Source: Acidobacteriota bacterium (GTDB lineage: Bacteria > Acidobacteriota > Thermoanaerobaculia > Multivoradales > UBA5704). Taken from it: DNA of 64,000 nt. The notes beneath the pieces are model-generated. The model was given only the letters and a program-made list of their open reading frames with translations. It ran no database searches and was not told the DNA's origin. Below are positions 1-64,000 of this stretch, in pieces (the first letter of the stretch is position 1; every line of letters starts with the position of its first letter). Position numbers and translations under genes: made by a program. Location: the NCBI GenBank assembly GCA_040005235.1, contig JBDTZG010000010.1, forward strand, positions 32,001 through 96,000, given 5' to 3'.

Positions 1-1
1 C

Positions 2-547
2 GCAGGTTACCAGCCGGCCGGCGGCGCCGAGTATCCGGACGACGAGTTCGGCAACGCGATCAAATCGACCGCGGCGTTGATCAAAGCGCAGGTGGGTGTC
101 GAAGCCGCGACGATCGACCTGTCCGGCTGGGACAGCCATGAGGAGATGGGCGCGATCGACGGCGACCTCGCGGTCCTGATGACCAGCCTTTCCCGCGGCC
201 TCGCAGCGTTCCACAAGGATCTCTTCACCAGCGGGTTCGATCGCGTGGTGGTCACCGTGCAGTCGGAGTTCGGACGGAACGCAAACGAAAACGCCAGCCG
301 CGGCTGCGATCACGGCCACGGCGGAGCGATGATCGTCCTCGGCGGCCAAGTCGCCGGAGGGCGCATCCTCGCCGACTGGCCCGGTTTGGCGCCCGATAAG
401 CTCTACGAAGAGCAGGACCTGCAGATCACGATCGACTACCGGGACATCCTCGCCGAGATTCTCCAGAAACGTCTCGGCAATACGAATTTGGCGGCGGTGT
501 TCCCTGATCCGGGATACAGCCCAAGCTTCAAGGGTGTGATTCGGTAG
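2..547 (+). CDS. DUF1501 family protein, C-terminal part (runs off the left edge)
   Basis: Motifs GWDSH, SEFGR, DHGHG and IDYRD typical of DUF1501. Confidence 0.85.
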   Translation, partial: AGYQPAGGAEYPDDEFGNAIKSTAALIKAQVGVEAATIDLSGWDSHEEMGAIDGDLAVLMTSLSRGLAAFHKDLFTSGFDRVVVTVQSEFGRNANENASRGCDHGHGGAMIVLGGQVAGGRILADWPGLAPDKLYEEQDLQITIDYRDILAEILQKRLGNTNLAAVFPDPGYSPSFKGVIR

Positions 548-551
548 ATTG

Positions 552-953
552 CTACTGCCGAGCATCCTGGCGCTGCACCGAGCCAGGCCAGTCAAGAATC
601 TTCTGATCGGCGGTCAACAGTCGGTCACCCCGCAATAAGGCCGTCGAGGTGATCAAGCGATCGGCAGGATCGCCATGAAATTCCTCGAGCGACGCGGCGG
701 CGATCCCGATCCCGCCATCGACGACGATCTCTCGTACGCCGGCCGACAAAAGATCCTGTCGCCAGGCATGAACCGGGATGGCAAGCTCGAGACGCCCCTT
801 CTCGATCAGCATCGCGGTTTCCCAGAACGAGATCGCCGAGACCCCAAGCTCACCCGCCTGGTGGGCTTCGTCAATGGCCGCCCGAGCTTCCACCCCAAGT
901 CTGGAATCTGCGCTGTCGAGCCAGATCAAGACGTGGGTGTCGAGCAGGATCAA
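552..953 (-). CDS. vapC: PIN-domain toxin (VapC family)
   Basis: N-terminal LLDTHVLIW, HGDPADRLI and LLTAD motifs; overlaps the antitoxin by 4 nt. Confidence 0.9.
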   Translation of the reverse strand: MILLDTHVLIWLDSADSRLGVEARAAIDEAHQAGELGVSAISFWETAMLIEKGRLELAIPVHAWRQDLLSAGVREIVVDGGIGIAAASLEEFHGDPADRLITSTALLRGDRLLTADQKILDWPGSVQRQDARQ

Positions 954-1177
954 CGCTCGGCGTCCCAGGTTTCGTCAAGAGGCGACAGGATGTCACCGCA
1001 GATCGTCAGGGAACCGCGATGGCGCCCGAACAGAGACGACGATCGGTCCGGGTAGGGAGACAGCAAAGAGATTGGCTTGCCGTGCTTGGTAATCACGAGT
1101 TGCTCCCCGCTTTCTGTCACTTCTTCCATGAGTTGGAGGCACTTGGCCTTGAACTCAGAAGCCTTGATGGTTCGCAT
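950..1177 (-). CDS. Phd/YefM family antitoxin
   Basis: MRTIKASEFKAKCLQLMEEV...VITKHGKP; ATG at 1177 follows GGGAGG. Confidence 0.9.
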   Translation of the reverse strand: MRTIKASEFKAKCLQLMEEVTESGEQLVITKHGKPISLLSPYPDRSSSLFGRHRGSLTICGDILSPLDETWDAER

Positions 1178-1202
1178 AAGCCCTCCCGCGCCATCTTCCA
1201 CC

Positions 1203-1216
1203 ATGGTCACGACCAT
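1203..1216. promoter_or_regulatory. Palindrome ATGGTC-AC-GACCAT, probable TA autorepression operator
   Basis: Perfect 6-bp inverted repeat about 25 nt upstream of the antitoxin start. Confidence 0.55.
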
Positions 1217-1263
1217 AGTCAATATGCGCTGATTAGTCGGGTTCTCGGTCCTGCGCGCGGGTT

Positions 1264-2241
1264 TTACGGCGCTCCCTTCGTCCGCACGTACACCCCGTCG
1301 AACTCAGGGATCCAGCTTTTCCCCCGGTCGGCCGACCGCTCGATGAATTGGCGTACTCGGTCCGTGCCTTCGGCCGTGTAGGTCATGCGAAATCGGGCCG
1401 GCTTGCCGTCCGGGCCTTTGCCCTCGCGTAGAAAGCGGAGGGACGCGCCCTCCGCTTCGCCAGTCCACTCCTGCACCTCGCCCTTGGAATCGACGTAGCG
1501 TTGCGACCACTGCTTCGTCGACGCCGACCAGGCGCTCAAAGATTGGCCGGCGTAGGCGCCGTCGTTCTGGACGTAGTCTTCGTGGATCGCGCAGCCGTTC
1601 AAGATCGACGTGATGTGGCTGGTCGCCACCGACTTTCCCGCCGGAACCTGCACGTCCCAAACCCCGACCCAGAACCCGAGCTGGCCATACTCCGGAGATA
1701 CCGAGCAGGGATCGACCTTCTTCTTCACCTCCAGCACCAACTTGGCAAAGCGAAGATCGGAGCGGATCGGCTCGAAGTCGGGATCCTTCTCCACCACTTC
1801 GAGCCGTGTCAAGCCGAGCTTCACCGCCTTGGACAGCTCCGCGAGCGCGGCGTCTTTCTTTCCCCATCGAGAAAGCACTCGCGAGAGGCGCGTCGCGATC
1901 GCCACAGGAGCGTACCCCGCGCTCCCCGCCTGGGTGTAGGTGTTGAACGCCTCCTGCCATTGCCCCAGCGCATGATGTGCGGCGCCGAGGTTGAACCAGG
2001 CTTGCGCGTTGCTCGGCCGCGCGAAGGTGATCGCTTCATAGGCCTCGATCGAGCCGGCCCAGTCTTTGGACTCAAACAGCGCGGCGGCTTTCGCTTCCGG
2101 CTCGCTCGGCGCCGCGGCGGGGGGATCTTGCGCCAAGCCCACCTGCCCCGCCAGCGCCCAGGACAAGACTCCAAGTACAAAACCCCGCATCGGACGCGCG
2201 TTGCTGACGAACATTTCGACCTCCTGGAAAGCGAAAAGCAC
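1264..2241 (-). CDS. Secreted TPR-containing protein with C-terminal beta-barrel-like domain; exact start uncertain
   Basis: Signal-like N-terminus, TPR helices (AQAWFNLGAAHHALG), FWVGVWDV domain. Confidence 0.7.
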   Translation of the reverse strand: MLFAFQEVEMFVSNARPMRGFVLGVLSWALAGQVGLAQDPPAAAPSEPEAKAAALFESKDWAGSIEAYEAITFARPSNAQAWFNLGAAHHALGQWQEAFNTYTQAGSAGYAPVAIATRLSRVLSRWGKKDAALAELSKAVKLGLTRLEVVEKDPDFEPIRSDLRFAKLVLEVKKKVDPCSVSPEYGQLGFWVGVWDVQVPAGKSVATSHITSILNGCAIHEDYVQNDGAYAGQSLSAWSASTKQWSQRYVDSKGEVQEWTGEAEGASLRFLREGKGPDGKPARFRMTYTAEGTDRVRQFIERSADRGKSWIPEFDGVYVRTKGAP

Positions 2242-2289
2242 CGGGCGCAGGATATCAAACCAGCCGGCCGGCCCCGGATCGCTACCGTC

Positions 2290-2889
2290 TCAGGAGCCTT
2301 CCTTCGGCGACCCTGGAAGATCGAGCCGAATCCGGCCGTCGCCCCCGAACCGGAGCCGGATCTCGCCGTCGCGATCGGTGCGTAAAACGCGAAGTCCGCG
2401 CGCGGCGAACCGCTCCAGCACCTCGGGCGAAGGATGGTAGTAGGGATTCTTCGGCCCGACCGAGATCAACGCCCAACGGGGATCGACCGCGTCGAGTAGG
2501 AATCCAGCCGACGAGGTTCGGCTGCCGTGGTGCGCCACTTTGAGCACGTCGGATCGCAGGCGTTCTTGCGGCAGATCGAGCAGGCGCAGCTCTCCTATCC
2601 GTTCGACGTCTCCGGTGAGCAGCACCCGCCGACCGTACACCTCGGCGGAGAGAATCAGCGAACGTTCGTTCTCGGCGGTTCCACCCCGTTCCACCTCCTC
2701 ACGCGATGGCCCGAGGACGCTCAGCCGCCAGCGCCCGACGCGGCCACGAGCCCCCGCGACGAACGTGCGGACCCGCGCGCCGGGGACCGAAAACAGCTCG
2801 CCCGCGCAGCCTTCCGCCGGCCAGCCCGGCGCGGTCCAGATCTCCCCAATGTCCAAATAGGACGAAAGATCGACCAGGCCTTGGCAGTG
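2290..2889 (-). pseudogene. comEC: 3' fragment of comEC/rec2 (metallo-beta-lactamase domain, HCQGLVDL...KVAHHGS...NPYYHP...RTDRDG)
   Basis: LLTGD, KVAHHGS, NPYYHP and RTD motifs; frame stays open up to the junction at 2890. Confidence 0.92.
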
Positions 2890-4451
2890 ATCTGATTGCC
2901 GTGCCTTTTTGCCAGGCCTTTGGGGGAAGGGGGGCTGGAGGGAGGGGTGCTCGACGGAGATGTCCCAAAGGGAGGGATGGTAGGCGGAGGTGTATAGGCG
3001 AGGTTGATTTCGATCTCCCCCTTGCCTACGACGATCCGCTCGACCACCTGCTCCACGATTTGCCTCCGATCCTCAAAGGGAAGCTGCGGCCATCGGGCAT
3101 ACAGAGACCCCGCTTCGACGACAAAGCCGGCAGCGGAGACCTGCTGGATCTTGAGGAAGTCAACCTCCCCCTGAAGGCGAGGAATCTCGGTATCGAGCTG
3201 GGAGGCTCGTTCCTCAAGCGGACGGTGGCGCTCCCCAAACGACTTGGTTGAGAGCCCCTCGTCCTGATAGAGCCGGTAGAGCTTGTCCATTTCAGAGGAC
3301 ACTCGGGTGCGCTCCCGCAAGAGCGCTACTAAGAGATCCTCCTTCTGGCACAGTGCCTCATCTCCTTCCGAGAGGTATGCCGCGACCTCCTGAGGGTCGA
3401 GGAAAAAGTCTCGGAGCTTTTCGTGAAAGACCTGCTCAAGGTCCGCAGTCGGGATCTTGTTATGACACCCTCCCAGCCTGCTGTTGCAGATGTACTTCGG
3501 GCTGTTGGACGGGACGCGCATCTTCCGGCCACAGGAGCAGAAGGTGACGCCAGTGAAGAGGTGAACCGCCGGGCGGCCTGTCCGCTTCACCTTGGCGAGG
3601 CGGTCTTTGAGGTATGCGTTGCACTCTTCCCAGATCTCCTCGGACACCACCGGCTCAACGTTGGTCCATACCCATTCGTGCTCGGGCTTGATGAGTCGCT
3701 TCACGCCGTCGCTGCGGGAGTAGTTGGCGCGATGGAGCCCCTTGGCGACCGGGTTGGTGAGGAGTTCCCGGATGGTCATGTCCGCGAACAGTTGCCCCTT
3801 CCTCGTCCGATATCCAGCCTCGTTGAGGAGGCGGGCAACCCGGCCGATGAGACGATGCTCCCGGAAGAGTTCAAAGACGAGCTTCAGAATCGGAGCTTCG
3901 CTCGGATCGGGCATTAGCCGCGCCTTGTTCTCCCAGCGGTATCCATAGGGAGCCTTCCCCGCGACTGGTTTCCCTAACTTGGCCCGGATCGGCACCGATG
4001 CCGCTATCCGGGCGGAGATTTCCTCTCGCTCCCACTCGGCAAGGGCCGCGATGAGCGTGTAGAAGAAGCGGCCGGCCGGGCTTGAGGTGTCGATCGACTC
4101 CGCGAGGGAGATGAGGTCGGCCCCTTCCCGCCGGAAGATGTCGGCGAACTCCAGAAGCTCCTTGGTGTTTCGAGCCAACCGAGCGAGCTTCGAGAAGATG
4201 AGGCCGGTGATCGTGCCTTCCCGTACGTCGGCAAGCATCTCGATCGCTTCGGGCCGGCCCATAACGGACTTCCCTGAGATCGCATCGAGCCGGTACACCT
4301 TGGCGACAGTCCAGCCCTTCATCTCGGCGTACATCCGGGCGCGAGCTTCATGGGTCTCCGGGCTCTCACCCTTGACCTGATCCTCGGTTGAGACCCGAAT
4401 CCAGAGTCCTACTTGTTTGCCTCCTATGCTATTTGGCTCCTGCAGTTTCAT
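2721..4451 (-). CDS. Large serine recombinase (integrase); last 56 aa read out of frame into comEC in the integrated state
   Basis: WIRVST catalytic motif, SKLARLARN, recombinase domain, CSCG...C zinc ribbon, coiled coil. Confidence 0.95.
   Translation of the reverse strand: MKLQEPNSIGGKQVGLWIRVSTEDQVKGESPETHEARARMYAEMKGWTVAKVYRLDAISGKSVMGRPEAIEMLADVREGTITGLIFSKLARLARNTKELLEFADIFRREGADLISLAESIDTSSPAGRFFYTLIAALAEWEREEISARIAASVPIRAKLGKPVAGKAPYGYRWENKARLMPDPSEAPILKLVFELFREHRLIGRVARLLNEAGYRTRKGQLFADMTIRELLTNPVAKGLHRANYSRSDGVKRLIKPEHEWVWTNVEPVVSEEIWEECNAYLKDRLAKVKRTGRPAVHLFTGVTFCSCGRKMRVPSNSPKYICNSRLGGCHNKIPTADLEQVFHEKLRDFFLDPQEVAAYLSEGDEALCQKEDLLVALLRERTRVSSEMDKLYRLYQDEGLSTKSFGERHRPLEERASQLDTEIPRLQGEVDFLKIQQVSAAGFVVEAGSLYARWPQLPFEDRRQIVEQVVERIVVGKGEIEINLAYTPPPTIPPFGTSPSSTPPSSPPSPKGLAKRHGNQITAKAWSIFRPIWTLGRSGPRRAGRRKAARASCFRSPARGSARSSRGLVAASGAGG
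2890..2914. other. Left att junction (element-side arm ends in TTTTTGCCA)
   Basis: + strand ATCTGATTGCCGTGCCTTTTTGCCA; outer 9 bp are the inverse of TGGCAAAAA at the right junction. Confidence 0.85.
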
Positions 4452-4621
4452 GGATTGTCTCCATCTGCTCTAGGTTATGATTGCGTGAGGTAGAAAGAAC
4501 AGCATCCCGCGGTAAGAGTACGGATGATTTTCTCGCGCTCAAGGCGCCGAAAAGTGCCAGAACGGCATTCATTCAAGGATGATCCTCCGTCCGGCTACCT
4601 TTCGACGGAGACAAGGAGGTT

Positions 4622-4867
4622 TTGATGGACGCTAGCAATGTCACCAATAGCGTCGGACTCGTTCTCGATATCCTCGGCGCGTTTTTGGTCTGGCAGTACG
4701 GATTGCCGGCCGTAATGGAGCCTGGTGGAACTCGATACCGTAGCCGTTCCGGAAGTGACCCGGAAGGTCCGAGCACGGAGAAATTGCAATATCGAGCAAG
4801 ATCCAAGGCAGGTTTTGGTCTACTCATGGCGGGATTCATCTTGCAGTTGCTAAGCAATTTTCTCTAG
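4622..4867 (+). CDS. Small two-TM membrane protein
   Basis: AGGAGG RBS; two hydrophobic segments. Confidence 0.6.
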   Translation: MMDASNVTNSVGLVLDILGAFLVWQYGLPAVMEPGGTRYRSRSGSDPEGPSTEKLQYRARSKAGFGLLMAGFILQLLSNFL

Positions 4868-4896
4868 TGGCATCGTGGTTTTGGTTACGGAGAGGG

Positions 4897-5784
4897 ATGG
4901 ACATTCTGATGGCAAATGAACTCAAAGATCACAATGACGGTGAAAGGGACGGAGCCAATGCGTCATTCTTTGACGAAGTAGGATTGAATTGGAATCCGTT
5001 CCTATCTGAGGCCTATAAGAAGGGGTTTCGGAATGGCATGGCGAATAAACCCCGCAGAACGGCCAAGGAGTCATCACCCACGGCTTCGTCGAATGCATCA
5101 AGCGATGATGGACTGTGGCCTATCGCGTTAATCTTATACTTAGCTTTCGGCGTAGTATGGATCATATTTGTGATTATTGGATGGGCTATTAGTCGGCCTT
5201 GGCGATTTGCCGTTGGCGTGCTATTCGTATTATTTTTTGCAATATTACATGACATGGCATCCATACCTCAAGATTACTTTCTGCCATTCTCCAACTACAT
5301 CAACACTTTTCGCATATCTGACAATCCCACTCCGCCAGTTCCATCAACACCCATCCACAAAGAACCGGAACCATCGGATTCACCTTTCGTATCCCTTGGT
5401 CATTTTTCTGGCGACTCATATGAACTAGAGCTTTACCGAGACGATGAATCAGGCGGCCAAGTCATGGGCCTGATCACGGCTTTTCCTCAAGATGTCAGCA
5501 AAATGCCATCGGTAGGAGAGGTATACGATGTAGTAGGAACTGGCAGCGACGGACCACTGAGTTTCCGAACAACCTGGGTGGACTATTTGCCCTCTTTCAG
5601 AGGCAATGTAAACGGGGATCAAATCGAAGGCGACTATGACACGACCTTCGAGACCGAGCCGCGACACGTAATCTTCCGACGCTATACGCCTCAAGACGCC
5701 ACGACCTATGCCAACCGCGAGGAATGGTCTAAGCATGTCGCCGAGCAACTCGCATGTTGTGGACCAGGAACAACCGATCAGTAG
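4897..5784 (+). CDS. Hypothetical membrane protein
   Basis: Long ORF in an AT-richer region with two TM segments; start uncertain (4867, 4897 or 4909). Confidence 0.6.
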   Translation: MDILMANELKDHNDGERDGANASFFDEVGLNWNPFLSEAYKKGFRNGMANKPRRTAKESSPTASSNASSDDGLWPIALILYLAFGVVWIIFVIIGWAISRPWRFAVGVLFVLFFAILHDMASIPQDYFLPFSNYINTFRISDNPTPPVPSTPIHKEPEPSDSPFVSLGHFSGDSYELELYRDDESGGQVMGLITAFPQDVSKMPSVGEVYDVVGTGSDGPLSFRTTWVDYLPSFRGNVNGDQIEGDYDTTFETEPRHVIFRRYTPQDATTYANREEWSKHVAEQLACCGPGTTDQ

Positions 5785-5804
5785 AGGCTTCGGGTTCCTG
5801 CCGC

Positions 5805-8800
5805 TCACTCCTCCTTCTGAAGTCTGCTCATGCTGCGCGCCAGGATTTCGGCGACTCGGTTGGAGCGCCCGTCTCCCGGGTGTTGGTAGCGGACTTTCAC
5901 CTTGTACCCGGCAACCACGTCTTCTTGCTCCTCAGCCGGCTGACCTGAAAGCCATGCAAGAAGTTCCTCCGGAGTGAATATATGGACGCGCCCGAGATCC
6001 TCAGCCGAAAGCGCCTCTGCAAGCGCTTCGCGGAGCTTTGAGAGGCGCCCCTTCTTGAGGGAAACCATGGCGACTTTCTGAAAGCCTGCCGCCAGACACT
6101 TCCTGACGTTCCCGACCTCATACTCAAGAGGTGTGGTAATCGAGATCTCGCAGGCGATGCGTGCGTCCCCCCGATACAGCGCGACATCGATGCTCTCTCT
6201 GCCGCCGGCAATCTGCTCCTCCACCACTGCTCGGAAGCCCTGCTCTTGCGCCCACCGCTTGATGAGTTCTTGGAGGTAGGTATGCTCCGGCCCTCCCTTG
6301 CCCGGTCGGCGTGGCTCGAAAGGCGGCTCCTTCTGAAGACCATCCGCTTTCGAATGTTGAAGCGGCGGCGTCCCCGCTTCGCGAGCCGGCGTCACGGGAG
6401 GCGTTTCAGCCCTTGGTGCTGGTGCATCTCCTTTCCGCGGCTCTTCGGGTGAAGGACTCGGCCGCGCTGTAGCTTCCTCTGAGCGCCGGGCGCCCCACCG
6501 CGAGAGCGACCGGACCCGAATCTCCCGGCGTCGTGCGTCCCGTGCTTCAGGGTCCTCTCGCTTGGCATAGACCGTACGAAGGTTGAAGTCCTGCTCCTTC
6601 CGGCCGACCCGGCATACAGCCTCGCCGGTGCCGAGGTTCCCCAGATCGTCCGCCTCGAAGAAGGAGAACCCTTGCGCCAATGTGCGAGCGTCTTCGTCTC
6701 CCAGGCGGAAACAGATCCTGGTATATGCGTTCCCCAACACCGCCCGCTCCACTTCGGGGACGGTGCTATGGAGCTGGTAGAGGTCTTGGTGAGCGACAGT
6801 CAGGCCGAGACGGTATTTGCGGGCGCCGGAGAAAAGCGCCGCCATGGAGGGTGTCGCCAGGTTGTGGAACTCGTCGAGATAGAGGTAGAAGGGCTCGCGG
6901 GCCGATTCCGGTTGGTCCTGCCGCAGGAGGCAAACCTGGTGGAGCTTGGAGACCAGGAGCGAGCCGAGAAGCGCCGCATTCTCTTCGCCGATAGCGCCCT
7001 GTGAGAGCTTGGCGAGAAGAATCCGCCGGTCATCGACGACGCTCCGGAAGTCCAGGGGCTTCTCGACCGCGGTCACCACGCCGCGCAGAAGCCTTCCGCG
7101 CAGGATTGTATCGAGCCGCGTGAGGATCGATGCCTGAGGTTTGCCCGAGAGCATCGGAAACTCGGTCGTCCAGAAGTTCCGCGCGTACTCGTCTCGGACG
7201 GTTGTGAGGAACTCTCGCCTGAAGCTCGCATCCACCAGAAAGCGCCGGAGATCGAGGAGCGTCCCGCCCCGCTCTGACTCCAGGAAGGCGAGGATCGCGT
7301 TCGCCAGAACCGCCGTCATCTGGTCGCCCCAGGAGGTCGCGAGCCGCCGGAAGACCGCGACCAGATCCGAGGCGAGCATGTCTTTCTCGGCTTCGGAATG
7401 AGAGGAGAGCATGTTCCAGCCGACGACAAAGTCCGGCTCGGCAGGATCGAAGACAATCACGTCTTCCGCCCGGTTTTCGGGAATCGCCCCAAGTACCTCA
7501 TCGATGAGGTCACCGTGCGGGTCGATCACACCGACACCATGTCCCGCCGCAATGTCCTGGAGGATCATCGACACCAGAAGCGTTGACTTGCCAGTGCCCG
7601 AAGCGCCCACGACGTGCGTATGCCGCATGCGGGCGTCCGTCGAAAGCCGAGCTTCACGCTCCACTCCCGCGTGGACGTTGTATCCGAGAAAGATCCCACG
7701 AGAAAGCGCCTCGGCAGGAAGCGCCTTGGTGCGGGTGGTATCTCGATTCACACCTTCAATCGAGGGGGATGGCAGGTGTACCAGAGACACCAGCTCCGGG
7801 AGCGAGAGGAGCATGCCCGAGCGATGCGTTGTTCGCAGGATCACGTCGCCGAGCACTTCGTCGCTGCCGCCAATCCCGAATGGCACGAATTCGTTGTCGC
7901 CCCTGGTTGCACCCGAAAGCGCGCCGAGCGCGCCAGAGAGGAGGGTCCACAAACGCTCTTCTCTCTCTGCCCGGGCGACCAGACGGACAGCGACCGCGAA
8001 GAGCGGCGCGGACATCTTCTCTCTGGCGAGCTTGGTGACTTCGGGGGCGTCCGCGAAGAATGGATCGCCCGAAGGGGTGACCACCGAGCGAACCACGCTC
8101 TCCGCCCACGGCGCCCTCACCCCCTGAAAAAGGACTTGGAGAATTGCAACCTCGCCGGAAACGGTCTCCGCAAGCGCGCCAATGACCGCAGTCAAGGGGT
8201 CGAGCGAGAAGTTTCGGGGACGGTCAAGCGGCAGCATGAACTCGCGCGAGAGGCCAAGCTCGACGGCGGAGAAGACACCCTCGGCTCCCGCTTCCCATGC
8301 GTTCAAGAGGAGATCCGGTCCCTTCTCCAAAGCGATCTCCGGGAAGAAAGCTCGAAGTTGGGAGGACAGGATCGTGATCGCGTCACGTCGGGCGGTGAGG
8401 AGAACCGACACCCGCCCGCCCGAGCCGACCAGCTCCATCGACAGAGGCGAATGGACAGCAGCCAGACTCTTGAGCAAGCCTTCGGAGGCCGGTGCGGTGA
8501 CGGAGAGATCCTTTGGCAGGAGTAACCGTAGCTCGACAGGTTCTCCGTCCTCGTCGCCGCTCTCCGGCTCCGGCTCTTCGAGTTCGGGCGGAGGCGCCGG
8601 CTCCTCCCGTTTCTGAGAGAACCGTGCGAAGAAAGATGAGAGCCAGGTGTGATGCCTGCCGTCATCGACGGCAGGCGCGGTGTGACTCAGAAACCGGAAA
8701 GGAGTGAAGGGAGGCTCAAGAGAGACGGGGAACGGGTAGCTGTTTCGCCCGCGGCCCCGCCGCTCCCACCGGTAGAAGTGGCGGGTGCGCTCTTCAATGC

Positions 8801-8807
8801 TCGCCAT
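5805..8807 (-). CDS. VirD4/TraD-like (HerA/FtsK superfamily) ATPase with C-terminal PD-(D/E)xK-like domain
   Basis: Walker A GASGTGKS, IDPHGD, Walker B YLYLDEFH, ARKY and HQ motifs; C-terminal E...IDVAL...ACEIS. Confidence 0.85.
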   Translation of the reverse strand: MASIEERTRHFYRWERRGRGRNSYPFPVSLEPPFTPFRFLSHTAPAVDDGRHHTWLSSFFARFSQKREEPAPPPELEEPEPESGDEDGEPVELRLLLPKDLSVTAPASEGLLKSLAAVHSPLSMELVGSGGRVSVLLTARRDAITILSSQLRAFFPEIALEKGPDLLLNAWEAGAEGVFSAVELGLSREFMLPLDRPRNFSLDPLTAVIGALAETVSGEVAILQVLFQGVRAPWAESVVRSVVTPSGDPFFADAPEVTKLAREKMSAPLFAVAVRLVARAEREERLWTLLSGALGALSGATRGDNEFVPFGIGGSDEVLGDVILRTTHRSGMLLSLPELVSLVHLPSPSIEGVNRDTTRTKALPAEALSRGIFLGYNVHAGVEREARLSTDARMRHTHVVGASGTGKSTLLVSMILQDIAAGHGVGVIDPHGDLIDEVLGAIPENRAEDVIVFDPAEPDFVVGWNMLSSHSEAEKDMLASDLVAVFRRLATSWGDQMTAVLANAILAFLESERGGTLLDLRRFLVDASFRREFLTTVRDEYARNFWTTEFPMLSGKPQASILTRLDTILRGRLLRGVVTAVEKPLDFRSVVDDRRILLAKLSQGAIGEENAALLGSLLVSKLHQVCLLRQDQPESAREPFYLYLDEFHNLATPSMAALFSGARKYRLGLTVAHQDLYQLHSTVPEVERAVLGNAYTRICFRLGDEDARTLAQGFSFFEADDLGNLGTGEAVCRVGRKEQDFNLRTVYAKREDPEARDARRREIRVRSLSRWGARRSEEATARPSPSPEEPRKGDAPAPRAETPPVTPAREAGTPPLQHSKADGLQKEPPFEPRRPGKGGPEHTYLQELIKRWAQEQGFRAVVEEQIAGGRESIDVALYRGDARIACEISITTPLEYEVGNVRKCLAAGFQKVAMVSLKKGRLSKLREALAEALSAEDLGRVHIFTPEELLAWLSGQPAEEQEDVVAGYKVKVRYQHPGDGRSNRVAEILARSMSRLQKEE

Positions 8808-8815
8808 GCCTCACG

Positions 8816-9511
8816 CTACGCCGTGGCTGCCGCCTCGTCGGCGTCGGGCCGCAGCTCCTCGTCGCCGAGGCGCCTGAGTCCCTTCTCCTCCCGCAGATCG
8901 TTGATGACCTCGTTGACGGCCGAGCGCACGGAGTCTCGAAACATCATGGCGGTGTCGAGTCGGTAATACGTGAGGGGGTTGAAGAAGAACACGTACAAGC
9001 GGCCGATGATCGGGAGCATCATTACCCCCTCTTCGTCACCGATCAATCCCTCCTGCATCAGGTACCCCATCGAGAGGAGGACCATGGCGTACAGGATGTA
9101 TGGGATCACCAGAGCCACCAATACACCGCCGAGACCATCTGGCCTCATCAGCGAGGTCATGATGAGGAGAATCCCGGTGACGCATGCCGCCACGAAGAAG
9201 ATCCCGAGTGAAACCAGAATCCCAAACCTCGGAGGTACGCGGGCAAGCCACCAGGAGAAGAAGTGCCCGCCGCCATACGGCGCCGAGCAAATGTCGAAGG
9301 CAATCCGCTTCCGTCGGACCCGGAGGTACTCGCGTTCCGCCGTTCCGACACCACCCTCCTTGAATCGCTCGCGGGACATCGAGATTTCCGGAAGATTTCG
9401 TTCTCGGACCGCCTGCTCGACAGCTGCGTAAAAATCCTGGGTTGAGGTCGAGAAGCCCTCGAAGAGCATGTGCCAGTTGGACAGCACCAGTCCGTTAGGA
9501 TTGCTTGGCAT
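8816..9511 (-). CDS. Hypothetical membrane protein, co-transcribed with the VirD4-like gene
   Basis: GGAGG RBS, 2-3 TM segments, 8 nt gap to the downstream gene. Confidence 0.7.
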   Translation of the reverse strand: MPSNPNGLVLSNWHMLFEGFSTSTQDFYAAVEQAVRERNLPEISMSRERFKEGGVGTAEREYLRVRRKRIAFDICSAPYGGGHFFSWWLARVPPRFGILVSLGIFFVAACVTGILLIMTSLMRPDGLGGVLVALVIPYILYAMVLLSMGYLMQEGLIGDEEGVMMLPIIGRLYVFFFNPLTYYRLDTAMMFRDSVRSAVNEVINDLREEKGLRRLGDEELRPDADEAAATA

Positions 9512-9544
9512 TGCAGCCCTCCTCCGCTCTGAAGTGATATTCAG

Positions 9545-12500
9545 TTAAGGCGTTCTACAAAGGGATATTGGACGACTCGTGCCCCGCTCTAGATACTCAC
9601 CGTCGAGGCACATCTGTAGCCCAGATTGCACAAGCGAGAGTCGAAGCTCCGCATCGTTGTCGAGCGGGCGAATTGCGCGAAACTCCGTTTCAGTAGCGTA
9701 AATCACTATCAGATCTTGTGTCGGTGGATTTGCCCCCGCTATTAAGATGCGCGCAGAAACCTCGCCGTTGTTTTCCTCAATATAGAGAACCGAAGGGTAC
9801 GTCGCGATCGTACCCTCCCACGTACCAACCAAGGGGTGTGCTGCCTCCGAAAAATAGCCGTTAGCGTCGAGAATCAGATGAACGGAACCGCCAGAGAGAG
9901 TAGCGAGTGATGCCAGCTCTCCGTTCGACGACAACCCAAGAACGGCGTTGTTTGTACGTGTTTGGCTGGATCGGAAGTTGATCGTGGTGGTCGTCGGTAC
10001 AGCTTCGTCTGCCGGGAACAGAGTTATGAACCCGCCAGACGAGCCCGCTACGGCTGAAGCGTTGATCGACACAGCTTTGGCCGCTACAGGAATACCGCAC
10101 ATTCCACCCGCGGAAAATATCTTCGTTACGCCAGAGAAAAGCGGCGCTGGCCCCTGGCGGGTGTCCGCGAATCTGCAGGGTGTCACTGAATAGAAATCGA
10201 GCGCTTTTGGCTCGTAGATCGCGACATCGTCAATGTACCACCCGTCACCTGTTCCAGCCGCATTGGTTACGAGTTCAAACGCGATCACTACCAGTGTCTT
10301 GCCAGCGAGAGCGCTCAGATCAATGGTCACCTTTGTCCATCCAGTACTCGTACCGGAGAATGTCCGTACTACTTGCTGACTGAAACTACCATCGTCTGCA
10401 CGCACCCAAACCCTCCCAACGTCGCCGCTATCAGCGAACTGGTAGCGGTGCCAAAACGAAAGTTGCACCGCATGCCGATTCCTGAGGTCCAATCCCCCAA
10501 TCGCAATGAACGCTTCGGTATTGTTGGCATAGTTTCCTAATGGGCTGTCGGTCCATGAATGGGTTGGGCTATGTGCGCTTGATTGCGTCAGCGCCCAAGT
10601 GCTTTGGTAATTCCACCTAGGCCCGCTCTCCATGTCATCTTCGAAGATCATCGGACGCATGCCGTCCTCGCTGATAATCGTCACGACCGCCGATCCAGGA
10701 GAACCCACCGTATAGGCCAAGCTAGGCTGAAGCGAGAGCACGACCGTCTCGTCGTCCTCAACGTAGAAATCGTCAGCAGGAAACACGGGAATCGTGAAAG
10801 CAGAGACACCAGCGGGGATCGTTACGGTGCCCTGGCCCAAGCTATGGTCAACTCCCATGATCGCCGTACCGAGAATCGTGTATGTGACAGAGAGTGCCGA
10901 CGCAGTGCTTCCTGTTCTTTGAATTAAAAACGTACCCGACGTCATGGGGTTCTCCGTCGCTGTGACGTCTGTTGCAGTCACGCTAACGACAGGAAGGGCG
11001 CCTGGGCCACATGCCAAAGTGGCGAAGGAACGATCCCCACCTTCTGTGGTCTCAAAGGAATTGAAAGCTACTGCCCTGAAGTGGTAGGTCGTACCACAGG
11101 CCAAACCTTCGAGAGTCACCGAGGTAGAAACATTCGCCGATCCGGATCCCGCGTTGAGGTCAAGCGTTGTCTGCCCATACGAGGACGTAGTTCCCCATTT
11201 GAAGTAGTAGCGGGTACTGACGCCGTTCGGGTTGATGGTCGCGTTCAAGACCACAAGGCTTCCACTAAAAACCCCGGCCTCGTCCGTGGTAACAAAAGGC
11301 GGGCCCACACCACCACACGCCAAGGTAGTGAAGGTGCGATCAACGCCATCAGTAGTGCCAAAGGCGTTAATAGCAAAGGCTCTGAAGTGGTAGGTGGTTC
11401 CACACACTAACCCCTCCAGTGTCAGCGCGATAGATATCACCGAACTTCCAGAGCCTGCGCTAAAATCGACTGTTGTGTGATCGTATGATGTCGTTGTGCC
11501 CCATTTGAAGTAGTAACGGGTCTCTGAGCCTCTAGGATTTACTAGTGCGTTTAGGACTGCACTATTGCCGGTAATCGCTCCAGCTTCCTGCGTAGTCACG
11601 CTCGGCGCACTAGAGCCTCCACCGCCCGAGCAGGCAGTGGTTCTAAAATCTCGCAAGCTTCCGGCAGGCGCTTGCCCGACTGAGTTACTAGCGTGTGCCC
11701 GAAAGTAGTACCTCGTGCCGCACTCCAAGTTGTACACGCTTATGCTAACGGTCCGATCTTGAGTCCCGCCACCGATTGCAATGTGCTCTGTCTCATCATT
11801 CGGAGTCGAATCGTCGGCTTCCAGATCAAACCAAACTTCAGTGTTGGCCCCACCTGGGTTAGCAGTCATGTTGAGACGGGCGCTTGACTGATTGATTTGA
11901 TCTGCAACAAGCGTCGTTACCTGCGGTGCTGTGCTGGAGGGCAGTGAAATATCCAGCCGAACATCGTCTACACGGAAAATGGTCGGTTGGCTATCGTTGT
12001 TAGTCGTTCCGAGGAAGTGAAGTCGAATCGTCTGGCCGACGAAGTTGATCAGATTGAACTCACGCCTTACGTATCCGCTCGATGCGTCCTGGTTCGAATA
12101 CAACCGCAAGCTCGACAGAAAGCTGCCGCTGGATTTTTGGAGAGTTGCGTTCAGGAAATCTTGCGCAGCTCCCCCTGTAGGCTCGCTGGTCGAAATGCTT
12201 GTCCAGAATGATAGCGTTGCAGCCGTGGCATTCGCGGGAATCGCGACCTGCTGGTAGAGTGTGCCGTTGAGGTTGTTTCCAGGAGAGCCGCTGGCAGTTG
12301 AAAGGTATGCGTACCCCGGACCATCGTGGAAATTCGGGAAATCATCGGTCGCGTGAAAATCTCCTGAGTGCGTCCAGAAGTCAGAATCATCCGCAAAGGT
12401 TCCGTTGCGGATAAGGTTCTGTGTACCGCTTCCGCCGCCGCCGCAGGTGGCTGTGGTGAACGAGAGAATCTGACCGGGAGTGGCACCGCCAACCCCATTC

Positions 12501-13735
12501 TGTGCCCTGGCTCGGAAGAAGTAGGTCTTTCCGCAAGTTAACCCGCCTTGAGTGATGCTCGTTGAGATTGGACTGGTTCCTGATCCGACAGACTTCTGCG
12601 GAGTGGTGCAGCAGAAGCTCGTATCGGTGTCGTAGTCAAACCAAATCGTTGTGGCGCTCCCGTTAGGATCGACCGTGAGATTTAGAGAAGCGCTGCCCTG
12701 GCTTAGTCCTGTGGCAGCGCCGGTAGTAACAGTTGGTGCCGCAGGTGGCTCACAGCTTCCATCGGCCAGAGGAATACACTGCCCTCCAACAGGGACAAGA
12801 TAGTTGTCCTCTGACAAGCCGCGAATGCTCCCCCAGTTAACGTCCCACATTTTCCAGCAATAGCTGCTGTGCGTTAGTGTCGTACTACTAACGACTACAG
12901 TTCCAAGAGATCCTGCAGGAACCTGGCCGATTACCGCCCCGGAAGTCGTACTACGGACATTGATTGACTGACTCGCTCTTACTGGAGTGCCAACTGCAAT
13001 GTAGCCGAATTTCCTGCGATATGCTTCAACGAGCGACATATAGGGCGACACGGGCCGTTCAATTCCATCGAGCCCCAAAATGGCAATCTCGAAATGTAAA
13101 TGGTATGTAGTCGTCGGTGCTCCCAATCGATCAACGTTGGAAACTAAGCCTAAGGTAGTGCCGGGCGAAACTATCGCCTGAGCGCTTACCTGCGTTGATT
13201 TCATGTGCAGATACGAATAGATCAAGCCGTCGGAGCCTTGCACCACCACATATTGGCTCTCTGGATTACCGGCTGGCACATGGATGACTCGACCACCTGA
13301 TGCCGATACCACCCAATGAAGCTCATCGTGGCAAGTTTCTGGTCGAATATCTTGACCGGCGTGATCGTCTCCTGGGTCTTCTCCACATGCCGAAACATTT
13401 TGGCCGCCCGATCGTTTTTCACAGAAGTTGTCATGCCAAGGGTAGGAGTAGTTTGAGGGGCAACACTGCAAAAGCGATATCGGCGACGAGCACGGAAAGC
13501 CCGGCTGATCACCGCCGGGGTTATAATTCTGCGAGTTGGCGAACCCAAAACCTTGTAGGGGAAAGATAATTCCGGGAGCCTGAACAGCGCAGTCCCGTTT
13601 TCCGAAACCACTGCTGTCAGGATACAGCTGCCCTGGAGGGGAATAAGTAAAGTCAGCGCCCCAACTTAGCGACGTTCCAAAACTCAGTGTGAAGAGCAAG
13701 AAATATCTGCATAACCTAGCGATACTGTTTAGCAC
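9545..13735 (-). CDS. Large secreted multidomain protein: M23 peptidase, SH3-like, FN3-like repeats, Calx-beta, carbohydrate-binding-like domains
   Basis: Signal peptide; HAGQD (HxxxD) and HLHFE (HxH); four APxVTT...YxFRA repeats; EDDETVVLSL; FYSVTPCRFADTR C-terminal module. Confidence 0.8.
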   Translation of the reverse strand: MLNSIARLCRYFLLFTLSFGTSLSWGADFTYSPPGQLYPDSSGFGKRDCAVQAPGIIFPLQGFGFANSQNYNPGGDQPGFPCSSPISLLQCCPSNYSYPWHDNFCEKRSGGQNVSACGEDPGDDHAGQDIRPETCHDELHWVVSASGGRVIHVPAGNPESQYVVVQGSDGLIYSYLHMKSTQVSAQAIVSPGTTLGLVSNVDRLGAPTTTYHLHFEIAILGLDGIERPVSPYMSLVEAYRRKFGYIAVGTPVRASQSINVRSTTSGAVIGQVPAGSLGTVVVSSTTLTHSSYCWKMWDVNWGSIRGLSEDNYLVPVGGQCIPLADGSCEPPAAPTVTTGAATGLSQGSASLNLTVDPNGSATTIWFDYDTDTSFCCTTPQKSVGSGTSPISTSITQGGLTCGKTYFFRARAQNGVGGATPGQILSFTTATCGGGGSGTQNLIRNGTFADDSDFWTHSGDFHATDDFPNFHDGPGYAYLSTASGSPGNNLNGTLYQQVAIPANATAATLSFWTSISTSEPTGGAAQDFLNATLQKSSGSFLSSLRLYSNQDASSGYVRREFNLINFVGQTIRLHFLGTTNNDSQPTIFRVDDVRLDISLPSSTAPQVTTLVADQINQSSARLNMTANPGGANTEVWFDLEADDSTPNDETEHIAIGGGTQDRTVSISVYNLECGTRYYFRAHASNSVGQAPAGSLRDFRTTACSGGGGSSAPSVTTQEAGAITGNSAVLNALVNPRGSETRYYFKWGTTTSYDHTTVDFSAGSGSSVISIALTLEGLVCGTTYHFRAFAINAFGTTDGVDRTFTTLACGGVGPPFVTTDEAGVFSGSLVVLNATINPNGVSTRYYFKWGTTSSYGQTTLDLNAGSGSANVSTSVTLEGLACGTTYHFRAVAFNSFETTEGGDRSFATLACGPGALPVVSVTATDVTATENPMTSGTFLIQRTGSTASALSVTYTILGTAIMGVDHSLGQGTVTIPAGVSAFTIPVFPADDFYVEDDETVVLSLQPSLAYTVGSPGSAVVTIISEDGMRPMIFEDDMESGPRWNYQSTWALTQSSAHSPTHSWTDSPLGNYANNTEAFIAIGGLDLRNRHAVQLSFWHRYQFADSGDVGRVWVRADDGSFSQQVVRTFSGTSTGWTKVTIDLSALAGKTLVVIAFELVTNAAGTGDGWYIDDVAIYEPKALDFYSVTPCRFADTRQGPAPLFSGVTKIFSAGGMCGIPVAAKAVSINASAVAGSSGGFITLFPADEAVPTTTTINFRSSQTRTNNAVLGLSSNGELASLATLSGGSVHLILDANGYFSEAAHPLVGTWEGTIATYPSVLYIEENNGEVSARILIAGANPPTQDLIVIYATETEFRAIRPLDNDAELRLSLVQSGLQMCLDGEYLERGTSRPISLCRTP

Positions 13736-14321
13736 GATTCCCTCCTACATAGGTGAGCGAGCTAGCAAAAGTGCGAAGGTAATCATCGTCTGCGCAGAGG
13801 GTTGATATTCTTGAGTCGCAAGAAAGAAGTACTAAGTTAGCCGTGTCGTATTGACGCCATGAAAGCCACCAGATACCCGCTTCGTCTCTTCTGATGTCTG
13901 CTGGAACTCCACGAATTGTATCTGTAGGTGGAGATGCCGAGGTCACAGTGGAAGATCGAGCATGACGGAAGTCCTGTCCCGTTATAGTTAGACTGATTCC
14001 CTTACTCCTAGGCAAAACAACAGCGGAGTACGATGAATCGTCCACCACGACTGAGATACCGTCTAAAAGCTCTGGGTCCGAAGGAAGTAGTACCGGCACC
14101 GGCGATGAATCTATTGTTGCTATCAGAGCTGGGGGTAGCTGTTGTCGAAGTGAGTCGTTTCGATCAGGGAGGGAAGATATTTGATTTTTACTATCCTGCT
14201 GCGCCAGAAGAGCCGTGCCTGCGAATAAGACAATCGCGGCAAAAACAGGCCAGCGTCCAAGCTTTGAATATCGCCAATGTTCCATATGCACAATATTATC
14301 TCCTATGCGAACGTGGTGCAA
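13716..14321 (-). CDS. Hypothetical exported protein
   Basis: Signal-like segment; overlaps the M23 gene start. Confidence 0.6.
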   Translation of the reverse strand: MHHVRIGDNIVHMEHWRYSKLGRWPVFAAIVLFAGTALLAQQDSKNQISSLPDRNDSLRQQLPPALIATIDSSPVPVLLPSDPELLDGISVVVDDSSYSAVVLPRSKGISLTITGQDFRHARSSTVTSASPPTDTIRGVPADIRRDEAGIWWLSWRQYDTANLVLLSCDSRISTLCADDDYLRTFASSLTYVGGNRAKQYR

Positions 14322-14571
14322 ATTACGAAGATGCTCCTGAGGATCTCTCGTCTGGAGCTATACGCTCGCGAGAGATTAGGCCCAGAGCTGCGCGACACAT
14401 TCCGTATACGTGTAAGCGCTGAAGGCGCATTGATCGGCACAGCGCCTATTCCTCAATAGCCGGCCGCAGACACCTCCCCACACTTCCTCCCCCTCGAACA
14501 CCTCTTCCTACAACCTACAAGCGCAGGCCGCGGGAAACTAGCTTCACGGGTCGCGAGGAAGGCTTGGAGGG

Positions 14572-14790
14572 TTAATCGTAGAAGAACAGGAGGGGCTTGC
14601 CGTAGAGGTCGGCAAGTTCTTGCAGCTCAATGGGATCTATACGCCGCTCTCCGGTCTCGATCCTGGAGATGTACTTCTGAATCGCACCCAATGCCGCGCC
14701 TGACTCCTCCTGGCTGAGTCCAGCGGCCAAGCGAGCCTCTCTGAGCCGCAGCAGGAGCTTGCGGTAGCGCTCTGGGTGTCGTGCTGCCAT
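14572..14790 (-). CDS. XRE-family HTH regulator
   Basis: LREARLAAGLSQEE...ISRIETGERRID. Confidence 0.9.
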   Translation of the reverse strand: MAARHPERYRKLLLRLREARLAAGLSQEESGAALGAIQKYISRIETGERRIDPIELQELADLYGKPLLFFYD

Positions 14791-14821
14791 GGGAGCATGG
14801 GTTTATCCCCCCTTGCTCGCC

Positions 14822-14853
14822 TAGACCAACTTCGTCTAGACTATCATCGTCTA
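14822..14853. promoter_or_regulatory. Tandem operator boxes, TAGAC-N7-GTCTA x2
   Basis: TAGAC CAACTTC GTCTA overlaps TAGAC TATCATC GTCTA, between the divergent XRE and lipoprotein genes. Confidence 0.65.
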
Positions 14854-14927
14854 ACAGGGCGTACTCCCCCAAGGGCACCTCTTCCAGGGTCTTTGGTCGG
14901 CAACCACCGAAAAGGAGGAATCCCTGT

Positions 14928-15392
14928 ATGAATCGCAGAGCTCGTTCCGCCGCCGCAGTCTTCATCCTCTCCCTCATATCCTTCGCCTGTGGCGGAGGTG
15001 GTGGGGGTGGAGGCCCCACCGATCCGCCCGCGCCAAGCGGCAAACGGTTCCAATTCACCGTTGTCGCCGCACCCGGCAACTTCGAGGGTGGCATTCTTGA
15101 AGGAGCCATCTTCTTCGACGATCGGGAGGTCGGCCGTACCGATTGGAGTAGGGCCGGAGGCCCATGTGAGTTCCCTTGTGAAGTTCTCGGAGACGTGCAG
15201 GGAATCCCGCCGGGCAGCCACGTCGTGCGCTTTACCGTGGTTCGCCAGGAACGTGCCCTCATGTTCTACCAAATCATCCTGAGCGGTTTCGTCATTGATC
15301 CCGTAAGCGGGAGCCGCACACAGATCAACCGGGTCTCAGACAGGGTTCGGCTGCGCGCAGGGGAGAGCGTCAACTTCACCGTGACGATCTAG
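14928..15392 (+). CDS. Putative lipoprotein
   Basis: AAGGAGG RBS; lipobox-like SFAC followed by a Gly-rich linker. Confidence 0.7.
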   Translation: MNRRARSAAAVFILSLISFACGGGGGGGGPTDPPAPSGKRFQFTVVAAPGNFEGGILEGAIFFDDREVGRTDWSRAGGPCEFPCEVLGDVQGIPPGSHVVRFTVVRQERALMFYQIILSGFVIDPVSGSRTQINRVSDRVRLRAGESVNFTVTI

Positions 15393-15579
15393 CCGATCGA
15401 GCTGATTGGGCTTCGAGGAGGTGGGCGAGCCCCTTTATTTAGGGTCTCTCGTTCACCTCATTCATTGCTGCCGGCCCTACTAGCGCTATCATCTAAGATG
15501 TCGAAAGCGGCACGATGGTAGGCCATCTCGTGACGCTGGTTTCTCCTTTTTTGCGCTTGTACCCATATGGTCCTCCGAG

Positions 15580-16158
15580 ATGAGCCCTATGCCCGATGAC
15601 TCTCCCATCACCGAAAATCTCCTTTCCTGGAGCGGTGGCGATCCGGCTGGCCTTGAGGAGGTCATGGCCCTGGTGTACGCCGACCTGCGCGAGATGTCGC
15701 GACGCGCGCTCAGGGGCGAGCGCGAGGCCCATACGCTAAATCCAACGGCCCTCGTGCATGAGGTGTACATGCGACTGGCGAAACTCAAGCGGGTCTCGTG
15801 GGAGAACCGCAAGCCGTTCTTCGCCTTCGCCGCCCGGCTTATGCGCAGAGTTCTCGTGGAGCATGCGCGGGCCGCGAACGCGATCAAGCGCGAAGGATTC
15901 GGAAGGCGGGTGGATCTCGAACTCGACGACCTGCCAAACGGCAGACAAACACTGGACGCCCTTCTTCTCGATGACGTGCTCACCCGGCTAGAAGCGCAGG
16001 ACCCCTTTCTCGTACGGCTCATCGAGCTGCGATTCTTCTCGGGGCTCACCGAGGATGAGGCGGCGGCGGTACTCGCGGTGCCACGCACTACTGTGCAACG
16101 AGAATGGCGCGTCGGGAAGCTCTTGCTTGCGGAGATGCTCGGAGGAACGCAGGGGTGA
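15580..16158 (+). CDS. ECF sigma factor of the Ser/Thr-kinase-associated type
   Basis: HTLNPTALVHEVY, FAARLMRRVLVEHAR, ELRFFSGLT. Confidence 0.9.
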   Translation: MSPMPDDSPITENLLSWSGGDPAGLEEVMALVYADLREMSRRALRGEREAHTLNPTALVHEVYMRLAKLKRVSWENRKPFFAFAARLMRRVLVEHARAANAIKREGFGRRVDLELDDLPNGRQTLDALLLDDVLTRLEAQDPFLVRLIELRFFSGLTEDEAAAVLAVPRTTVQREWRVGKLLLAEMLGGTQG

Positions 16159-19100
16159 TCGATCTAGGGCGGTGGAACGAGATCAAAGAGATCGTGCAGG
16201 CAGCGCTCGACCTGCCCGAAGAGGAACAAGCGGCCTATATCAAGGACACCTGCGAGGGCGATGTCGAGCTGCAAAACCAGGCAGCCGTTCTCCTATCCGT
16301 CTCAGCGACTCAGGCCGACGCCTACGACAACCTCGTCGTCAGGCCGCCGAACTTCTACGCTCCGGAGTTCAAGGATGGCGATGAGATCGGCCCGTACAAG
16401 ATCCTGCGCCCATTGGGCAAGGGTGGCATGGGAAGCGTATACCTCGCCGAGGACACGAGGCACGACCGACAGGTCGCCCTCAAAGCCCTTACCTTCCGCA
16501 GCCAAGTTCCGATGCGCGAACAGCGAGCCCTCGCCAAGCTCAACCACCCCAACATCGCCGCCCTCTACGACAGCGGACAGACAGCCGACGGATCTCCTTT
16601 CTTCGTCATGGAGTTCGTGGATGGCGTGCCCATAACAGAGTACTGTGAGTCGCATAGTCTCTCGGTAAAGAAACGCCTGCGCCTCTTCTTGGCGGCTTGC
16701 GAGGCGGTCGCCTATGCGCACCGCAACCTCGTCGTGCATCGTGACATCAAGCCGGGAAACATCCTGGTCACCGACGATGGCATGCCGAAACTCCTCGACT
16801 TCGGCATCGCAAAGAACCTCTCCCCGTCACTCCTGGAGGGGACAATAACTGCCCAAGCAGATCGCCCGATGACCATCGCATTCGCGAGCCCCGAGCAGCT
16901 CTCCGGTGATGTCACATCGACGTCGACCGACATCTATTCGCTCGGTGTCCTCCTCTGCTTAATGCTAACGGATCGCCTCCCGTACCCGGTGAAGAGCCTC
17001 CATGATCTTCCATGGGCCGTGCGGAATATGGAACCCGAAAGACCAAGCCAGCTCGTGCGGAAGCCAGCGCAAAATGAGGAAGATATCGAACTGGTTCCCG
17101 CATCGACTGTACCGCCTTCCCGAAAGCTCGTGCGCTCCCTAACTGGGGATCTCGACGCAATTGTTCTCAAAGCTCTTCGCAAAGAGCCCGAGCGTCGCTA
17201 CCAGACCGTCGCCGAACTCGCAGCCGATATTGGTCGCCATTTGAACGACGAGCCGGTGTCTGCCAGAAAAGGGTCGAATCGATATCGGGCAGGGAAGGTC
17301 ATTCAACGCCATCCGATTGGCGTAGCTGTGGGTGGCATCGTTACGCTTGTTCTCTTGGGTTTTTCGATTTTGCTTCTGGGACAATACCGACGCGCGCTCC
17401 GGGGAGAACGCCAAGCTTCGAATCAAGCAGAACGTACCCGACACGTGAATCGCTTTGTCATCAATCTTCTTCGCAGGACAAATCCCTTGGACCAGCTCAG
17501 CGACTCAAATGCGTCAATAGAGGAGCTTCTCGACCAATCATCCCGAACTATCACGACGAGCCTGAATGACTATCCTGACATCAAAGCTTCCCTCCTCAGT
17601 GTACTCGGGGAAATATTAGATGGCCGGGATGATGATGCAAGAGCCAAACGCCTCCTGGAGCAGGCGCTCGAGCTTCAACGGCGCGGACCGCGCGACTTGT
17701 CTCTCGCTGAAACTCTCCAACGATATGGGACTGTCCTGACGAGTCTGGGGCAGTACCGAGAATCGGATGCCATCCTGGCCGAAGCGAAAGACATCGTAAC
17801 TACAACCGCGGAACAAGGAGATCCAGTACTTGAGTCACATATTCTATTGGCAGCCGCGATTAACAGGATTCATCAAGCTGACTTCGACTCCGCTCGCCAA
17901 CTTTCTCAAGAAGCACTCCTCTCTCTCCGCCACTCGCCCAACAGTCTCCCAGAGCTGGCGACGTCGCTCCTCGCCCTTGGCCGAATACTCGCAGAGAAGG
18001 ATCGAGATGCGGAAGCCGAGGCACTTTTCCGCCAAGCGCTCTCCTATGCTGAGAGAATGCACGATGCAAGAAATCTACACGTCGGACTAATAATGGATTC
18101 CTTAGGTGGCCTCCTATACAAGCGAGGTGACTACACTAGTGCTCAAAAGATGTACCTTCAAGCACTAGATATTGAGCGCACCACAATGGGCGTCGGCAGT
18201 GAGAGCTATGCAACTACGCTTCATAACCTCGGCGCGAACGCGTCCGCTCAAGGGCACTATGATGATGCGCTGGAAAAGTACATGCAGGCGGTTGCGATAT
18301 ATGAAAAAAAACTTCCCCCGAACCATCAACGTACTCTCATAGCACGAAATCAGCTGGCCACTACTCTCGTGCAACTTGGCCGACATGATCTCGCTGAGAA
18401 ACAACTTCTAGAGATTCTTACCACGGAACGGGCAACGCTTTCAAATAATCACCCTGCGGTCGCCTCGACTCTGAACAACCTAGCATACCTCTACAGCGAT
18501 CAGGGCCGATTTCAGGAGGCGGAGATTTGCTATAAGGAAGCTCTGGATATATTTCTAGGGCTAGTCGGTCGCAATAGCCGGCCCGTTGCGACAATGCATG
18601 GCAACCTTGGAAATATCGCCCGCAACAAAGGAGAGAACCGAATTGCGAGGCGCCACTTTGAAGAGGCACTAGAGATAACGCGAGGAATTGACGGGGGAAG
18701 AATTCCAGATACCGTTACAGCCCTGTCAAACCTCGCAGCCTTCTATATTTCAACCGGTGAGCTGACCAAAGCTCATGAACTTGTTACTGAGGCGGTCTCA
18801 CTCGCCGAATCGGTGGTAGGTCATGCTAACCCACTTACCGGGTCTATCCACTCCCTGGAGGCAAAACTCCTCTTGGCTGAGGGTGATATTCCGGGGGCGC
18901 TTTCACAAGTTCGACAGGCGCGAGCGATCTTGTTAGGAACTGTTCCCGAAAAGGATTGGAAGGTTGCTATCACAACTAGCCTGCTCGGAGCGGCCCTTGG
19001 CCAGTCAGGTCGAATCGAAGAGGCCGAGAAGTTACTTCTTGGGTCGCTATCCGAACTTCGCAGAATCAAAGGTCCCCACTCGCTTCCTGCTCTAGAGGCT

Positions 19101-19169
19101 CAGGAGAGAGTCCGCGTGTTCTACAAGAGCATCGGGCGTGGCGGCGCGGCTGCAAAGTATAGGAGGTAG
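16155..19169 (+). CDS. Hanks-type Ser/Thr kinase with TM segment and TPR repeats
   Basis: GKGGMGSVY, VALK, HRDIKPGN, DFG and SPE motifs; GTG start overlaps the ECF stop (GTGA). Confidence 0.92.
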   Translation: MIDLGRWNEIKEIVQAALDLPEEEQAAYIKDTCEGDVELQNQAAVLLSVSATQADAYDNLVVRPPNFYAPEFKDGDEIGPYKILRPLGKGGMGSVYLAEDTRHDRQVALKALTFRSQVPMREQRALAKLNHPNIAALYDSGQTADGSPFFVMEFVDGVPITEYCESHSLSVKKRLRLFLAACEAVAYAHRNLVVHRDIKPGNILVTDDGMPKLLDFGIAKNLSPSLLEGTITAQADRPMTIAFASPEQLSGDVTSTSTDIYSLGVLLCLMLTDRLPYPVKSLHDLPWAVRNMEPERPSQLVRKPAQNEEDIELVPASTVPPSRKLVRSLTGDLDAIVLKALRKEPERRYQTVAELAADIGRHLNDEPVSARKGSNRYRAGKVIQRHPIGVAVGGIVTLVLLGFSILLLGQYRRALRGERQASNQAERTRHVNRFVINLLRRTNPLDQLSDSNASIEELLDQSSRTITTSLNDYPDIKASLLSVLGEILDGRDDDARAKRLLEQALELQRRGPRDLSLAETLQRYGTVLTSLGQYRESDAILAEAKDIVTTTAEQGDPVLESHILLAAAINRIHQADFDSARQLSQEALLSLRHSPNSLPELATSLLALGRILAEKDRDAEAEALFRQALSYAERMHDARNLHVGLIMDSLGGLLYKRGDYTSAQKMYLQALDIERTTMGVGSESYATTLHNLGANASAQGHYDDALEKYMQAVAIYEKKLPPNHQRTLIARNQLATTLVQLGRHDLAEKQLLEILTTERATLSNNHPAVASTLNNLAYLYSDQGRFQEAEICYKEALDIFLGLVGRNSRPVATMHGNLGNIARNKGENRIARRHFEEALEITRGIDGGRIPDTVTALSNLAAFYISTGELTKAHELVTEAVSLAESVVGHANPLTGSIHSLEAKLLLAEGDIPGALSQVRQARAILLGTVPEKDWKVAITTSLLGAALGQSGRIEEAEKLLLGSLSELRRIKGPHSLPALEAQERVRVFYKSIGRGGAAAKYRR

Positions 19170-19230
19170 GCTTGGAACTCTGCCAGCCCTTCCTGAGGTA
19201 CGAGGCGCTATTGTAATTCTGACTTAACCG

Positions 19231-20391
19231 CTAGGTCCAGGCACTAAATGGCTTGCTCGGCTCCCCCTCGATCATGAGCCGCAGGTAGGCCGAGAAGTTC
19301 GGCAACGACAGGAGGTCGTTCGCCTCGAAGGTGGGCGACAGCTCCCGTGCGACGGTTGGGGCGTCCAAGGCTCCCACCCGGAAGGAGATGAACGTCCCCG
19401 CGTTCCCGAAGACCGCATCTCGTACCTCAGTTTCAAGCTGGGAGAGGTACTGATGGGCCAGGATGAGATTGAGCCGATACTTCCGCAGCTCGGAGAGCAT
19501 GGTCGCCAGGGTGAGTGTCGCGAAGGTGTGGAACTCGTCGAGGTACAGGTAGAAGTCTCTGCGCTCCTCCACCGGCCGATCGGCGCGCTCCATCGCCGCC
19601 AGGGAGAGGTGCGACACCAAGAGCGATCCGAGAAGCGCCGCCGGTCCCTCCCCCAGCTTGCCCTTGGCGAGGTTCACCACCAGGATCTTTCCCTCGTCCA
19701 TGATGTGGCGAAGGTCAAAGGAGTTGTGCTTGCCGCTGAGGACGGAATGCAGGAGGGGATCGGTCAGGAAGGCGCCGACCTTGTTGAGGAGCGGTGCGGT
19801 CACCACCGCTCGAAATGCTGGCGAGTACCCCGCGAACTCCTTCTCCCAAAACGCCCGGACCATCTCATTGGAGACTCGCCGTACGAGCGTTCCTCGGAAC
19901 TCGCGATCCGAGAGAAGCCGTGGGATATCGGCAAATGAAGCATCGCCCGCTTCCAGGAGCGTAAACACGACGTTCCGGAGGAGATGCTCCAGGCGCGGCC
20001 CCCACTCGTCCGGCCATAGCTTCTTGAACACTTCGACCAAGCCCGCTGTCGCAAGTGCCTGTTTCTCTTTTGGGATGTCAGCGAAGGGGTTAAAGTGCCA
20101 GACGAACGACTTATCGGGCACGTTGAGGTAGATGAGGTCTCCACGCCTCTTGGAAGGAACCTGGGACACGATCTGTTCCGCGAGGTCGCCATGTGGGTCA
20201 AAAAGCGCGAGCCCTTCCCCAGAAGCGATGTCTTGAAGCACGAGCGTCTTCAAAAGCGTTGACTTGCCGGTGCCTGTCTTCCCGATCATGTATATGTGAT
20301 TGCGGCGGTCGGCCCTGCGGATACCGAAAGGTGTTCCTGCGTTGCGGTGATTGGCACGGGCAAAATATGTGATGTCACGGTCACGATGCAT
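19231..20391 (-). CDS. Second, stand-alone VirD4/TraD-like ATPase
   Basis: GKTGTGKS, FDPHGD, YLYLDEFH, LRKY and HQYL motifs. Confidence 0.85.
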   Translation of the reverse strand: MHRDRDITYFARANHRNAGTPFGIRRADRRNHIYMIGKTGTGKSTLLKTLVLQDIASGEGLALFDPHGDLAEQIVSQVPSKRRGDLIYLNVPDKSFVWHFNPFADIPKEKQALATAGLVEVFKKLWPDEWGPRLEHLLRNVVFTLLEAGDASFADIPRLLSDREFRGTLVRRVSNEMVRAFWEKEFAGYSPAFRAVVTAPLLNKVGAFLTDPLLHSVLSGKHNSFDLRHIMDEGKILVVNLAKGKLGEGPAALLGSLLVSHLSLAAMERADRPVEERRDFYLYLDEFHTFATLTLATMLSELRKYRLNLILAHQYLSQLETEVRDAVFGNAGTFISFRVGALDAPTVARELSPTFEANDLLSLPNFSAYLRLMIEGEPSKPFSAWT

Positions 20392-20552
20392 GTCACGATC
20401 ATGAGTGACCTTAGCCGTTCTTCAAAGAATCCAAAAAGAGCCATTGCGGACTGATTGTCACCCCATACAAAAAGCTCCCTCGGTTAAACCGTGGGAGCTG
20501 AAAGAACAAACATCATCCCTTCAGAGAGACAGTGGGCTTCATCGCCGCTCCC

Positions 20553-20837
20553 TCAATACTCGTCCGGGAGCAGGAGACACGTCGAGGAGCGATCGGCTTC
20601 GGTGACCACCCACAGCTTGACACCTTGTGAGGTGTAGTACGACGACATAAGGCGACTACCAGTCATGAGGGCAAGGGTGTTGGCCGCTTTGTCTTCGTCT
20701 GACAGCTCGCCCCAATCGCCGGCGACATGCCGGTCAAGGTAGAGGCTGGGGGCCTCGCCACCCTCCTTAAGGGCTGCGAGGGCTTCTGGTGTTGCCACGA
20801 TACGTCCGAGTTCAAATAGCAGCGCGGTCAGGATCAT
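20553..20837 (-). CDS. Small conserved plasmid/ICE-associated protein
   Basis: FELGRIVATP...RHVAGDWG...TEADRSSTCLLLPDEY. Confidence 0.75.
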   Translation of the reverse strand: MILTALLFELGRIVATPEALAALKEGGEAPSLYLDRHVAGDWGELSDEDKAANTLALMTGSRLMSSYYTSQGVKLWVVTEADRSSTCLLLPDEY

Positions 20838-20880
20838 GAAGATCCTCCTTTCGTCGTTGGTTTTGGTTGGAGGTTTGGAG

Positions 20881-21717
20881 CTACGCGACTGCCCGAGCGG
20901 GCGTGAGGTCGGATAGACGTTCCGCTTCGTCGAGCAGGTAGGAAACGCACCGACACGTCCGTTCGAGGAGTTCGGTACAGACCGGCAACACCTTCCGGTC
21001 GTGCTTTTTGCAGTAGATCTCGATGTACCGGTAGGCGCCGCCTGGATCGCTCTTGTCGGGATGTCCGAGGCACTCCAGAAGGATCGCGCCGCCGAGCTCC
21101 GCTACCACCTCGCTTGCCAGTCCTTGACCGGTATGCGTTCCGAGGCGGTGATCGGCCGCGTGTACCAATTCGTGCGCCCAGGTGGAGAGGTTCTCGGTTG
21201 CAAGGCCGATCCCCACGCCGGCCGAGAAGTAACCAAGCGCTTCGGGACTGTCCCTGATGGAATAGGTACCCACCGACAGACCCCAGGCCAGGGCAACCTC
21301 GATCAACGGGAGGGCGCTGAGGAAAGCCGCTTCATCCTCGGCGCCAGGAAGTGGCTTGCCGTGCGTCTGGAGATATCCAAAGACGGCGATCGGCTGGTAG
21401 CCGATCAAAACCCTCCGGTCTGCATTTCCGCTCTCTTGAGAGCCGTCCTCATCCTTCTTGAGCCTTGGTGCGAGGATGTAGAAGGAACGGGCGCCCTTCT
21501 TCACGTTTCGACCGAGTTGCTCCCACTGCCGGAACCCTGCCGCGTACACATGCCCACGGAGTATTCCGACGGTGCGGTTAGTCCACGTCCAGTGCTTCGA
21601 GGGAACTTCGATGTCTCGCCGGATGAATACTTGGGCGAGCGCTGCCGGCAGGGCCCCGGTCTGAAAAGCCGTGAGGAGGTCGTGTGCGATGGCTTGGATC
21701 TTCTCGTTCGCCGCCAC
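20881..21717 (-). CDS. ArdC-like antirestriction/ssDNA-binding protein with zincin-like motif
   Basis: GFRQWEQLGRNVKKG, HELVH, EVVAE. Confidence 0.7.
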   Translation of the reverse strand: MAANEKIQAIAHDLLTAFQTGALPAALAQVFIRRDIEVPSKHWTWTNRTVGILRGHVYAAGFRQWEQLGRNVKKGARSFYILAPRLKKDEDGSQESGNADRRVLIGYQPIAVFGYLQTHGKPLPGAEDEAAFLSALPLIEVALAWGLSVGTYSIRDSPEALGYFSAGVGIGLATENLSTWAHELVHAADHRLGTHTGQGLASEVVAELGGAILLECLGHPDKSDPGGAYRYIEIYCKKHDRKVLPVCTELLERTCRCVSYLLDEAERLSDLTPARAVA

Positions 21718-21727
21718 GGCCAGCCTC

Positions 21728-21976
21728 CTAGATCACACCCGCGAGAATGAGGGCGCTGGTGACCGTTCCTGTGTCGCACACCTCGCACCACCCCGCATCC
21801 TGGTCAGGTTCGTATTCGGTGATGTAGTCGCATCCACCGTTGGTGCAGATGCCCGGCACCACGCTGTCGATGGCAGCGCTATCGAGCAACTCATCGACAC
21901 TCATGCCGTTTGCGTCCGCAAGCTCCTCCAGCTTCGTTGTCCGCAGTTTCCGATCTATCGTTCGCCGTTCGTACAT
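21728..21976 (-). CDS. Small Cys-containing (zinc-binding-like) hypothetical protein
   Basis: AAGGAGG RBS; CTNGGC...EPD...WCEVC. Confidence 0.65.
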   Translation of the reverse strand: MYERRTIDRKLRTTKLEELADANGMSVDELLDSAAIDSVVPGICTNGGCDYITEYEPDQDAGWCEVCDTGTVTSALILAGVI

Positions 21977-22086
21977 CCCACTTCCTCCTTTCCCGTGGTT
22001 GTGGTGATACTTCGTCCTGTGAATGGACACACGTGCGCCATAGGCACTGCTCCTTTCGTCCTCTTGATTGGTCCAGCAGGGAGCTG

Positions 22087-22563
22087 TTACTTCGACAACG
22101 CAGCGAGCGCGAGCGACACAGCGTCAAAGATGTTCATGCGCTCGTCTTCGCTCATCCAGGGTTTGCGGAACCGCGGGAGTCGCGGAGCAAGCTCGGGAAA
22201 AACTCGGGAGATTGCTTCGGCGATCTCTTGCTTGGTGACCGCCGGCTTAAGTACATCTCGCACACGCGCTCGCGAGACGCGAACAACGGGGAGCCCCCGA
22301 TGCTTCGCGAGATCCTCAATATCTTTGATGAGATGACACGCCCGCGTCCTTCGTCGCGTGCCACGGCCGTCCTCAAGAACTAGGAGGTCAGGGAGGCACC
22401 GATCGAATAATTGTTCTGCCCGGGAGAGGATCTTGGCGTCCGTACGCAGGAGCACATGGACCAATCCCCAATCGATGAGATCCTCAGACCCTTCAAGCAC
22501 CGCGTAAGCAAAGCCGCGCGTAGTGGGATCGATCGCAACGACTCGTATCGTCTGATGCTTCAT
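22087..22563 (-). CDS. RuvC/RNase H-fold nuclease-like protein
   Basis: VVAIDP, LVLED and C-terminal DAVSLA acidic motifs. Confidence 0.7.
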   Translation of the reverse strand: MKHQTIRVVAIDPTTRGFAYAVLEGSEDLIDWGLVHVLLRTDAKILSRAEQLFDRCLPDLLVLEDGRGTRRRTRACHLIKDIEDLAKHRGLPVVRVSRARVRDVLKPAVTKQEIAEAISRVFPELAPRLPRFRKPWMSEDERMNIFDAVSLALAALSK

Positions 22564-22577
22564 GAAAACTATAAGGA

Positions 22578-22922
22578 CTAATTCCGCACGCGTCGCACCA
22601 GCCCTTCAAGGAAGAGACGCTTGTGCCGAGTCGCCGACGACTCATCGCCTAATCGAACAAGCTCTCCAATGAGTCGAATTGCTCGTTCTTCGATCAGCGA
22701 ACGTGCTCTCTCATATTCCCCTGGGAAGAGTGCTGAAGCCGGCACACCGAAGAGAGCCTCGTAAGCGAATGCATGAGGGAGAGAAAGCCCTCGGCGTGCA
22801 GCCTCGTGTCGAGAGACTGTCGTACTTGAAACAGCGTCAATGAGCGCCGCGACTTCCTTCTGTGAAAGGCCAGCGCGTTTGCGGTGCGTGCGGAGGTATG
22901 TGTGTAATGATGCCTTCGACAT
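22578..22922 (-). CDS. XRE-family HTH protein
   Basis: YLRTHRKRAGLSQKEVA...VSRHE. Confidence 0.75.
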   Translation of the reverse strand: MSKASLHTYLRTHRKRAGLSQKEVAALIDAVSSTTVSRHEAARRGLSLPHAFAYEALFGVPASALFPGEYERARSLIEERAIRLIGELVRLGDESSATRHKRLFLEGLVRRVRN

Positions 22923-23111
22923 GGCGCCGCTAATGATATTGTTTGACAGATAAGAAAAAAGATATCGAAATGTGCCGCTCTGGCACGTTGTGAAACCGTA
23001 AGAAGAGCCGCCGTTCTGGCGGCTGGTGCAAGCGTGGACTTCGTGGACGTAGGGGACGTTCCTCAGGCATCCGAGAGCTGGCGAGGTCAAGCAATATGGC
23101 CCTGATTTGGC

Positions 23112-24491
23112 CTAGCGGTTCACCGCCGCGCCGTCCTCTTCCTCGTCCCCGATGTCCCCTATGTCTACCTGCGGTGTGCTCGCTGAAGGCATGACGTTGT
23201 ATCGCTTCGCAAGCTTAGTAAGACGTTCCATGTCTTCTCCGGGTAACACGTAGTTGCCCTGGCGCTTGCGAGGCGAAAGCCCAAGGCGCCGGAGAATGGC
23301 CCCAACAGCACGGGGTGACAGAGGTGCCCCACCGTCATTCCCCGAGAGCTGTCCTGCGATTAACTTCACGGGGACCACTCCCGAGAACCTCTCTCGCAAG
23401 GCAAGGGCGGCGGCTACAACATCGGCCTCAATCGAGTCACTCCGCAGGTTGCGTAGATTGATACTCGCCTGCCGTGCAAAGGCAAGGAGCCGCACCCGGC
23501 TATTCTCGTCATCAACCGAAGCCAGGAGTGATGCAAAGACCTGGGCGATCCGGGGTTCAAGCGTACGGAGTTCGGGGATATCAAGAGCATCCGTCCGGCC
23601 CGCTTCCCGGAGGCGGTACATCAAAAGCTGATTGCGGATTGTGAGGGCCTGGTGCTCGAATTCGGGCGGAAGATTGAGCGGGATGTCCGATCGGACATCG
23701 CCCTGTCCCAGATGCGCCGTGATGCAGCGGCTCTCTAGGGCCGGATCATCAAAGTAGTGGCGGGTCGAAATGAGCTTCGGACCGAACACCTTGAATGCCC
23801 GAGGATTGAACTCCCCTGTGGGGGTAGTATCGGTTCGCAGCACCGGAAAGCCCTTGGCGTTGCCATTGTTGAGGATCTTCACAATCTCGGCCTTTTCGTC
23901 CGAGAACCGGAAATCACCCTCGTCCAAGACCAGCGTCCCACCGACGGCATCGAGAATCCGAAACAGCGGGGACACGGTCGATGCTCCAGAGGCAAAGATA
24001 GGCCGGTAGACGATCGAGCCCACGGTGGTGAGGAAGCGTGATTTGCCAGAGCCGTAGTCGCCCAAAACCCGCAGGTATGGGAGGTCGGGAAAGTCGTCGT
24101 ACCGCCACGAGAAGCACACGTAGTGAGCGGCGACTTCCTCGAAGTCTGGCGGAAGGTCAACGTAGCGATGGATGAAGCCGCGCACCAGCGCACGAAGTAC
24201 CGGCTCAGCCTGGTACTCCGTTGCTTCAGACGGAAGGAGGATCGCCTTGTGGGTTATGAGGTTGTTCTCTGCCGAGTACGGCACGAGGAGCCTGCCGTTG
24301 GGAAGCTCGACGCTTTCCGCTTCCCGAGCTTCTCCGTCCCGCGCGACGACAAAGAGCGTTTTACGCTCCTGCGGACGGTATAACAGCTCGACCATTGTGC
24401 CGTCAGGAAGACGCGCCGAGACCGCCGGCAGTTTGCGCCCGGACTCCTGCCGCTCTGTCTTCGCCGCGTCTTTCTTCGTTTGATCCTGCAT
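23112..24491 (-). CDS. P-loop ATPase, probable replication/primase-associated helicase-like protein
   Basis: GDYGSGKS Walker A, LVLDEGD Walker B, ALESRC, C-terminal wHTH-like segment. Confidence 0.65.
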   Translation of the reverse strand: MQDQTKKDAAKTERQESGRKLPAVSARLPDGTMVELLYRPQERKTLFVVARDGEAREAESVELPNGRLLVPYSAENNLITHKAILLPSEATEYQAEPVLRALVRGFIHRYVDLPPDFEEVAAHYVCFSWRYDDFPDLPYLRVLGDYGSGKSRFLTTVGSIVYRPIFASGASTVSPLFRILDAVGGTLVLDEGDFRFSDEKAEIVKILNNGNAKGFPVLRTDTTPTGEFNPRAFKVFGPKLISTRHYFDDPALESRCITAHLGQGDVRSDIPLNLPPEFEHQALTIRNQLLMYRLREAGRTDALDIPELRTLEPRIAQVFASLLASVDDENSRVRLLAFARQASINLRNLRSDSIEADVVAAALALRERFSGVVPVKLIAGQLSGNDGGAPLSPRAVGAILRRLGLSPRKRQGNYVLPGEDMERLTKLAKRYNVMPSASTPQVDIGDIGDEEEDGAAVNR

Positions 24492-24598
24492 CCTCCTACG
24501 ATATGCACGATCGAGTTACGAACAAGGAGGGGGTTTCTTCTCTTCCGGCACGAAGCGGTTTCTTTTTTCGTTAGCCTCGATCCTCTATCGTCGCTCTC

Positions 24599-24781
24599 AT
24601 GAACGCGGCTCCCGATCCATCCGACGATTTCGTCATCACCTTCGCACCGGACGCAACGCCCGAAGAGGAAGAGCGCTTCCTCACCGAACTTGCGCATGCA
24701 ATTATAGCGATTGCACGGCATCTTGTCGCTCAAGAGGACGAACAGTCCGACGGGAGCGAGTCGGACACTATCGAGTTCTAA
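24599..24781 (+). CDS. Small acidic protein, copy 1
   Basis: 60 aa; paralog at 26582-26773. Confidence 0.6.
   Translation: MNAAPDPSDDFVITFAPDATPEEEERFLTELAHAIIAIARHLVAQEDEQSDGSESDTIEF
24623..24709 (+). repeat. 87-bp direct repeat A (second copy at 26603-26689)
   Basis: The two copies differ at one base. Confidence 0.9.
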
Positions 24782-24823
24782 GACGCTTGCCAAATTCGGT
24801 CAAGGCTGTATCATCAAAAACCT

Positions 24824-26563
24824 ATGCCCAATGATTCGCGCGCTCTCATATATCTGCGCGTCTCAACTGATCGCCAGGCGCAAAAGGGTATCGCAATCCC
24901 CACCCAAGAAGTGCAGTGTCTTTCCCATGCAACCCAACAAGGATACGTCGTGGATGCAAAGACAGATATCTACATTGACGGCGGCGAGAGTGCCCGCACT
25001 ATGGATCGACCGGCGCTCTTAGATCTTCTCACCCGTTGCAAAGAGGACGATGCCGTGCGTGCGATTATCGTCTACGACGTCTCACGGCTTGCACGCAACC
25101 GTCTCGACTTCGCCATCATCAAGCAGGCCCTCCGCAAGGCAGGAGTAACCCTCATCTCCGCGACAGAGCCGATCAACGATAGCCCCGAGGGACAGATGCT
25201 TGAGGGAGTGCTTTCGACGGTTGCCGAGTTCTTCTCCGCTCAGAGCGGACGCAAAGTACAGGCGAATATGCGCCGCAAGGCGGAGGCCGGGGGCTGGCCC
25301 AATCTCGCGCCGTACGGATACGTGAATCGAAAAGGAAAACTACCAGACGGGGAAATACGCGCCTGGATCGAGCCGCAACCCGAGGAAGCTCGATGGGTCA
25401 AAAGAGCGTTTGAGCTGTTCGGAACCGGTGGGTACTCGGTCAAGGTTCTTGCACGTGTCCTCCACAAGGATGGATTCGTGGTACGAAGTGTTAGGAACCG
25501 GAAGTCCAAAACGCTTCATAATTCCCAGCTTGAACGGATACTCCGCAACAAGCTCTACATCGGCATCATCGAATGGGGAGGAGTCGTCAATGACCATGGA
25601 ACCCACGAAAAGCTCATTGACCCTGACCTCTTCTATCGCGTGCAAGACTTGCTCGCCGTGCGCTCCCTCTCGGTCACCCGCGTGCGCCGTCACCGCTCCC
25701 TGTTCAAGAGATTCGCCCGGTGCGGTGAATGCGGGTCACCAATGACGATTGACGTAAAGGAGACCTCGACAACCCGCTCGATCCGCTACCTGAGGTGTCG
25801 GAAGATCAAAAAGTGCAGCCAGGCTTACTTCGCCGAGGAGGTGTATACCGAGCAGCTTGAAAGGCTCGTGCGGCGCGTCGAGCTACCAGCGAAAGCCGTT
25901 GAGACTCTCCTGGAGAAGGTCAAACAAGTCTCCGGCACAGACGAGCAGGTGCAGGAGCAGGTACGAACTCGCCTTCTGCGGGAGCGTGAGGTGGTGGAGC
26001 GGAGACAGCAGAACCTCCTTGTGCGTACCCTTGACGATGATCCGCGCAATGAGGCCCAGCGTTCGCTCTATGAGCGAGTCCGCGGGGAACTCGCACAAGA
26101 ACATGAACGTCTGACACGGGAACTCGGCCGTCTCAAACTAAGGCTCGACAGAGTTTCACGAATCTTGATGATGGCTCTTGAAATTACAGGCTGTTCGAGC
26201 CGCGCGTTTGAGGCTGACGCAGATCCCGATTACAGAGGGATCATCGCACGTGTGATTTTCAAGGGAGTGCAAATGTGCGACGGGAGAATCGTCGATGCGA
26301 AGCTCACTGCCCCACTAGCCGCCTTTCGCAGATGGGCAGGCGAAAAGCCGTTGGAGCGCTTGGCCGATTTGGCCCTACTCTGTGCGCGTGACGGGATGCT
26401 AGTAGACGGTTGCGCAAAGCGACCGGAGCGGCACGTTTCGCTCTCCACGATCCGTCGGGATCTTCTCCGACTCGAAAAATCACTTACTCCAGAACAAGAA
26501 GCGGAAATCGAATCCTGCTATCACGAGCTGCGAGGCAGAAGGTTGCTATTATCTTCGGTATGA
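24824..26563 (+). CDS. Second large serine recombinase
   Basis: YLRVST, DVSRLARN, APYGY, CGECG zinc ribbon, coiled coil. Confidence 0.93.
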   Translation: MPNDSRALIYLRVSTDRQAQKGIAIPTQEVQCLSHATQQGYVVDAKTDIYIDGGESARTMDRPALLDLLTRCKEDDAVRAIIVYDVSRLARNRLDFAIIKQALRKAGVTLISATEPINDSPEGQMLEGVLSTVAEFFSAQSGRKVQANMRRKAEAGGWPNLAPYGYVNRKGKLPDGEIRAWIEPQPEEARWVKRAFELFGTGGYSVKVLARVLHKDGFVVRSVRNRKSKTLHNSQLERILRNKLYIGIIEWGGVVNDHGTHEKLIDPDLFYRVQDLLAVRSLSVTRVRRHRSLFKRFARCGECGSPMTIDVKETSTTRSIRYLRCRKIKKCSQAYFAEEVYTEQLERLVRRVELPAKAVETLLEKVKQVSGTDEQVQEQVRTRLLREREVVERRQQNLLVRTLDDDPRNEAQRSLYERVRGELAQEHERLTRELGRLKLRLDRVSRILMMALEITGCSSRAFEADADPDYRGIIARVIFKGVQMCDGRIVDAKLTAPLAAFRRWAGEKPLERLADLALLCARDGMLVDGCAKRPERHVSLSTIRRDLLRLEKSLTPEQEAEIESCYHELRGRRLLLSSV

Positions 26564-26581
26564 ATAGACTAACCGATACAC

Positions 26582-26773
26582 ATGCAAGCAGCAGAACCCT
26601 TGGACGATTTCGTCATCACCTTCGCACCCGACGCAACGCCCGAAGAGGAAGAGCGCTTCCTCACCGAACTTGCGCATGCAATTATAGCGGTCGCAAAGCA
26701 CCTCGTTGATCAAGAAGATCTCGTAGCGGCTGAACAAGCAGGAGAAACTTCTGATTCAGAACACACCCTGTGA
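26582..26773 (+). CDS. Small acidic protein, copy 2
   Basis: DDFVITFAPDATPEEEERFLTELAHAIIA identical to copy 1. Confidence 0.6.
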   Translation: MQAAEPLDDFVITFAPDATPEEEERFLTELAHAIIAVAKHLVDQEDLVAAEQAGETSDSEHTL

Positions 26774-26820
26774 CCACCCGAAGGGGGTGATGTGTGCCAC
26801 AGTGGTACTAAGTCCTGTCT

Positions 26821-26997
26821 TGTGCGCGTGATGGGGTGTTAGTAGACGGTTGCACAAAGCAACCGGAGCGGCACATTTCCCTCTCTACCATGCGTCGCGA
26901 TCTAATTCGGCTTGAAAAGTCGCTCGATCCAGAACTAGCTGCCGATATCGAGTCCTGCTATCACGAACTGCGCGGCAGAGGCACATTTGCGACCTAA
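26821..26997 (+). repeat. Diverged copy of the 3' end of recombinase 2 (26381-26540) with an open frame
   Basis: Translates CARDGVLVDGCTKQPERHISLSTMRRDLIRLEKSLDPELAADIESCYHELRGRGTFAT*. Confidence 0.85.
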
Positions 26998-27003
26998 CTA
27001 CAA

Positions 27004-27825
27004 TTAACTTTGGCCTCTAGTCGAAATTCGCCTACACCACCCTGCTACATCTTCGGGCACCGCGAGAACGAGGCGGTGTCCATGCATCTGTGCGAACTGA
27101 GAAGCCGAAGGTAAAAAGCGAGAGGTGGTTACAAAGAGTCCGCGGCTTGCTTGTTGGTGCTCGACCACTCCGTAGAGAGCAGCGACAGCTTCGAGCTTAA
27201 CAGGGTATTGCGGGTCGTATCGTTTCGCCTGCACCAAAGTGACAAGCTCGCCGATCGAATCCTTCTGGACGAGACGAATATCGACTCCGGCATCCCCGCT
27301 GCCTGGACCGAGTTCCGTGTGAGACCCCTGATTCCGAAAGATAGCGTCGAGAAGATATTCAAACTTTCGCCACTCTAGTTGATGGAGTTCATTAGGATGT
27401 AGCCCAAAATATTCAATTAGCTCATCATTTACCGTCTTAAAGTCTGGCGTTACGACATGGCATACATGCGCAAACCTGGAATTTGCATAAAGAAGCTCAA
27501 AATGCCTCAATTCATTAAGTTTCTCACGCGATCTCCGCAGCCTATCTTGCCGAAGACCGTTTGGATATTGCTGATAGGTTTCAATGTCGTCGATGGCGTG
27601 ATAGTTAGCGAAATCCGTGCCATCATTGACAAAAACTGCCCGATATTCGGCGAGCTGCTCATCTATTCGCTCTTCTTCTCCTTTAGCTCTCCCTTCTTCT
27701 TCAACAATGCGAGCCATTTCGGATTGCAGAAATCTTTCAAATCCGTTGTGCGGTAAGACCGCGAGCAGTTGCTCTATCGTTATCGTCTCGTCCTCCAAGA
27801 ACCTATGAAACAGTTCTAGATTCAT
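27004..27825 (-). CDS. Mrr-like (type IV) restriction endonuclease domain protein
   Basis: WRKFE, DAGVDI, VQAKRY, FVTTSRF. Confidence 0.85.
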   Translation of the reverse strand: MNLELFHRFLEDETITIEQLLAVLPHNGFERFLQSEMARIVEEEGRAKGEEERIDEQLAEYRAVFVNDGTDFANYHAIDDIETYQQYPNGLRQDRLRRSREKLNELRHFELLYANSRFAHVCHVVTPDFKTVNDELIEYFGLHPNELHQLEWRKFEYLLDAIFRNQGSHTELGPGSGDAGVDIRLVQKDSIGELVTLVQAKRYDPQYPVKLEAVAALYGVVEHQQASRGLFVTTSRFLPSASQFAQMHGHRLVLAVPEDVAGWCRRISTRGQS

Positions 27826-28355
27826 TAAGCGTTATCTCAAAACTGAGAATTGTTTTGATTGACCGCTGTCTTTGTAGAAGAGGTGTCCACCAAATGATCC
27901 ACATTCTTCCTGTAGCGCACAGGGTAGTGTGTTCTCGTGTCTAGCCAGCGGCGTCTGATGAGCGGCAGAGAATACTGGAGAAAATATAGCGGCACATCGT
28001 ACATGGCGCAAGTTCTTTCTACGCCCACTCATTACGACATGGCAAAGAATGCATCCAGCGATCAGCGGCAAATGAAGAGAGTCTCAACGTAGATCTAACG
28101 GCAAAATCTCCTGAAATGGCTGCCGGGGAGAACCGACGTTTACCCCGCCGGTCCTTGGCGCTCCACTTACGTTCCGCAATTTCGTCACATTTCGGGCTCT
28201 CAAAGGCCGCAAACAAGGCGTAACTCGGTCGGTTTGTTGCGACTATCAAGAACATCCGTCCACTGAGGGCATCCCGGCCGCACTGTAGAGCCACAGGCGG
28301 CCCCTCATCCTGGGAGTCAGGAAGCGAGCGGAAGCCGTCTCGAAAGGTGTTCGGG

Positions 28356-28628
28356 ATGGTCCGTCGAACTGTCGTCCTTGTTGCGTCCTTCCTTCTGGTG
28401 GCCTCAGCGGCGCTTGCAGCAGGCGCCTCCCGCGAGTCTCGATCTCTCTGGGAATCGTTTTCGACAAGATCTTTCCTGGAATCAGTCCGTGTCGCGCTCA
28501 GCGGTCTCCTTCACGATCCGATCGGTCTCTTTGCGAACAATGGCAGCGAGACCGATCCAAACGGCAAGCCTCTCGCGTCGCCGCCGGCAGGAGTTGGAAA
28601 CGGCGGCACATCTCCTCAGGCCCAGTGA
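28356..28628 (+). CDS. Small secreted peptide with GSETDPNG motif
   Basis: Sec signal (ALA cleavage site); followed by a terminator and the TPR gene. Confidence 0.7.
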   Translation: MVRRTVVLVASFLLVASAALAAGASRESRSLWESFSTRSFLESVRVALSGLLHDPIGLFANNGSETDPNGKPLASPPAGVGNGGTSPQAQ

Positions 28629-28643
28629 TTGATGTCTGTGCTC

Positions 28644-28678
28644 GGCGGAGGCCAAATTATCGGCCTCCGCCTCTTTTT
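28644..28678 (+). terminator. Rho-independent terminator
   Basis: GGCGGAGGCC-8 nt loop-GGCCTCCGCC followed by TCTTTTT. Confidence 0.85.
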
Positions 28679-28750
28679 GTCCCGGATGACCCCTTGAAGC
28701 TCACCTCCAAGAGTAAGACACTACAGCTCTAGCGCGAAAGGACACAGGGG

Positions 28751-30115
28751 ATGAATGATCTGCATCTGAGTCGGGAGCTTCTTCGTGCCATCGCGGCCGG
28801 CGACCTTCCCCCTCGCACACTTCTCGACATGGCCCTCCCACACCTGTTCGAGCTTTGCCCGCACTGTGCCTCGGAGTGGGATTCGTATCAGCGCGAGATG
28901 CGGACGCGCCCGGGAAGTTACGCGGGCGCCTTCGCGATTCTTCCAGCCCTCCTCGAACGGGAACTTCCCAAGGCACAGGCAGAGGAACACCAAGCCCGCA
29001 AGGATCTCCAAGTCCTCTTGGGCCTCCCCGAGGACCAGCGTATTTCGCGTGTTCGTCGCTCCTATCGACGCTTCCGGACACCGACTCTGGCCCAACTCCT
29101 TGTTATCGAATGCAGGAAGCGGTTGAGTTCCGTTCCCCGCGAGGCCTACCATTTAGCGGATCTCGCTCGCGAGGTCACAAACCAGGTTCCCGAGTCACCG
29201 ATCGCCCGCGAGCTGCGGGCGCTTTCGTTTGGCGAGATGGCAAACGCCATCCGGGCCGTCGGTGATCTCCCACAAAGCGACCGCATCTTCGGCCAGGCTC
29301 GCTACTTCACCGTGGTTGGCGGGGTAACCGATCCAGAGATCCTGGCACGGCTCGACTCATTGGAAGGCTCACTGCGACTCGACCAGGGCCGCTACCGTGA
29401 TGCCGAAGAGATCCTCGGCAGGGCGCGGCTTCACTACGAGCTCATAGGCGACCGTCCTGCGGTCGGGCGAGTGCTCATGCAGCTCGCGACGGTGTACCGC
29501 CGCAGTGGAGAGACTTCACGCGCAGTGCGGCTCGGGACAGAGGTCGTCGGATACTTCGACCCTGAGTCCGACCTTTGCCTCTATCTCGCCGCCCGGCGGA
29601 ACCTCGCGGACTACCTTGGCGATTATGGGCGCGGGAGGGAGGCCCTCGCGATTCTCGACGAGGACGAGGTGCGGCATCGCTCCCTCGGAGAGCCCCTTCT
29701 CCAGATCCGCTACACCTGGATTCGCGGCAAGATCGCTATCGGTCAAGGAGAATTCGAGAGCGCGGCGCGCCTTCTTGCCGCGGCGCGCGATGTCTTTCTT
29801 GGCTCCCAGAAGGAGTTTGACACCGTTTTGGTCTCACTTGATCTTGCCCAGGCCTATCTTGGTGCCGGACGCCTGGAGGAGACGAAGCGAATCGCCTCGG
29901 AAATCGTGCCGCTCTTCGAGGCGAATGAGCTGCATCGCGAGGCATTGGCGGCCGTTCTCGTTTTTCGCGACGCCGCCGAGCGCGAGACGCTTACGGTCGA
30001 TTTCCTGCGAGAGATGGGAACATTCCTCGAAGCCTCCCGGACAGATCATTCTCTGCGATTCGAGCCTGGCAAGCGTCTGAATCCACGGGGACGGACACTT
30101 AGCAATGACGCCTGA
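28751..30115 (+). CDS. TPR protein with N-terminal HxxxxCxxC zinc-finger (zf-HC2-like) motif
   Basis: HLFELCPHC; helical TPR-like repeats. Confidence 0.8.
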   Translation: MNDLHLSRELLRAIAAGDLPPRTLLDMALPHLFELCPHCASEWDSYQREMRTRPGSYAGAFAILPALLERELPKAQAEEHQARKDLQVLLGLPEDQRISRVRRSYRRFRTPTLAQLLVIECRKRLSSVPREAYHLADLAREVTNQVPESPIARELRALSFGEMANAIRAVGDLPQSDRIFGQARYFTVVGGVTDPEILARLDSLEGSLRLDQGRYRDAEEILGRARLHYELIGDRPAVGRVLMQLATVYRRSGETSRAVRLGTEVVGYFDPESDLCLYLAARRNLADYLGDYGRGREALAILDEDEVRHRSLGEPLLQIRYTWIRGKIAIGQGEFESAARLLAAARDVFLGSQKEFDTVLVSLDLAQAYLGAGRLEETKRIASEIVPLFEANELHREALAAVLVFRDAAERETLTVDFLREMGTFLEASRTDHSLRFEPGKRLNPRGRTLSNDA

Positions 30116-30279
30116 GACCGATGGTTTTCGCACTATGCGCCGACGCCTCTTAACGCACAGCGAGACATGCACATATCTGAATTTGACGCGATGCGCGTGA
30201 AGCGACAGACTTCTTGACGTTATGATGCTTTTGCCCATTTTCCAGTAATGCTTTTACTCAACACCAATAGGAGACATCA

Positions 30280-31014
30280 ATGCGCTACATTCTCGCTTTC
30301 TCAATACTCCTGATCGCCGCTTCCTCTCCACACGCGAGTGCCTTGGATATTAGAACGACACCATTGCCTTCTGTCACTGCTGCAACGGTCTCTACGCAGT
30401 TTGGCTACACCACAGCCCAAGCCAAAGGAATGTTGGACTTAACCCAGAAAGAACTCTGGTCTCTCGTACCACCGAATCCGACGGCATGGACAACTTCCAC
30501 TTACGCTCTGAGAACTCGAATGAATACGGCTCTTGGGACGCAGGGTTTCGACAGTCCACTTGCAAATGTAATCATCAATTCTTGCAAGGTTTATGCTCGC
30601 GATGCTCGTCACTGTGTCATATTTGCGTCGGCGGTCGCCTGTGCTGAAAGTAGCTGCGGTCAGACATATAGCACTTCTGCTTATGCAATTTTCGGCCTCA
30701 AAGATAGCAACAGCCAACCTATTAAATACTCGTCAAGGACGCATGCGGTCATTGATTGGGTGAAGAGGTATAATGTCAGCTGGTTCGTTGCTGACGAAGG
30801 TTATTTTTACGGATTCTGCAAAAAATACGGCTCGACCTTCCTTCCGCATTGCGACAACGTAGGCACAGACTATTATGCAAATTATTTTTACTCGAACAAG
30901 AAGGGCCGGTATCCTGCGTCGAATTATTGCGGCTCTGAGAGCGGCTCCTCCACTCCTGGTTATTGTCCAAACGGATTCGCGAATTCCAAGGCGGCGTACT
31001 TGAAGGTCAAATGA
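30280..31014 (+). CDS. Secreted lysozyme-fold (glucosaminidase-like) protein
   Basis: AGGAG RBS, signal peptide, ACAESSCG and IFGL motifs. Confidence 0.55.
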   Translation: MRYILAFSILLIAASSPHASALDIRTTPLPSVTAATVSTQFGYTTAQAKGMLDLTQKELWSLVPPNPTAWTTSTYALRTRMNTALGTQGFDSPLANVIINSCKVYARDARHCVIFASAVACAESSCGQTYSTSAYAIFGLKDSNSQPIKYSSRTHAVIDWVKRYNVSWFVADEGYFYGFCKKYGSTFLPHCDNVGTDYYANYFYSNKKGRYPASNYCGSESGSSTPGYCPNGFANSKAAYLKVK

Positions 31015-31255
31015 CCTCGATTTCCGATTCTAGAGTCCAGACGCAATCCGCGGATACCATGTGAACATGCTCTTCCACTCTCGAATGCCACCGCTCCACA
31101 TGTGGCCGGAGATCGCAGCAGACCGCCGTCATGGCAAGCAATGCACTCATGACGCGCTTCCTACGCGGCTATTCTGCGGGAACAGAGCTATCTCAATTAC
31201 GGAATTCGGGCCGCGGTGTGAGGAGCACCTCAGGCCGAGCTAGCAGCAAGCCGCC

Positions 31256-32410
31256 TCACAAAGCAATCCTGAGTTGGCTGGGTGAGGCTTCCAAGGTTCT
31301 TGAACCTCCCGGAGAAGGCTTCGCAGGAATGAAGGGGCGATCAATCCACTGTTTATAGGCAGCGATGTTACAGGTAAGGAGTGCGTCCACCAACCTGTTT
31401 GCTTCCGGGTCAACTCCTTCCCACTTAATCCGCCGCGACATCAACCGCGCCCTTTTCCTCTTGATAGAATTCATGAAGGGCCTCGAATCGCTTATCGTCC
31501 AATCGGTAAAGAGTCGAGAGATCTCTCCCCTGAATTGTGCAGCTCCAACAGCAACAAGGTGCAAAGGCCGCTTCAGAGCATCCTGAAGCCGTGCTAAGTG
31601 GTGCAGGGCATCGCGCCCTCGCGCCGGATTCGCGAGACCGGTCTGGAACTCTTTCGAGACCATCGTGATCTCTTCGTGAGTCTCCAAAAATTCGAGCCAG
31701 TATTGCCAGTCTCGTAGAGTAACAGCCTGAAGATATGGAATGATTGGAATACCACGTGCACTCCATTCCCGAGCACAGACCAAGGAGCGCTTTCGGTTGT
31801 AGAGATGCTGGGGCCGAGGATGGCGTAACGAGAAGGAATAGTTTGGAACTATTGCTCCGCTAAAACCCATTTTCGCGAGTGAAGCAAAAATCTCTTCGTT
31901 CCTGTCTCCCCAATAGCGCTCAATGACATCATCCAGACCAATACCTACCAACAACAGCTTTGCTGTTGGTCGCAGCTTGAACCGTTCTCGGATTGCACTG
32001 CGAGACATCGCAATAGGAGTTGGTATGCCTCGGGGATGTTGAATCAAACCAGAGAGAGGTACGGCTGCCCAATCAGCGCGAAGAGACCTCGCGCGGCTTG
32101 ATCCATGCTGGATTAGCGGGAGGTAGCGTGGAAGTGCTTCAGTTGGAACATTCAAAGGTCCAATATCGTCAAAATCAAAACCTCCAACCTCAATGAATGC
32201 GTCGTTCAAGACATCAGGCTTACCGAGGCAGATAAGATCACAATCAGCGGCACAGCCGTTGCATCGGCCCTCACACCATCCCCCACCAACTCGAGTATTC
32301 CCACCACAGAGATACAATAAGCCGCAGCCCTGACACCATAAGCTGACAGTGTCACCGTCCATGCGGTGAAGTTCGATGTTCTCGCTCAAGACCTCTCGAG
32401 ACCTTTTCAT
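31256..32410 (-). CDS. DUF4417-like protein with Cys-rich N-terminus
   Basis: CxxC..CGG..C...C..C..C; PNYSF, NRKRS, GIPIIP motifs. Confidence 0.6.
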   Translation of the reverse strand: MKRSREVLSENIELHRMDGDTVSLWCQGCGLLYLCGGNTRVGGGWCEGRCNGCAADCDLICLGKPDVLNDAFIEVGGFDFDDIGPLNVPTEALPRYLPLIQHGSSRARSLRADWAAVPLSGLIQHPRGIPTPIAMSRSAIRERFKLRPTAKLLLVGIGLDDVIERYWGDRNEEIFASLAKMGFSGAIVPNYSFSLRHPRPQHLYNRKRSLVCAREWSARGIPIIPYLQAVTLRDWQYWLEFLETHEEITMVSKEFQTGLANPARGRDALHHLARLQDALKRPLHLVAVGAAQFRGEISRLFTDWTISDSRPFMNSIKRKRARLMSRRIKWEGVDPEANRLVDALLTCNIAAYKQWIDRPFIPAKPSPGGSRTLEASPSQLRIAL

Positions 32411-32428
32411 TAATGATCAACCTTTCGC

Positions 32429-32806
32429 TTAATGCTTCTCGTATCGAGGATGGAATTTCAGTGCAACTATTCCTTCCTCTTGGAAAACCTCGGTTACTTC
32501 GGCCGATAGAGCTTTGCTCTGTCGCGCGCTCGCGGAAGCTTCACCGAATAGTTCGACCACCCGCGATTTTCCATACGACAACGTGAAACTGTCTTGCTCT
32601 CCTACTTGAGGAAAGTGCACGAGTCTTTGACCGGGCTTGACTGACTGGCCTGGCATGAGCAGACCAATCACGTCAGACGAAATACTCGGAGGTACGCCCG
32701 AAAAAAGGTCTGGTCCAGCGAGAAACCTCTGGAAGTCGCGATCGATGCAGCGACGGATCTGTCTGTGCTGACGCTCAAGAAACTCTTCACCCATAGCTAC
32801 CTCCAT
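32429..32806 (-). CDS. Hypothetical protein, third gene of a 4-gene operon
   Basis: Overlaps the upstream gene; 18 nt gap to the downstream gene. Confidence 0.65.
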   Translation of the reverse strand: MEVAMGEEFLERQHRQIRRCIDRDFQRFLAGPDLFSGVPPSISSDVIGLLMPGQSVKPGQRLVHFPQVGEQDSFTLSYGKSRVVELFGEASASARQSKALSAEVTEVFQEEGIVALKFHPRYEKH

Positions 32807-33405
32807 AAGGGGACGTAAACAAATTGACGTCCATACTTGTAGCGACTGAGAAGCCGCTGCTCATAGAGCAGAGCAAGCCGATTGCTCCACCCTGTCTGTT
32901 GAATTCGGGGATCTTGACGAAAAAGGTCGGTAGCAGTTGCCTGTTCTAGAGAAACAACCCGGTCGTACGTCTCGGTAGCGTCTCGGTCAAGCCCGAAAGG
33001 CCGAAACTTTTGCTGATCGGGTTCCCAGAAGAGGGTTCGATAACCGGTAGCCTTGAGGGCGAGCTCAATCTCGTCCCTTGACTCTGGGTTTACGTCTGCG
33101 AGTACTGGAAAAAGCTCCTTCTCGCGCGCAACCCGAGAATTCCAGAGCCACTCAAACGCACCGAGGAAATAGGAGGAAGTGACGAGTTGCACTCCTCCGA
33201 AGTCCAAAAGAATTGCAGCGTTCGAGGTTTCCCTACCGATCGCCTCATCCAGGGCGGGACGAGTGGCCTCACCCGCAAGTCGGCCGGCTAGGGTCGTACT
33301 CCCCCCTAGTGCCGCTACATCTACCCTGACCTGCGTCAGCATCACCATGAATCGTGACGATAGAAGAATCGGCAAGGACTTGTCAACCCCCCCCTTACGC
33401 TCCAT
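32797..33405 (-). CDS. STAS-like domain plus winged-HTH protein
   Basis: ILLDFGGVQLVTSSYF; C-terminal WSNRLALLYEQRLL...GRQFVY. Confidence 0.65.
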   Translation of the reverse strand: MERKGGVDKSLPILLSSRFMVMLTQVRVDVAALGGSTTLAGRLAGEATRPALDEAIGRETSNAAILLDFGGVQLVTSSYFLGAFEWLWNSRVAREKELFPVLADVNPESRDEIELALKATGYRTLFWEPDQQKFRPFGLDRDATETYDRVVSLEQATATDLFRQDPRIQQTGWSNRLALLYEQRLLSRYKYGRQFVYVPLWR

Positions 33406-34309
33406 TGAATGGGCCTCCTAGTCGAACTCGAAAGCCATTGCTCCGAACTGGCAAGGCGCGAGCATGGATCGTTTGGTGGGTGGGGCTTACCCCCTCCCAT
33501 GTCGCGACAGCCCCCCCTGAGCGGAAGCGAAGAACAGCCCGACGATCGACCAAGGACTTAAAGACGCGGGAGAACCCCATTCCCCGACCTGAAATTGGCA
33601 ACCGAGACACACCGGGTTGGAGCGCCTGCTCCAGTGCTTCACCTTCAGTCCCAAGAGCCTTGTGGCGCGGGTTCTCTCTCAGGCTTGCGAGCACTCCCCT
33701 CCCAACATCTACAACACTGAGAGCCCACGTTCCTTGGCCAACCTCAAAACATGCAACAGGGCGCACAGGCGAAACTGCGTGCTCTGCCGCATTCGACATC
33801 ATCTCCTGAAGCGCCCCAGCAAGTGCACTCGCGAAACCTGACCCCACGCCTTGGCTGCGCAAGGCGGTGCGGAATTGCTCCTGAAACTGGGTCAGAATTC
33901 CACCTGGCTCCCAGTCCTTCGGTGATGTACCGAATTGTTTGATTCCTGGGCGAATAGGCCCTTGGGTATATGCCAAGCTTCGGGACTGATCTGGCTGGAG
34001 AAGCTCGCAGCCCGCAGCTAGTGCTCGCAAATTAGTGAGCGCAGGCCAACGCTCCAATTCCGGAAATGATGAAATAAGATCCTCTCCGCTATCTCGCCAT
34101 CTCGAGTAGCGAAGTGCGGAGAACTCCAACGCTGAAGAAAACCCCAAACCGACGAGATTTCCTCCCGTTGCAGTTCCCCTTTGTAGGGCAATCTCAAACA
34201 GATCAATAGGATCGAAGGATTGAGACATTCTGGTCCGCTTTGGCTTTCGGTCCACTTCCCATTGAGCAGCTCCTTTCGGTGCCGAGAAAGGCAGGCGTAA
34301 GTCTATCAT
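33395..34309 (-). CDS. GHKL/HATPase_c (anti-sigma kinase-like) ATP-binding protein
   Basis: N-box EMMSNAAEHA, G1 DVGRG, G2 GRGMGF. Confidence 0.8.
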   Translation of the reverse strand: MIDLRLPFSAPKGAAQWEVDRKPKRTRMSQSFDPIDLFEIALQRGTATGGNLVGLGFSSALEFSALRYSRWRDSGEDLISSFPELERWPALTNLRALAAGCELLQPDQSRSLAYTQGPIRPGIKQFGTSPKDWEPGGILTQFQEQFRTALRSQGVGSGFASALAGALQEMMSNAAEHAVSPVRPVACFEVGQGTWALSVVDVGRGVLASLRENPRHKALGTEGEALEQALQPGVSRLPISGRGMGFSRVFKSLVDRRAVLRFRSGGAVATWEGVSPTHQTIHARALPVRSNGFRVRLGGPFNGA

Positions 34310-34414
34310 GGAATCAGCAGTCTCGCGCGAAGAGTGCTAACAGATCTCACTGAACCGTAGGTCAAGCAATTGTCGGCAGGCAAAGAGCCCCAGGATCTCT
34401 CCTGGGGCTGGTCG

Positions 34415-34858
34415 CTACGCTTCCGCCTCCACGAACTCCCTCACCACCGTCAGCACGCGCCTGTTCGTAACCTCCTTTCCCGTCTCAAGAAGACTGATGG
34501 TGTCCTTCGGGACATCGAGCTGCCGAGCCAACTGATACTGCGTGAGCCCGAGGTTCCGGCGCTTCTCCCGCAGCCGCTCCGCGAATGTCATAGCCCCCTG
34601 GAAGGGTTCGTACCCTAGAAACTCGATAATCCTCCCCAGGTACGAGGTCTTCGGCTCAGCTCTCCCGGTCTCCCAAGCGTTGACCGTGTTGGCCTCCACT
34701 CCAAAGATCTCGGCAACCTCAGCCTGAAGAAGCTTCAAGTCCAGCCGGCGCTTTCGGAGGTGGTCTCCAATGGACTGGAGTTCCTTCGGATACTCCGGCG
34801 GCAAGGGCTTGGGCACCGAGATCGTGAGGTGGCAAAAACCCAAAGCAGGTATCGCCAT
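34415..34858 (-). CDS. Tandem XRE-HTH protein; its ATG lies in host comEC sequence across the att junction
   Basis: Two HTH_3-like units (HLRKRRLDLKLLQAEVA..WETG; LREKRRNLGLTQYQLA..LETG). Confidence 0.85.
   Translation of the reverse strand: MAIPALGFCHLTISVPKPLPPEYPKELQSIGDHLRKRRLDLKLLQAEVAEIFGVEANTVNAWETGRAEPKTSYLGRIIEFLGYEPFQGAMTFAERLREKRRNLGLTQYQLARQLDVPKDTISLLETGKEVTNRRVLTVVREFVEAEA
34830..34853. other. Right att junction
   Basis: + strand TGGCAAAAACCCAAAGCAGGTATC. Confidence 0.85.
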
Positions 34859-36587
34859 CAGGGTGGGTCATCACGACGGCATCCAGCCGCCGCACCCCTT
34901 CGGCTAGCAGAGCGGGAAGCAGCACCCGGCCACCGAGATCGCCGTGGCGCCAACCGCCGCCGTCGACCAGAATCGCCCGCGCGCCGTCGCGCAACAGGAT
35001 CGAATCCCCCTGGCCAACGTCGAACATCGCGAGCGTCGGCTCGGTTCCCGGGGGCCGGTGCGCGCCGATCGCGACCCCCCCCCCAAGCGCCAAGGCTCCG
35101 CCGAGAGCCAAGAGCACCCGTTGGGAGCGCGACAGGCGGCGATCCGGCGCCAACGCGAGCAACCCGACGCCCGCGGCGAGCAGAATCGCCGTGCCGAGCC
35201 CCGCGGCCACCGGAATCGAAGGCCGCCAGGGGCCGGGAATCCGCGCCGGCCAGCCGAGCGGCGCCGCGAGCGCGTCGAGCCACGGCAGAACCTGCCTTGC
35301 GAATTCCGGCGCGACGCAGGCGAGGCCCAGCCAGACGAAGCAGGCAGCGAGCGCCACGGCGGCCCACGGAATCGCGATCAGGTTGAACGCAAACGAAGCC
35401 GGGGTCAGTAGGTGAAACGCCGGAAGCGCAAAAGGAAGGGTCGCCACCTCGGCTCCCGCGCTAGCCGCGAGACCCCGCCGCAGCCACGGGCTCCAAGAAA
35501 ACGGCCGGCGGTTCCAAGCCCGCTCGAACCGGGGGGCGACCACCAACAAACCGACGGTTGCGGACATCGAGAGCTGGAACGACAGATCCAGCACGAGATC
35601 CGGCCGGCTCGCCACTCCGAGCAGCAGCGCCAGACCGAGGCCATTCTTCGCCGCCGGAGGGCGTTCGAAAGCAAGGGCCGCCACGGCCAATAAGCCCATC
35701 ACCGCGGCGCGCACCAGGGCCGGGAGCGGACCGGCAATCATCAAATACGCCGCGACGGCACCCGCCGCTAGCAGCAGCCGAACTCCTCGCGGCAGCCGGC
35801 TCCCGAACAAGCCGCCGAAAAGAAAGACGAGCGCCGCGGCCAAGCCGACGTGAACCCCGGACACTGAGAGAAGATGGAACAGCCCGGTCCACCGCAGCCC
35901 CCGCTTCCAGGCCGGCGGAATGCGCGAGGCATCCCCTAGAACGAATGCACGGACGAGCGCCTTGCCCGCGCTTTCGGGCCCCGCCGCTCCGATCCGCCGT
36001 TCGAGAGCCCGCCGCCATCGCGAGGAAAGCCGAGAGAGCGCCCCCGGCGGCCGTTCGATTTCGAGAAACACCCGGCTCTTGAGCGACATCCGCCAACCGC
36101 CCGGCTCGCTGGGACCTGCATTCGCAAACGGTGCCGAACGTCGGAGATACCCTTCGGCCCGCACCCGCGAACCGAACTCCGGCGGTTCCTCCTCTCCGGG
36201 AATCCGCAACCGGGCCGAAAACCGGACCGGCTCCGATCGACCCGCTTGGACGAACCGGTCGACCTCGAACGGCGCCTCCCAGCCGTCCTCGTCCGCCGTC
36301 CAATGGCCGGAGATCGTGCCAGAAAGGATCACCGGCCGATCGGAATCCAAGCCCAGTTCGGCGCGTCCAGGTAGGGAGTAGAAAAGAGTCGCCACCAGAG
36401 CCCCCGCGCCCACCGCAGCGACGAGGACCCCGAACCTCCGCCGCAGAGCGAATCCCGCGGCGATCAGGGCGACCAGAAGGGGAACGGCCGGGCGAAAGGA
36501 GAAGAGCGCAAACAGAGCCCCCGCAGCCAACGCGAGGGCCGGGGCAAACAGAGGAGCGGACGGGGAGGATCGATCGTTGGTTTTCAT
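34851..36587 (-). pseudogene. comEC: 5' part of comEC/rec2 (579 codons); reads 43 aa into the element to a stop at 34719
   Basis: HLLSVSGVH, SFQLS, FDVGQGD, DGGG and THPDGD motifs. Confidence 0.95.
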
Positions 36588-36743
36588 GCCCCCTAAGACG
36601 CGTTCGGGGGCCTTTGATCTTGCAGTTTCGGGCGCCGAAGAAGAAATTGTTCCCCCGCGGGCGAGAATGGCGTAAGTACGGCGTATAATCTGCCTGCCTT
36701 ATCGCTCAAACCTGTGATCTGGCCCGGCCGGCCGGGAGGTGAC

Positions 36744-38468
36744 ATGCTCTCGATGATGGTGACCAGCAGCCCGGCTGAGCGAAGCCAGAGAAAGAGCTTG
36801 GGGGCCTATTACTCTCCCCATTCGCTGGTGGAACCTATGGTCGCCTGGGCTCTCACACGGGCCGATCAATCGGTGCTCGACCCTTCGTGCGGCGACGGAA
36901 TCTTCTTGGCCGCGGCAGGGCGTCGACTGCGTGAGCTGGGCGCCAACCCCCGGGAAATCTCCGCTCTCCTCCATGCCGTGGATTTGAACCCCGACGCGGC
37001 TCGGTTTACCCGAGAGCGTCTGACCGCTCTCGGCCTACCGCTCGCGAACGTCCGGGTGGCGAGCTTCTTCTCGCTACCGCCTCCCGGCGGCTTGACCGGC
37101 TCCTCCGAGGGCGTCGATCTGGTGATCGGCAACCCTCCCTACATCCGCTACCAGGATTTCTCGGGCCTCGCGAGGCAAGAGGCTCTCGCCCGCGCTTCCG
37201 ACGCGGGAGTTCAGCTGAACCGGCTTGCCTCCTCCTGGGCACATTTCGTAGCCCATACGGTTGCGTTCCTACGTCCTGGAGGGCGGCTCGCTTTCATCCT
37301 TCCGGCGGAGCTGATCCACGCCTCCTACGCTGCGCCGCTGCGCGAATATTTGCGCCGCTCGTTCGCCGAGGTCTCCGTCGTCTCGTTCCGGCAGGCGGTC
37401 TTTCCCGAGGTGCAAGAGGAAGTCGTCCTGCTCCTCGCTTCCGGCAAGGACCGGGCGCCGGAGCGCCTTCGCTTGGCGGAGGTCGAGTCCCCGGCCGATT
37501 TGGCCGATCTAGCGGCCGTCTTGGAAGGAGCCGAGGAATTTCACCCGGGGGTGGAACCGGCCAAATGGGTTCCGGGCTATACCGATCACCCGGGTGCCGT
37601 TTCTCTCGATCTTCTGTCGGCGCGCGGTTTGCTCGCGCCGCTCAGCGATGTCGGCAAGGCGAACATCGGTTTCGTCAGTGGAGCGAACGAATACTTCGTC
37701 CTCACTCCCGGCGAAGCCCGGCACTGGCGCCTCCCTGATTCCTCCTTGCAGCCTGCTTTGGTCCGCGCCCGTCAGATCCCCGGTCTGCGGATCACGAAGG
37801 CCGATCTGTCGCTCGGCAACTCGCAAGGCGATCGCTGCCTGCTCTGGCTTCCCGGAGAGCATCTCACCGCCGCCGAGAAGAGATATATCCGGCATGGCGA
37901 AGAATTGGGCTACTCCGAGCGATACAAATGCCGGGTCCGCTCTCCCTGGTTTCGGGTTCCCGGCGTCGTCAGCCCCGACGCGTTTCTGACTTACATGAGC
38001 GATGTCGTCCCCCGGCTTTGCCTGAATCAAGCGAAGACCGTCGCCTCGAACACGCTGCTCACGATTCGTCTCCAGGGGGTTCCCGCGGCCCTGCGGAGAG
38101 CTTTCGTGGCGGCGTTCTACAACTCCGCGACCCTGATGTCCGCCGAACGCATCGGGCGAAGCTACGGCGGAGGCGTGCTGAAACTGGAGCCCCGCGAAGC
38201 CGACCGCCTTCTCGTCCCCTCCGTCGAACTGGTGGGCCGACACAAGGCTTCTCTAATCAAACTGTCCGATACGATGGACACCGTCCTGCGCAACGGCCGC
38301 GATGGACGCCTGGAAGAAGCGGTGGCCGCCGTGGACGCACTTCTCTTTTCAGGAGAGGAGCTTGCCCAATCCGACATGGCGGCTGCCCGCGCGGGCCTGC
38401 GAGAGAGGCGCCAAGCGCGCGCCCGGCCTTCGCGAACGGCAGACCCGCAGGCTTTCCTTTTCGCGTAG
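36744..38468 (+). CDS. N6-adenine DNA methyltransferase (gamma class, TaqI/Eco57I-like)
   Basis: LGAYYSP, LDPSCGDG, GNPPY, YGGGVLKLEP. Confidence 0.9.
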   Translation: MLSMMVTSSPAERSQRKSLGAYYSPHSLVEPMVAWALTRADQSVLDPSCGDGIFLAAAGRRLRELGANPREISALLHAVDLNPDAARFTRERLTALGLPLANVRVASFFSLPPPGGLTGSSEGVDLVIGNPPYIRYQDFSGLARQEALARASDAGVQLNRLASSWAHFVAHTVAFLRPGGRLAFILPAELIHASYAAPLREYLRRSFAEVSVVSFRQAVFPEVQEEVVLLLASGKDRAPERLRLAEVESPADLADLAAVLEGAEEFHPGVEPAKWVPGYTDHPGAVSLDLLSARGLLAPLSDVGKANIGFVSGANEYFVLTPGEARHWRLPDSSLQPALVRARQIPGLRITKADLSLGNSQGDRCLLWLPGEHLTAAEKRYIRHGEELGYSERYKCRVRSPWFRVPGVVSPDAFLTYMSDVVPRLCLNQAKTVASNTLLTIRLQGVPAALRRAFVAAFYNSATLMSAERIGRSYGGGVLKLEPREADRLLVPSVELVGRHKASLIKLSDTMDTVLRNGRDGRLEEAVAAVDALLFSGEELAQSDMAAARAGLRERRQARARPSRTADPQAFLFA

Positions 38469-38470
38469 CC

Positions 38471-39238
38471 ATGGCCAGGAAGACCAGTCCCCGCGTAGCG
38501 ACGAGTCCGGGCTGCCGGTCGCTCCTGGAGATGTACCTAGGGGCGGTTGACGACCGGCCTTCCCGATGGACCGAGGTCGAGGCTTCATTCCTCACCGCCA
38601 TGTGGAGCTTCGATCAAGCGTTCGCCGTTGGTTTGGCCAATCAAGGTGACAATCAGAACGGCAAAGGAGACTTCTTCAACGATTTGACCGCTCTCCTCTT
38701 GGAGAATTGCTCGGGCAAGGTGCTCCAAGGCCGAGGGGCGGTACCCGGACTGATCTTTCCGAAGCACAACCTCGACACCGCCTACCCGCATAAGGGAACG
38801 GTCGAAATCTTGATCGAGACCAAGGCGGCGGGTGCGCCGAAGACCCTTCGGAACCCGCAACAAAAGAATCCCAAGGGCCGGCCAGGAAGCTCAGATCTCG
38901 ACAAGAGGATCAAGGAAGCCGGTTTGAAGTCCATCGACCTCAAGGCTGAGTGGGCGCGTACCGCCGGCCAAGGCGGAGGTCCCACGAGCGACCTGGTGAG
39001 CTGGCTCAAGAGGAGCAAGCCACTGTCGTTCCTATTCCTGGCGATCCGAGTGGTTGACGACAACGATCTCAAGCGAACGCTCTTTTTTGCCGACGCCGCC
39101 AACCAATTAATGGATGGCGTCGGCGTGGTGGCCTATCAACCTGCCGGCGAGGGCTATCGGGTCCGCCAGGTCCCCACTCATTTGGAGCTCGATCGAGTCA
39201 TGAGCCGAGTCTGCACGGCGCTGCGCGGCTTGCCGTGA
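38471..39238 (+). CDS. Probable cognate restriction endonuclease (PD-(D/E)xK)
   Basis: KGDFF, NLD...IETK; starts 2 nt after the MTase stop. Confidence 0.65.
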   Translation: MARKTSPRVATSPGCRSLLEMYLGAVDDRPSRWTEVEASFLTAMWSFDQAFAVGLANQGDNQNGKGDFFNDLTALLLENCSGKVLQGRGAVPGLIFPKHNLDTAYPHKGTVEILIETKAAGAPKTLRNPQQKNPKGRPGSSDLDKRIKEAGLKSIDLKAEWARTAGQGGGPTSDLVSWLKRSKPLSFLFLAIRVVDDNDLKRTLFFADAANQLMDGVGVVAYQPAGEGYRVRQVPTHLELDRVMSRVCTALRGLP

Positions 39239-39368
39239 TCAGGTTCGCTCCATCTCTCACGCCTGCATCGCTCTAGCCGCAGCGCCCACTCGCCGCATTC
39301 CAAACTCTCGGCTTGAGGAGCCGCTCACTCGCGAGCTGGCACGGCAGATTGCCGAGAGGAAGAAAGAT

Positions 39369-39445
39369 TGGTCGGGACGCCGGGATTTGAACCCGGGACC
39401 CCCTGAACCCCATTCAGGTACGCTACCAGACTGCGCTACGTCCCG
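39369..39445 (-). tRNA. tRNA-Pro(GGG)
   Basis: CGGGACG acceptor stem, CCTGA-ATGGGGT-TCAGG anticodon arm, GTTCAAATC, CCA end. Confidence 0.97.
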
Positions 39446-39466
39446 ACCGGAACTGCGGGGAAACGA

Positions 39467-40066
39467 CTACGGGGAACTGCTTTCGAGGAGAGCCAGGATC
39501 TCACGGGCTTGACCGAGCGCTTGGCGTATCCCCGAACGGAGGGTTTGTATCCGCTCGGTGCCCTGGGTGTCAAGCGAAAGGACAGGGATCTCGGGCGGAT
39601 CGGGCAGGAGCGGCAGGTCCAATTCTGGGTCGAAGGATAGATCCGCGAAGGACGCCGAGACGGCAGGCGCGGCGGTCGCCTTGGCGGCTCGCTTGGCCGG
39701 TCGGAGCGGGAGATCCGCAGCTGGGGCTTCCGCGATGCCCGCGACGGCCGGCTCGGCGGCTCCCGCGGTTTCGATCAGGCTGGGTGTGCCGTCTTCGTCA
39801 AGGGTGCCGTTTTCAAGCTCGGTTTCGAGGCGCTTCTTCGCTCCGGCGATGGTGTAGCCCTCGCCGTAGAGCAGCTCTTTGATCCGGCGGATGATCGCCA
39901 GCTCTTTTTCGCTGTAGACGCGCTGGCCGGAGCGGCTCTTGGACGGCGAAAGGGCGGGAAACTCGGTCTCCCAATAGCGCAGCACGTAAGGCTGGATGTC
40001 GAGCGCCTTACAGGCCTCACCGATTTTGTAATAGAGGCGTTTCTGCACGCGGGCCTTGGGCGGCAT
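39467..40066 (-). CDS. MerR-family HTH regulator
   Basis: YYKIGEAC...VLRYWETEF...GQRVY; usual ihf-merR-tRNA-Pro order. Confidence 0.9.
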   Translation of the reverse strand: MPPKARVQKRLYYKIGEACKALDIQPYVLRYWETEFPALSPSKSRSGQRVYSEKELAIIRRIKELLYGEGYTIAGAKKRLETELENGTLDEDGTPSLIETAGAAEPAVAGIAEAPAADLPLRPAKRAAKATAAPAVSASFADLSFDPELDLPLLPDPPEIPVLSLDTQGTERIQTLRSGIRQALGQAREILALLESSSP

Positions 40067-40069
40067 CGG

Positions 40070-40363
40070 TTACGACTCTTCGCCGGGTTCGGTGATTTCG
40101 TCCTTGAGCCGCCGGGCGGGCCGGAAGGCGAGCCCCTTGTGCGGACGAATGAAGATCTTCTCGCCTGAGGTCGGACTCACTCCCTGGCGCCCGGGGCGCT
40201 TGGTGATCTCGAACGTCCCGAAGTTCTTGATTCGAACGGGCCGGCCGTCGCCGAGCGTCGACTTGACGGTGGTGAAAATCGCGTCGATCACCTCCGCCGC
40301 CTCGTCCTTGGTCAAACCCCCATGCCGCTGGTAGACCACATCCACCAGATCGGCCTTGGTCAT
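40070..40363 (-). CDS. IHF/HU family DNA-binding protein
   Basis: MTKADLV...NFGTFE...GVSPTSGEKI...FRP. Confidence 0.92.
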   Translation of the reverse strand: MTKADLVDVVYQRHGGLTKDEAAEVIDAIFTTVKSTLGDGRPVRIKNFGTFEITKRPGRQGVSPTSGEKIFIRPHKGLAFRPARRLKDEITEPGEES

Positions 40364-40506
40364 GCCCAGACGGTCGTGTTTGTTCTTCGTCGCCACGGTT
40401 CGAAAAGTGTCCCCGGAATGTCGCCCAACAGTCAAAAAGATTCGAGCGGCAAGTATAGAAGCGGGCAGGGCGGGGAGCAAGCCGACGAGCAGAGGGAGGC
40501 GGCGGA

Positions 40507-41850
40507 TCAATCCTCCGCCTTTTCCGTCCGCTTGCGGATCACCAGCCGGATCGGCACGCCGGGCAGGCCCAGCTCTTCGCGCAGGCGGTTTTCGAGATAA
40601 CGGCGGTAGGTGTTGGCCCGATGAAGCGTCCGGTTGGCGAACAGCATGAAGGTGGGCGGCGCGGTCGAGACCTGGGTCGCGTAGTAGAGCTTCCACATCC
40701 TTCCGTGGTCGGCCGGCGGGTGGAAGCGCTCGATCGCCTTCTCGAACAGCCGGTTCACCTCGCCGGTGCCGAGACGCAGGCTGTACGCTTCGATCGTCCG
40801 GTCGAGGGCGGGGAAGAGCTTCTCCACCCCGCGCCCCGAGAGCGCGGACACGTTCACCCGCTCCGGCCCGGCGAGCATCTCGTCGAGGCGCTCCCACGAG
40901 AGCTCCAGGCGCTTCCTCGACTCTTCGTCCAGCAGGTCCCACTTGTTGACCGCAATCACCGCCGCCTTGCCCAGCTCCCAAGCGAGGCCGGCGATGGCGA
41001 GGTCGCCGCTCGAAATGCCCTGCGCCGCGTCGACCACCAAGATCGCGATCTTGCAGCGCTCGATCTGGCGCCGCGCCATCATCACCGCCAGCTCTTCGGC
41101 CTCCCCCGTCACCTGGCTCCGGCGGCGCATGCCGGCGGTGTCGATCAGCAGGTAGGACTTGTCACCGCGGGTGAGCAGGGTGTCGACCGGATCGCGGGTG
41201 GTGCCGGCGACGGGCGAGACGAGCGCCCGCTCGGAGCCCACGATCTTATTGAGCAGGGAGGACTTGCCGACGTTCGGCCGGCCGACGATGGCGATCGCCG
41301 GAGCGTCGGGCACGACGTGATCCGGGATCTCCGGCAAGGCATGGCCGATCGCCTCGCGCAGATCGGCTACGCCCAAGCCGTGCTCGGCCGAGAGCAGGAT
41401 CTGGCGCTCGATGCCGAGCGAGTAGAACTCCGAGAAGCGGCGCTCGGCCTCTTTGGTGTCTCCTTTGTTGACCGCCAGGATCGCCGGCTTGCCGTAGCGC
41501 CGGAAGCGCTGCCAGACGGCCTCGTCCGCCGCGGTGAGCCCCTGCTTGCCGTCGACCACGAAGACCAGCAGGTCGCTTTCCTCGACCGCCAAAAAGACCT
41601 GCGCCGAAAGGCCGAGCGGATCGTCGCCGAGCATCAGACCGCCGGTGTCGACCAGCTGGATCTTCCGGTCGATCGGCTCCCCTTCGGGACCGAAGGTGCT
41701 CTCGACGTCGCATAGCGCAACGATCCGGTCGCGGGTGACGCCCGGCATGTCGTGAACGATCGAATGGCGTTTGCCGACCAGGCGGTTGAACAGGGTGGAC
41801 TTGCCGACGTTGGGCCGGCCGACGATCGCGACGGTGGGTGTGAGGGTCAT
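40507..41850 (-). CDS. der: Ribosome biogenesis GTPase Der (EngA)
   Basis: Two GRPNVGKS domains, DTGG/DTAG, NKWD. Confidence 0.97.
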   Translation of the reverse strand: MTLTPTVAIVGRPNVGKSTLFNRLVGKRHSIVHDMPGVTRDRIVALCDVESTFGPEGEPIDRKIQLVDTGGLMLGDDPLGLSAQVFLAVEESDLLVFVVDGKQGLTAADEAVWQRFRRYGKPAILAVNKGDTKEAERRFSEFYSLGIERQILLSAEHGLGVADLREAIGHALPEIPDHVVPDAPAIAIVGRPNVGKSSLLNKIVGSERALVSPVAGTTRDPVDTLLTRGDKSYLLIDTAGMRRRSQVTGEAEELAVMMARRQIERCKIAILVVDAAQGISSGDLAIAGLAWELGKAAVIAVNKWDLLDEESRKRLELSWERLDEMLAGPERVNVSALSGRGVEKLFPALDRTIEAYSLRLGTGEVNRLFEKAIERFHPPADHGRMWKLYYATQVSTAPPTFMLFANRTLHRANTYRRYLENRLREELGLPGVPIRLVIRKRTEKAED

Positions 41851-41880
41851 GAGGTTTGGCTTTCTGGCGGGTCGCGAATT

Positions 41881-44244
41881 CTATCGGGTCGCCAACAGGC
41901 GCAGATCCAAGCCGCGATGGCGAAGGTCGACGCCGACCAGCTCGACCAACACCGGGTCGGCGAGCCGCAGCGATCGACCGGTGGTTTCGCCGATCAGGCG
42001 CAGGGTCGCCGCATCGTAGCGGAAGCGCTCGTCGCCCGGCTCGCCCAAGGTCTTGACCGGGATCAGACCATCGACATGGTAGCCATCCAGGACCACGAAC
42101 ACGCCGAACTGCTGGATGCCGGAGATCCGGCCGGTGAACCGATCGCCGATCCGCGAGGCGAGAAAGCGCACCTTCCACCACTGGAGCAGCTCTCGCTCGG
42201 AGCGCTCGCCGCGCCGGTCGGCTTCGGTCGCGTGCTCGGCGATCGCGGCGTAGCGTTCGAGCGTCTCGGGATCGTCCGGCGCCGCGGCGAATTCGCCGCG
42301 GAGGCGCGCCTTCAGGCTCCGATGGACCACCAGATCGGGGTAGCGCCGGATCGGCGAGGTGAAATGCGCGTAGCGGGGGGCAGCGAGCGCGGCGTGCCCC
42401 AGGTTCTGCGGGCCATAGCGGGCGCCGGGGAGAGCGCGCAGCACGAGCGCCGAGATGAACGGCTCGTCCGGCCGCCCGGCCGCGCGCCGCAACACCGATT
42501 GCAGCTCCGCCGTGGGGAGAGCTGCGGCGGCAATTTTCGTCGCGGCATCCGCTTGGGCTTCAGGAGAGGAAGGATCGACTGCCGGATCGGTGAGAGCTCC
42601 CTCCGGCACCGCGAGCGGCAGTCCGAGCGCTTCGAGCGAAGAGGCCAGCTCGCGCAGGCGCTCGCCGGTCGGCCCGTCGTGGATGCGGTAGATCGCCGGA
42701 CGTCCCGCGGCGAGCAATTCCGAAGCAACCGCCTCGTTCGCCGCGATCATGAACTCCTCGACGATCCGGTGGCCGACGTGACGCTCCCCCGCCGCGATCC
42801 CCACCAGCGCACCGGCTGAATCGAGCTCGACGTCCCCTTCGGGAAGGTCGAAATCGAGCGAGCCCCGGGCCAGCCGGGCGGAAAGCAGCGCCTGCATCGC
42901 GGCGCGGGCGACTTTGAGCATTCTGAGCACCGGGCCGTAGTCCGCCTCGTCCCCGGCTGCCGGCTCTTCGAGCAGTCGGCGGACCTCCGTGTAGGTGAGC
43001 CTCCGGGCGCTTCGGATCGCGGTCTCGGCGAAGCGCGCGGCCACCGGTCGGCCGGAAGGATCGATATCGATCACCGCCGCCATCGACAGACGCAGCTCGT
43101 GGGGGCTGAGCGAGCAGAGACCATTCGAAAGCGACTCGGGGAGCATCGGCACGACGCGGCCGGGGTAGTAGACGCTGGTCGAGCGGCGGAACGCTTCGAG
43201 GTCGAGAGCGCTTCCTTCGGCCACGTAATGGCCGACGTCGGCGACATGGACCGCGATCCGGAAACCGCCGCCGGGAAGCGCCTCGGCGGTGATCGCGTCG
43301 TCGAAATCCTGGGTGCTCGCTCCGTCGATCGTCACGATCGTTCGCGAGGTCCAATCTTCGCGCCCGGCGAGATCCTCGCTCCGCGGCGCGGCGGGCATCA
43401 GTGCCGCCTCGGCGAGCGCCTCGGCCGGGGCGACCGCCGGGATGCCGAAATGCGCGATCACCGCGCGAATCTCGGCTTGAGGATCGCCCTCCGCCCCGAG
43501 CACCTCGATCACCCGGGCGATCGTCTTCTTGGACGACGGCTCGCGCGACTCAGACGCTCCGCCGAAACGGTCGGGCCGCTCCGGCCGCTCGATCTCGACC
43601 CGTACCCACGTGCCGTCCGGCAGCTCGTCGGCGCCGAGCACCGCGAAATCGGCCGGTTTCTGCGCATCGAACGGATCGATCCGGCGTTCGGTCGGCACGC
43701 AGTCCGGTACCGTGAGGAGCGCGCCTACCCGCTCGGTCGGGCCGTGGGCGAGCACGCGCAGCACCCGCGCCTCGGCCAGGCGCCCGGGGCGCGGCTCGCC
43801 GCGGGGAGGGATTTCCTCGTAGAGGACGACGTCGCCCGAGTCGGCGCGACGGAGCCGTTGGCGCGCCACCCAAAGGCGGCCTCGCGGACCGCCGGCCGCT
43901 CCCGGCACGGGCGGAGCCAGACGGCGGAGCATGGCGTCTCCGCGCTCCAGCCGATCGACCAAGCCGATCGGGGCGGGGGCGAAAGCGATCGCGTACCACC
44001 GCTCGTCGAGGCGGACAGCGCGGGCGTGGCGGGCGAGTTCGGAAAGGACGGCGCGCGGTTCGTTGGCCAGGTCGGCGGCGGCGATGCCCTCCGCCCCCGC
44101 GGCGGTCAGCCGTTCGAGCAGGCGGCGCACCTCGGCGCGCTCGGCGCCGGCACGAAGCGCCGAGGGCGCAGGGGAAACAGGGACCGGTGACGACGACGGG
44201 GTGCGGGGATCTAGATTCGAGACAAGAGGGTCGATTTCGGTCAT
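41881..44244 (-). CDS. rnr: Ribonuclease R (RNB family)
   Basis: TIDG..DFDDAI, HFTSPIRRYPD, C-terminal S1 domain. Confidence 0.92.
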   Translation of the reverse strand: MTEIDPLVSNLDPRTPSSSPVPVSPAPSALRAGAERAEVRRLLERLTAAGAEGIAAADLANEPRAVLSELARHARAVRLDERWYAIAFAPAPIGLVDRLERGDAMLRRLAPPVPGAAGGPRGRLWVARQRLRRADSGDVVLYEEIPPRGEPRPGRLAEARVLRVLAHGPTERVGALLTVPDCVPTERRIDPFDAQKPADFAVLGADELPDGTWVRVEIERPERPDRFGGASESREPSSKKTIARVIEVLGAEGDPQAEIRAVIAHFGIPAVAPAEALAEAALMPAAPRSEDLAGREDWTSRTIVTIDGASTQDFDDAITAEALPGGGFRIAVHVADVGHYVAEGSALDLEAFRRSTSVYYPGRVVPMLPESLSNGLCSLSPHELRLSMAAVIDIDPSGRPVAARFAETAIRSARRLTYTEVRRLLEEPAAGDEADYGPVLRMLKVARAAMQALLSARLARGSLDFDLPEGDVELDSAGALVGIAAGERHVGHRIVEEFMIAANEAVASELLAAGRPAIYRIHDGPTGERLRELASSLEALGLPLAVPEGALTDPAVDPSSPEAQADAATKIAAAALPTAELQSVLRRAAGRPDEPFISALVLRALPGARYGPQNLGHAALAAPRYAHFTSPIRRYPDLVVHRSLKARLRGEFAAAPDDPETLERYAAIAEHATEADRRGERSERELLQWWKVRFLASRIGDRFTGRISGIQQFGVFVVLDGYHVDGLIPVKTLGEPGDERFRYDAATLRLIGETTGRSLRLADPVLVELVGVDLRHRGLDLRLLATR

Positions 44245-44315
44245 AAGCTCAGGGCAGTGTACCGCGTTGCCGTCCGACAAGCTGACCCCGCCGGCTGGAC
44301 GTTCGGCTCCCGAAT

Positions 44316-44613
44316 GTGCAGAGCTGGAAGAAATCTGTGCGTTCGCGGCCTGCATCACCGAGTTTCAGAGGTCTCGATGTGCGGCACATAGAAGGGCCTT
44401 GTGCGAACCGCTCTCCAGGAGCCGCTGTTCCGAGTGCTGGAAGCGGCCGAGCGACCCACGGCGCACAGATTTCGATGCGCGACGCACAATCTTGAGGACC
44501 GACAAGCGGTCCACGGCAGCGGAAATGGTCTCCGAGCTCTCCGATATCGAATTCGGGACTCAGCCGAGTGGTTTTCTGGTCCAACTTCGCACAGATTTCT
44601 TCCAGCTCTGCAC
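44316..44613. repeat. 26-bp perfect inverted repeat pair (44316-44341 and 44588-44613)
   Basis: GTGCAGAGCTGGAAGAAATCTGTGCG and its reverse complement. Confidence 0.85.
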
Positions 44614-44985
44614 GCGCGAGAGTCACGAAACGGGTCTCGGCTTTCGCGTCCGCACAATCGGCGATGAAATCCGCACATCCGCGAGTCCGCAGAACGGTTT
44701 CGGCATTCCGGATTGGAGTTCCGCGTACCGCCGCCGCACAGACCTGAAGCGCGTCTGCACATCCGGCACTCCGCGGAGCGCTTTCGGCGGCTGCCGCATC
44801 TTTCTGCTGACCCAAAGCGCCAGGCTGGAGCCTGGCGAGCCCAGGAAGACGCCGTGATGCAGGACCCTGGGACCGCCGAGCACCAGCTCGGCTGCTTTTA
44901 CACCCCTCGCCGCTTCGGTGCCGAGCTGGTGCTCGGCGGTCCCAGGAACTACATACGGCCGCGGCCTCCTCGCTCCGGACCGAGT

Positions 44986-45016
44986 TTGACACTCCTCCCC
45001 CGCTTGCGACTACAAT
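44986..45016 (+). promoter_or_regulatory. Possible sigma70 promoter of tRNA-Leu
   Basis: TTGACA-19 nt-TACAAT; the spacer is longer than optimal. Confidence 0.5.
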
Positions 45017-45027
45017 CCCCCCGTCAC

Positions 45028-45115
45028 GCGAAAGTGGCGGAATTTGGTAGACGCGCAAGATTCAGGATCTTGTGGTCGCAAGGCCGTGGGGGTTCGAGTC
45101 CCCCCTTTCGCACCA
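45028..45115 (+). tRNA. tRNA-Leu(CAG)
   Basis: GCGAAAG acceptor, CAAGA-TTCAGGA-TCTTG arm, long variable arm, GTTCGAGTC, CCA. Confidence 0.97.
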
Positions 45116-45128
45116 TCCCCGTTCTCCC

Positions 45129-46958
45129 TCACAAAATCTTCCACACCCTAGCTTTTCCGTCGTCGTAGACGAGCTGGAATCGTTGCGCGAAGCTTGGATC
45201 GCGCGGCAACGGCGGCTCCGCAGCGACGATCGTCAGCAGGTGGGTGACACCCCTCGCACGAAGCCCTTCGGCCAGCAAATCGCCCGAGGTCAGGAGCTTG
45301 AGGATCTCTGAATAAGGCGTCCGGCCTCGCCAGTCGCCTTGATATCGGCCGGGTGCATAGTACGCGTGGTTCTCGGCGTAGAAGCCGTAGACGGACGCCG
45401 CGGACCCTTCGGTCCGGGCCAGAAACCGCAGCGCCGGATAGGCGGGAAACCGGTCGGCGAGAAATACCTCGCGCGCCGCGGGCGAGGCCGGAAGCGGTCC
45501 CTGCCGATGCAGATGGTAGAGGCTCCAGAGCCACGCCGGAGCGAGCGCCAATAGGACCGCCGCAGGCAGCATCAACCGGTGCGGGCCGAGCCGGGGAGCG
45601 AGGCTCAAAGCCGCCGCGAGGCTGAGCAGCGGCACGATCGGCAGGAGATAGCGCGCGTCGATCGGCAGGAATAGAAATGCACCCAAGTAGGCGAGCGATG
45701 CGCCAAGCAAGAGGCGAATCCGGCGATTCCTCCAAAGGGCAAGGAGCGTCGCGGCGAGCGCGAGGATCAGAACCGGCGACCAGGGCGGCATGCGCCCGAA
45801 CTCCGGACGGCCAAAGGTCAGCGTCCACGGCAGCCGCAACATCTGGATGAGCTGCGAATGTCCGTTCCCCTCGGACCAGGGAGCCAGCTCGGCCGGCCCG
45901 CCCCAGACCGACTCGCCGAACAACCGCGCAAAGAGCGGAAAGAAGGGATTGCCGGTATAGACCGCGTTCCGGACATACCAGGACAGGGCGAAGAGCAGAA
46001 CGCCCCCGAAGCTCCAAGCCAGACGGCGAAATCGCTCGAACTTGCCCTCCGCTCGGGCGAACAGTGCGACGGCGAGGACCGCGCCGACCGGAAACAGTCC
46101 GAAGTACTTCACCCCGGCGGCCGAGCCCGCGAAGATCCCCGCGAGGCCCCAGCGCCGCGGATCGTCCGGCGCCGCGTCAAAACGGTCGATCTGATCGAAG
46201 GCGGCGACCCCGAACAGCACCAGCACCGGCTCGCAATAGGCCGTACCCGAAAGGTAGGCGACGATCGGTCCGCCCAGGAACAGCGCCGCCGCAAGCTCGC
46301 CGACGCCCGAGGCCCTCCCCTCGCCCCCCTCGGCGGAGACTCGCTTCGCCCAGCCGAACAGAATCGCCGCGGTCGAGAGCGTCGCGATCAGCGAGAGGAG
46401 CTGCGCCGCGCGGTCGCCATCAAGGATCATCGCCTCGGCGAACAGCACCTCGCTCGCCTGGGGGAAGATCGGGAACCGCAGGTCGGCCAGAAACGGCAGG
46501 CCCCCGGTCGCGACGAAGGCCCTGGCGAACGGCAGGTGGTACATCGTGGTGTCGAACCCCGTCGGCGGATAGAGCGCAAGGGCCACGAGGGGGAGGAGGA
46601 CGACGAGCAGGACGGCCCCACGAGGAGCCGAGAGCCGTAGGGGCGGAGCTTGCCTCCGCCCGGGGCCCTTTCGGCGAGGAGAAATCGCCAGAAGCCCAGC
46701 CGCCACCACCGCCACCCCTCCTACCAGCCCCCAGAACGTCAGCCAGCCGCAGATCCCGAGCCAAAATCCGAGCGCGGCGAGGAGCGCGAGCCCGAGCGCC
46801 ACGTCCACCCCCGCTCGACCGATCCGCTCGTCTCCTCGCCTCTGCGTCCAGAGCGCCCGGCCGGCCGTCGAACCGAGCCACCAGGCCGCTCCTCCGAGTC
46901 CCGCAGCGGCGAGGAGCGGCCGGGCAAGATCGGCGAGGGCGGAAAAGAATTCGATCAT
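45129..46958 (-). CDS. Multi-TM GT-C-type (ArnT/PMT-like) glycosyltransferase
   Basis: DTTMYHLP, KYFG, GNPFFP, RYLLP; many TM segments. Confidence 0.7.
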   Translation of the reverse strand: MIEFFSALADLARPLLAAAGLGGAAWWLGSTAGRALWTQRRGDERIGRAGVDVALGLALLAALGFWLGICGWLTFWGLVGGVAVVAAGLLAISPRRKGPGRRQAPPLRLSAPRGAVLLVVLLPLVALALYPPTGFDTTMYHLPFARAFVATGGLPFLADLRFPIFPQASEVLFAEAMILDGDRAAQLLSLIATLSTAAILFGWAKRVSAEGGEGRASGVGELAAALFLGGPIVAYLSGTAYCEPVLVLFGVAAFDQIDRFDAAPDDPRRWGLAGIFAGSAAGVKYFGLFPVGAVLAVALFARAEGKFERFRRLAWSFGGVLLFALSWYVRNAVYTGNPFFPLFARLFGESVWGGPAELAPWSEGNGHSQLIQMLRLPWTLTFGRPEFGRMPPWSPVLILALAATLLALWRNRRIRLLLGASLAYLGAFLFLPIDARYLLPIVPLLSLAAALSLAPRLGPHRLMLPAAVLLALAPAWLWSLYHLHRQGPLPASPAAREVFLADRFPAYPALRFLARTEGSAASVYGFYAENHAYYAPGRYQGDWRGRTPYSEILKLLTSGDLLAEGLRARGVTHLLTIVAAEPPLPRDPSFAQRFQLVYDDGKARVWKIL

Positions 46959-47123
46959 CCGGGGGCCTTGGCGGGAGGTAAATCCTATGCTGTCTTCGCT
47001 CTCCGCGGGCGCCGCCCGGTTCCCGCCCCTGTTTCCGAGCGCCTACCCTATCTTGTGGTCCGCTGCAACCTACTCCCCTACGCCTTGTAGCTTTTCTCAG
47101 GCCTCTGGTAATCTTTCCGGCCC

Positions 47124-50100
47124 ATGCTGAAAGTCGAACGCCTCGAGATCTCCGGTTTCAAATCCTTCGTCGATCCAGTCGCGGTCGACTTTGCCGGCGG
47201 CGTCACTGCGATCGTCGGCCCAAACGGTTGCGGCAAGTCGAACCTCTCCGAGGCGATGACCTGGGTGCTCGGCGAGCAGAGCGCCAAATCGCTCCGCGGC
47301 GGCACGATGGAAGACGTCATCTTCAACGGCACCGACAGCCGAAAGCCGCTCGGTATGGCGGAAGCCACCCTCACCCTCCGCACCGACCCGAGCTTTCCGC
47401 ATGCGAACGACGGCAAGCTGACGATTACCCGGCGCGTCTTCCGCGGCGGTGAGAGCCAATACAAGCTGAACGGCAAGACGGTGCGTTTAAAGGAGATCCG
47501 CGACCTGCTGATGGACACCGGCCTCGGCCTGCGCGCCTATTCGGTGATCGAGCAGGGGAAGATCGGGATGATCCTCTCCGGCAAGCCGCAAGAGCGCCGA
47601 AAACTGCTCGAAGAGGCGGCCGGCGTCACCCGCTACAAGGCGAGGAAGGCGATCGCCGAGGTTAAGCTCGAAGAGGCGACCGCGAACCTGCTGCGGCTCG
47701 ACGACGTAATCTCCGAAGTCGAGCGCTCGGTGCGCACCTTGAAGCGCCAGGCCTCGGCGGCCAAGCGCTTCCAGGAAAAAGAGGTCGAGTACCGCGAGCT
47801 TTTGGAGAAAGTTCTCCTGGAACGCTGGGCGGTGCTCGCCACCCGGCTGATCGAGCTGCAGACCCGTCTCGACATCGCGGTCTCCCGGGAGGCCGAGCTG
47901 GCCGCGGACCTTCACCGCGACGAGGCGGAAATCGCCGCCGGGCGCGAGCGGCTGGACGAGCTGGGCCGCGCGGTCGCCACGCGCCACCAGCGCCACGCCG
48001 AGCTGGGCACGCGGGTGGAGGGGCGCCAGCAGCTGATCAAGGGGAGCCGCGAAACCCTGCGCGAAATCGGCGAGCGAGGCGCTCAGGCGCAGGCTCTCGC
48101 GGAGCGGCGCCAGGCCGAGATCGGTGATCACGAAGAGGCGCTCGCCGCGCTTGAAAACCGCCGCGCCGAGCAGATCGCCGAGCGCGACGACGCGGCCTCG
48201 GCGGTCGAGTCGGACGAGCGGCAGGTGGCATCCGCCGACCGCGAGCTGCAACTCGCCCACGCGCGGCTCGAATCGCTGCGCCGCGAGACGCTCGCCGCCG
48301 CGACCGAGATCAACGCCGTGCGCCAACGCGCCCAGCACGCCCAGATCGAGCTGGAAAAAGGCAACTACCGCCTGCACCACCTCGACCGCGAGATCGAGCA
48401 GCATGGCGCCGAGCTGGCCCAGGCGCGCGAGGGGCTGGAGCTGGCGCGCGAAAAAGTGCTGGCTTTAGAAGGCCGGCTCGGCGAGCGCGCCGCGGAATCC
48501 GAGCGGACGATCGCCGCTCTCGAAGCGCTGATGCGCCGCGAGGCCGAGGCGACCGACGGCCGACGGAAGCTCGAAGACCAGCTGTCCCAAAGCCGCAACC
48601 GGCAGCGCATTCTGGCCGAGCTGTCGCGCGCCGACGCCGAGCGGCGGCGAAACCTGGTTTCGGCGCTCGAAGCGGCCGGCCACTCCGAACCCCGCTTTCT
48701 GGCCGAGCAGGCCGATCCGCTGGAGGGTTGGGAGCGCGCGCTCGACTTCTACCTCGGCGAGCTGGCCGACGCCGTGTTGCTCGCTCCCGGCCACGATCCC
48801 CTGGCCCTCGCCGACGCGCTCGCCGGCCGGGCGGAGGCGGCGTTGATCGCGCCCATCGCTCCGAACACTACTCACCACCCGCACGCGCACGATTTCGATC
48901 CCAGCGAAGTGCCGGCGGCGCTCGCCCGGATCACCGCCGACTCAGGCGTCCACCTTTCGGTCGGCGAGGCCCTCGGCTTCCCCGAGGATCTCGCCGCAGC
49001 GCTCCCGCCCGCGTTCCTGGTCAAAAGCCCCGAAGACGCGCGCCGCCTGGCCGCCACGCACTCCGGCGTCGCCTTCCTCTGCCGCGAAGGGCTGTGGATC
49101 GAAAACGGTACTCTGCGCGTCGAGGGCGAACGAGCGACCCCCGGCGTGCTCGAACGGGAGCGCGACCTCGCCGAATTGGGCCGGGCGATTCCCGACCTCG
49201 AAGCGCGCCTCGCCAGGGCCGTCTCCGAGTTGGAACGACTGCTCGCCGATCGCTCGCAGATGGCGAAGGATTCGAACCGGCTCCAGACCGAAGTCGGCCA
49301 GCTTCGTCAGGAGGTGGCCGTCGGCCGCGCCCGCGCCGAGGACTCCGCGCAGCGCGAGCGGCGCCTCGCGACCGAAGGCGAAAAGCTCGGCGCGGAGCGC
49401 ACGACGATCGCCGCCGATCTGGACAAGGTAGGGGTCAAAGGTCGCGAGCTGGCGAGCGAACTCGGCCTCGCCGAAGAAAAGCAGACAGGCCTCGCCGAGC
49501 GCTTCGATCGCGCGCAAGCGGAGCTGGATGCCGCCAAGGGCGCCCGAGAAAGCCTGCGCGCCGAAAGCGCCGGCCGCCGCGGTCGTCTCGACCTGCTCGA
49601 AGAGCGGCTCGATTCGCTGAACCGCGAGATCGCCCGCCTCTCCGGAGAGCTGGAAACCGGTCGCCGCCAGATTGCGGCCTGGACCGAGGAGAGCGACAGG
49701 TTGGGCGAGCGCCGCGCGCAGATCGAAGAAGAGGTGGCGCGCGCCGAGGTCGAGCTGCAGGCCGCGCTCGAAGAGCGCGTGGTGGTCGAGAGCCAGGTGC
49801 TCGCCGATCAGGCAACGCTCGACGATCACCGCCAGAGTCTCCGCGGGCTCGACGAGCGGATTCTGGTCTATCGCGAGCAGCGCGACACCGTGCGTTCCGA
49901 AGTCGAGGAGCTGCGCATCCAAAAGGTCGGGCTAGAGCACGACGTGCAGCACCTCGGCGAAACCCACCGCCAGGAGTTCGAGCGCGAGCTGCCCGATCCC
50001 GCCCCCGCGCCTTCCGGAGCACTCGCCGAGCTGGACGTCGAGCTGTCGCGCTGCAAGGCGACGCTCGATCGCTTAGGTCCGGTGAACGTGCTCGCGCTCC

Positions 50101-50696
50101 AAGAACACGACGAACAGGAGGAGCGGTTCACCTTCCTCACCGTCCAACGAGCCGACGTGGTCAAGTCGGTCGAGAGCCTGCGGCAGACGATCAAAGAGAT
50201 CAACCAGACCTCCGCCGAGCGCTTCCGCGAAACGTTCGTGGTGGTCAACCAGGCGTTCGGCGAGGTGTTCCAGCACCTGTTCCGCGGCGGCGAAGCCGAG
50301 ATGCGCCTGCTCGACGAGGACGATCCGCTCGAAAGCGGCATCGAGATCGTCGCCCGCCCGCCGGGCAAACGGCTCCAGAACCTCATGCTGCTGTCCGGCG
50401 GCGAAAAGGCGCTCACCGCGATCGCCCTCCTGTTCGCGCTCTTCCGCTCGAAGCCCTCGCCGTTCTGCATCCTCGACGAAGTCGACGCGCCGCTCGACGA
50501 CATCAACACCTCCCGTTTCGCCGACCTCCTGCACCAGATGTCGAAGCAGGACACCCAGTTCATCGTGATCACCCACAACAAACTCACGATGGAGATCGCC
50601 TCCAACCTCTACGGCGTCACGATGGAAGAAAAAGGCGTCTCGAAGCTGGTCTCGGTCCAGATCGAAGCGCTGCAACCGGAGCGGGCGGTCGCGTAA
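47124..50696 (+). CDS. smc: Chromosome segregation protein SMC
   Basis: GPNGCGKSN, LSGGE, LDEVDAPLD, long coiled coils. Confidence 0.97.
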   Translation: MLKVERLEISGFKSFVDPVAVDFAGGVTAIVGPNGCGKSNLSEAMTWVLGEQSAKSLRGGTMEDVIFNGTDSRKPLGMAEATLTLRTDPSFPHANDGKLTITRRVFRGGESQYKLNGKTVRLKEIRDLLMDTGLGLRAYSVIEQGKIGMILSGKPQERRKLLEEAAGVTRYKARKAIAEVKLEEATANLLRLDDVISEVERSVRTLKRQASAAKRFQEKEVEYRELLEKVLLERWAVLATRLIELQTRLDIAVSREAELAADLHRDEAEIAAGRERLDELGRAVATRHQRHAELGTRVEGRQQLIKGSRETLREIGERGAQAQALAERRQAEIGDHEEALAALENRRAEQIAERDDAASAVESDERQVASADRELQLAHARLESLRRETLAAATEINAVRQRAQHAQIELEKGNYRLHHLDREIEQHGAELAQAREGLELAREKVLALEGRLGERAAESERTIAALEALMRREAEATDGRRKLEDQLSQSRNRQRILAELSRADAERRRNLVSALEAAGHSEPRFLAEQADPLEGWERALDFYLGELADAVLLAPGHDPLALADALAGRAEAALIAPIAPNTTHHPHAHDFDPSEVPAALARITADSGVHLSVGEALGFPEDLAAALPPAFLVKSPEDARRLAATHSGVAFLCREGLWIENGTLRVEGERATPGVLERERDLAELGRAIPDLEARLARAVSELERLLADRSQMAKDSNRLQTEVGQLRQEVAVGRARAEDSAQRERRLATEGEKLGAERTTIAADLDKVGVKGRELASELGLAEEKQTGLAERFDRAQAELDAAKGARESLRAESAGRRGRLDLLEERLDSLNREIARLSGELETGRRQIAAWTEESDRLGERRAQIEEEVARAEVELQAALEERVVVESQVLADQATLDDHRQSLRGLDERILVYREQRDTVRSEVEELRIQKVGLEHDVQHLGETHRQEFERELPDPAPAPSGALAELDVELSRCKATLDRLGPVNVLALQEHDEQEERFTFLTVQRADVVKSVESLRQTIKEINQTSAERFRETFVVVNQAFGEVFQHLFRGGEAEMRLLDEDDPLESGIEIVARPPGKRLQNLMLLSGGEKALTAIALLFALFRSKPSPFCILDEVDAPLDDINTSRFADLLHQMSKQDTQFIVITHNKLTMEIASNLYGVTMEEKGVSKLVSVQIEALQPERAVA

Positions 50697-50776
50697 AAAG
50701 GCGGCGAAAGGTCCTGAAGGGGCGCTACAATCATAATCGCGCTATGAAGACGGCGCGCCTAAACCGGAGGTGATTG

Positions 50777-51193
50777 ATGGATAGGAACCGGACAATCCAG
50801 ATTTCCTACTTCTTGCTGCGCGTAGTGTCGGGCTTTCTGCTCTTCCAATCCGGAGCTATGAAATGGTTCGGCCTATTCGGCGGAATGCCGAAAGGCTCTC
50901 CCCCGTTCGAGCTGGGGTCGCAGATGGGAGTCGGCGCAGTGATCGAAGTCGTCGGCGGGCTCTGCATCCTGCTCGGTCTCTTCACGCGCCCCGCAGCGTT
51001 CATCTGCTCCGGCATGATGGCGGTCGCCTATTGGCAGTTCCACGCGCCTAACGGCACTTGGCCCGCCCAGAACTTCGGCATGCCCGCCGTCCTGCTCTGT
51101 TTCATCTTCCTCTACATCGCAGCGGAGGGAGGCGGCCCCTGGAGTCTCGATGCGCAGATCTTCGGCAAGAGTCAGGCGTCCAGAAAAGCTTGA
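50777..51193 (+). CDS. DoxX family membrane protein
   Basis: LLRVVSG, GLFTRPAA, GGGPWSLD. Confidence 0.9.
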   Translation: MDRNRTIQISYFLLRVVSGFLLFQSGAMKWFGLFGGMPKGSPPFELGSQMGVGAVIEVVGGLCILLGLFTRPAAFICSGMMAVAYWQFHAPNGTWPAQNFGMPAVLLCFIFLYIAAEGGGPWSLDAQIFGKSQASRKA

Positions 51194-51232
51194 GCTCGTT
51201 CATCACAGCTTGAACCTTACCCGGAGAGCCCC

Positions 51233-51760
51233 ATGCTCAAAATCATCGGCATCGTCATCGTCGTTCTGATCGCCCTCCTGCTCGTGATCGCCGCGACCAA
51301 GCCGGACACGTTCCACTTGGAGCGTGTTACGACCATCCAGGCGCCGGCCGAGAAGATCTTTCCCCTGATCAACGACTTCCACAACTGGACGGCCTGGTCG
51401 CCTTGGGAAAAGCTGGATCCGGCCTTGACCCGCACCTACAGCGGAGCCTCGGAAGGACCGGGCGCGAAGTACGCGTGGAAAGGCAACAGCCAGGTCGGCG
51501 AAGGAACGATGGAGATCACCGACGCCACCGCCCCGTCCCGGGTGGGCATCCAGCTCCACTTCATCAAACCGTTCGAAGCGACCAACCAAGTCGAATTCAC
51601 CCTCGAAGGTCAGGGCGATTCGACGAAAGTGACATGGGCGATGGACGGCAAGAATCCGTTCCTCTCCAAGGTCATGCAGGTGTTCATGAGCATGGACAAA
51701 ATGGTCGGCAAGGACTTCGAGTCCGGGCTCGCGAACCTTAAAGCCGCCGCCGAGAAGTGA
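51233..51760 (+). CDS. SRPBCC (polyketide cyclase-like) protein
   Basis: WSPW, GKDFESGLANLK. Confidence 0.88.
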   Translation: MLKIIGIVIVVLIALLLVIAATKPDTFHLERVTTIQAPAEKIFPLINDFHNWTAWSPWEKLDPALTRTYSGASEGPGAKYAWKGNSQVGEGTMEITDATAPSRVGIQLHFIKPFEATNQVEFTLEGQGDSTKVTWAMDGKNPFLSKVMQVFMSMDKMVGKDFESGLANLKAAAEK

Positions 51761-51770
51761 CGCCGGAGAA

Positions 51771-51805
51771 TGAGGCTGCCGTGAGAAAGGCTCACGGCGG
51801 CCTCA
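51771..51805. terminator. 15-bp stem hairpin (terminator or REP-like)
   Basis: TGAGGCTGCCGTGAG-AAAGG-CTCACGGCGGCCTCA; weak U-tract. Confidence 0.55.
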
Positions 51806-51830
51806 CCAATCCTCTTTAAGCATTTCCCCC

Positions 51831-52562
51831 ATGTCCCGCAGCCCATTTCTCACCGCCCGCTGGGAGCGCCTCGTCCTGCTCAATTACGAGGTGGACCCGA
51901 GCCTCCTGCGGCCTCTCGTGCCAGCCGGCACCGAGCTCGATCACTGGGATAATCGCTGCCTGATGAGCCTGGTCGGGTTCCGCTTCCTGGACACGCGGCT
52001 GCTCGGGATTCCCATTCCCGGCCACCGCGACTTCGATGAGGTGAACCTGCGCTTCTACGTCCGGCGAAGGGGCGACGACGGCATCTGGCGCCGCGCCGTC
52101 GTGTTCGTCCGCGAGCTGGTCCCTCGTTGGGCGATCGCGACCCTCGCCCGGTGGGTCTACAACGAGCCCTACCTTGCGGTGCCCATGACCCACGACATCC
52201 GCGTGACGCCGGATGCGGGGGGCTCCGCCACCTACGGCTGGCGTTACCGTCTGGCCTCTTTCGCTCTCTCGGCAGAGGTGGAGGGACCGGCCCGACCGCT
52301 TGTCCCCAGCTCGGAGGCTGAGTTCATCACCGAGCACTACTGGGGTTACACCCGCCAACGCGACGGCGGCACGCTCGAATACCAGGTCGAACATCCCCCT
52401 TGGAACGTCTGGACGGCCGCCCGAGCGACCTTCACCGGGCCGGGAGAGCTTCTCTACGGACCCGACTTCGGGCCGATTCTCGCCCGGCCTCCCGTTTCCG
52501 CGTTTCTCGCGGTGGGTTCGCCCATCGCGGTCCACCAGGGCGTACGGTTGGCGATTCCCTAA
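51831..52562 (+). CDS. DUF2071 (YqjF-like) protein
   Basis: FDEVNLRFYV, FITEHYWGY, VEHPPW. Confidence 0.85.
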   Translation: MSRSPFLTARWERLVLLNYEVDPSLLRPLVPAGTELDHWDNRCLMSLVGFRFLDTRLLGIPIPGHRDFDEVNLRFYVRRRGDDGIWRRAVVFVRELVPRWAIATLARWVYNEPYLAVPMTHDIRVTPDAGGSATYGWRYRLASFALSAEVEGPARPLVPSSEAEFITEHYWGYTRQRDGGTLEYQVEHPPWNVWTAARATFTGPGELLYGPDFGPILARPPVSAFLAVGSPIAVHQGVRLAIP

Positions 52563-52972
52563 CCGAACATCTTCACCGCCGCCGTAATGAAACAGGCGGT
52601 GGCGATGGCGATGCCCGTGGTGGGGGTACGGAACCAGTAGCGCAGGCCCAGCGCGAGGTACCCAAGGCTGAAAAGAATCGCCAGGATCAGGAAACTCGGC
52701 GAGCTGCGCAGCAAGTCCATGTGGCGGAACCCGAGCAGCAGGTAGACGGCGGAGAGCAACATGCCGCCCAGGCTGTGGCTGCCGTTGAAGCCGATCCATG
52801 CGTTCCACATCGTGAGCCGGCGGGTGAGGACCGGGGAGGTTGCCTTCATCGCTTCGTTGACGCGCGGATCGAGGGCGTCGAACTTGTTGGTGAAAAAGGT
52901 GTAGGCCAGGTGCGCGGTAGCGAGGAAACCGAAGATCCCGGCGCCGAGAAGAATCAGTACCTGTTCGATCAT
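52559..52972 (-). CDS. Small membrane protein
   Basis: WNAWIGFNGSHSLG; GGAGG RBS; overlaps the upstream gene by 4 nt. Confidence 0.75.
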   Translation of the reverse strand: MIEQVLILLGAGIFGFLATAHLAYTFFTNKFDALDPRVNEAMKATSPVLTRRLTMWNAWIGFNGSHSLGGMLLSAVYLLLGFRHMDLLRSSPSFLILAILFSLGYLALGLRYWFRTPTTGIAIATACFITAAVKMFG

Positions 52973-53880
52973 GTCCCCTCCGGCGGTGCGACGCCGCGGA
53001 AGAATCCGGCGGCGGTCCAAGCGGCGAAAGAGCGCTCGATCTCGCGGGCGAGATCCGCACCGGGGGCGGCGACCTCGGAGGCTTTTTCCAGCGCTCCTCC
53101 CACGGTCCCCCCGGCGACGATGGCAGCGAGGAGGGCATGTTCGACCGGCGAGAGCGGATGTCGCCGCACGACGTAATCGCGACGGCAGAGCGCCAGATGC
53201 TCGACTCCGGGAACCGGGTACTCCAGCTCGTCGTCCTCTACCGCCTTGCGCGCGGCGGTGTAGAGGTCGTTGAGCGGAAAGCGGAAGGTAAGCAGCCGAA
53301 GCGAAGGAGAGGGAATCAGGCGCACGGAGGCGACGCCTTCCGCCCCGAGCGCTTGGAGAGCTTCGACCGAAAACGGCGGCTCTCCTTCGAGCCCCGGGCC
53401 GTCGAACACCCGGGCGATCGCGTGCTCGAAGCGGGCGAGATCGGCGAGCATCTCGGGCCAGGCGGGGGGATCGCCAGCGTCGGGGGCGCGAGTCTCTTCG
53501 AGGAACTGCGCGAACCGGTCGCCCAGGCGGTCGAGCGTGTAGCTGCGCGACGGATAGCGCTGAAGGTATTCGAACGCGATCGGCTCGAACAGCTCGGGCC
53601 CCAGGACGCGCCGCAGGATCGGAAAGCATTCGCCGAGGCATTCAAGCAGCCGCGCGTAATAGGCGTGTGCGTAGATCCCGACCCGCTCGCTGGCGGTCAA
53701 GTTGTGAGAGCGGCGGACGATCCGCTCCAACTCGTCGCGGCCGAGGCCGATCAGGCGTTGCGCTTCGTCCCCGGATAGGCCGCTCGCCACCCCGTCCGGG
53801 TGGCTGATCACCGCTTGAAACCAGTTTTGGACCACATCGAGAGCGGGTTCCTCAGGCGGCTCGGAATCTCCCCGGCTCAT
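52969..53880 (-). CDS. MNIO partner protein (DUF2063-like, RiPP-recognition type)
   Basis: IYAHAYYARL, YPSRSYTL, DLARFE. Confidence 0.8.
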   Translation of the reverse strand: MSRGDSEPPEEPALDVVQNWFQAVISHPDGVASGLSGDEAQRLIGLGRDELERIVRRSHNLTASERVGIYAHAYYARLLECLGECFPILRRVLGPELFEPIAFEYLQRYPSRSYTLDRLGDRFAQFLEETRAPDAGDPPAWPEMLADLARFEHAIARVFDGPGLEGEPPFSVEALQALGAEGVASVRLIPSPSLRLLTFRFPLNDLYTAARKAVEDDELEYPVPGVEHLALCRRDYVVRRHPLSPVEHALLAAIVAGGTVGGALEKASEVAAPGADLAREIERSFAAWTAAGFFRGVAPPEGT

Positions 53881-53887
53881 ACGCGGC

Positions 53888-54883
53888 TCATGCGACATCC
53901 GGCCGGATGTGATGGAGGGGGTGCGGCGCGGGCTCCTCGCCGAGCGGTGCCGCGAACGGCGCATCCCGCCAAGGCTCCCGAGCGCGATCGGTAGGTCTCG
54001 CGGCTCTTTCGGTTTCGGCGGTTTGGGGAGTTTCGGCGTTTTCCGCGAGAGGCTCGGTGAACCGTTTCGCTTTCAGCACCTCGGCGTGGACCACGTCGAA
54101 CGGCGGAATGTGCGCGTCCCATTCGAGCAGGGTCGAAGCGCCGCCGGTCAGCTGGTGGGCCAGCCGGTAGAGATCCCAGACCGCGTCGATCACCGGGTGG
54201 TCGTGGGTGTCGATCAGATGGGTGCCGTAGTCGCTGTGGCCGGCGAGATGGAACTGGACGATGCGCTCGTGCGGCAGCGAGCGGACGAACTCCTCCGGCT
54301 CCAGGTCGTGGTTGAAGCTCGACACGTAGACGTTGTTGACGTCGAGCAGCAGGCCGCAATCGGCCTCTTCGGCCATCCGGCCGATGAACTCCCACTCCTC
54401 CATCGTCGAGTGGGCGAATGTCACGTACGAGCTGGGATTTTCCAGCACCAGCGGCCGTTCGAGGATGTCCTGGACGATCTTGATCCGCTCGACGACATGA
54501 CGGAGCGTCGCCTCGGTGAATGGCACCGGTAGAAGGTCGTGGGTGTTCTTGCCCAGCACTCCAGTCCAGCAAAGGTGGTCGGAGACCCAGGCCGCCTTCA
54601 CTTCGGCGGCCAGGGATTTCAACTTCTTGAGGTAAAGGCGATCGAGCGGATCGGTCGAACCGATCGAGAGAGAAACCCCGTGGAGCACCACCGGGTAGCG
54701 CTCGGCGATCTGGCGCAGCACGTGCCGCGGGCGCCCTTGGGAATCGACGTAGTTCTCGCTGATCACCTCGAACCAATCGACCGCCGGCTGCTCGGCGAGG
54801 ATGTGCTCGAAGTGAACCGAGCGGAGGCCGACGCCGGCCCCCAGGTTCGGATTCCCAAGACGCGGGGCGATCCGAGAGCTCAT
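53888..54883 (-). CDS. DUF692 multinuclear non-heme iron oxidase (MNIO)
   Basis: GVGLR, EVISENY, SDHLCW, LENPSSY, DVNNVY, HLAGH, IDTH, LLEWD. Confidence 0.95.
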   Translation of the reverse strand: MSSRIAPRLGNPNLGAGVGLRSVHFEHILAEQPAVDWFEVISENYVDSQGRPRHVLRQIAERYPVVLHGVSLSIGSTDPLDRLYLKKLKSLAAEVKAAWVSDHLCWTGVLGKNTHDLLPVPFTEATLRHVVERIKIVQDILERPLVLENPSSYVTFAHSTMEEWEFIGRMAEEADCGLLLDVNNVYVSSFNHDLEPEEFVRSLPHERIVQFHLAGHSDYGTHLIDTHDHPVIDAVWDLYRLAHQLTGGASTLLEWDAHIPPFDVVHAEVLKAKRFTEPLAENAETPQTAETERAARPTDRAREPWRDAPFAAPLGEEPAPHPLHHIRPDVA

Positions 54884-54926
54884 CGGCCGCGGCCCGCCCG
54901 CTTGGTCTTTACCGCGCGGAAAATCT

Positions 54927-55352
54927 TCAGCCCTCCGCGCCGCAGCTCTTCGGCGCCGGGCCGAACTTCTTGCCCGCCTTGGTCATCGCGGCTTCGTAAC
55001 CCGTCCGCGCCTTTTTCCACGCATCGCCATGGACCGGCACCGCGCAGCTCCCTTTGCCTTTGCAGGAGTTCGTGCCGTCGGGACCCTGGCCCGTGCAGTC
55101 GTTCGACCCCGAGCAGCCGTGCGCCTCGACGTTTGAGCAGGTGCCCAGTCCCGCGCAGTCGTTCTTGGCATCGGCCCCCAGCCCTTTGCAGGTGTTCAGG
55201 CCGCAGCAGACATGCTTGTCGCCGAGATGAAACTCGGCCTTTTCCTCGGCCGCAAATGCCGACTTGGCGGCAAACGAACCGGCGAGAATGCCGCCAAAGG
55301 CTGCAAGGGTGAGTTTGCCGAAATCGCGTCGATTGAGGTTGCTCTGGTCCAT
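54927..55352 (-). CDS. Cys-rich RiPP precursor with Tat signal
   Basis: NRRDFGK; repeated CxGxNxCxGxG. Confidence 0.85.
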   Translation of the reverse strand: MDQSNLNRRDFGKLTLAAFGGILAGSFAAKSAFAAEEKAEFHLGDKHVCCGLNTCKGLGADAKNDCAGLGTCSNVEAHGCSGSNDCTGQGPDGTNSCKGKGSCAVPVHGDAWKKARTGYEAAMTKAGKKFGPAPKSCGAEG

Positions 55353-55445
55353 GGAGGTCTCCTTTTTCTTCTGAAGATCGGATTGTAAGCCCCGTACTAC
55401 CTACGGTGGAGAAGATTACCGCGGATTCCCGGCCGCGTGCTTGCC

Positions 55446-56378
55446 TCAGGTCGCGGCGAGCAACTCGCGATCGATCCGGTCCAGGACTTTCAAATCGACA
55501 CCGGGATCGAACTTCCGGGCGAAATGGTAGTTGCCCGCGGCGAGCATGGGGACGTCCGCCTCGGTCAGGACGCGCGGCGACCCCTTGTGCGCCTTCGAGT
55601 AGTCGATGTAGCGCCGGTCGTCGTTCGTCAGATCGAAGCGGCCACTGTTGAGCAGAACGGTCTGGACCAGCGACTCTTCCGGCGTGATCGTCCCCTGGTA
55701 GAACCGAACCAGATCCGGATGGGTGGCCAGGTATTCACGGAGGTAAAGGACGGCGCTACGTCGCAGCGAGAACCAGGCCCAACCGCCGTGCAGGCGAAAC
55801 TGGTCATTGAACGGCGTCGCCAAAACCCGGCGGCCGACATAGGCGCCATAATCCAGATAGAAGTGGATCGGCAGGATGCGGGTCGCGAATCGCACCGCAT
55901 GGAGGGCCTTCACGGTCCAGGCGGGCAACCGACGATAGCGGTAGTGGTAGCGATTCCGCGCCTTACGCCACGACCAGGGATTGGCGGCGGAATGAACGTC
56001 CCACGAACGGATGAAACCGTCACTGGTTGCGGCGGCAAGCTCCGCCTCCATTTTCGGGGTCGAAAGGGTTGGATAGTCCTGGCCGGTGAGCGTCACCAAC
56101 CAGTCGTAGGCGATCCCTTCCCGCTCCAGCCAGTCGATCATGTCCAACAGCGGCTGCACCTGGCAGGAGTAGTGCGCCCGAATCTGCGGCCCGGTCGCCG
56201 GGAACAGGTGGGTGCGCGGCAGATCCGCGAAAGGCGCCCAATCGAGGGGACCGGCGGCGAAGTTGTGCTGCACGACCACCCGCGCCGTGTCGCTGCCGCG
56301 ATGGAGCGTCCTGACCAGGCGGAGAATCTGTTCGGGGTCGCGATGGGTCTGGATGAAGAAGCAGAGATTGGCGCTCAG
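55446..56378 (-). CDS. GT14 (core-2/I-branching) glycosyltransferase; predicted CTG start
   Basis: LTGQDYP, GWAWF, FARKFD; N-terminal FFIQTHRD..QI.RL lies upstream of the tracked ORF. Confidence 0.8.
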   Translation of the reverse strand: MSANLCFFIQTHRDPEQILRLVRTLHRGSDTARVVVQHNFAAGPLDWAPFADLPRTHLFPATGPQIRAHYSCQVQPLLDMIDWLEREGIAYDWLVTLTGQDYPTLSTPKMEAELAAATSDGFIRSWDVHSAANPWSWRKARNRYHYRYRRLPAWTVKALHAVRFATRILPIHFYLDYGAYVGRRVLATPFNDQFRLHGGWAWFSLRRSAVLYLREYLATHPDLVRFYQGTITPEESLVQTVLLNSGRFDLTNDDRRYIDYSKAHKGSPRVLTEADVPMLAAGNYHFARKFDPGVDLKVLDRIDRELLAAT

Positions 56379-56471
56379 GGACCGCCTCCAAATCGAAAGA
56401 AATAGAGATCAAGGGAAGTTCAGAGAGAACCTACGCGGACTCGCTCTCCGCGTCAATCGTCTGTGTACTCG

Positions 56472-58001
<1,530 letters not shown>

Positions 58002-58010
58002 TGACCGTTC

Positions 58011-58535
58011 TTAAGCGCGCGAGTCGGCCAATGCATTCCGGATCTGTCGAGATTCCACGGGCTTGGCGCCCGATCGAAGCCAGTCGAGGACGCTTTCCTC
58101 GGGTCGATCAGGGTTCGCCCAAACGATGCGACCGAGGTCCGGGAGATCGGCGCAGGCCTGGCAGAATAGACCTCGCGCCACTTGATCACGCGAAAGAATC
58201 GTCTCGTCGGTGGCGGCGGCGGCTCGGATCAGGTGGAGGTCTTTTTCGAGGGCCGCTCTTTGTGTGGGCCGCAACTTGATCATCTCAAGGCGATGCTCCC
58301 AGGGTAAACCAGCCGTTTCGGCGATCGCCACGACGCGCTTCCGACCGTGCATTCGGACCCGCCATCCGCGGGAATAAGAAGTTTGGTGCCGATCCCATTC
58401 TTCGGCGAGCTTGGGGTCGAAGACCACTGAATGCTCCGTCTCAAATTCGATCACGTGCAGCGCGTCTCGAGCGATCTGCGGCGCCGGACCGGCGAGCGAA
58501 GCATCAACGACGAGCCGTCTTGGCTTTCCGGCCAC
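58011..58535 (-). CDS. PIN-like partner protein of the AAA ATPase
   Basis: LVVDAS, KDLHLI.AA, ILSRD. Confidence 0.6.
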   Translation of the reverse strand: MAGKPRRLVVDASLAGPAPQIARDALHVIEFETEHSVVFDPKLAEEWDRHQTSYSRGWRVRMHGRKRVVAIAETAGLPWEHRLEMIKLRPTQRAALEKDLHLIRAAAATDETILSRDQVARGLFCQACADLPDLGRIVWANPDRPEESVLDWLRSGAKPVESRQIRNALADSRA

Positions 58536-59847
58536 GCGGAGCGTCCCTGAACATGTGGCCTTCGGCAGCCGTCAGGTATCGGTTTTCGCCTTCAGCGCGA
58601 ACACGGCCGAAATCCTCGGGCCAAGGGCCGTAAGCACCCGCTTCGTCAAGGTCGGCCGACGTCACTGTAGTGGTCCCGTCTTCTCCTCGCTCAAACCAAT
58701 GGAGTTTCACGAGATCGGGTGGCATCGCCCCCTCGGAGACCAGTGTCTGGACGGCGAGAAGGAGAATGTCGCTATGGGTTTCGGCGACGACCTTCACGCC
58801 GCGTTTCGCGGCGTCGCAGAGAATCTCCGCCATCGCCTGCTGCGCGGCCGGATGCAGGTGGATCTCGGGCTGCTCAAGATAGACCAGCTGGCCCGGTGCT
58901 GCGGCCAGAAGGGCCACGAGAACCGGTAGGGTCTGGGACACACCGATTCCGACGTCCGCGATGTTGACGAGATCCTTCGCTCCCCCACGCTTCAGCTTGG
59001 GCAGCCGGCCGACGCGTAGCTCAATGCTCGTTGCATCGATCCGGCGCGCTTCGACTTTCCAGGTCAATCCGAGCTTTCCCATTTGGCCGGAGAGCGTCTT
59101 GAGGCGGATATCGCTCCGCTCTTGCCAGTTCAGGACGACGCTTGCGGTATAGACAGGGAAAGGACCGACGAACCGCGGGCCGGTCGCCGTCACGGGATAG
59201 GCCCGCTCGGGATTTCCTCGAAGGCCGGGGATATGAATCGCCGAACCCAAAGCTCGAACGAAATTCCTAGCCGAAGGCACTGCCCCCCATGGGAATGTGT
59301 TCCATTCGCCATCGATAAACTTCGCTTGGACTTCCAAGAAACTTCTCGCTTGGCCTACCTTGAGGGGCACACCGAAAGTTGTTCTTTCCGACCGACCTGT
59401 CGCAGAGATCAAGCGCCGTTTCAGCTCGGTGTGGTCGAGGCCAGGAACCAGTTCGATCTCACCTTTCGGCGTCGAGTAGACCGCGCGTGCGGGGTCCAAC
59501 CCTTTATGAGAATTCTGTCGAAACTCTTCGAGGAACCAATCCTGGCCCAGCTCGGCTCCGATTTTGAAGACATCCGCCCGCTTCCTTCCAGTGACTGCCA
59601 GCAACTGCGAGGCATCGGTGAACCGCACGTGAGAATCGCTCAAGAGCAACGCTCCCGGATCATAGGTCGCTTCCAACGTCTGCTTGAGCAGCAGCAGCGG
59701 CTGCATCACCGACGACTTGCCCGAGCTATTCGCCCCGGCAAGCAAGGTCAGCGGCGCAATCTCGACGCGGGTTTCCCGCGCGATCGACTTGAAGCCCGCG
59801 ACGGTGATCGCGGTAATCTCGGGGACGGAGTCCTTCTCTTTCGCCAT
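58504..59847 (-). CDS. ABC/AAA_21-type ATPase
   Basis: GFKS, GANSSGKS, G.GVSQ.LP, LEQPEIHLHP, ETHS. Confidence 0.88.
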   Translation of the reverse strand: MAKEKDSVPEITAITVAGFKSIARETRVEIAPLTLLAGANSSGKSSVMQPLLLLKQTLEATYDPGALLLSDSHVRFTDASQLLAVTGRKRADVFKIGAELGQDWFLEEFRQNSHKGLDPARAVYSTPKGEIELVPGLDHTELKRRLISATGRSERTTFGVPLKVGQARSFLEVQAKFIDGEWNTFPWGAVPSARNFVRALGSAIHIPGLRGNPERAYPVTATGPRFVGPFPVYTASVVLNWQERSDIRLKTLSGQMGKLGLTWKVEARRIDATSIELRVGRLPKLKRGGAKDLVNIADVGIGVSQTLPVLVALLAAAPGQLVYLEQPEIHLHPAAQQAMAEILCDAAKRGVKVVAETHSDILLLAVQTLVSEGAMPPDLVKLHWFERGEDGTTTVTSADLDEAGAYGPWPEDFGRVRAEGENRYLTAAEGHMFRDAPRGRKAKTARR

Positions 59848-59894
59848 GGTGGGGGTAAGTCTACTCTCGCGGAAGCGGCCTCTGGATGTGCACT

Positions 59895-60215
59895 CTACTT
59901 CCCGCCCTTCCCCTGCCCGACCAGGAACCCCACCAGCCCCGAGGCGATCGCACTGACGATGCCGGCCGCCCACTTCTTGTCGTCAGAGGTGCCGTTGACG
60001 AATGCCATCAGACAGCAGGCGAAGATCGCGCCGGTCAAGAGAAGCGCGAACACCACGAGCAGGAGCCGAATCTGGCGAGCGAGCCTGGAGTCCGCTACGA
60101 GATTCGCGCGACGGGCGGCGGCATCTTCGACGGTTTCGCCTCCGGTGACGGCGAGCTCATAGCGTTGTCCGGCTTCTGCGAGCCGACCGATGTCGACCTG
60201 ACCCTCGTGGCTCAC
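59895..60215 (-). CDS. Small two-TM protein
   Basis: Two hydrophobic helices; lies downstream of the RHH gene. Confidence 0.55.
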   Translation of the reverse strand: MSHEGQVDIGRLAEAGQRYELAVTGGETVEDAAARRANLVADSRLARQIRLLLVVFALLLTGAIFACCLMAFVNGTSDDKKWAAGIVSAIASGLVGFLVGQGKGGK

Positions 60216-60231
60216 GTGGTTGGGGCTCGGC

Positions 60232-60444
60232 TCAAATCCCGACGATTTCGGTAACCATCTGGCGATTCTGGTCAAACAGTCCGATCCGCTGCTTCTGTTC
60301 CTTGGCTTCCGTCGCCACGTCAAAGAGCGCTATCGCCTTGCGCAGAATCTCGCTCTTCGTCGAGTGGGATTGGCTGGCGAGCTGCTCCAGCCGATCGTTC
60401 AGCTCTGGAGAGACGGTCAAACTCAGGCGCACGGGCTCGGACAT
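60232..60444 (-). CDS. CopG/ribbon-helix-helix protein
   Basis: VRLSLTVS...TKSEILRKAI. Confidence 0.8.
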   Translation of the reverse strand: MSEPVRLSLTVSPELNDRLEQLASQSHSTKSEILRKAIALFDVATEAKEQKQRIGLFDQNRQMVTEIVGI

Positions 60445-60523
60445 TGGGGTTCTCCTCGGTCTGGCGTTCACGTCCGGTGAGCGCTAACAGCGTAGATTCT
60501 ACGCTTATTTCGCGCAGTAGTCT

Positions 60524-61105
60524 TCACTCGCCCCGAGCGATGCTCAGCCCCAGCCGCTCCAGCAGATTCTCCAGAATCCGCGCCGTGAGACCCCAGACTT
60601 GATGCCGGCCGACGTGGTAGATGAGGAGATTCCTCTTCGCTCCGTCGATCTTCACCTCGCGCTCTTCGACCAGATCGGGATCGGCAAAAGCGGAGAGCGG
60701 GAGGGCGAAGACTTCGGCGATCTCCGACTCGTTCGGTTTGGCTTCGAACGGATAGGGGACGGCCCCGACGCAGGGGACGACCCCGAAACCCACCGGAGAA
60801 CCGGTCTCGTCGAGCTCGCCGAGACGGAAGACGCGGCTGGGTTCGAGGCCCACCTCTTCGTGGGTTTCGCGCAGCGCCGCCGCCCAGGCGTCTTCGCCGA
60901 TCTCCCGGCCGCCGCCGGGGAAGGCGATCTGGCCGCGGTGGGTGGGCAGGTCGTCGGTCCGCTTGGTGAGCACGGTCCAAAGCTCCCCGGCATCGACGAA
61001 CAGGGGAACCAGGACCGCCGCCGGCCGGGCCTCGCTCGGCGGCAGGCGCCGGGGGGGCGGCGAGGAGAGACGGGCGCGGACTTCGAGGAGCCAACTGTCA
61101 GCCAT
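60524..61105 (-). CDS. Nudix hydrolase (CoA pyrophosphatase-like)
   Basis: AAVLVP, HRGQIAFPGG, ALRETHEEVG, WGLTA. Confidence 0.9.
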   Translation of the reverse strand: MADSWLLEVRARLSSPPPRRLPPSEARPAAVLVPLFVDAGELWTVLTKRTDDLPTHRGQIAFPGGGREIGEDAWAAALRETHEEVGLEPSRVFRLGELDETGSPVGFGVVPCVGAVPYPFEAKPNESEIAEVFALPLSAFADPDLVEEREVKIDGAKRNLLIYHVGRHQVWGLTARILENLLERLGLSIARGE

Positions 61106-61242
61106 GGTGCGCTTTTTACCAGAAAAGGCGCCGCCGCCCGAGACGTCTGAGCGAGAGGTTTGTCTCCTGCCCGCCCCTCCTCTGCACTACAGTGGGGAAG
61201 AACTTCCAACCGAATGGCATCAGCTCCCCTGGAGACCCGCCC

Positions 61243-61596
61243 ATGAACGACCTCGTCCAACGCCTGACCGTCGAGCAGCCGATCATCGCCAGCATGCGCC
61301 CGGAAAATACCGTGGAGCTGTTCAAGGCCGCCATCGATCGCGGCTACGTCCACTGCAAATTCACCGAAACTCGCGGCGGCACCGAGCTGGGCATCCGCCT
61401 CGATCCGTCCGAAACCGACCTGTCGGACGCCAACTATGAGGCGAAATCCGGCACCGTGAAGCTCGCCGGCAATTTGATCCTCGACTACGTGAAAGTCCGG
61501 TTCCGCGGCAAGATCGACCTGGCCACCCTCGCGGGGACCGGCAATCTGGAAATCTTGGGCGAGGTCGCTCCGGGCAGCACGGAAACTGCGGCGTAA
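61243..61596 (+). CDS. Conserved hypothetical protein
   Basis: KFTETRGGTELG; GGAG RBS. Confidence 0.75.
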   Translation: MNDLVQRLTVEQPIIASMRPENTVELFKAAIDRGYVHCKFTETRGGTELGIRLDPSETDLSDANYEAKSGTVKLAGNLILDYVKVRFRGKIDLATLAGTGNLEILGEVAPGSTETAA

Positions 61597-61677
61597 AGGA
61601 GTCGGCTCCGGAGGACCGGGGGGCGCCCGCGCTCCCCTCTTGCCACCGTGGAAGAATCGCATAGACTCCCCCCCACG

Positions 61678-62127
61678 ATGCGGACAATTCGGACTCCCGC
61701 TTTGGCCTTCTGCGCCGTTGCGGCTCTGCTGGTCGGCTGTGCGGAAGAAACTCCCACGGCCCCCGCAACGGCCACGGTGCAGTTCTCGTACGTTGCGGCG
61801 CCCGCCGTTTCGGCGCCGCGCGATTACCCTTACGGATGTATCCGGGGGGTGATTCGAACCCACGTTTCTGTCAGCTGGAAAGAGCCGCGGATCTACATGG
61901 AGCCGCATTCCGACTCGCGGTTCGAGACGCAAGTAGCGGGAGCTCCGATCGGCCGTGAGTTGTCCGTCGCCGTCTCGGACCCGAACGCCTGTTTCCGCAA
62001 TGCGGAGGGACGGGCCACGTCCGGTGTCTCGGCCAACGGCGTCCGCCTGACCCGCTGGGTGACGTCCGGAACCGAGGGGCCGCGTTTCCTGTTCCGGGTC
62101 GCTGCCGACGGCACCGTCATTCCGTAG
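61678..62127 (+). CDS. Putative lipoprotein
   Basis: LVGC lipobox. Confidence 0.65.
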   Translation: MRTIRTPALAFCAVAALLVGCAEETPTAPATATVQFSYVAAPAVSAPRDYPYGCIRGVIRTHVSVSWKEPRIYMEPHSDSRFETQVAGAPIGRELSVAVSDPNACFRNAEGRATSGVSANGVRLTRWVTSGTEGPRFLFRVAADGTVIP

Positions 62128-62137
62128 AGGCAAGAGT

Positions 62138-62224
62138 GTCGGCCAAGTCGTGCGAGGACGGAGCGAAACTGTCTGAGCCCGCAGGGCGAGTTTTGAGCTC
62201 CGCCCGCAGCGCGACTTGGCCGAC
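62138..62224. repeat. REP-like structured intergenic element between convergent genes
   Basis: 13-bp inverted repeat GTCGGCCAAGTCG / CGACTTGGCCGAC with an internal hairpin. Confidence 0.6.
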
Positions 62225-62226
62225 GC

Positions 62227-62754
62227 TCAGGCCCCTCCGACGAAGGTCCCGAGCGCGCGGTCCTTCTTGACGCCGGGAAAGCGCAGCGCCCGGCCGTGGG
62301 CGACGCACCAGATCCCGGCCGGGAGCACCCCGGTGGCAAAGATCGCCTCGGTCAGGTTTTGCAGCGCATCCGACTGCTTCATCTCGAACGGCCGCATCGC
62401 CCCGGTCAAAACGATCGGCACCTTCGTGTTGGGGATCTCCTGATAGAGCCGCTCGCCGGTCTCCTCCAGAGTATCGGTACCGTGGAGAATGACCACTCCG
62501 GTCGGACCGCGGCCGGGGGCTTCCACGCCCAAGCTCCGGACCATCGCCGCGATCTGCGCCCGATCCTCCTCGACCAGGTCGAGGCTATCCTTGGACATCA
62601 GGTCGAGGACCTGAATGCTCGTCTCTTCGAAGCGCAGCTCCTCCAGCATGCGCTGGACGATCGAACGTCGGTTGACCAGCTCGCCGGAGCGCTCATCGTA
62701 GGTCTTCTCGATCGTCCCGCCCGTGGTGACCAGCGCGATTCGCCGCGCGCTCAT
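62227..62754 (-). CDS. Short asparaginase-domain protein
   Basis: TTGGTI, HGTDT, LTGAM. Confidence 0.88.
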   Translation of the reverse strand: MSARRIALVTTGGTIEKTYDERSGELVNRRSIVQRMLEELRFEETSIQVLDLMSKDSLDLVEEDRAQIAAMVRSLGVEAPGRGPTGVVILHGTDTLEETGERLYQEIPNTKVPIVLTGAMRPFEMKQSDALQNLTEAIFATGVLPAGIWCVAHGRALRFPGVKKDRALGTFVGGA

Positions 62755-62933
62755 TCGAAGCTCTCGTTCATCTAGGCTCTCCAGAGGCGGCATCGTATCC
62801 AGCCGGAAGCCCCGACGGAAGAGCGAGCGGCCGGACTGCAACCTTCAATGCTCGGGAACGTATACTTTTGCCGGCGTAAGCCTTGTCCAGTGCCCGGACG
62901 CGGGCGGCGACATCAAAACCCTCGAGGAGCCTC

Positions 62934-64000
62934 ATGCCCAATTCACCCACCCGTTTCCCCCTCGCGACCGCCCTGCTCGCCGCCACCGCCCTCGCGAGCC
63001 TGCCCGTGCTCGCTGCGACCGCGCCGAAAGCCGCGGCACCGGCCAAGCAGGGATACGACGCGGTCGCCGCCGAAATCCGCGCGACCATCGATCCCAAGGC
63101 CGACCCCTGTCAGAGTTTCTACCAGTATGCCTGCGGCGGCTGGCTCGCGAAGACCACCCTGCCGGCCGACGAGTCACAGTTCGGCCGCGGCTTCTCGCAG
63201 CTCGCCGACACCAATCGCGAGGTGCTCCACGGCGTGCTCGAAGAGCTGGCGAAGAAGCCCGGGACCGATCCGGACGACAAGAAGCTCGGTGCCTTCTACT
63301 TGTCATGCATGGACGACGCGGCGATCGAAAAGGCGGGGGCCGCCCCGCTCGCGCCGCTGTTCGCCGAGATCGCCAAGGCGACCGACCTCGACAGCGCCAT
63401 GACCGTCGCGGCCATGTTGCAAAGAGAAGGGATCGAAGCGCTGCTGTCGACCGCCGTCGAAGGTGATTTCAAAGACCCTGACCTGTCGATCGCCTATCTG
63501 ACTCAGGGGGGCTTGGGCCTGCCCGACCGCGACTATTACTTGAAGGACGACGCGGACAGCAAGGCGCTGCTGGCCGACTACCAGGGCCACGTCGCAAAAA
63601 TGCTAGCTCTCGCCGGCGAATCCGCGGCGGACTCCACGCGCCACGCGGCGGCCATCGTGGCTTTCGAGACCGAGCTGGCCAAGGTTTCGCTGCCGCGCGC
63701 CGAGATGCGCGACCCGAACAAGATCTACCACCGGGTCGATCCCGCGGCGCTTTCCGCCATGTCTTCCGGCCTTTCGTGGGCGCCGTTCTTTTCCGGTCTC
63801 GGCCAGCCGAATTTGACCCTGATCAGCGCAGCGCCCGAGGGGTTCTTCAAGGGCCTCGCCGAAACGCTCAAGAAGACCGATCTCGACACCGTGCGCGCCG
63901 ATTTCCGCTGGCTCGCTGTACATTCGCGGGCCGACCAGTTGAGCAAGGCGTTCGTGGATGAGGACTTCGCGTTCTTCGACAAGCGGTTGCAGGGCCAGCA
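62934..64000 (+). CDS. M13 family metallopeptidase, N-terminal part (runs off the right edge)
   Basis: DPCQSFYQYACGGW, QGGLGLPDRDYY; GAGGAG RBS. Confidence 0.9.
   Translation, partial: MPNSPTRFPLATALLAATALASLPVLAATAPKAAAPAKQGYDAVAAEIRATIDPKADPCQSFYQYACGGWLAKTTLPADESQFGRGFSQLADTNREVLHGVLEELAKKPGTDPDDKKLGAFYLSCMDDAAIEKAGAAPLAPLFAEIAKATDLDSAMTVAAMLQREGIEALLSTAVEGDFKDPDLSIAYLTQGGLGLPDRDYYLKDDADSKALLADYQGHVAKMLALAGESAADSTRHAAAIVAFETELAKVSLPRAEMRDPNKIYHRVDPAALSAMSSGLSWAPFFSGLGQPNLTLISAAPEGFFKGLAETLKKTDLDTVRADFRWLAVHSRADQLSKAFVDEDFAFFDKRLQGQ

Follow-up and report, generated by a model that had tools for sequence, protein, structure and literature searches.

A 32-kb serine-recombinase element divides comEC within a metal-binding motif in a Thermoanaerobaculia bacterium

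Results and discussion

comEC is divided within motif II of its nuclease domain

The DNA analysed here, a 64-kb stretch (hereafter the window), carries comEC not as the usual single gene of about 750-800 codons but as two parts that lie 31,961 bp apart on the minus strand.

34851-36587, minus strand: comEC 5' part, codons 1-579, carrying DUF4131, the Competence channel domain and the first stretch of the MBL domain, as far as H-P-D-G-D
34719-34850, minus strand: read-through of the comEC frame into the inserted element, 43 codons and a stop, in an alternate frame of an HTH gene
2290-2889, minus strand: comEC 3' part, 199 codons and a stop, with the motif II H and the remaining MBL domain (LLTGD, AHHGS)

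The comEC ORF begins at 36587 and reaches codon 579 (GAT, D; 34853-34851) with the residues ...VVMTHPDGD, after which its frame runs on through 43 codons of element DNA, giving a full ORF of 622 aa (34719-36587). The 3' part opens with CAC (H) at 2889, continues with HCQGLVDLSSYLDIGEIW... and is stop-free for 199 aa down to 2290. The cut thus separates D579 from H580 in MBL motif II, which reads H575-P-D-G-D579 / H580. The initial annotation had placed the split exactly in the nuclease metal-binding motif and was right about the position, but the motif type it gave (HxHxDH) has to be corrected to the H-x-D-x-D-H of ComEC. Among 120 listed ComEC homologues, H-x-[D/H]-x-D followed by H..G is found in 113, and the presence in ComEC of an Asp in place of one motif-II His has been described (Silale 2021, PMC8579336).

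A ComEC profile of 766 positions, built from seven full-length homologues, matched 36587-34836 at positions 1-575 (E 0.0) and 2898-2296 at positions 568-765 (E 3.6e-112), and a search of the 64-kb window with it gave no ComEC match beyond these two halves and no second comEC. When aligned with intact homologues of 777-781 aa (alignment A1), the halves adjoin without a lost or duplicated residue, and the 579 + 199 aa previously described as free of stops and frameshifts are indeed so and collinear with the intact proteins. Both halves are closest to the same homologue, P0004 (88.2% identity, 510/578, for the 5' half; 88.4%, 176/199, for the 3' half), and therefore do not come from two paralogues, the outcome that the initial annotation had named as fatal to its reading. 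The 5' part contains PF13567 (DUF4131) at 18-158 (1.8e-9) and PF03772 (Competence) at 216-473 (1.3e-43), so that the truncated 622-aa product keeps the channel domain as had been claimed, while Lactamase_B is retained in it at profile positions 2-55 of 196 only. The MBL domain, with motif II, LLTGD and AHHGS, is complete only when both parts are read together.

The halves were also said to be undegraded, and neither shows decay: there are no stops, frameshifts or extra substitutions, the terminal branch (0.095) equals the median, and the halves resemble intact homologues as much as those resemble one another. This intactness fits a recent insertion equally well as selection. The only other copy available at the DNA level, in locus L001, gives a dN/dS of 0.32, but at 55% amino-acid identity and a saturated dS of 1.2 it is too distant for reading how comEC evolved after the insertion. 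In GC-rich DNA, moreover, long frames easily stay open.

Ends and gene content of the inserted element

2890-34850: inserted element, 31,961 bp with one GAT copy counted
34826-34878 (extent approximate): attL region, host half-site ...CCTGATGGCGAT, then element half-site ACCTGCTTTGGG
2865-2915 (extent approximate): attR region, element half-site ...GGCACGGCAATCAGAT, then host half-site CACTGCCAAGG
2721-4451, minus strand: large serine recombinase (LSR) ORF with Resolvase, Recombinase and Zn_ribbon_recom domains, element-encoded down to 2890
5805-8807, minus strand: TraD/VirD4/TrwB-like P-loop ATPase, 1000 aa, backbone; tblastn matches in 43 loci
8816-9511, minus strand: backbone protein, 231 aa, no assigned function; matches in 12 loci
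9545-19169: cargo, with a 1396-aa M23-peptidase/fn3/Calx-beta/MAM protein, two unknown ORFs, an ECF sigma factor and a Ser/Thr kinase
15580-16158, plus strand: the ECF sigma factor, common to L001 and L035
16104-19169, plus strand: the Ser/Thr kinase, with TPR repeats, common to L001 and L035
19231-20391, minus strand: second TraD/TrwB-like ATPase, 386 aa, backbone; matches in 43 loci
22087-24491, minus strand: backbone block of a 158-aa protein, an HTH regulator and a 459-aa protein; matches in 20, 13 and 11 loci
24824-34309: variable block, with a second LSR, an Mrr-type endonuclease, a TPR protein, unknown ORFs and a HATPase_c_2 protein
24824-26563, plus strand: the second, unrelated LSR, 28% identical to the first
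27004-27825, minus strand: the Mrr-type endonuclease
33395-34309, minus strand: the HATPase_c_2 protein
34415-34858, minus strand: double Xre/cI-type HTH ORF, element-encoded from 34850; its listed ATG (34858-34856) is in the comEC flank

GAT is common to both junctions (attL 34853-34851, attR 2892-2890) and there are no long direct repeats, so the crossover can be placed only to within 3 bp. The dyad symmetry of attP points to the GA dinucleotide, with 13 of 20 positions symmetrical around this centre compared with 4-8 at neighbouring centres, and in the natural attP of a related locus (L026) a 9-bp inverted repeat surrounds the aligned position. The composition of the element is foreign to its flanks (GC 0.568 versus 0.640 and 0.659).

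The LSR gene lies at the end of the element, abutting attR and beside the comEC 3' part, and the HTH gene lies beside the 5' part. Domain searches of the LSR returned PF00239 (1.1e-29), PF07508 (4.6e-16) and PF13408 (2.2e-5, score 25.2 against a cut-off of 25.3), its PDB matches include TP901-1, SPβ and other integrases, and it has every invariant column of an 18-sequence alignment (A2). Its last 56 codons cross attR into comEC DNA, in another frame. The gene for the 1000-aa ATPase is conserved directly upstream of the LSR in relatives, and all backbone genes are open. In the backbone block, the 158-aa protein has a weak resolvase-like match and the 459-aa protein may adopt a DUF3631/primase-helicase-like fold, a structure prediction that serves as a lead only. 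Defence-like genes in the cargo are Mrr, a PD-T4-6/mad6-like kinase and mad8-like ATPases.

Across the 27 element ORFs scanned, Pfam, PHROGs and NCBIfam gave no capsid, portal, tail or lysis family; no relaxase, VirB4 or recombination directionality factor was recognised in the same ORFs, an M23 cell-wall hydrolase was present, and 12 of the 27 had no match in any library. The two TraD/VirD4-like ATPases score far under the family cut-offs (49 bits versus 250-366). Overall, the element is plasmid-like in its backbone and does not look like a phage.

Related elements in comEC and comM

Interruption of comEC is uncommon among relatives: the protein is unbroken in 113 of the 120 listed homologues, the closest (81-87% identity) included, and four are cut right after the motif-II Asp, namely that of the window and P0015, P0016 and P0020. 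These last three are 52-54% identical to the ComEC of the window and carry similar alternate-frame HTH tails after the cut. In L001 the LSR is 77% identical to that of the window, and the DNA after it encodes a comEC 3' part (profile positions 567-763). When 22 database LSRs of 69-79% identity were compared with the window, the read-through tails of 15 matched it across attR into comEC (E 1e-7 to 2e-22), that of P0130 crossed attL and matched the comEC 5' part in antisense (E 7e-16), and six were too short or had no match. In the LSR tree, the 23 comEC-clade sequences fall into a single clade (SH-like support 100), within which comEC flank evidence comes from the window, L001 and 16 tails; the tree is midpoint-rooted for drawing only and gives no direction of change between comM and comEC as targets. 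These placements show the LSR clade recurring at this comEC position in further Thermoanaerobaculia-type genomes that are distantly related.

The wider LSR family, which belongs to a very large family of elements, points to a second competence gene, as 46 of 80 related loci lie in comM at one fixed point. A comM 5' fragment follows directly past the LSR on the opposite strand in 43 of the 80, ending at profile position 358-364 of 364 (exactly at ...MNP in 22 of the 27 fragments listed), and in three further loci the LSR frame continues in frame into the comM 3' part. Orientation therefore varies, with 43 comM loci one way and three the other, and with P0130 opposite in comEC. The earlier view that mobile elements target competence genes gains firmer backing from these loci and from published enrichment: 12.4% of predicted site-specific LSRs have a Mg-chelatase homologue as their target (Durrant et al. 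2022, PMC10083194), and competence genes are enriched among LSR targets (PF01078, 19 versus 0; PF03772, 15 versus 0, i.e., 15 of 1069 target clusters and 0 of 908 random genes in sheet 'Fig. S1B' of that survey).

Integration splits an LSR-HTH gene of the element

Wherever an HTH region follows the LSR in related loci (7/7), the two share one open frame, 634-695 aa long and without a break, that encodes Resolvase, Recombinase and HTH_3/HTH_31 domains, and P0158 is a further example of such a fusion. Circularising the window element in silico likewise gives a collinear 665-aa LSR-HTH ORF, and integrated copies in 47 loci (46 in comM, one in comEC) have no HTH after the LSR. Since these seven unintegrated relatives have LSR and HTH as one ORF, attP lies within the element's own recombinase-repressor gene, in its linker, and integration consequently splits this gene as well as comEC. 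This self-splitting LSR-HTH gene is the new part of the finding.

Origin and consequences of the split

We consider it probable that a 32-kb integrative element entered comEC by site-specific serine recombination, and we infer that DNA uptake suffered as a result. Crossover would have occurred at a GA(T) core in the D579/H580 codons of MBL motif II, leaving a ComEC that presumably retains its OB and channel domains and is without a working nuclease domain, so that DNA uptake would be lost or strongly reduced. In B. subtilis, transformation falls 10- to 100-fold when the aspartates of motif II are destroyed and is abolished in a comEC null (PMC8579336). Following published models, loss of uptake may in turn shield the element from deletion by incoming homologous DNA. 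Because LSR recombination is conservative, excision would rebuild both an intact comEC and the 665-aa LSR-HTH gene; the 778-aa ComEC (579 + 199 codons) that the initial annotation expected from excision is obtained in silico on this assumption.

More tentatively, the element may belong to a cross-phylum, plasmid-like family in which integration breaks both a host competence gene and the family's own LSR-HTH gene. The free circle would encode a recombinase-repressor fusion, the LSR joined to two cI/Xre-type HTH domains by a linker that contains attP, and the host target would be comM in most lineages and, after retargeting, comEC in a Thermoanaerobaculia clade. As integration breaks the LSR-HTH gene, which proteins are produced would be fixed by whether the element is free or integrated. 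If this is true, such hard-wiring would provide a built-in direction or immunity control for a serine recombinase, and one LSR family hitting two transformation steps would be the footprint of selection to shut transformation down.

Several other explanations deserve consideration. The undegraded comEC halves, as close to intact homologues as those are mutually, would also suit a regulated switch of the active lysogeny or skin type, in which the element is held in comEC until a host signal (e.g., competence induction) leads to excision. The LSR looks intact, and the Listeria comK prophage offers a precedent (PMC7397523). In the window's orientation, comEC transcription could also continue past the 5' part into the HTH gene and those behind it, as all of them lie downstream of that part and point the same way. 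However, with 113 of the 120 listed homologues uninterrupted, even those at 81-87% identity, the insertion appears sporadic rather than fixed, and its orientation is not conserved in either comEC or comM, which leads us to regard a switch as unlikely. The initial reading stands in that the element sits exactly in motif II and that the halves belong to one gene, while the recent insertion and the regulated restoration it proposed look alike here. It is similarly doubtful that the element is an immobile relic which can no longer excise, with comEC a young pseudogene in a host that has simply lost competence: the LSR ORF is intact and conserved, every backbone gene is open, and the comEC halves are free of extra substitutions, stops and frameshifts, although no directionality factor or transfer genes were recognised in the ORFs scanned, integration strips the HTH part from the LSR and adds a host-derived tail, and the second LSR and the cargo blocks suggest later accretion.

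A temperate prophage, like the streptococcal comEC case Φ1207.3, might be suspected from the LSR at one end, the cI/C2-like repressor module at the other, and weak PHROG matches to a terminase large subunit (4e-8, 1.5e-10) and a minor tail protein (6e-11). Yet TraD/VirD4-type ATPases and phrog_5156, a family of unknown function, are much better matches for the ORFs concerned, the 'tail' match falls in an fn3-repeat region, and no virion or lysis family was recognised among the 27 ORFs. In the collection searched, the 1179 phage records that matched were all below 60%, and none had an LSR exceeding 30% identity. All of this makes a prophage very improbable. We give hardly any credence to an assembly or binning artefact joining unrelated contigs within comEC; the source is apparently a metagenome-type assembly and the ComEC cluster is known from one 122-kb contig, but both junctions are codon-exact inside one 64-kb stretch, the two ends of the element jointly rebuild a conserved LSR-HTH gene, and the same junctions occur in independent assemblies.

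Comparison with known systems

Entry of an LSR element into a competence gene, the reading we prefer, has precedents, as LSR insertion into such genes, including the ComEC family, is already published (Durrant 2022; Φ1207.3). Φ1207.3/Tn1207.3/Φ10394.4 of Streptococcus pyogenes and Tn1207.1 of S. pneumoniae are serine-recombinase elements that are site-specific in comEC (celB) and integrate at a GA dinucleotide, which is also the best-supported crossover centre here (PMC4260502). The likeness drawn here is in the gene and the dinucleotide. The streptococcal elements come from Firmicutes, carry mef(A)/msr(D) and comprise a prophage and a defective transposon (PMC4260502), whereas the present element has no recognised virion genes and resides in a Thermoanaerobaculia bacterium. 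The survey of Durrant et al. (PMC10083194) shares with our data the competence targets, seen here in the 46 of 80 LSR relatives in comM; its passages and sheet 'Fig. S1B' considered here do not mention this LSR clade, the motif-II site, a single LSR family that targets both comEC and comM, or the splitting of an LSR-HTH gene on integration. In Acinetobacter baumannii, comM is repeatedly interrupted by AbaR islands and other mobile elements, often with defence genes, and transformation is then measurably lower (Mazzamurro et al. 2024, PMC11472951). The AbaR islands are Tn7-like transposons rather than LSR elements, and the target there is comM, not comEC (PMC11472951). The A. baumannii elements resemble the window's element in that it, too, carries defence-like genes.

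The B. subtilis elements skin and SPβ lie in developmental genes, which are restored by regulated, precise excision, as has been experimentally shown. Precise excision likewise restores comK in Listeria carrying φ10403S, and its regulation has been experimentally demonstrated (PMC7397523). Unlike in these three cases, the insertion here is sporadic among relatives and gene restoration is in silico only.

Placement of attP in an element's own gene is known from integration-dependent immunity in mycobacteriophages, where integration truncates the repressor (PMC9262239), and from the SSV-type 'suicidal' integrases of archaea, where it splits the integrase ORF (PMC7253208). Both systems, as described there, use tyrosine recombinases and tRNA targets, in contrast to the serine recombinase of the present element, in which the cut falls in the linker, leaving the catalytic LSR whole and detaching only the C-terminal double HTH.

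The comEC gene is split inside its nuclease motif

The minus-strand comEC ORF opens at 36587 and runs for 579 ComEC codons to a GAT at 34853-34851 (...VVMTHPDGD), past which the frame stays open for 43 codons of foreign sequence and stops at 34719. The 3' part begins with CAC at 2889 (HCQGLVDLSSYLDIGEIW...) and extends for 199 codons to a stop at 2290. A ComEC profile built from 7 full-length homologues (766 positions) matched the two parts at positions 1-575 (E 0.0) and 568-765 (E 3.6e-112) and found no third match in the 64-kb window, and the remaining host genome might hold a second comEC or comM. In alignment with intact ComEC of 777-781 aa, the two parts meet directly, with 0 residues lost or repeated, and they are 88.2% and 88.4% identical, both to P0004, a ComEC/Rec2 protein from a Thermoanaerobaculia MAG. 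The two halves therefore belong to one comEC, as the initial annotation had proposed, and its claim that the gene is split in the nuclease metal-binding motif is borne out by the junction codons, the profile matches and the collinearity with intact homologues. The motif itself had been misnamed as HxHxDH; that of ComEC is H-x-D-x-D-H, intact in 113 of the 120 homologues listed, and the cut lies between its final Asp and His. The Asp in place of His in ComEC motif II is described by Silale et al. 2021 (PMC8579336).

Ends and content of the inserted element

The insert (2890-34850; 31,961 bp) has a GC content of 0.568 versus 0.640 and 0.659 for its flanks, which are ordinary chromosome: genes for Der GTPase, RNase R and SMC lie to one side and a PIN/Phd pair to the other. 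A large serine recombinase (LSR) with Resolvase, Recombinase and zinc ribbon domains adjoins the comEC 3' part, and its ORF crosses that junction (attR) to read 56 codons of comEC DNA in a different frame. At the other junction (attL), an ORF with two Xre/cI-type HTH domains adjoins the comEC 5' part on the same strand; the solved structures closest to its product are the P22 C2 and 434 repressors, the ICEBs1 Xre-family regulator and HipB. Only GAT is common to both junctions, and when the recombination site of the element (attP) was rebuilt in silico, dyad symmetry was best for a GA centre (13 of 20 positions, versus 4-8 for neighbouring centres).

Features of the element and its ends
2721..4451, minus: LSR
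5805-8807: TraD/VirD4-like P-loop ATPase, 1000 aa (library match)
16104-19169: kinase of a Ser/Thr kinase-TPR protein, found together with an ECF sigma factor (library matches)
19231-20391: second TraD/VirD4-like P-loop ATPase, 386 aa (library match)
24824-26563, plus: second LSR, 28% identical to the first, CcrB/XisF-like (NCBIfam, below cut-offs)
34415..34858, minus: double Xre-HTH ORF
Between the element ends: M23-peptidase/fn3 protein, 1396 aa (library matches)
Between the element ends: Mrr-type endonuclease (library match)
Between the element ends: weak ArdC-like match
459-aa protein: DUF3631/primase-helicase-like predicted fold (a lead only)

Searches of Pfam, NCBIfam, PHROGs and PADLOC gave no match at all for 12 of the 27 element ORFs. 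The second LSR, the Mrr-type endonuclease and a TPR protein share a block of lower GC content (0.552; 24824-26563 and 27004-31014), which may be a second element nested inside the first, with bounds that repeats do not define, as serine recombination leaves no detectable repeats.

Several matches to defence genes were also seen. The ATPases at 5805-8807 and 19231-20391 match PADLOC mad8, of the methylation-associated defence system (5e-20 and 2e-16), and the kinase at 16104-19169 matches mad6/PD-T4-6 (8e-59 and 2.5e-63); PADLOC recognised no complete methylation-associated defence system in the element. A defence role of the two ATPases is doubtful because both are backbone genes of the element family. 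Outside the element, the PIN/Phd toxin-antitoxin pair lies at 552-1222, left of the comEC 3' part, and an Eco57I-type N6 methyltransferase lies at 36714-38468, right of the comEC start and divergent from it.

Related elements recur at the same site

Three database ComEC proteins (P0015, P0016 and P0020), 52-54% identical to that of the window, end after the same Asp, with tails past the cut that resemble the read-through in the window. The LSR has 22 relatives among database clusters at 69-79% identity, 15 of which have C-terminal tails whose similarity to the window, in the LSR frame, carries on past attR into the comEC 3' part (E 1e-7 to 2e-22). In one further LSR, P0130, the tail crosses attL and corresponds to the antisense of the comEC 5' part, which reads as an insertion at the same comEC site in the opposite orientation; the other six tails (P0129, P0134, P0135 and P0142-P0144) gave no significant match or were too short, and the tree labels "antisense" for P0142-P0144 and "sense" for P0134 and P0135 were assigned by eye only. 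At locus L001 (Thermoanaerobaculia; LSR 77% identical), the LSR is followed by a comEC 3' part with the same starting His and 191 open codons. This part is only 55% identical to that of the window, so the element is more conserved than the comEC of its hosts.

The locus also has a practical consequence for annotation. The LSR gene calls P0122-P0144 range from 470 to 650 aa solely through read-through past attR in a stop-free host frame, so that the extra C-terminal "domains" are host-derived artefacts of GC-rich flanks, and the variable tails should not be taken for real domains.

A scan of one genome per species confirmed 547 relatives of the LSR, the best 80 of which were examined for what lies beside the recombinase.

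Context of the LSR gene at the best 80 of 547 loci
LSR followed at once by a comM 5' fragment on the other strand, with its end at profile position 358-364 of 364: 43
LSR ORF in frame into the comM 3' part: 3
comEC 3' part beside the LSR (L001): 1
LSR and HTH in one fused ORF: 7
Partial HTH directly after the LSR: 5
Flank too short: 5
Target not identified: 16

The comM fragments end at a fixed point as well, with the exact end ...MNP in 22 of the 27 printed. At the three in-frame loci (L016:10001-11938, L024:10001-11971 and L070:6881-8827), the comM portion covers Mg_chelatase positions 154/155-205/206 plus Mg_chelatase_C, giving predicted LSR-ComM C-terminal fusions of 646-657 aa in the orientation opposite to that of the other 43 comM loci. 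Within the 10-kb flanks, no second locus had both element ends, and matches to a ComM C-terminal profile were confined to L016, L024, L070, L038 and L067. Cultured, harmless hosts of comM-type relatives include Sphingobium cyanobacteriorum HBC34 (L012), Caulobacter segnis CC215 (L047) and Brevundimonas sp. BR2-1 (L054).

A FastTree phylogeny of 104 LSRs unites the 23 comEC-clade proteins in a single clade (SH-like support 100), with three Thermoanaerobaculia LSRs (L018, L035 and L075) as its nearest neighbours and comM-associated LSRs next; the tree was midpoint-rooted for drawing only, and the direction of target change is not readable from it. The ORFs beside the LSR end of these three neighbours matched no Pfam family (15 ORFs at 1e-6; 31 short ORFs at 0.01), with Pfam matches (Thioredox_DsbH, DUF4386 and CHAT) only in ORFs further along. 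L035 has the ECF sigma factor and the kinase of the window element, as well as its 1000-aa ATPase (66% identical). A conserved backbone lies beside the LSR, comprising the 1000-aa ATPase (matches at 43 loci), a 231-aa protein (12), the 386-aa ATPase (43), a 158-aa protein (20), a regulator with an HTH (13) and the 459-aa protein (11).

Integration splits a gene of the element itself

At all seven loci where the HTH module follows the LSR, the two share one frame without a stop, in ORFs of 634-695 aa that carry Resolvase, Recombinase and HTH_3/HTH_31 domains, and P0158, a database protein of 650 aa, has this fusion as well. Fused forms neighbour comM-integrated forms in the tree (e.g., L011 with L036, L074 with L055), as would fit a single kind of element that has both a free and an integrated state. 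Joined in silico, the ends of the window element yield one ORF of 665 aa that is collinear with the natural fusions and in which the LSR side (...KRHGNQ) and the HTH side (PALGFCHL...) align to ...QHNV and TPALPFC... of L061; together with the natural fusions, this places attP in the linker of the LSR-HTH gene. Integration leaves the LSR with a tail of host origin and, at the opposite end, an HTH ORF that has no promoter. In the window, the integrated HTH ORF has its first ATG (34858-34856) inside comEC DNA, where motif II encodes G-D. As T or R occupies that residue in other hosts, the host-supplied start codon is probably due to chance.

The comEC insertion itself is an already known kind of event, because serine-recombinase elements in Streptococcus comEC (Φ1207.3/Tn1207.3, likewise inserted within the gene, with integration at a GA dinucleotide; PMC4260502) and the survey of Durrant et al. 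2022 precede it. According to that survey (PMC10083194), 12.4% of predicted site-specific LSRs target Mg-chelatase homologues, competence genes are over-represented among the targets, and a supplementary sheet has PF03772 in 15 of 1069 target clusters versus 0 of 908 random genes; the LSR clade may already figure in its supplements. An attP within the element's own gene is likewise described for integration-dependent immunity (PMC9262239) and SSV-type integrases (PMC7253208), both of which use tyrosine recombinases, whereas the window element uses a serine recombinase. Narrow text searches found no description of a serine recombinase whose own gene contains attP, an absence that such searches do not prove, and we rate the splitting of the LSR-HTH gene by integration as the new part, for a serine recombinase. 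It suggests how such an element could register its state with no need of a further factor, an idea that bears on LSRs as genome-engineering tools.

Probable consequences for transformation and alternative explanations

A current view is that bacteria can use transformation to delete parasitic DNA and that mobile elements retaliate by breaking competence genes. The locus adds to that conflict an uncultured phylum and a precise strike on a catalytic motif. The 622-aa product of the interrupted gene lacks any nuclease domain past motif II, and in Bacillus subtilis loss of the two motif-II aspartates alone cuts transformation 10- to 100-fold and a comEC null abolishes it (PMC8579336). Because of this missing domain and these mutants, DNA uptake in the window host is probably lost or much reduced. 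Following the intragenomic-conflict model (Croucher et al. 2016, PMC4774983), we infer that the element would benefit from this loss, and comM work in Acinetobacter points toward the same benefit (PMC11472951). Targeting of comM or comEC, two steps of one pathway, by closely related recombinases is hard to explain without selection on the phenotype.

The anatomy of the insertion, its recurrence, its fixed sites and the split LSR-HTH gene are direct observations, and against the conflict reading we weighed four alternatives: regulated switching, a relic that is no longer active, a prophage and an artefact of assembly. Serine recombination is conservative, so excision, as expected from the enzyme family, would rebuild a 778-aa comEC. 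The comEC parts appear free of decay, since the terminal branch of the window ComEC (0.095) equals the median of ten intact homologues and its identity to them falls within their mutual range (82-91%); a recent insertion would fit this state equally well as selection. Open frames survive easily at a GC content such as this one. The dN/dS of 0.32 for the comEC 3' part, window versus L001, is uninformative on evolution after insertion because dS (1.2) is saturated and the host comEC are only 55% identical. Against an assembly error stand the cuts after the same Asp in other database proteins. The prophage reading was rejected because capsid, portal, tail and lysis families were absent from the 27 element ORFs scanned (Pfam, NCBIfam, PHROGs and PADLOC) and no phage LSR was close (all <30%). 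Close LSR relatives were likewise absent from phage records, plasmid records and E. coli genomes (all <30%), with none >28% identical among 4293 matching plasmid records, and E. coli genomes gave no match to the comM-type LSR DNA of L036.

Other observations on the LSR family

LSRs 55-59% identical to that of the window occur at eight loci (L005, L006, L008, L011, L014, L021, L056 and L065) in MAGs with a CPR label (Saccharibacteria, Paceibacteria and Yonathbacteria) and in two archaeal MAGs, the latter of which may be wrongly binned because their contigs are short (3.4 and 16 kb). The family as a whole was found across very many phyla. At L038 (8376-12542) and L067 (8259-12521), the LSR is directly preceded by a full-length plus-strand comM with adjoining N- and C-terminal profile matches and directly followed by a comM 5' fragment in inverted orientation, a layout that reflects either an element-borne intact comM copy, an inversion or a misassembly.

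Follow-up and report, generated by a model that had tools for sequence, protein, structure and literature searches.

The stretch of DNA analysed here (64,000 nucleotides, hereafter the window) contains a comEC gene that is interrupted by an island of 31,961 bp at positions 2890-34850. The 5′ fragment of comEC (34851..36587, minus strand) encodes DUF4131, Competence and the start of Lactamase_B according to Pfam and, as an ORF, extends into the island to 34719. The 3′ fragment (2290..2892, minus strand), the metallo-beta-lactamase part of the gene, has been displaced by the island and gave no Pfam family when its 200 aa were scanned alone. Its frame (..D/HCQGLVDLSSYLDIGEIW.., the slash marking the junction) continues that of the 5′ fragment, and the comEC frame across both junctions reads ..THPDGD/HCQGL.., i.e., the metallo-beta-lactamase motif region. 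The insertion is independently confirmed by contigs of relatives from two other metagenome runs (X3 and X4, ca. 90% alike), which join both fragments into an uninterrupted comEC at exactly this point. Their match to the 3′ part of comEC ends at window position 2889/2892, where they leave the window and continue with the letters of the comEC 5′ part; in X3, 28 of the 30 letters past the crossover are identical to window 34851-34880. Based on this comparison, the junction reading and a frame script, the crossover core is GAT, present both at the integrase-side junction (2890..2892, minus strand; P arm and host) and at the HTH-side junction (34851..34853, minus strand; host and P′ arm).

The island cargo (4452..34414) includes, according to Pfam scans, two TrwB/TraD-like ATPases (5805-8807 and 19231-20391), a giant M23-peptidase/FN3 protein (9545-13735), a Ser/Thr kinase-TPR protein (16104-19169), a second large serine recombinase (24824-26563), an Mrr-type endonuclease (27004-27825) and a HATPase_c_2 protein (33395-34309). 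These scans detected no phage structural genes in the cargo, and relatives of the HTH module described below were absent (0) from the viral contigs of IMG/VR. The 32-kb element is thus a non-phage genomic island, integrated in comEC via a large serine recombinase.

The integrase and the double-HTH ORF

The large serine recombinase ORF (2721..4451, minus strand) has 576 aa in the integrated state, of which 520 are encoded by the island and 56 are a host-derived tail. Direct reading of the sequence bore out the initial annotation, which had described the integrase as open up to the att site and its tail as a non-coding frame of comEC: from 4451 to 2892 there is no stop ahead of the crossover, the island-encoded part ends with residue 520 (Q, codon 2894-2892), and the 56 residues that follow come from reading the comEC 3′ fragment in a non-coding frame. 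Pfam identified Resolvase (PF00239, 1.1e-29, residues 17-157), Recombinase (PF07508, 4.6e-16) and Zn_ribbon_recom (PF13408, 2.2e-5, its 25.2 bits being just below the cut-off of 25.3), all three upstream of the crossover. Among 36 aligned homologues, R19, V20 and S21 of the nucleophilic serine region are nearly invariant and the cysteines C305, C307, C322 and C329 are invariant; a heptad-like stretch was seen by eye around residues 365-440. Between the recombinase core and attP lies the Pro/Ser-rich linker noted before (residues 487-510; 2922..2993, minus strand). Homologues of the integrase are numerous (5556 at E≤0.001, of 8000 scored), and no operator-like word was common to the regions upstream of the family integrase genes, the best 7-mers occurring in 6 of 14 regions, two of them duplicates.

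At the opposite end, a 147-aa ORF with two XRE-type HTH units (34415..34858, minus strand; island-encoded from 34852) forms the C-terminal part of the fused gene discussed below. HTH_3 was matched in two stretches (1.6e-18), and the predicted structure (mean pLDDT 85) has two four-helix domains, with residues 1-29 as coil. The best fold matches of the single HTH domains were P22 c2 and 434 Cro, over ca. 58 residues, with TM scores of 0.7-0.8 relative to the target and a Foldseek E of only ca. 0.01. The ATG of this ORF (34858-34856) and the next codon are comEC DNA, and the island part begins at the I codon 34852-34850. That only host DNA offers a start hence holds for ATG, as noted by the initial annotation, but not for other start codons, with an in-frame TTG (residue 6) and GTG (residue 15) lying inside the island part. 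The database gene call (P0126, 94 aa) begins at residue 54, inside the first HTH, so that the ORF is left without a convincing native start.

The attachment site and the reading frame across it

Attachment sites of serine integrases are short (about 40-50 bp) and imperfectly palindromic, with a central 2-bp crossover. The left half-site of attP lies inside the integrase ORF (2893..2913, minus strand), its outer motif GGCAAAAAG at 2913-2905 being the inverted repeat of GTTTTTGCC at 34831-34839. The right half-site lies inside the HTH ORF (34831..34850, minus strand; junction reading and frame script) and encodes ..PALGFC.., so that attP falls at the N-terminal edge of the HTH module. In the window, 13 of the 20 arm positions are complementary, and relatives have the same geometry, with 13-17 of 20 complementary around the central dinucleotide in the reconstructed attP arms (window, G416, G424 and G426). 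When codon 520 of the integrase and the I codon are joined by a script, the two ORFs fuse in frame, as predicted, into 520+145 = 665 aa with the core GA and 0 stops. From the sequence, it is supported that attP lies inside one Int-linker-HTH-HTH frame and, because it does, that recombination would toggle between a fused and a split gene. The attP palindrome also codes for protein, the left arm for the last residues before the crossover and the right arm for the first ones after it, and integration therefore cuts the gene.

This toggle, proposed by the initial annotation, gained further support from other elements. The frame across attP is kept in 12 of 12 paired element ends (the window and 11 other genomes, with comEC or comM as target), which argues against an open frame by chance, even if the pairs are related by descent, so that 12 of 12 overstates the statistics and the independent part consists of two frame classes and the sense-oriented G130. 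The pairs other than the window's lie on the same contig in four cases (G416, G418, G419 and G420) and on separate contigs of one genome in seven (G401, G407, G424, G013, G130, G277 and G426). All 10 comM pairs are in frame, with the register fixed independently by requiring the flanks to rebuild a colinear ComM, for which the intact gene of the genome itself (L183) served as reference. The two frame classes have the same central CA and near-identical arms and are shifted together on both sides of attP, the core occupying codon positions 3/1 on either side in G416 and G424, and 1/2 on either side in G426 (and, by eye, in G013). Each class is well represented among the 120 integrases listed, with at least 33 and at least 31 members.

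Of the 120 HTH homologues listed, nearly all start at the junction motif, with unrelated residues upstream of it. When 78 genome loci and the window were compared, no gene family downstream of the HTH module was shared by more than 5 of the loci, and only the Int and HTH parts are common to the members; the tail therefore belongs with the recombinase and not with the cargo.

Natural fusions

Homologues with integrase and HTH as one ORF, which the initial annotation had suggested looking for, were indeed found. An uninterrupted Int-HTH fusion (P0036) occurs once among the 120 integrase matches listed, all four matches of a search for longer HTH homologues are fusions (P0121-P0124), and two of the 78 genome loci carry a fused gene (L049, 791 aa, and L076). 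A partial fusion (P0241) has a junction identical to the one predicted for G418. Among the best 80 metagenome loci, none of the 45 that could be assessed was fused, besides one partial form (L142) and one remnant without integrase (L129). Such rarity of the fused form is expected if the integrated state dominates. The fused gene of L049 sits within a 302-kb contig with no obvious circle, and no attP circle junction was found in the metagenome contigs compared with the window, a comparison of assembled contigs alone.

It is improbable that integrase and HTH regulator are simply separate units abutting attP, with an inherited, neutral open frame and a read-through protein without a role. The members are related by descent, and since the spacing of the attP arms is constrained, a frame relation would persist once set; besides, an extra DNA-binding tail is normally dispensable for large serine recombinases, and gene callers annotate both parts separately in nearly all records. 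However, neutral read-through should often meet a stop in an unconstrained linker that varies from about 10 to 90 aa in homologues, and none is present up to the junction in those classified. Moreover, two subfamilies read the same palindrome in two frames with matching shifts on both sides, protein-level conservation (KP..YP..LGDHLR) extends over the ca. 20 residues that separate the right arm from the first HTH, with no conserved start ahead of them, and the full fusions stay open over 640-790 aa in distant phyla.

Distribution of the HTH module

The HTH module was detected in at least 412 metagenome stretches and in 78 loci of species-representative genomes, with record titles from many phyla. 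Most family elements sit in comM or comEC, comM being the target in most relatives, and for this reason they are relevant to the conflict of mobile DNA with natural transformation. A family integrase (E≤1e-60) was detected in only 10 of the 24 genomes with the HTH module, and three of five such genomes that were rechecked had no serine-recombinase match at E≤1e-10. These include two whole chromosomes, one of them with an intact HTH ORF, which indicates that the module can persist alone.

Another reading is that of a regulator that is released upon integration. Free HTH-HTH, made from the host ATG, a junction ATG or the right-arm TTG, would then be the working form, acting as a repressor or immunity factor of the island, and the fusion in the circle would keep it inactive or tie its synthesis to the integrase promoter, as an equivalent of integration-dependent immunity for serine recombinases. 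An M at the junction or just ahead of it is found in many homologues (e.g., MPALPFCH, MGIPALPFC and MAAAGFCH), and the junction codon or the preceding host codon is ATG in some members, with TTG in the right arm, which would allow the HTH part to be translated separately once the island has integrated. Within the window, comEC and the HTH ORF are on one strand and comEC transcription thus enters the HTH ORF, which is intact in most integrated copies as well as in the complete chromosome mentioned above, and the modelled domains resemble classical phage repressor heads. We nonetheless consider this role unlikely. There is no conserved start codon or ribosome-binding site, the ATG hinges on host codon choice, and the module is oriented antisense to comM in members inserted in that gene, the common case, so that a host promoter cannot serve it there. 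The cargo beside the module is not conserved either, and hence no common regulated operon is visible. The parallel with integration-dependent immunity drawn by the initial annotation is apt as an analogy, but it does not extend further to a serine recombinase of a non-phage island.

Proposed role of the tail

The architecture and its conservation across the family are very probably real. In the integrated state, the recombinase keeps its full catalytic and DNA-binding core, with the HTH tail swapped for a meaningless host-derived one. The HTH module, which lacks both a promoter and a start codon of its own, is stranded behind the comEC 5′ part at the opposite island end. Excision would restore the single 665-aa Int-linker-HTH-HTH gene, and we infer that the circular form natively makes the fused protein, which is kept by selection. 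Taken as a whole, this architecture, selection for a fused native protein and a tail acting in cis have a probability of roughly 0.6, as judged from sequence comparison.

For the tail itself, our tentative preference, at slightly under even odds, is that it acts in cis on the recombinase made from the circle. Possible actions are tethering of the enzyme to DNA, or repression of its own gene as long as attP exists, which integration would turn off; the recombinase would thereby hold a physical record of the state of its DNA.

A built-in control of directionality, which the initial annotation had proposed besides a freed repressor, would store an RDF-like function in the state of the DNA. The tail would alter the synapsis of att pairs, leaving integration to the fused enzyme and excision to the cut one (by itself or together with the free module). 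Each enzyme form exists only in the state that needs integration or excision, respectively, and the long flexible linker places the tail beside the region of the zinc ribbon and the putative coiled coil, which governs directionality in large serine recombinases. We consider this quite unlikely, given that the cut enzyme retains the entire known recombinase core, and characterised large serine recombinases integrate, their excision needing a separate factor. Engineered integrase-RDF fusions, which are man-made with a known RDF, show that a covalent partner alters the behaviour of a serine integrase, but, judged by them, attaching an RDF to the enzyme form that integrates would promote the reaction opposite to the one needed. 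Domains of the XRE type bind DNA, and no RDF of this type was found in the literature searched. RDFs, which act by binding the integrase and redirecting it to attL × attR, have to our knowledge no defining sequence family among serine integrases.

Returning to the tail acting in cis, it is conceivable, if doubtful, that the family represents a self-contained, state-aware module, with a tailed recombinase made only from the circle and a tail-less one only from the chromosome. This difference, instead of a separate RDF gene, would set the timing and direction of movement, or silence the integrase gene until the next excision, and the palindromic attP would double as a two-frame coding sequence.

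Serine integrases are valued as one-way tools for genome engineering, and their separate directionality factors are the main open problem for reversible use. A natural family that would rewrite its enzyme with each recombination offers a testable, state-encoded control with three proteins, four short att sites and one small DNA-binding module. For annotation, the tails of the family integrases and the starts of the 'XRE regulators' given by gene finders would be integration artefacts, the true gene being readable only after joining the island ends.

Comparison with known systems

In line with the initial annotation, to which no description of this architecture was known, no account of the layout was found in the literature searched; published att-site tables of large serine recombinases may contain members. 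The layout is a real and widespread, novel twist on a known principle, the att site in a coding sequence. The known parallels involve tyrosine integrases (Mx8 IntP, SSV) or attP in a repressor gene (mycobacteriophage BPs), whereas the island uses a serine recombinase.

The integrase of Mx8 is a phage tyrosine recombinase. For Mx8 IntP, attP is reported to lie in the 3′ part of int, where integration yields a new C-terminal end and the enzyme stays active (PMC6070905). In contrast to the island, Mx8 is not known to lose a separate regulator module or to leave anything functional at its other prophage end. The 'suicidal' integrases of the SSV family in archaeal viruses and plasmids are described as carrying the site within the integrase ORF, with integration splitting the gene and excision restoring it (PMC7253208; see also PMC8371274). 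The island shares the att site in the integrase ORF and the split on integration, but the SSV tyrosine recombinase is destroyed by the split, whereas the split in the island spares the serine recombinase core and removes no more than an accessory DNA-binding tail.

Systems of the BPs type are phages with a tyrosine integrase, attP in a separate repressor gene and a repressor whose C-terminus is changed. For BPs immunity, the att site is likewise reported to lie in the coding sequence of a regulator, the protein differing between the free and integrated state (PMC4557955). In the non-phage island, a single gene holds both the integrase and the regulator-like module, and it is the N-terminus of the module that changes.

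Competence genes have been reported as enriched among targets of large serine recombinases (PMC10083194), and comM as a known island hotspot (PMC11472951). These recombinases belong to the same enzyme family, and the preference of the island family for conserved competence-gene motifs (comEC in the window, comM in most relatives) agrees with that enrichment. The passages concerned mention neither an attP inside the recombinase ORF nor an HTH tail. Finally, the circular form of Tn4451 creates a promoter that is absent from the integrated form, whereas the circle of the island would create a protein fusion.

Organization of the recombinase gene at its insertion site

The gene of a large serine recombinase is built around its own attP, and integration cuts a tail with two helix-turn-helix (HTH) domains off an otherwise complete recombinase. 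In the order of minus-strand transcription, the window contains the comEC 5′ fragment (from 36587 down to the junction at 34853–34851, minus strand, as defined by the reading frame), a 147-aa ORF in which ORF reading and domain search revealed two XRE-type HTH domains (34858–34415, minus strand), approximately 30 kb of cargo, the large serine recombinase gene (4451–2721, minus strand) and the comEC 3′ fragment (2892–2290, minus strand). The letters GAT are common to both junctions, and comEC reads ..THPDGD|HCQGL.. across them. As stated in the initial annotation, the recombinase frame is open, without a stop, up to the junction; the last island-encoded residue is residue 520 (Q, 2894–2892), after which comEC is read out of frame for 56 residues. 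Joining codon 520 to the I codon with which the island part of the HTH ORF begins (34852–34850) gave, by script, an in-frame product of 665 residues (520 + 145) with no stops, confirming the fusion predicted earlier. The ATG and the second codon of the HTH ORF are comEC DNA, and on the upstream side its frame meets two stops inside comEC. The factual statements of the initial annotation all proved correct, with one limit: the lack of a start other than in host DNA applies to ATG alone, because an in-frame TTG (residue 6) and an in-frame GTG (residue 15) are present within the island. In public annotation (P0126) this ORF is called from residue 54 onwards, midway through the first HTH, as expected of a gene finder that meets no proper start.

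The insertion of the 31,961-bp island is real, because contigs from two metagenome runs (X3 and X4, both from other samples, X3 from a different study) join the 5′ and 3′ parts of comEC directly. In these relatives, which are ca. 90% alike, comEC is unbroken at exactly this point: the X3 and X4 contigs track the comEC 3′ fragment to window positions 2889 and 2892 and continue with the letters of the comEC 5′ part, 28 of the 30 letters in the X3 continuation being identical to window 34851–34880. The integrated form was present, as expected, in two runs that are possibly the source of the window DNA. The attP junction of the circle was found in none of the Logan contigs, which were read as loose ends at one of the two junctions; this result is uninformative on excision since contigs drop rare forms.

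Distribution of the recombinase and of the HTH module

Homologues of the recombinase number in the thousands. The 120 best share a common core and diverge fully past a short basic motif. Beyond it, the tails can be grouped into a small number of classes, each corresponding to a target gene read out of frame, i.e., a window-like comEC class (at least 16) and two comM classes (at least 33 and at least 31); with looser tail patterns, 102 of these 120 could be classified. One of the 120, P0036 (650 aa), is undiverged and runs into ..IPALPFCH.. and two HTH domains. When the HTH protein was searched against longer proteins, all four matches were recombinase–HTH fusions (P0121–P0124). Homologues with the integrase and the HTH domains in a single ORF, which the initial annotation had proposed to look for, are thus present both among these proteins and in two genome loci, L049 and L076. 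The same query gave 155 matches to proteins of similar length, and nearly all of the 120 HTH homologues listed begin at (I)PALPFCH..KP..YP..LGDHLRKRRLDL, with a few unrelated residues ahead.

The scan of species-representative genomes yielded 78 loci with the HTH module in, according to the record titles, many phyla and groups, including Acidobacteriota, Dehalococcoidia, Scalindua-type Planctomycetes, Bacteroidota, Actinomycetota, Nitrospinaceae, Verrucomicrobiae, Elusimicrobia, Kerfeldbacteria and Saccharibacteria, while at least 412 relatives of the module were detected in the metagenome scan. The long matches of the representative search (P0247–P0277) are not members of the family but arrays of 4–11 XRE repeats without a recombinase; five of them (P0247, P0253, P0254, P0256 and P0277) are 700–1050 aa long, with 6–11 tandem XRE HTH repeats and no other Pfam family. 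P0316, which has recombinase and HTH domains but not the junction and GDHLR motifs of the family, was not counted either. Besides, in several genomes the module is present two to four times at intervals of a few kb, and only the first copy abuts comM (G419:C8 56883–77062, locus L058; also L009, L042, L071 and L050); such arrays may have been left by repeated integration or by tandem elements that decayed.

Conservation of the reading frame across attP

Eleven further elements could be paired end to end. Both ends are on one contig in G416, G418, G420 and G419, in the order HTH, a body of 35–57 kb and integrase, and on separate contigs of one genome in G401, G407, G424, G013, G130, G277 and G426. 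The element in G401 targets comEC at the same motif as in the window, and the other ten are in comM at ..AMNP|CPCG.., nine antisense and one sense (G130). By eye, all 11 pairs of ends join in frame. A crossover search that maximized the palindrome was dropped, as it misplaced the register in G418, G407 and G013 and was unsuccessful for G130 and G277. The register was instead fixed independently by requiring that the two host flanks, once joined, restore a ComM that is colinear with the intact copy in the window's own genome (L183). With this colinearity test all ten comM pairs were in frame, in agreement with the reading by eye, and joining them at the central CA/TG gave open frames of 640–760 aa (428 aa in G426, where the locus is truncated). 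The frame is kept in 12 of 12 pairs (the ten in comM, the window and G401), although these elements are related and do not represent 12 independent trials. Loss of the frame in homologous elements, which had been named as one of the observations that would speak against a fused gene, was seen in none of these pairs.

Independent evidence comes from three further observations. In G130, the element has the reverse orientation with respect to comM. The linker that precedes attP ranges in length from approximately 10 to 90 residues, yet it is open. Finally, there are two frame classes with nearly equal arms and spacing: the central CA is at codon positions 3 and 1 in G416 and G424, on the integrase side and the HTH side alike, and at codon positions 1 and 2, again on both sides, in G426 and, as read by eye, in G013. 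In each subfamily, matched shifts on either side of attP restore the conserved core and the KP..YP..GDHLR segment. An open frame across attP could in principle be a neutral frozen accident, but neutral read-through does not predict matched shifts in two frame classes, and we consider this explanation distinctly improbable. The architecture is well supported, and the pattern in which it is conserved, as judged from sequence comparison, implies selection on the uninterrupted frame.

The attP site is an imperfect palindrome whose arms encode, in the main class, ..KGQRN.. and ..ALPFC..; what is conserved in these two peptides is therefore probably the DNA site. The arms are coding on both sides (window 2893–2913 and 34831–34850; L064/L181 and L053/L087), and the second subfamily translates the same attP DNA one base out of phase; a protein-binding palindrome that doubles as an ORF in two frames is a rare case. 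The segment past the right arm shows conservation at the protein level only, with no conserved start ahead of it. In the structure model this segment forms a predicted coil leading into two four-helix domains, and each HTH domain resembles the DNA-binding heads of P22 c2 and 434 Cro (weak E-values, good TM, single domains).

Possible function of the HTH tail

We infer that the circular form natively makes the fused protein. Against this, uninterrupted fusions are rare: two of the 78 genome loci have one (L049 and L076, both in candidate-phyla-radiation genomes), and of the 80 best metagenome loci, 45 were assessable and yielded none besides a partial one (L142, whose contig begins inside the junction) and a remnant (L129). 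The junction peptide of L129 had suggested a fusion, but only the last dozen integrase residues are present. On this metagenome contig of 2167 nt the HTH module follows the left attP arm, beyond which lies unrelated sequence with stops; L129 is a remnant of the attP state from which the integrase has been deleted. The fused gene of L049 (791 aa) adjoins a TrwB-like ATPase, as in the window, and is located inside a 302-kb contig; the presence of a fused gene therefore does not prove that a free circle exists.

Since members of the family share nothing but the recombinase and the tail, the most plausible role of the tail lies with the recombinase itself and not with the cargo. No gene conserved downstream of the HTH module was found. 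Our leading reading, to which we assign a probability of roughly 45%, is that the tail would act in cis in the circle, either by self-repression or by tethering or partner choice at the att sites, and that integration would switch this action off. On the other side, no convincing operator common to the regions upstream of the integrase genes was found, and the repeats at window 4380–4900 are short and weak. Docking of the integrase core (residues 1–520) with the HTH module gave a score of 0.25 (mark 0.32), which carries no weight either way on binding.

The free HTH module could also be the working form after integration, as an immunity-like regulator. Some members have an ATG at the junction codon (for example MPALPFCH and MAAAGFCH), and in hosts whose comM proline codon is CCA an ATG arises in frame two codons upstream (MGIPAL.., MDIPAL..), so that separate translation of the module is possible. 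An integrase of the family was found at E ≤ 1e-60 in only 10 of 24 module-bearing genomes, and three of five rechecked genomes, which include two complete chromosomes, had no serine recombinase match at E ≤ 1e-10; the module is intact in one of the three. The free-module explanation draws on both the possible starts and this intact module, and we regard it as doubtful. A true directionality function of the tail seems somewhat less likely again. A serine integrase to which a recombination directionality factor (RDF) is fused is driven towards excision, whereas here only the form that has to integrate carries the tail, which is therefore unlikely to be an RDF in the usual sense. The probabilities behind action in cis, the free module and directionality overlap.

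Nature of the element

The cargo includes two TrwB/TraD-like ATPases, a giant M23-peptidase/FN3 protein, a Ser/Thr kinase with TPR repeats, a second large serine recombinase, an Mrr-type endonuclease and a histidine-kinase-like ATPase. Family scans detected no phage-like genes in the island cargo, and 2.9 million viral contigs contained no relatives of the HTH module. The element is a genomic island and not a prophage. The second large serine recombinase (24824–26563, plus strand; 579 aa; Resolvase, Recombinase and Zn_ribbon_recom) is ca. 30% identical to the first and could belong to a nested element or have an inversion or resolution function. A TrwB/TraD-like ATPase of approximately 1000 aa lies upstream of the integrase gene, and co-directional with it, both in the window (5805–8807, minus strand) and in L049, the Kerfeldbacteria locus with a fused gene (3221–6334, plus strand); this ATPase is possibly a second part conserved among these islands, hinting at DNA transfer.

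Outside the island, two small overlapping ORFs of 133 and 90 aa (552–1222, minus strand) resemble, by eye from their translations, a PIN-type toxin and its antitoxin. Just past comEC, a 584-aa ORF (36714–38468, plus strand) carries by eye an NPPY-type motif (..GNPPYIRYQDF..), which is typical of N6-adenine DNA methyltransferases.

Comparison with known systems

The split recombinase–HTH arrangement is readily testable. Neither the full-text literature covered by our search nor the retrieved passages of a survey of large serine recombinases with 6,207 recombinase–att pairs (PMC10083194), whose att-site tables may include members, describe a serine recombinase ORF that crosses attP into an HTH module, in line with the initial annotation, which knew of no such description. 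In the same passages, competence genes are reported as enriched among the targets of these recombinases (PMC10083194), which fits comEC and comM as targets here.

The principle has precedents in Mx8, the SSV family and mycobacteriophage BPs. Their integrases are, as far as known, tyrosine recombinases, and the attachment site of BPs reportedly lies inside a regulator gene. According to the retrieved parts of the respective papers, attP of Mx8 is within int, which acquires a new 3′ end upon integration (PMC6070905), SSV-family integrases are split by integration (PMC7253208), and immunity in BPs depends on integration (PMC4557955). Unlike the family found in the window, none of these systems is known to part a recombinase from a regulator-type domain, and we rate the splitting of a serine recombinase from its HTH tail as a new variant on this principle.
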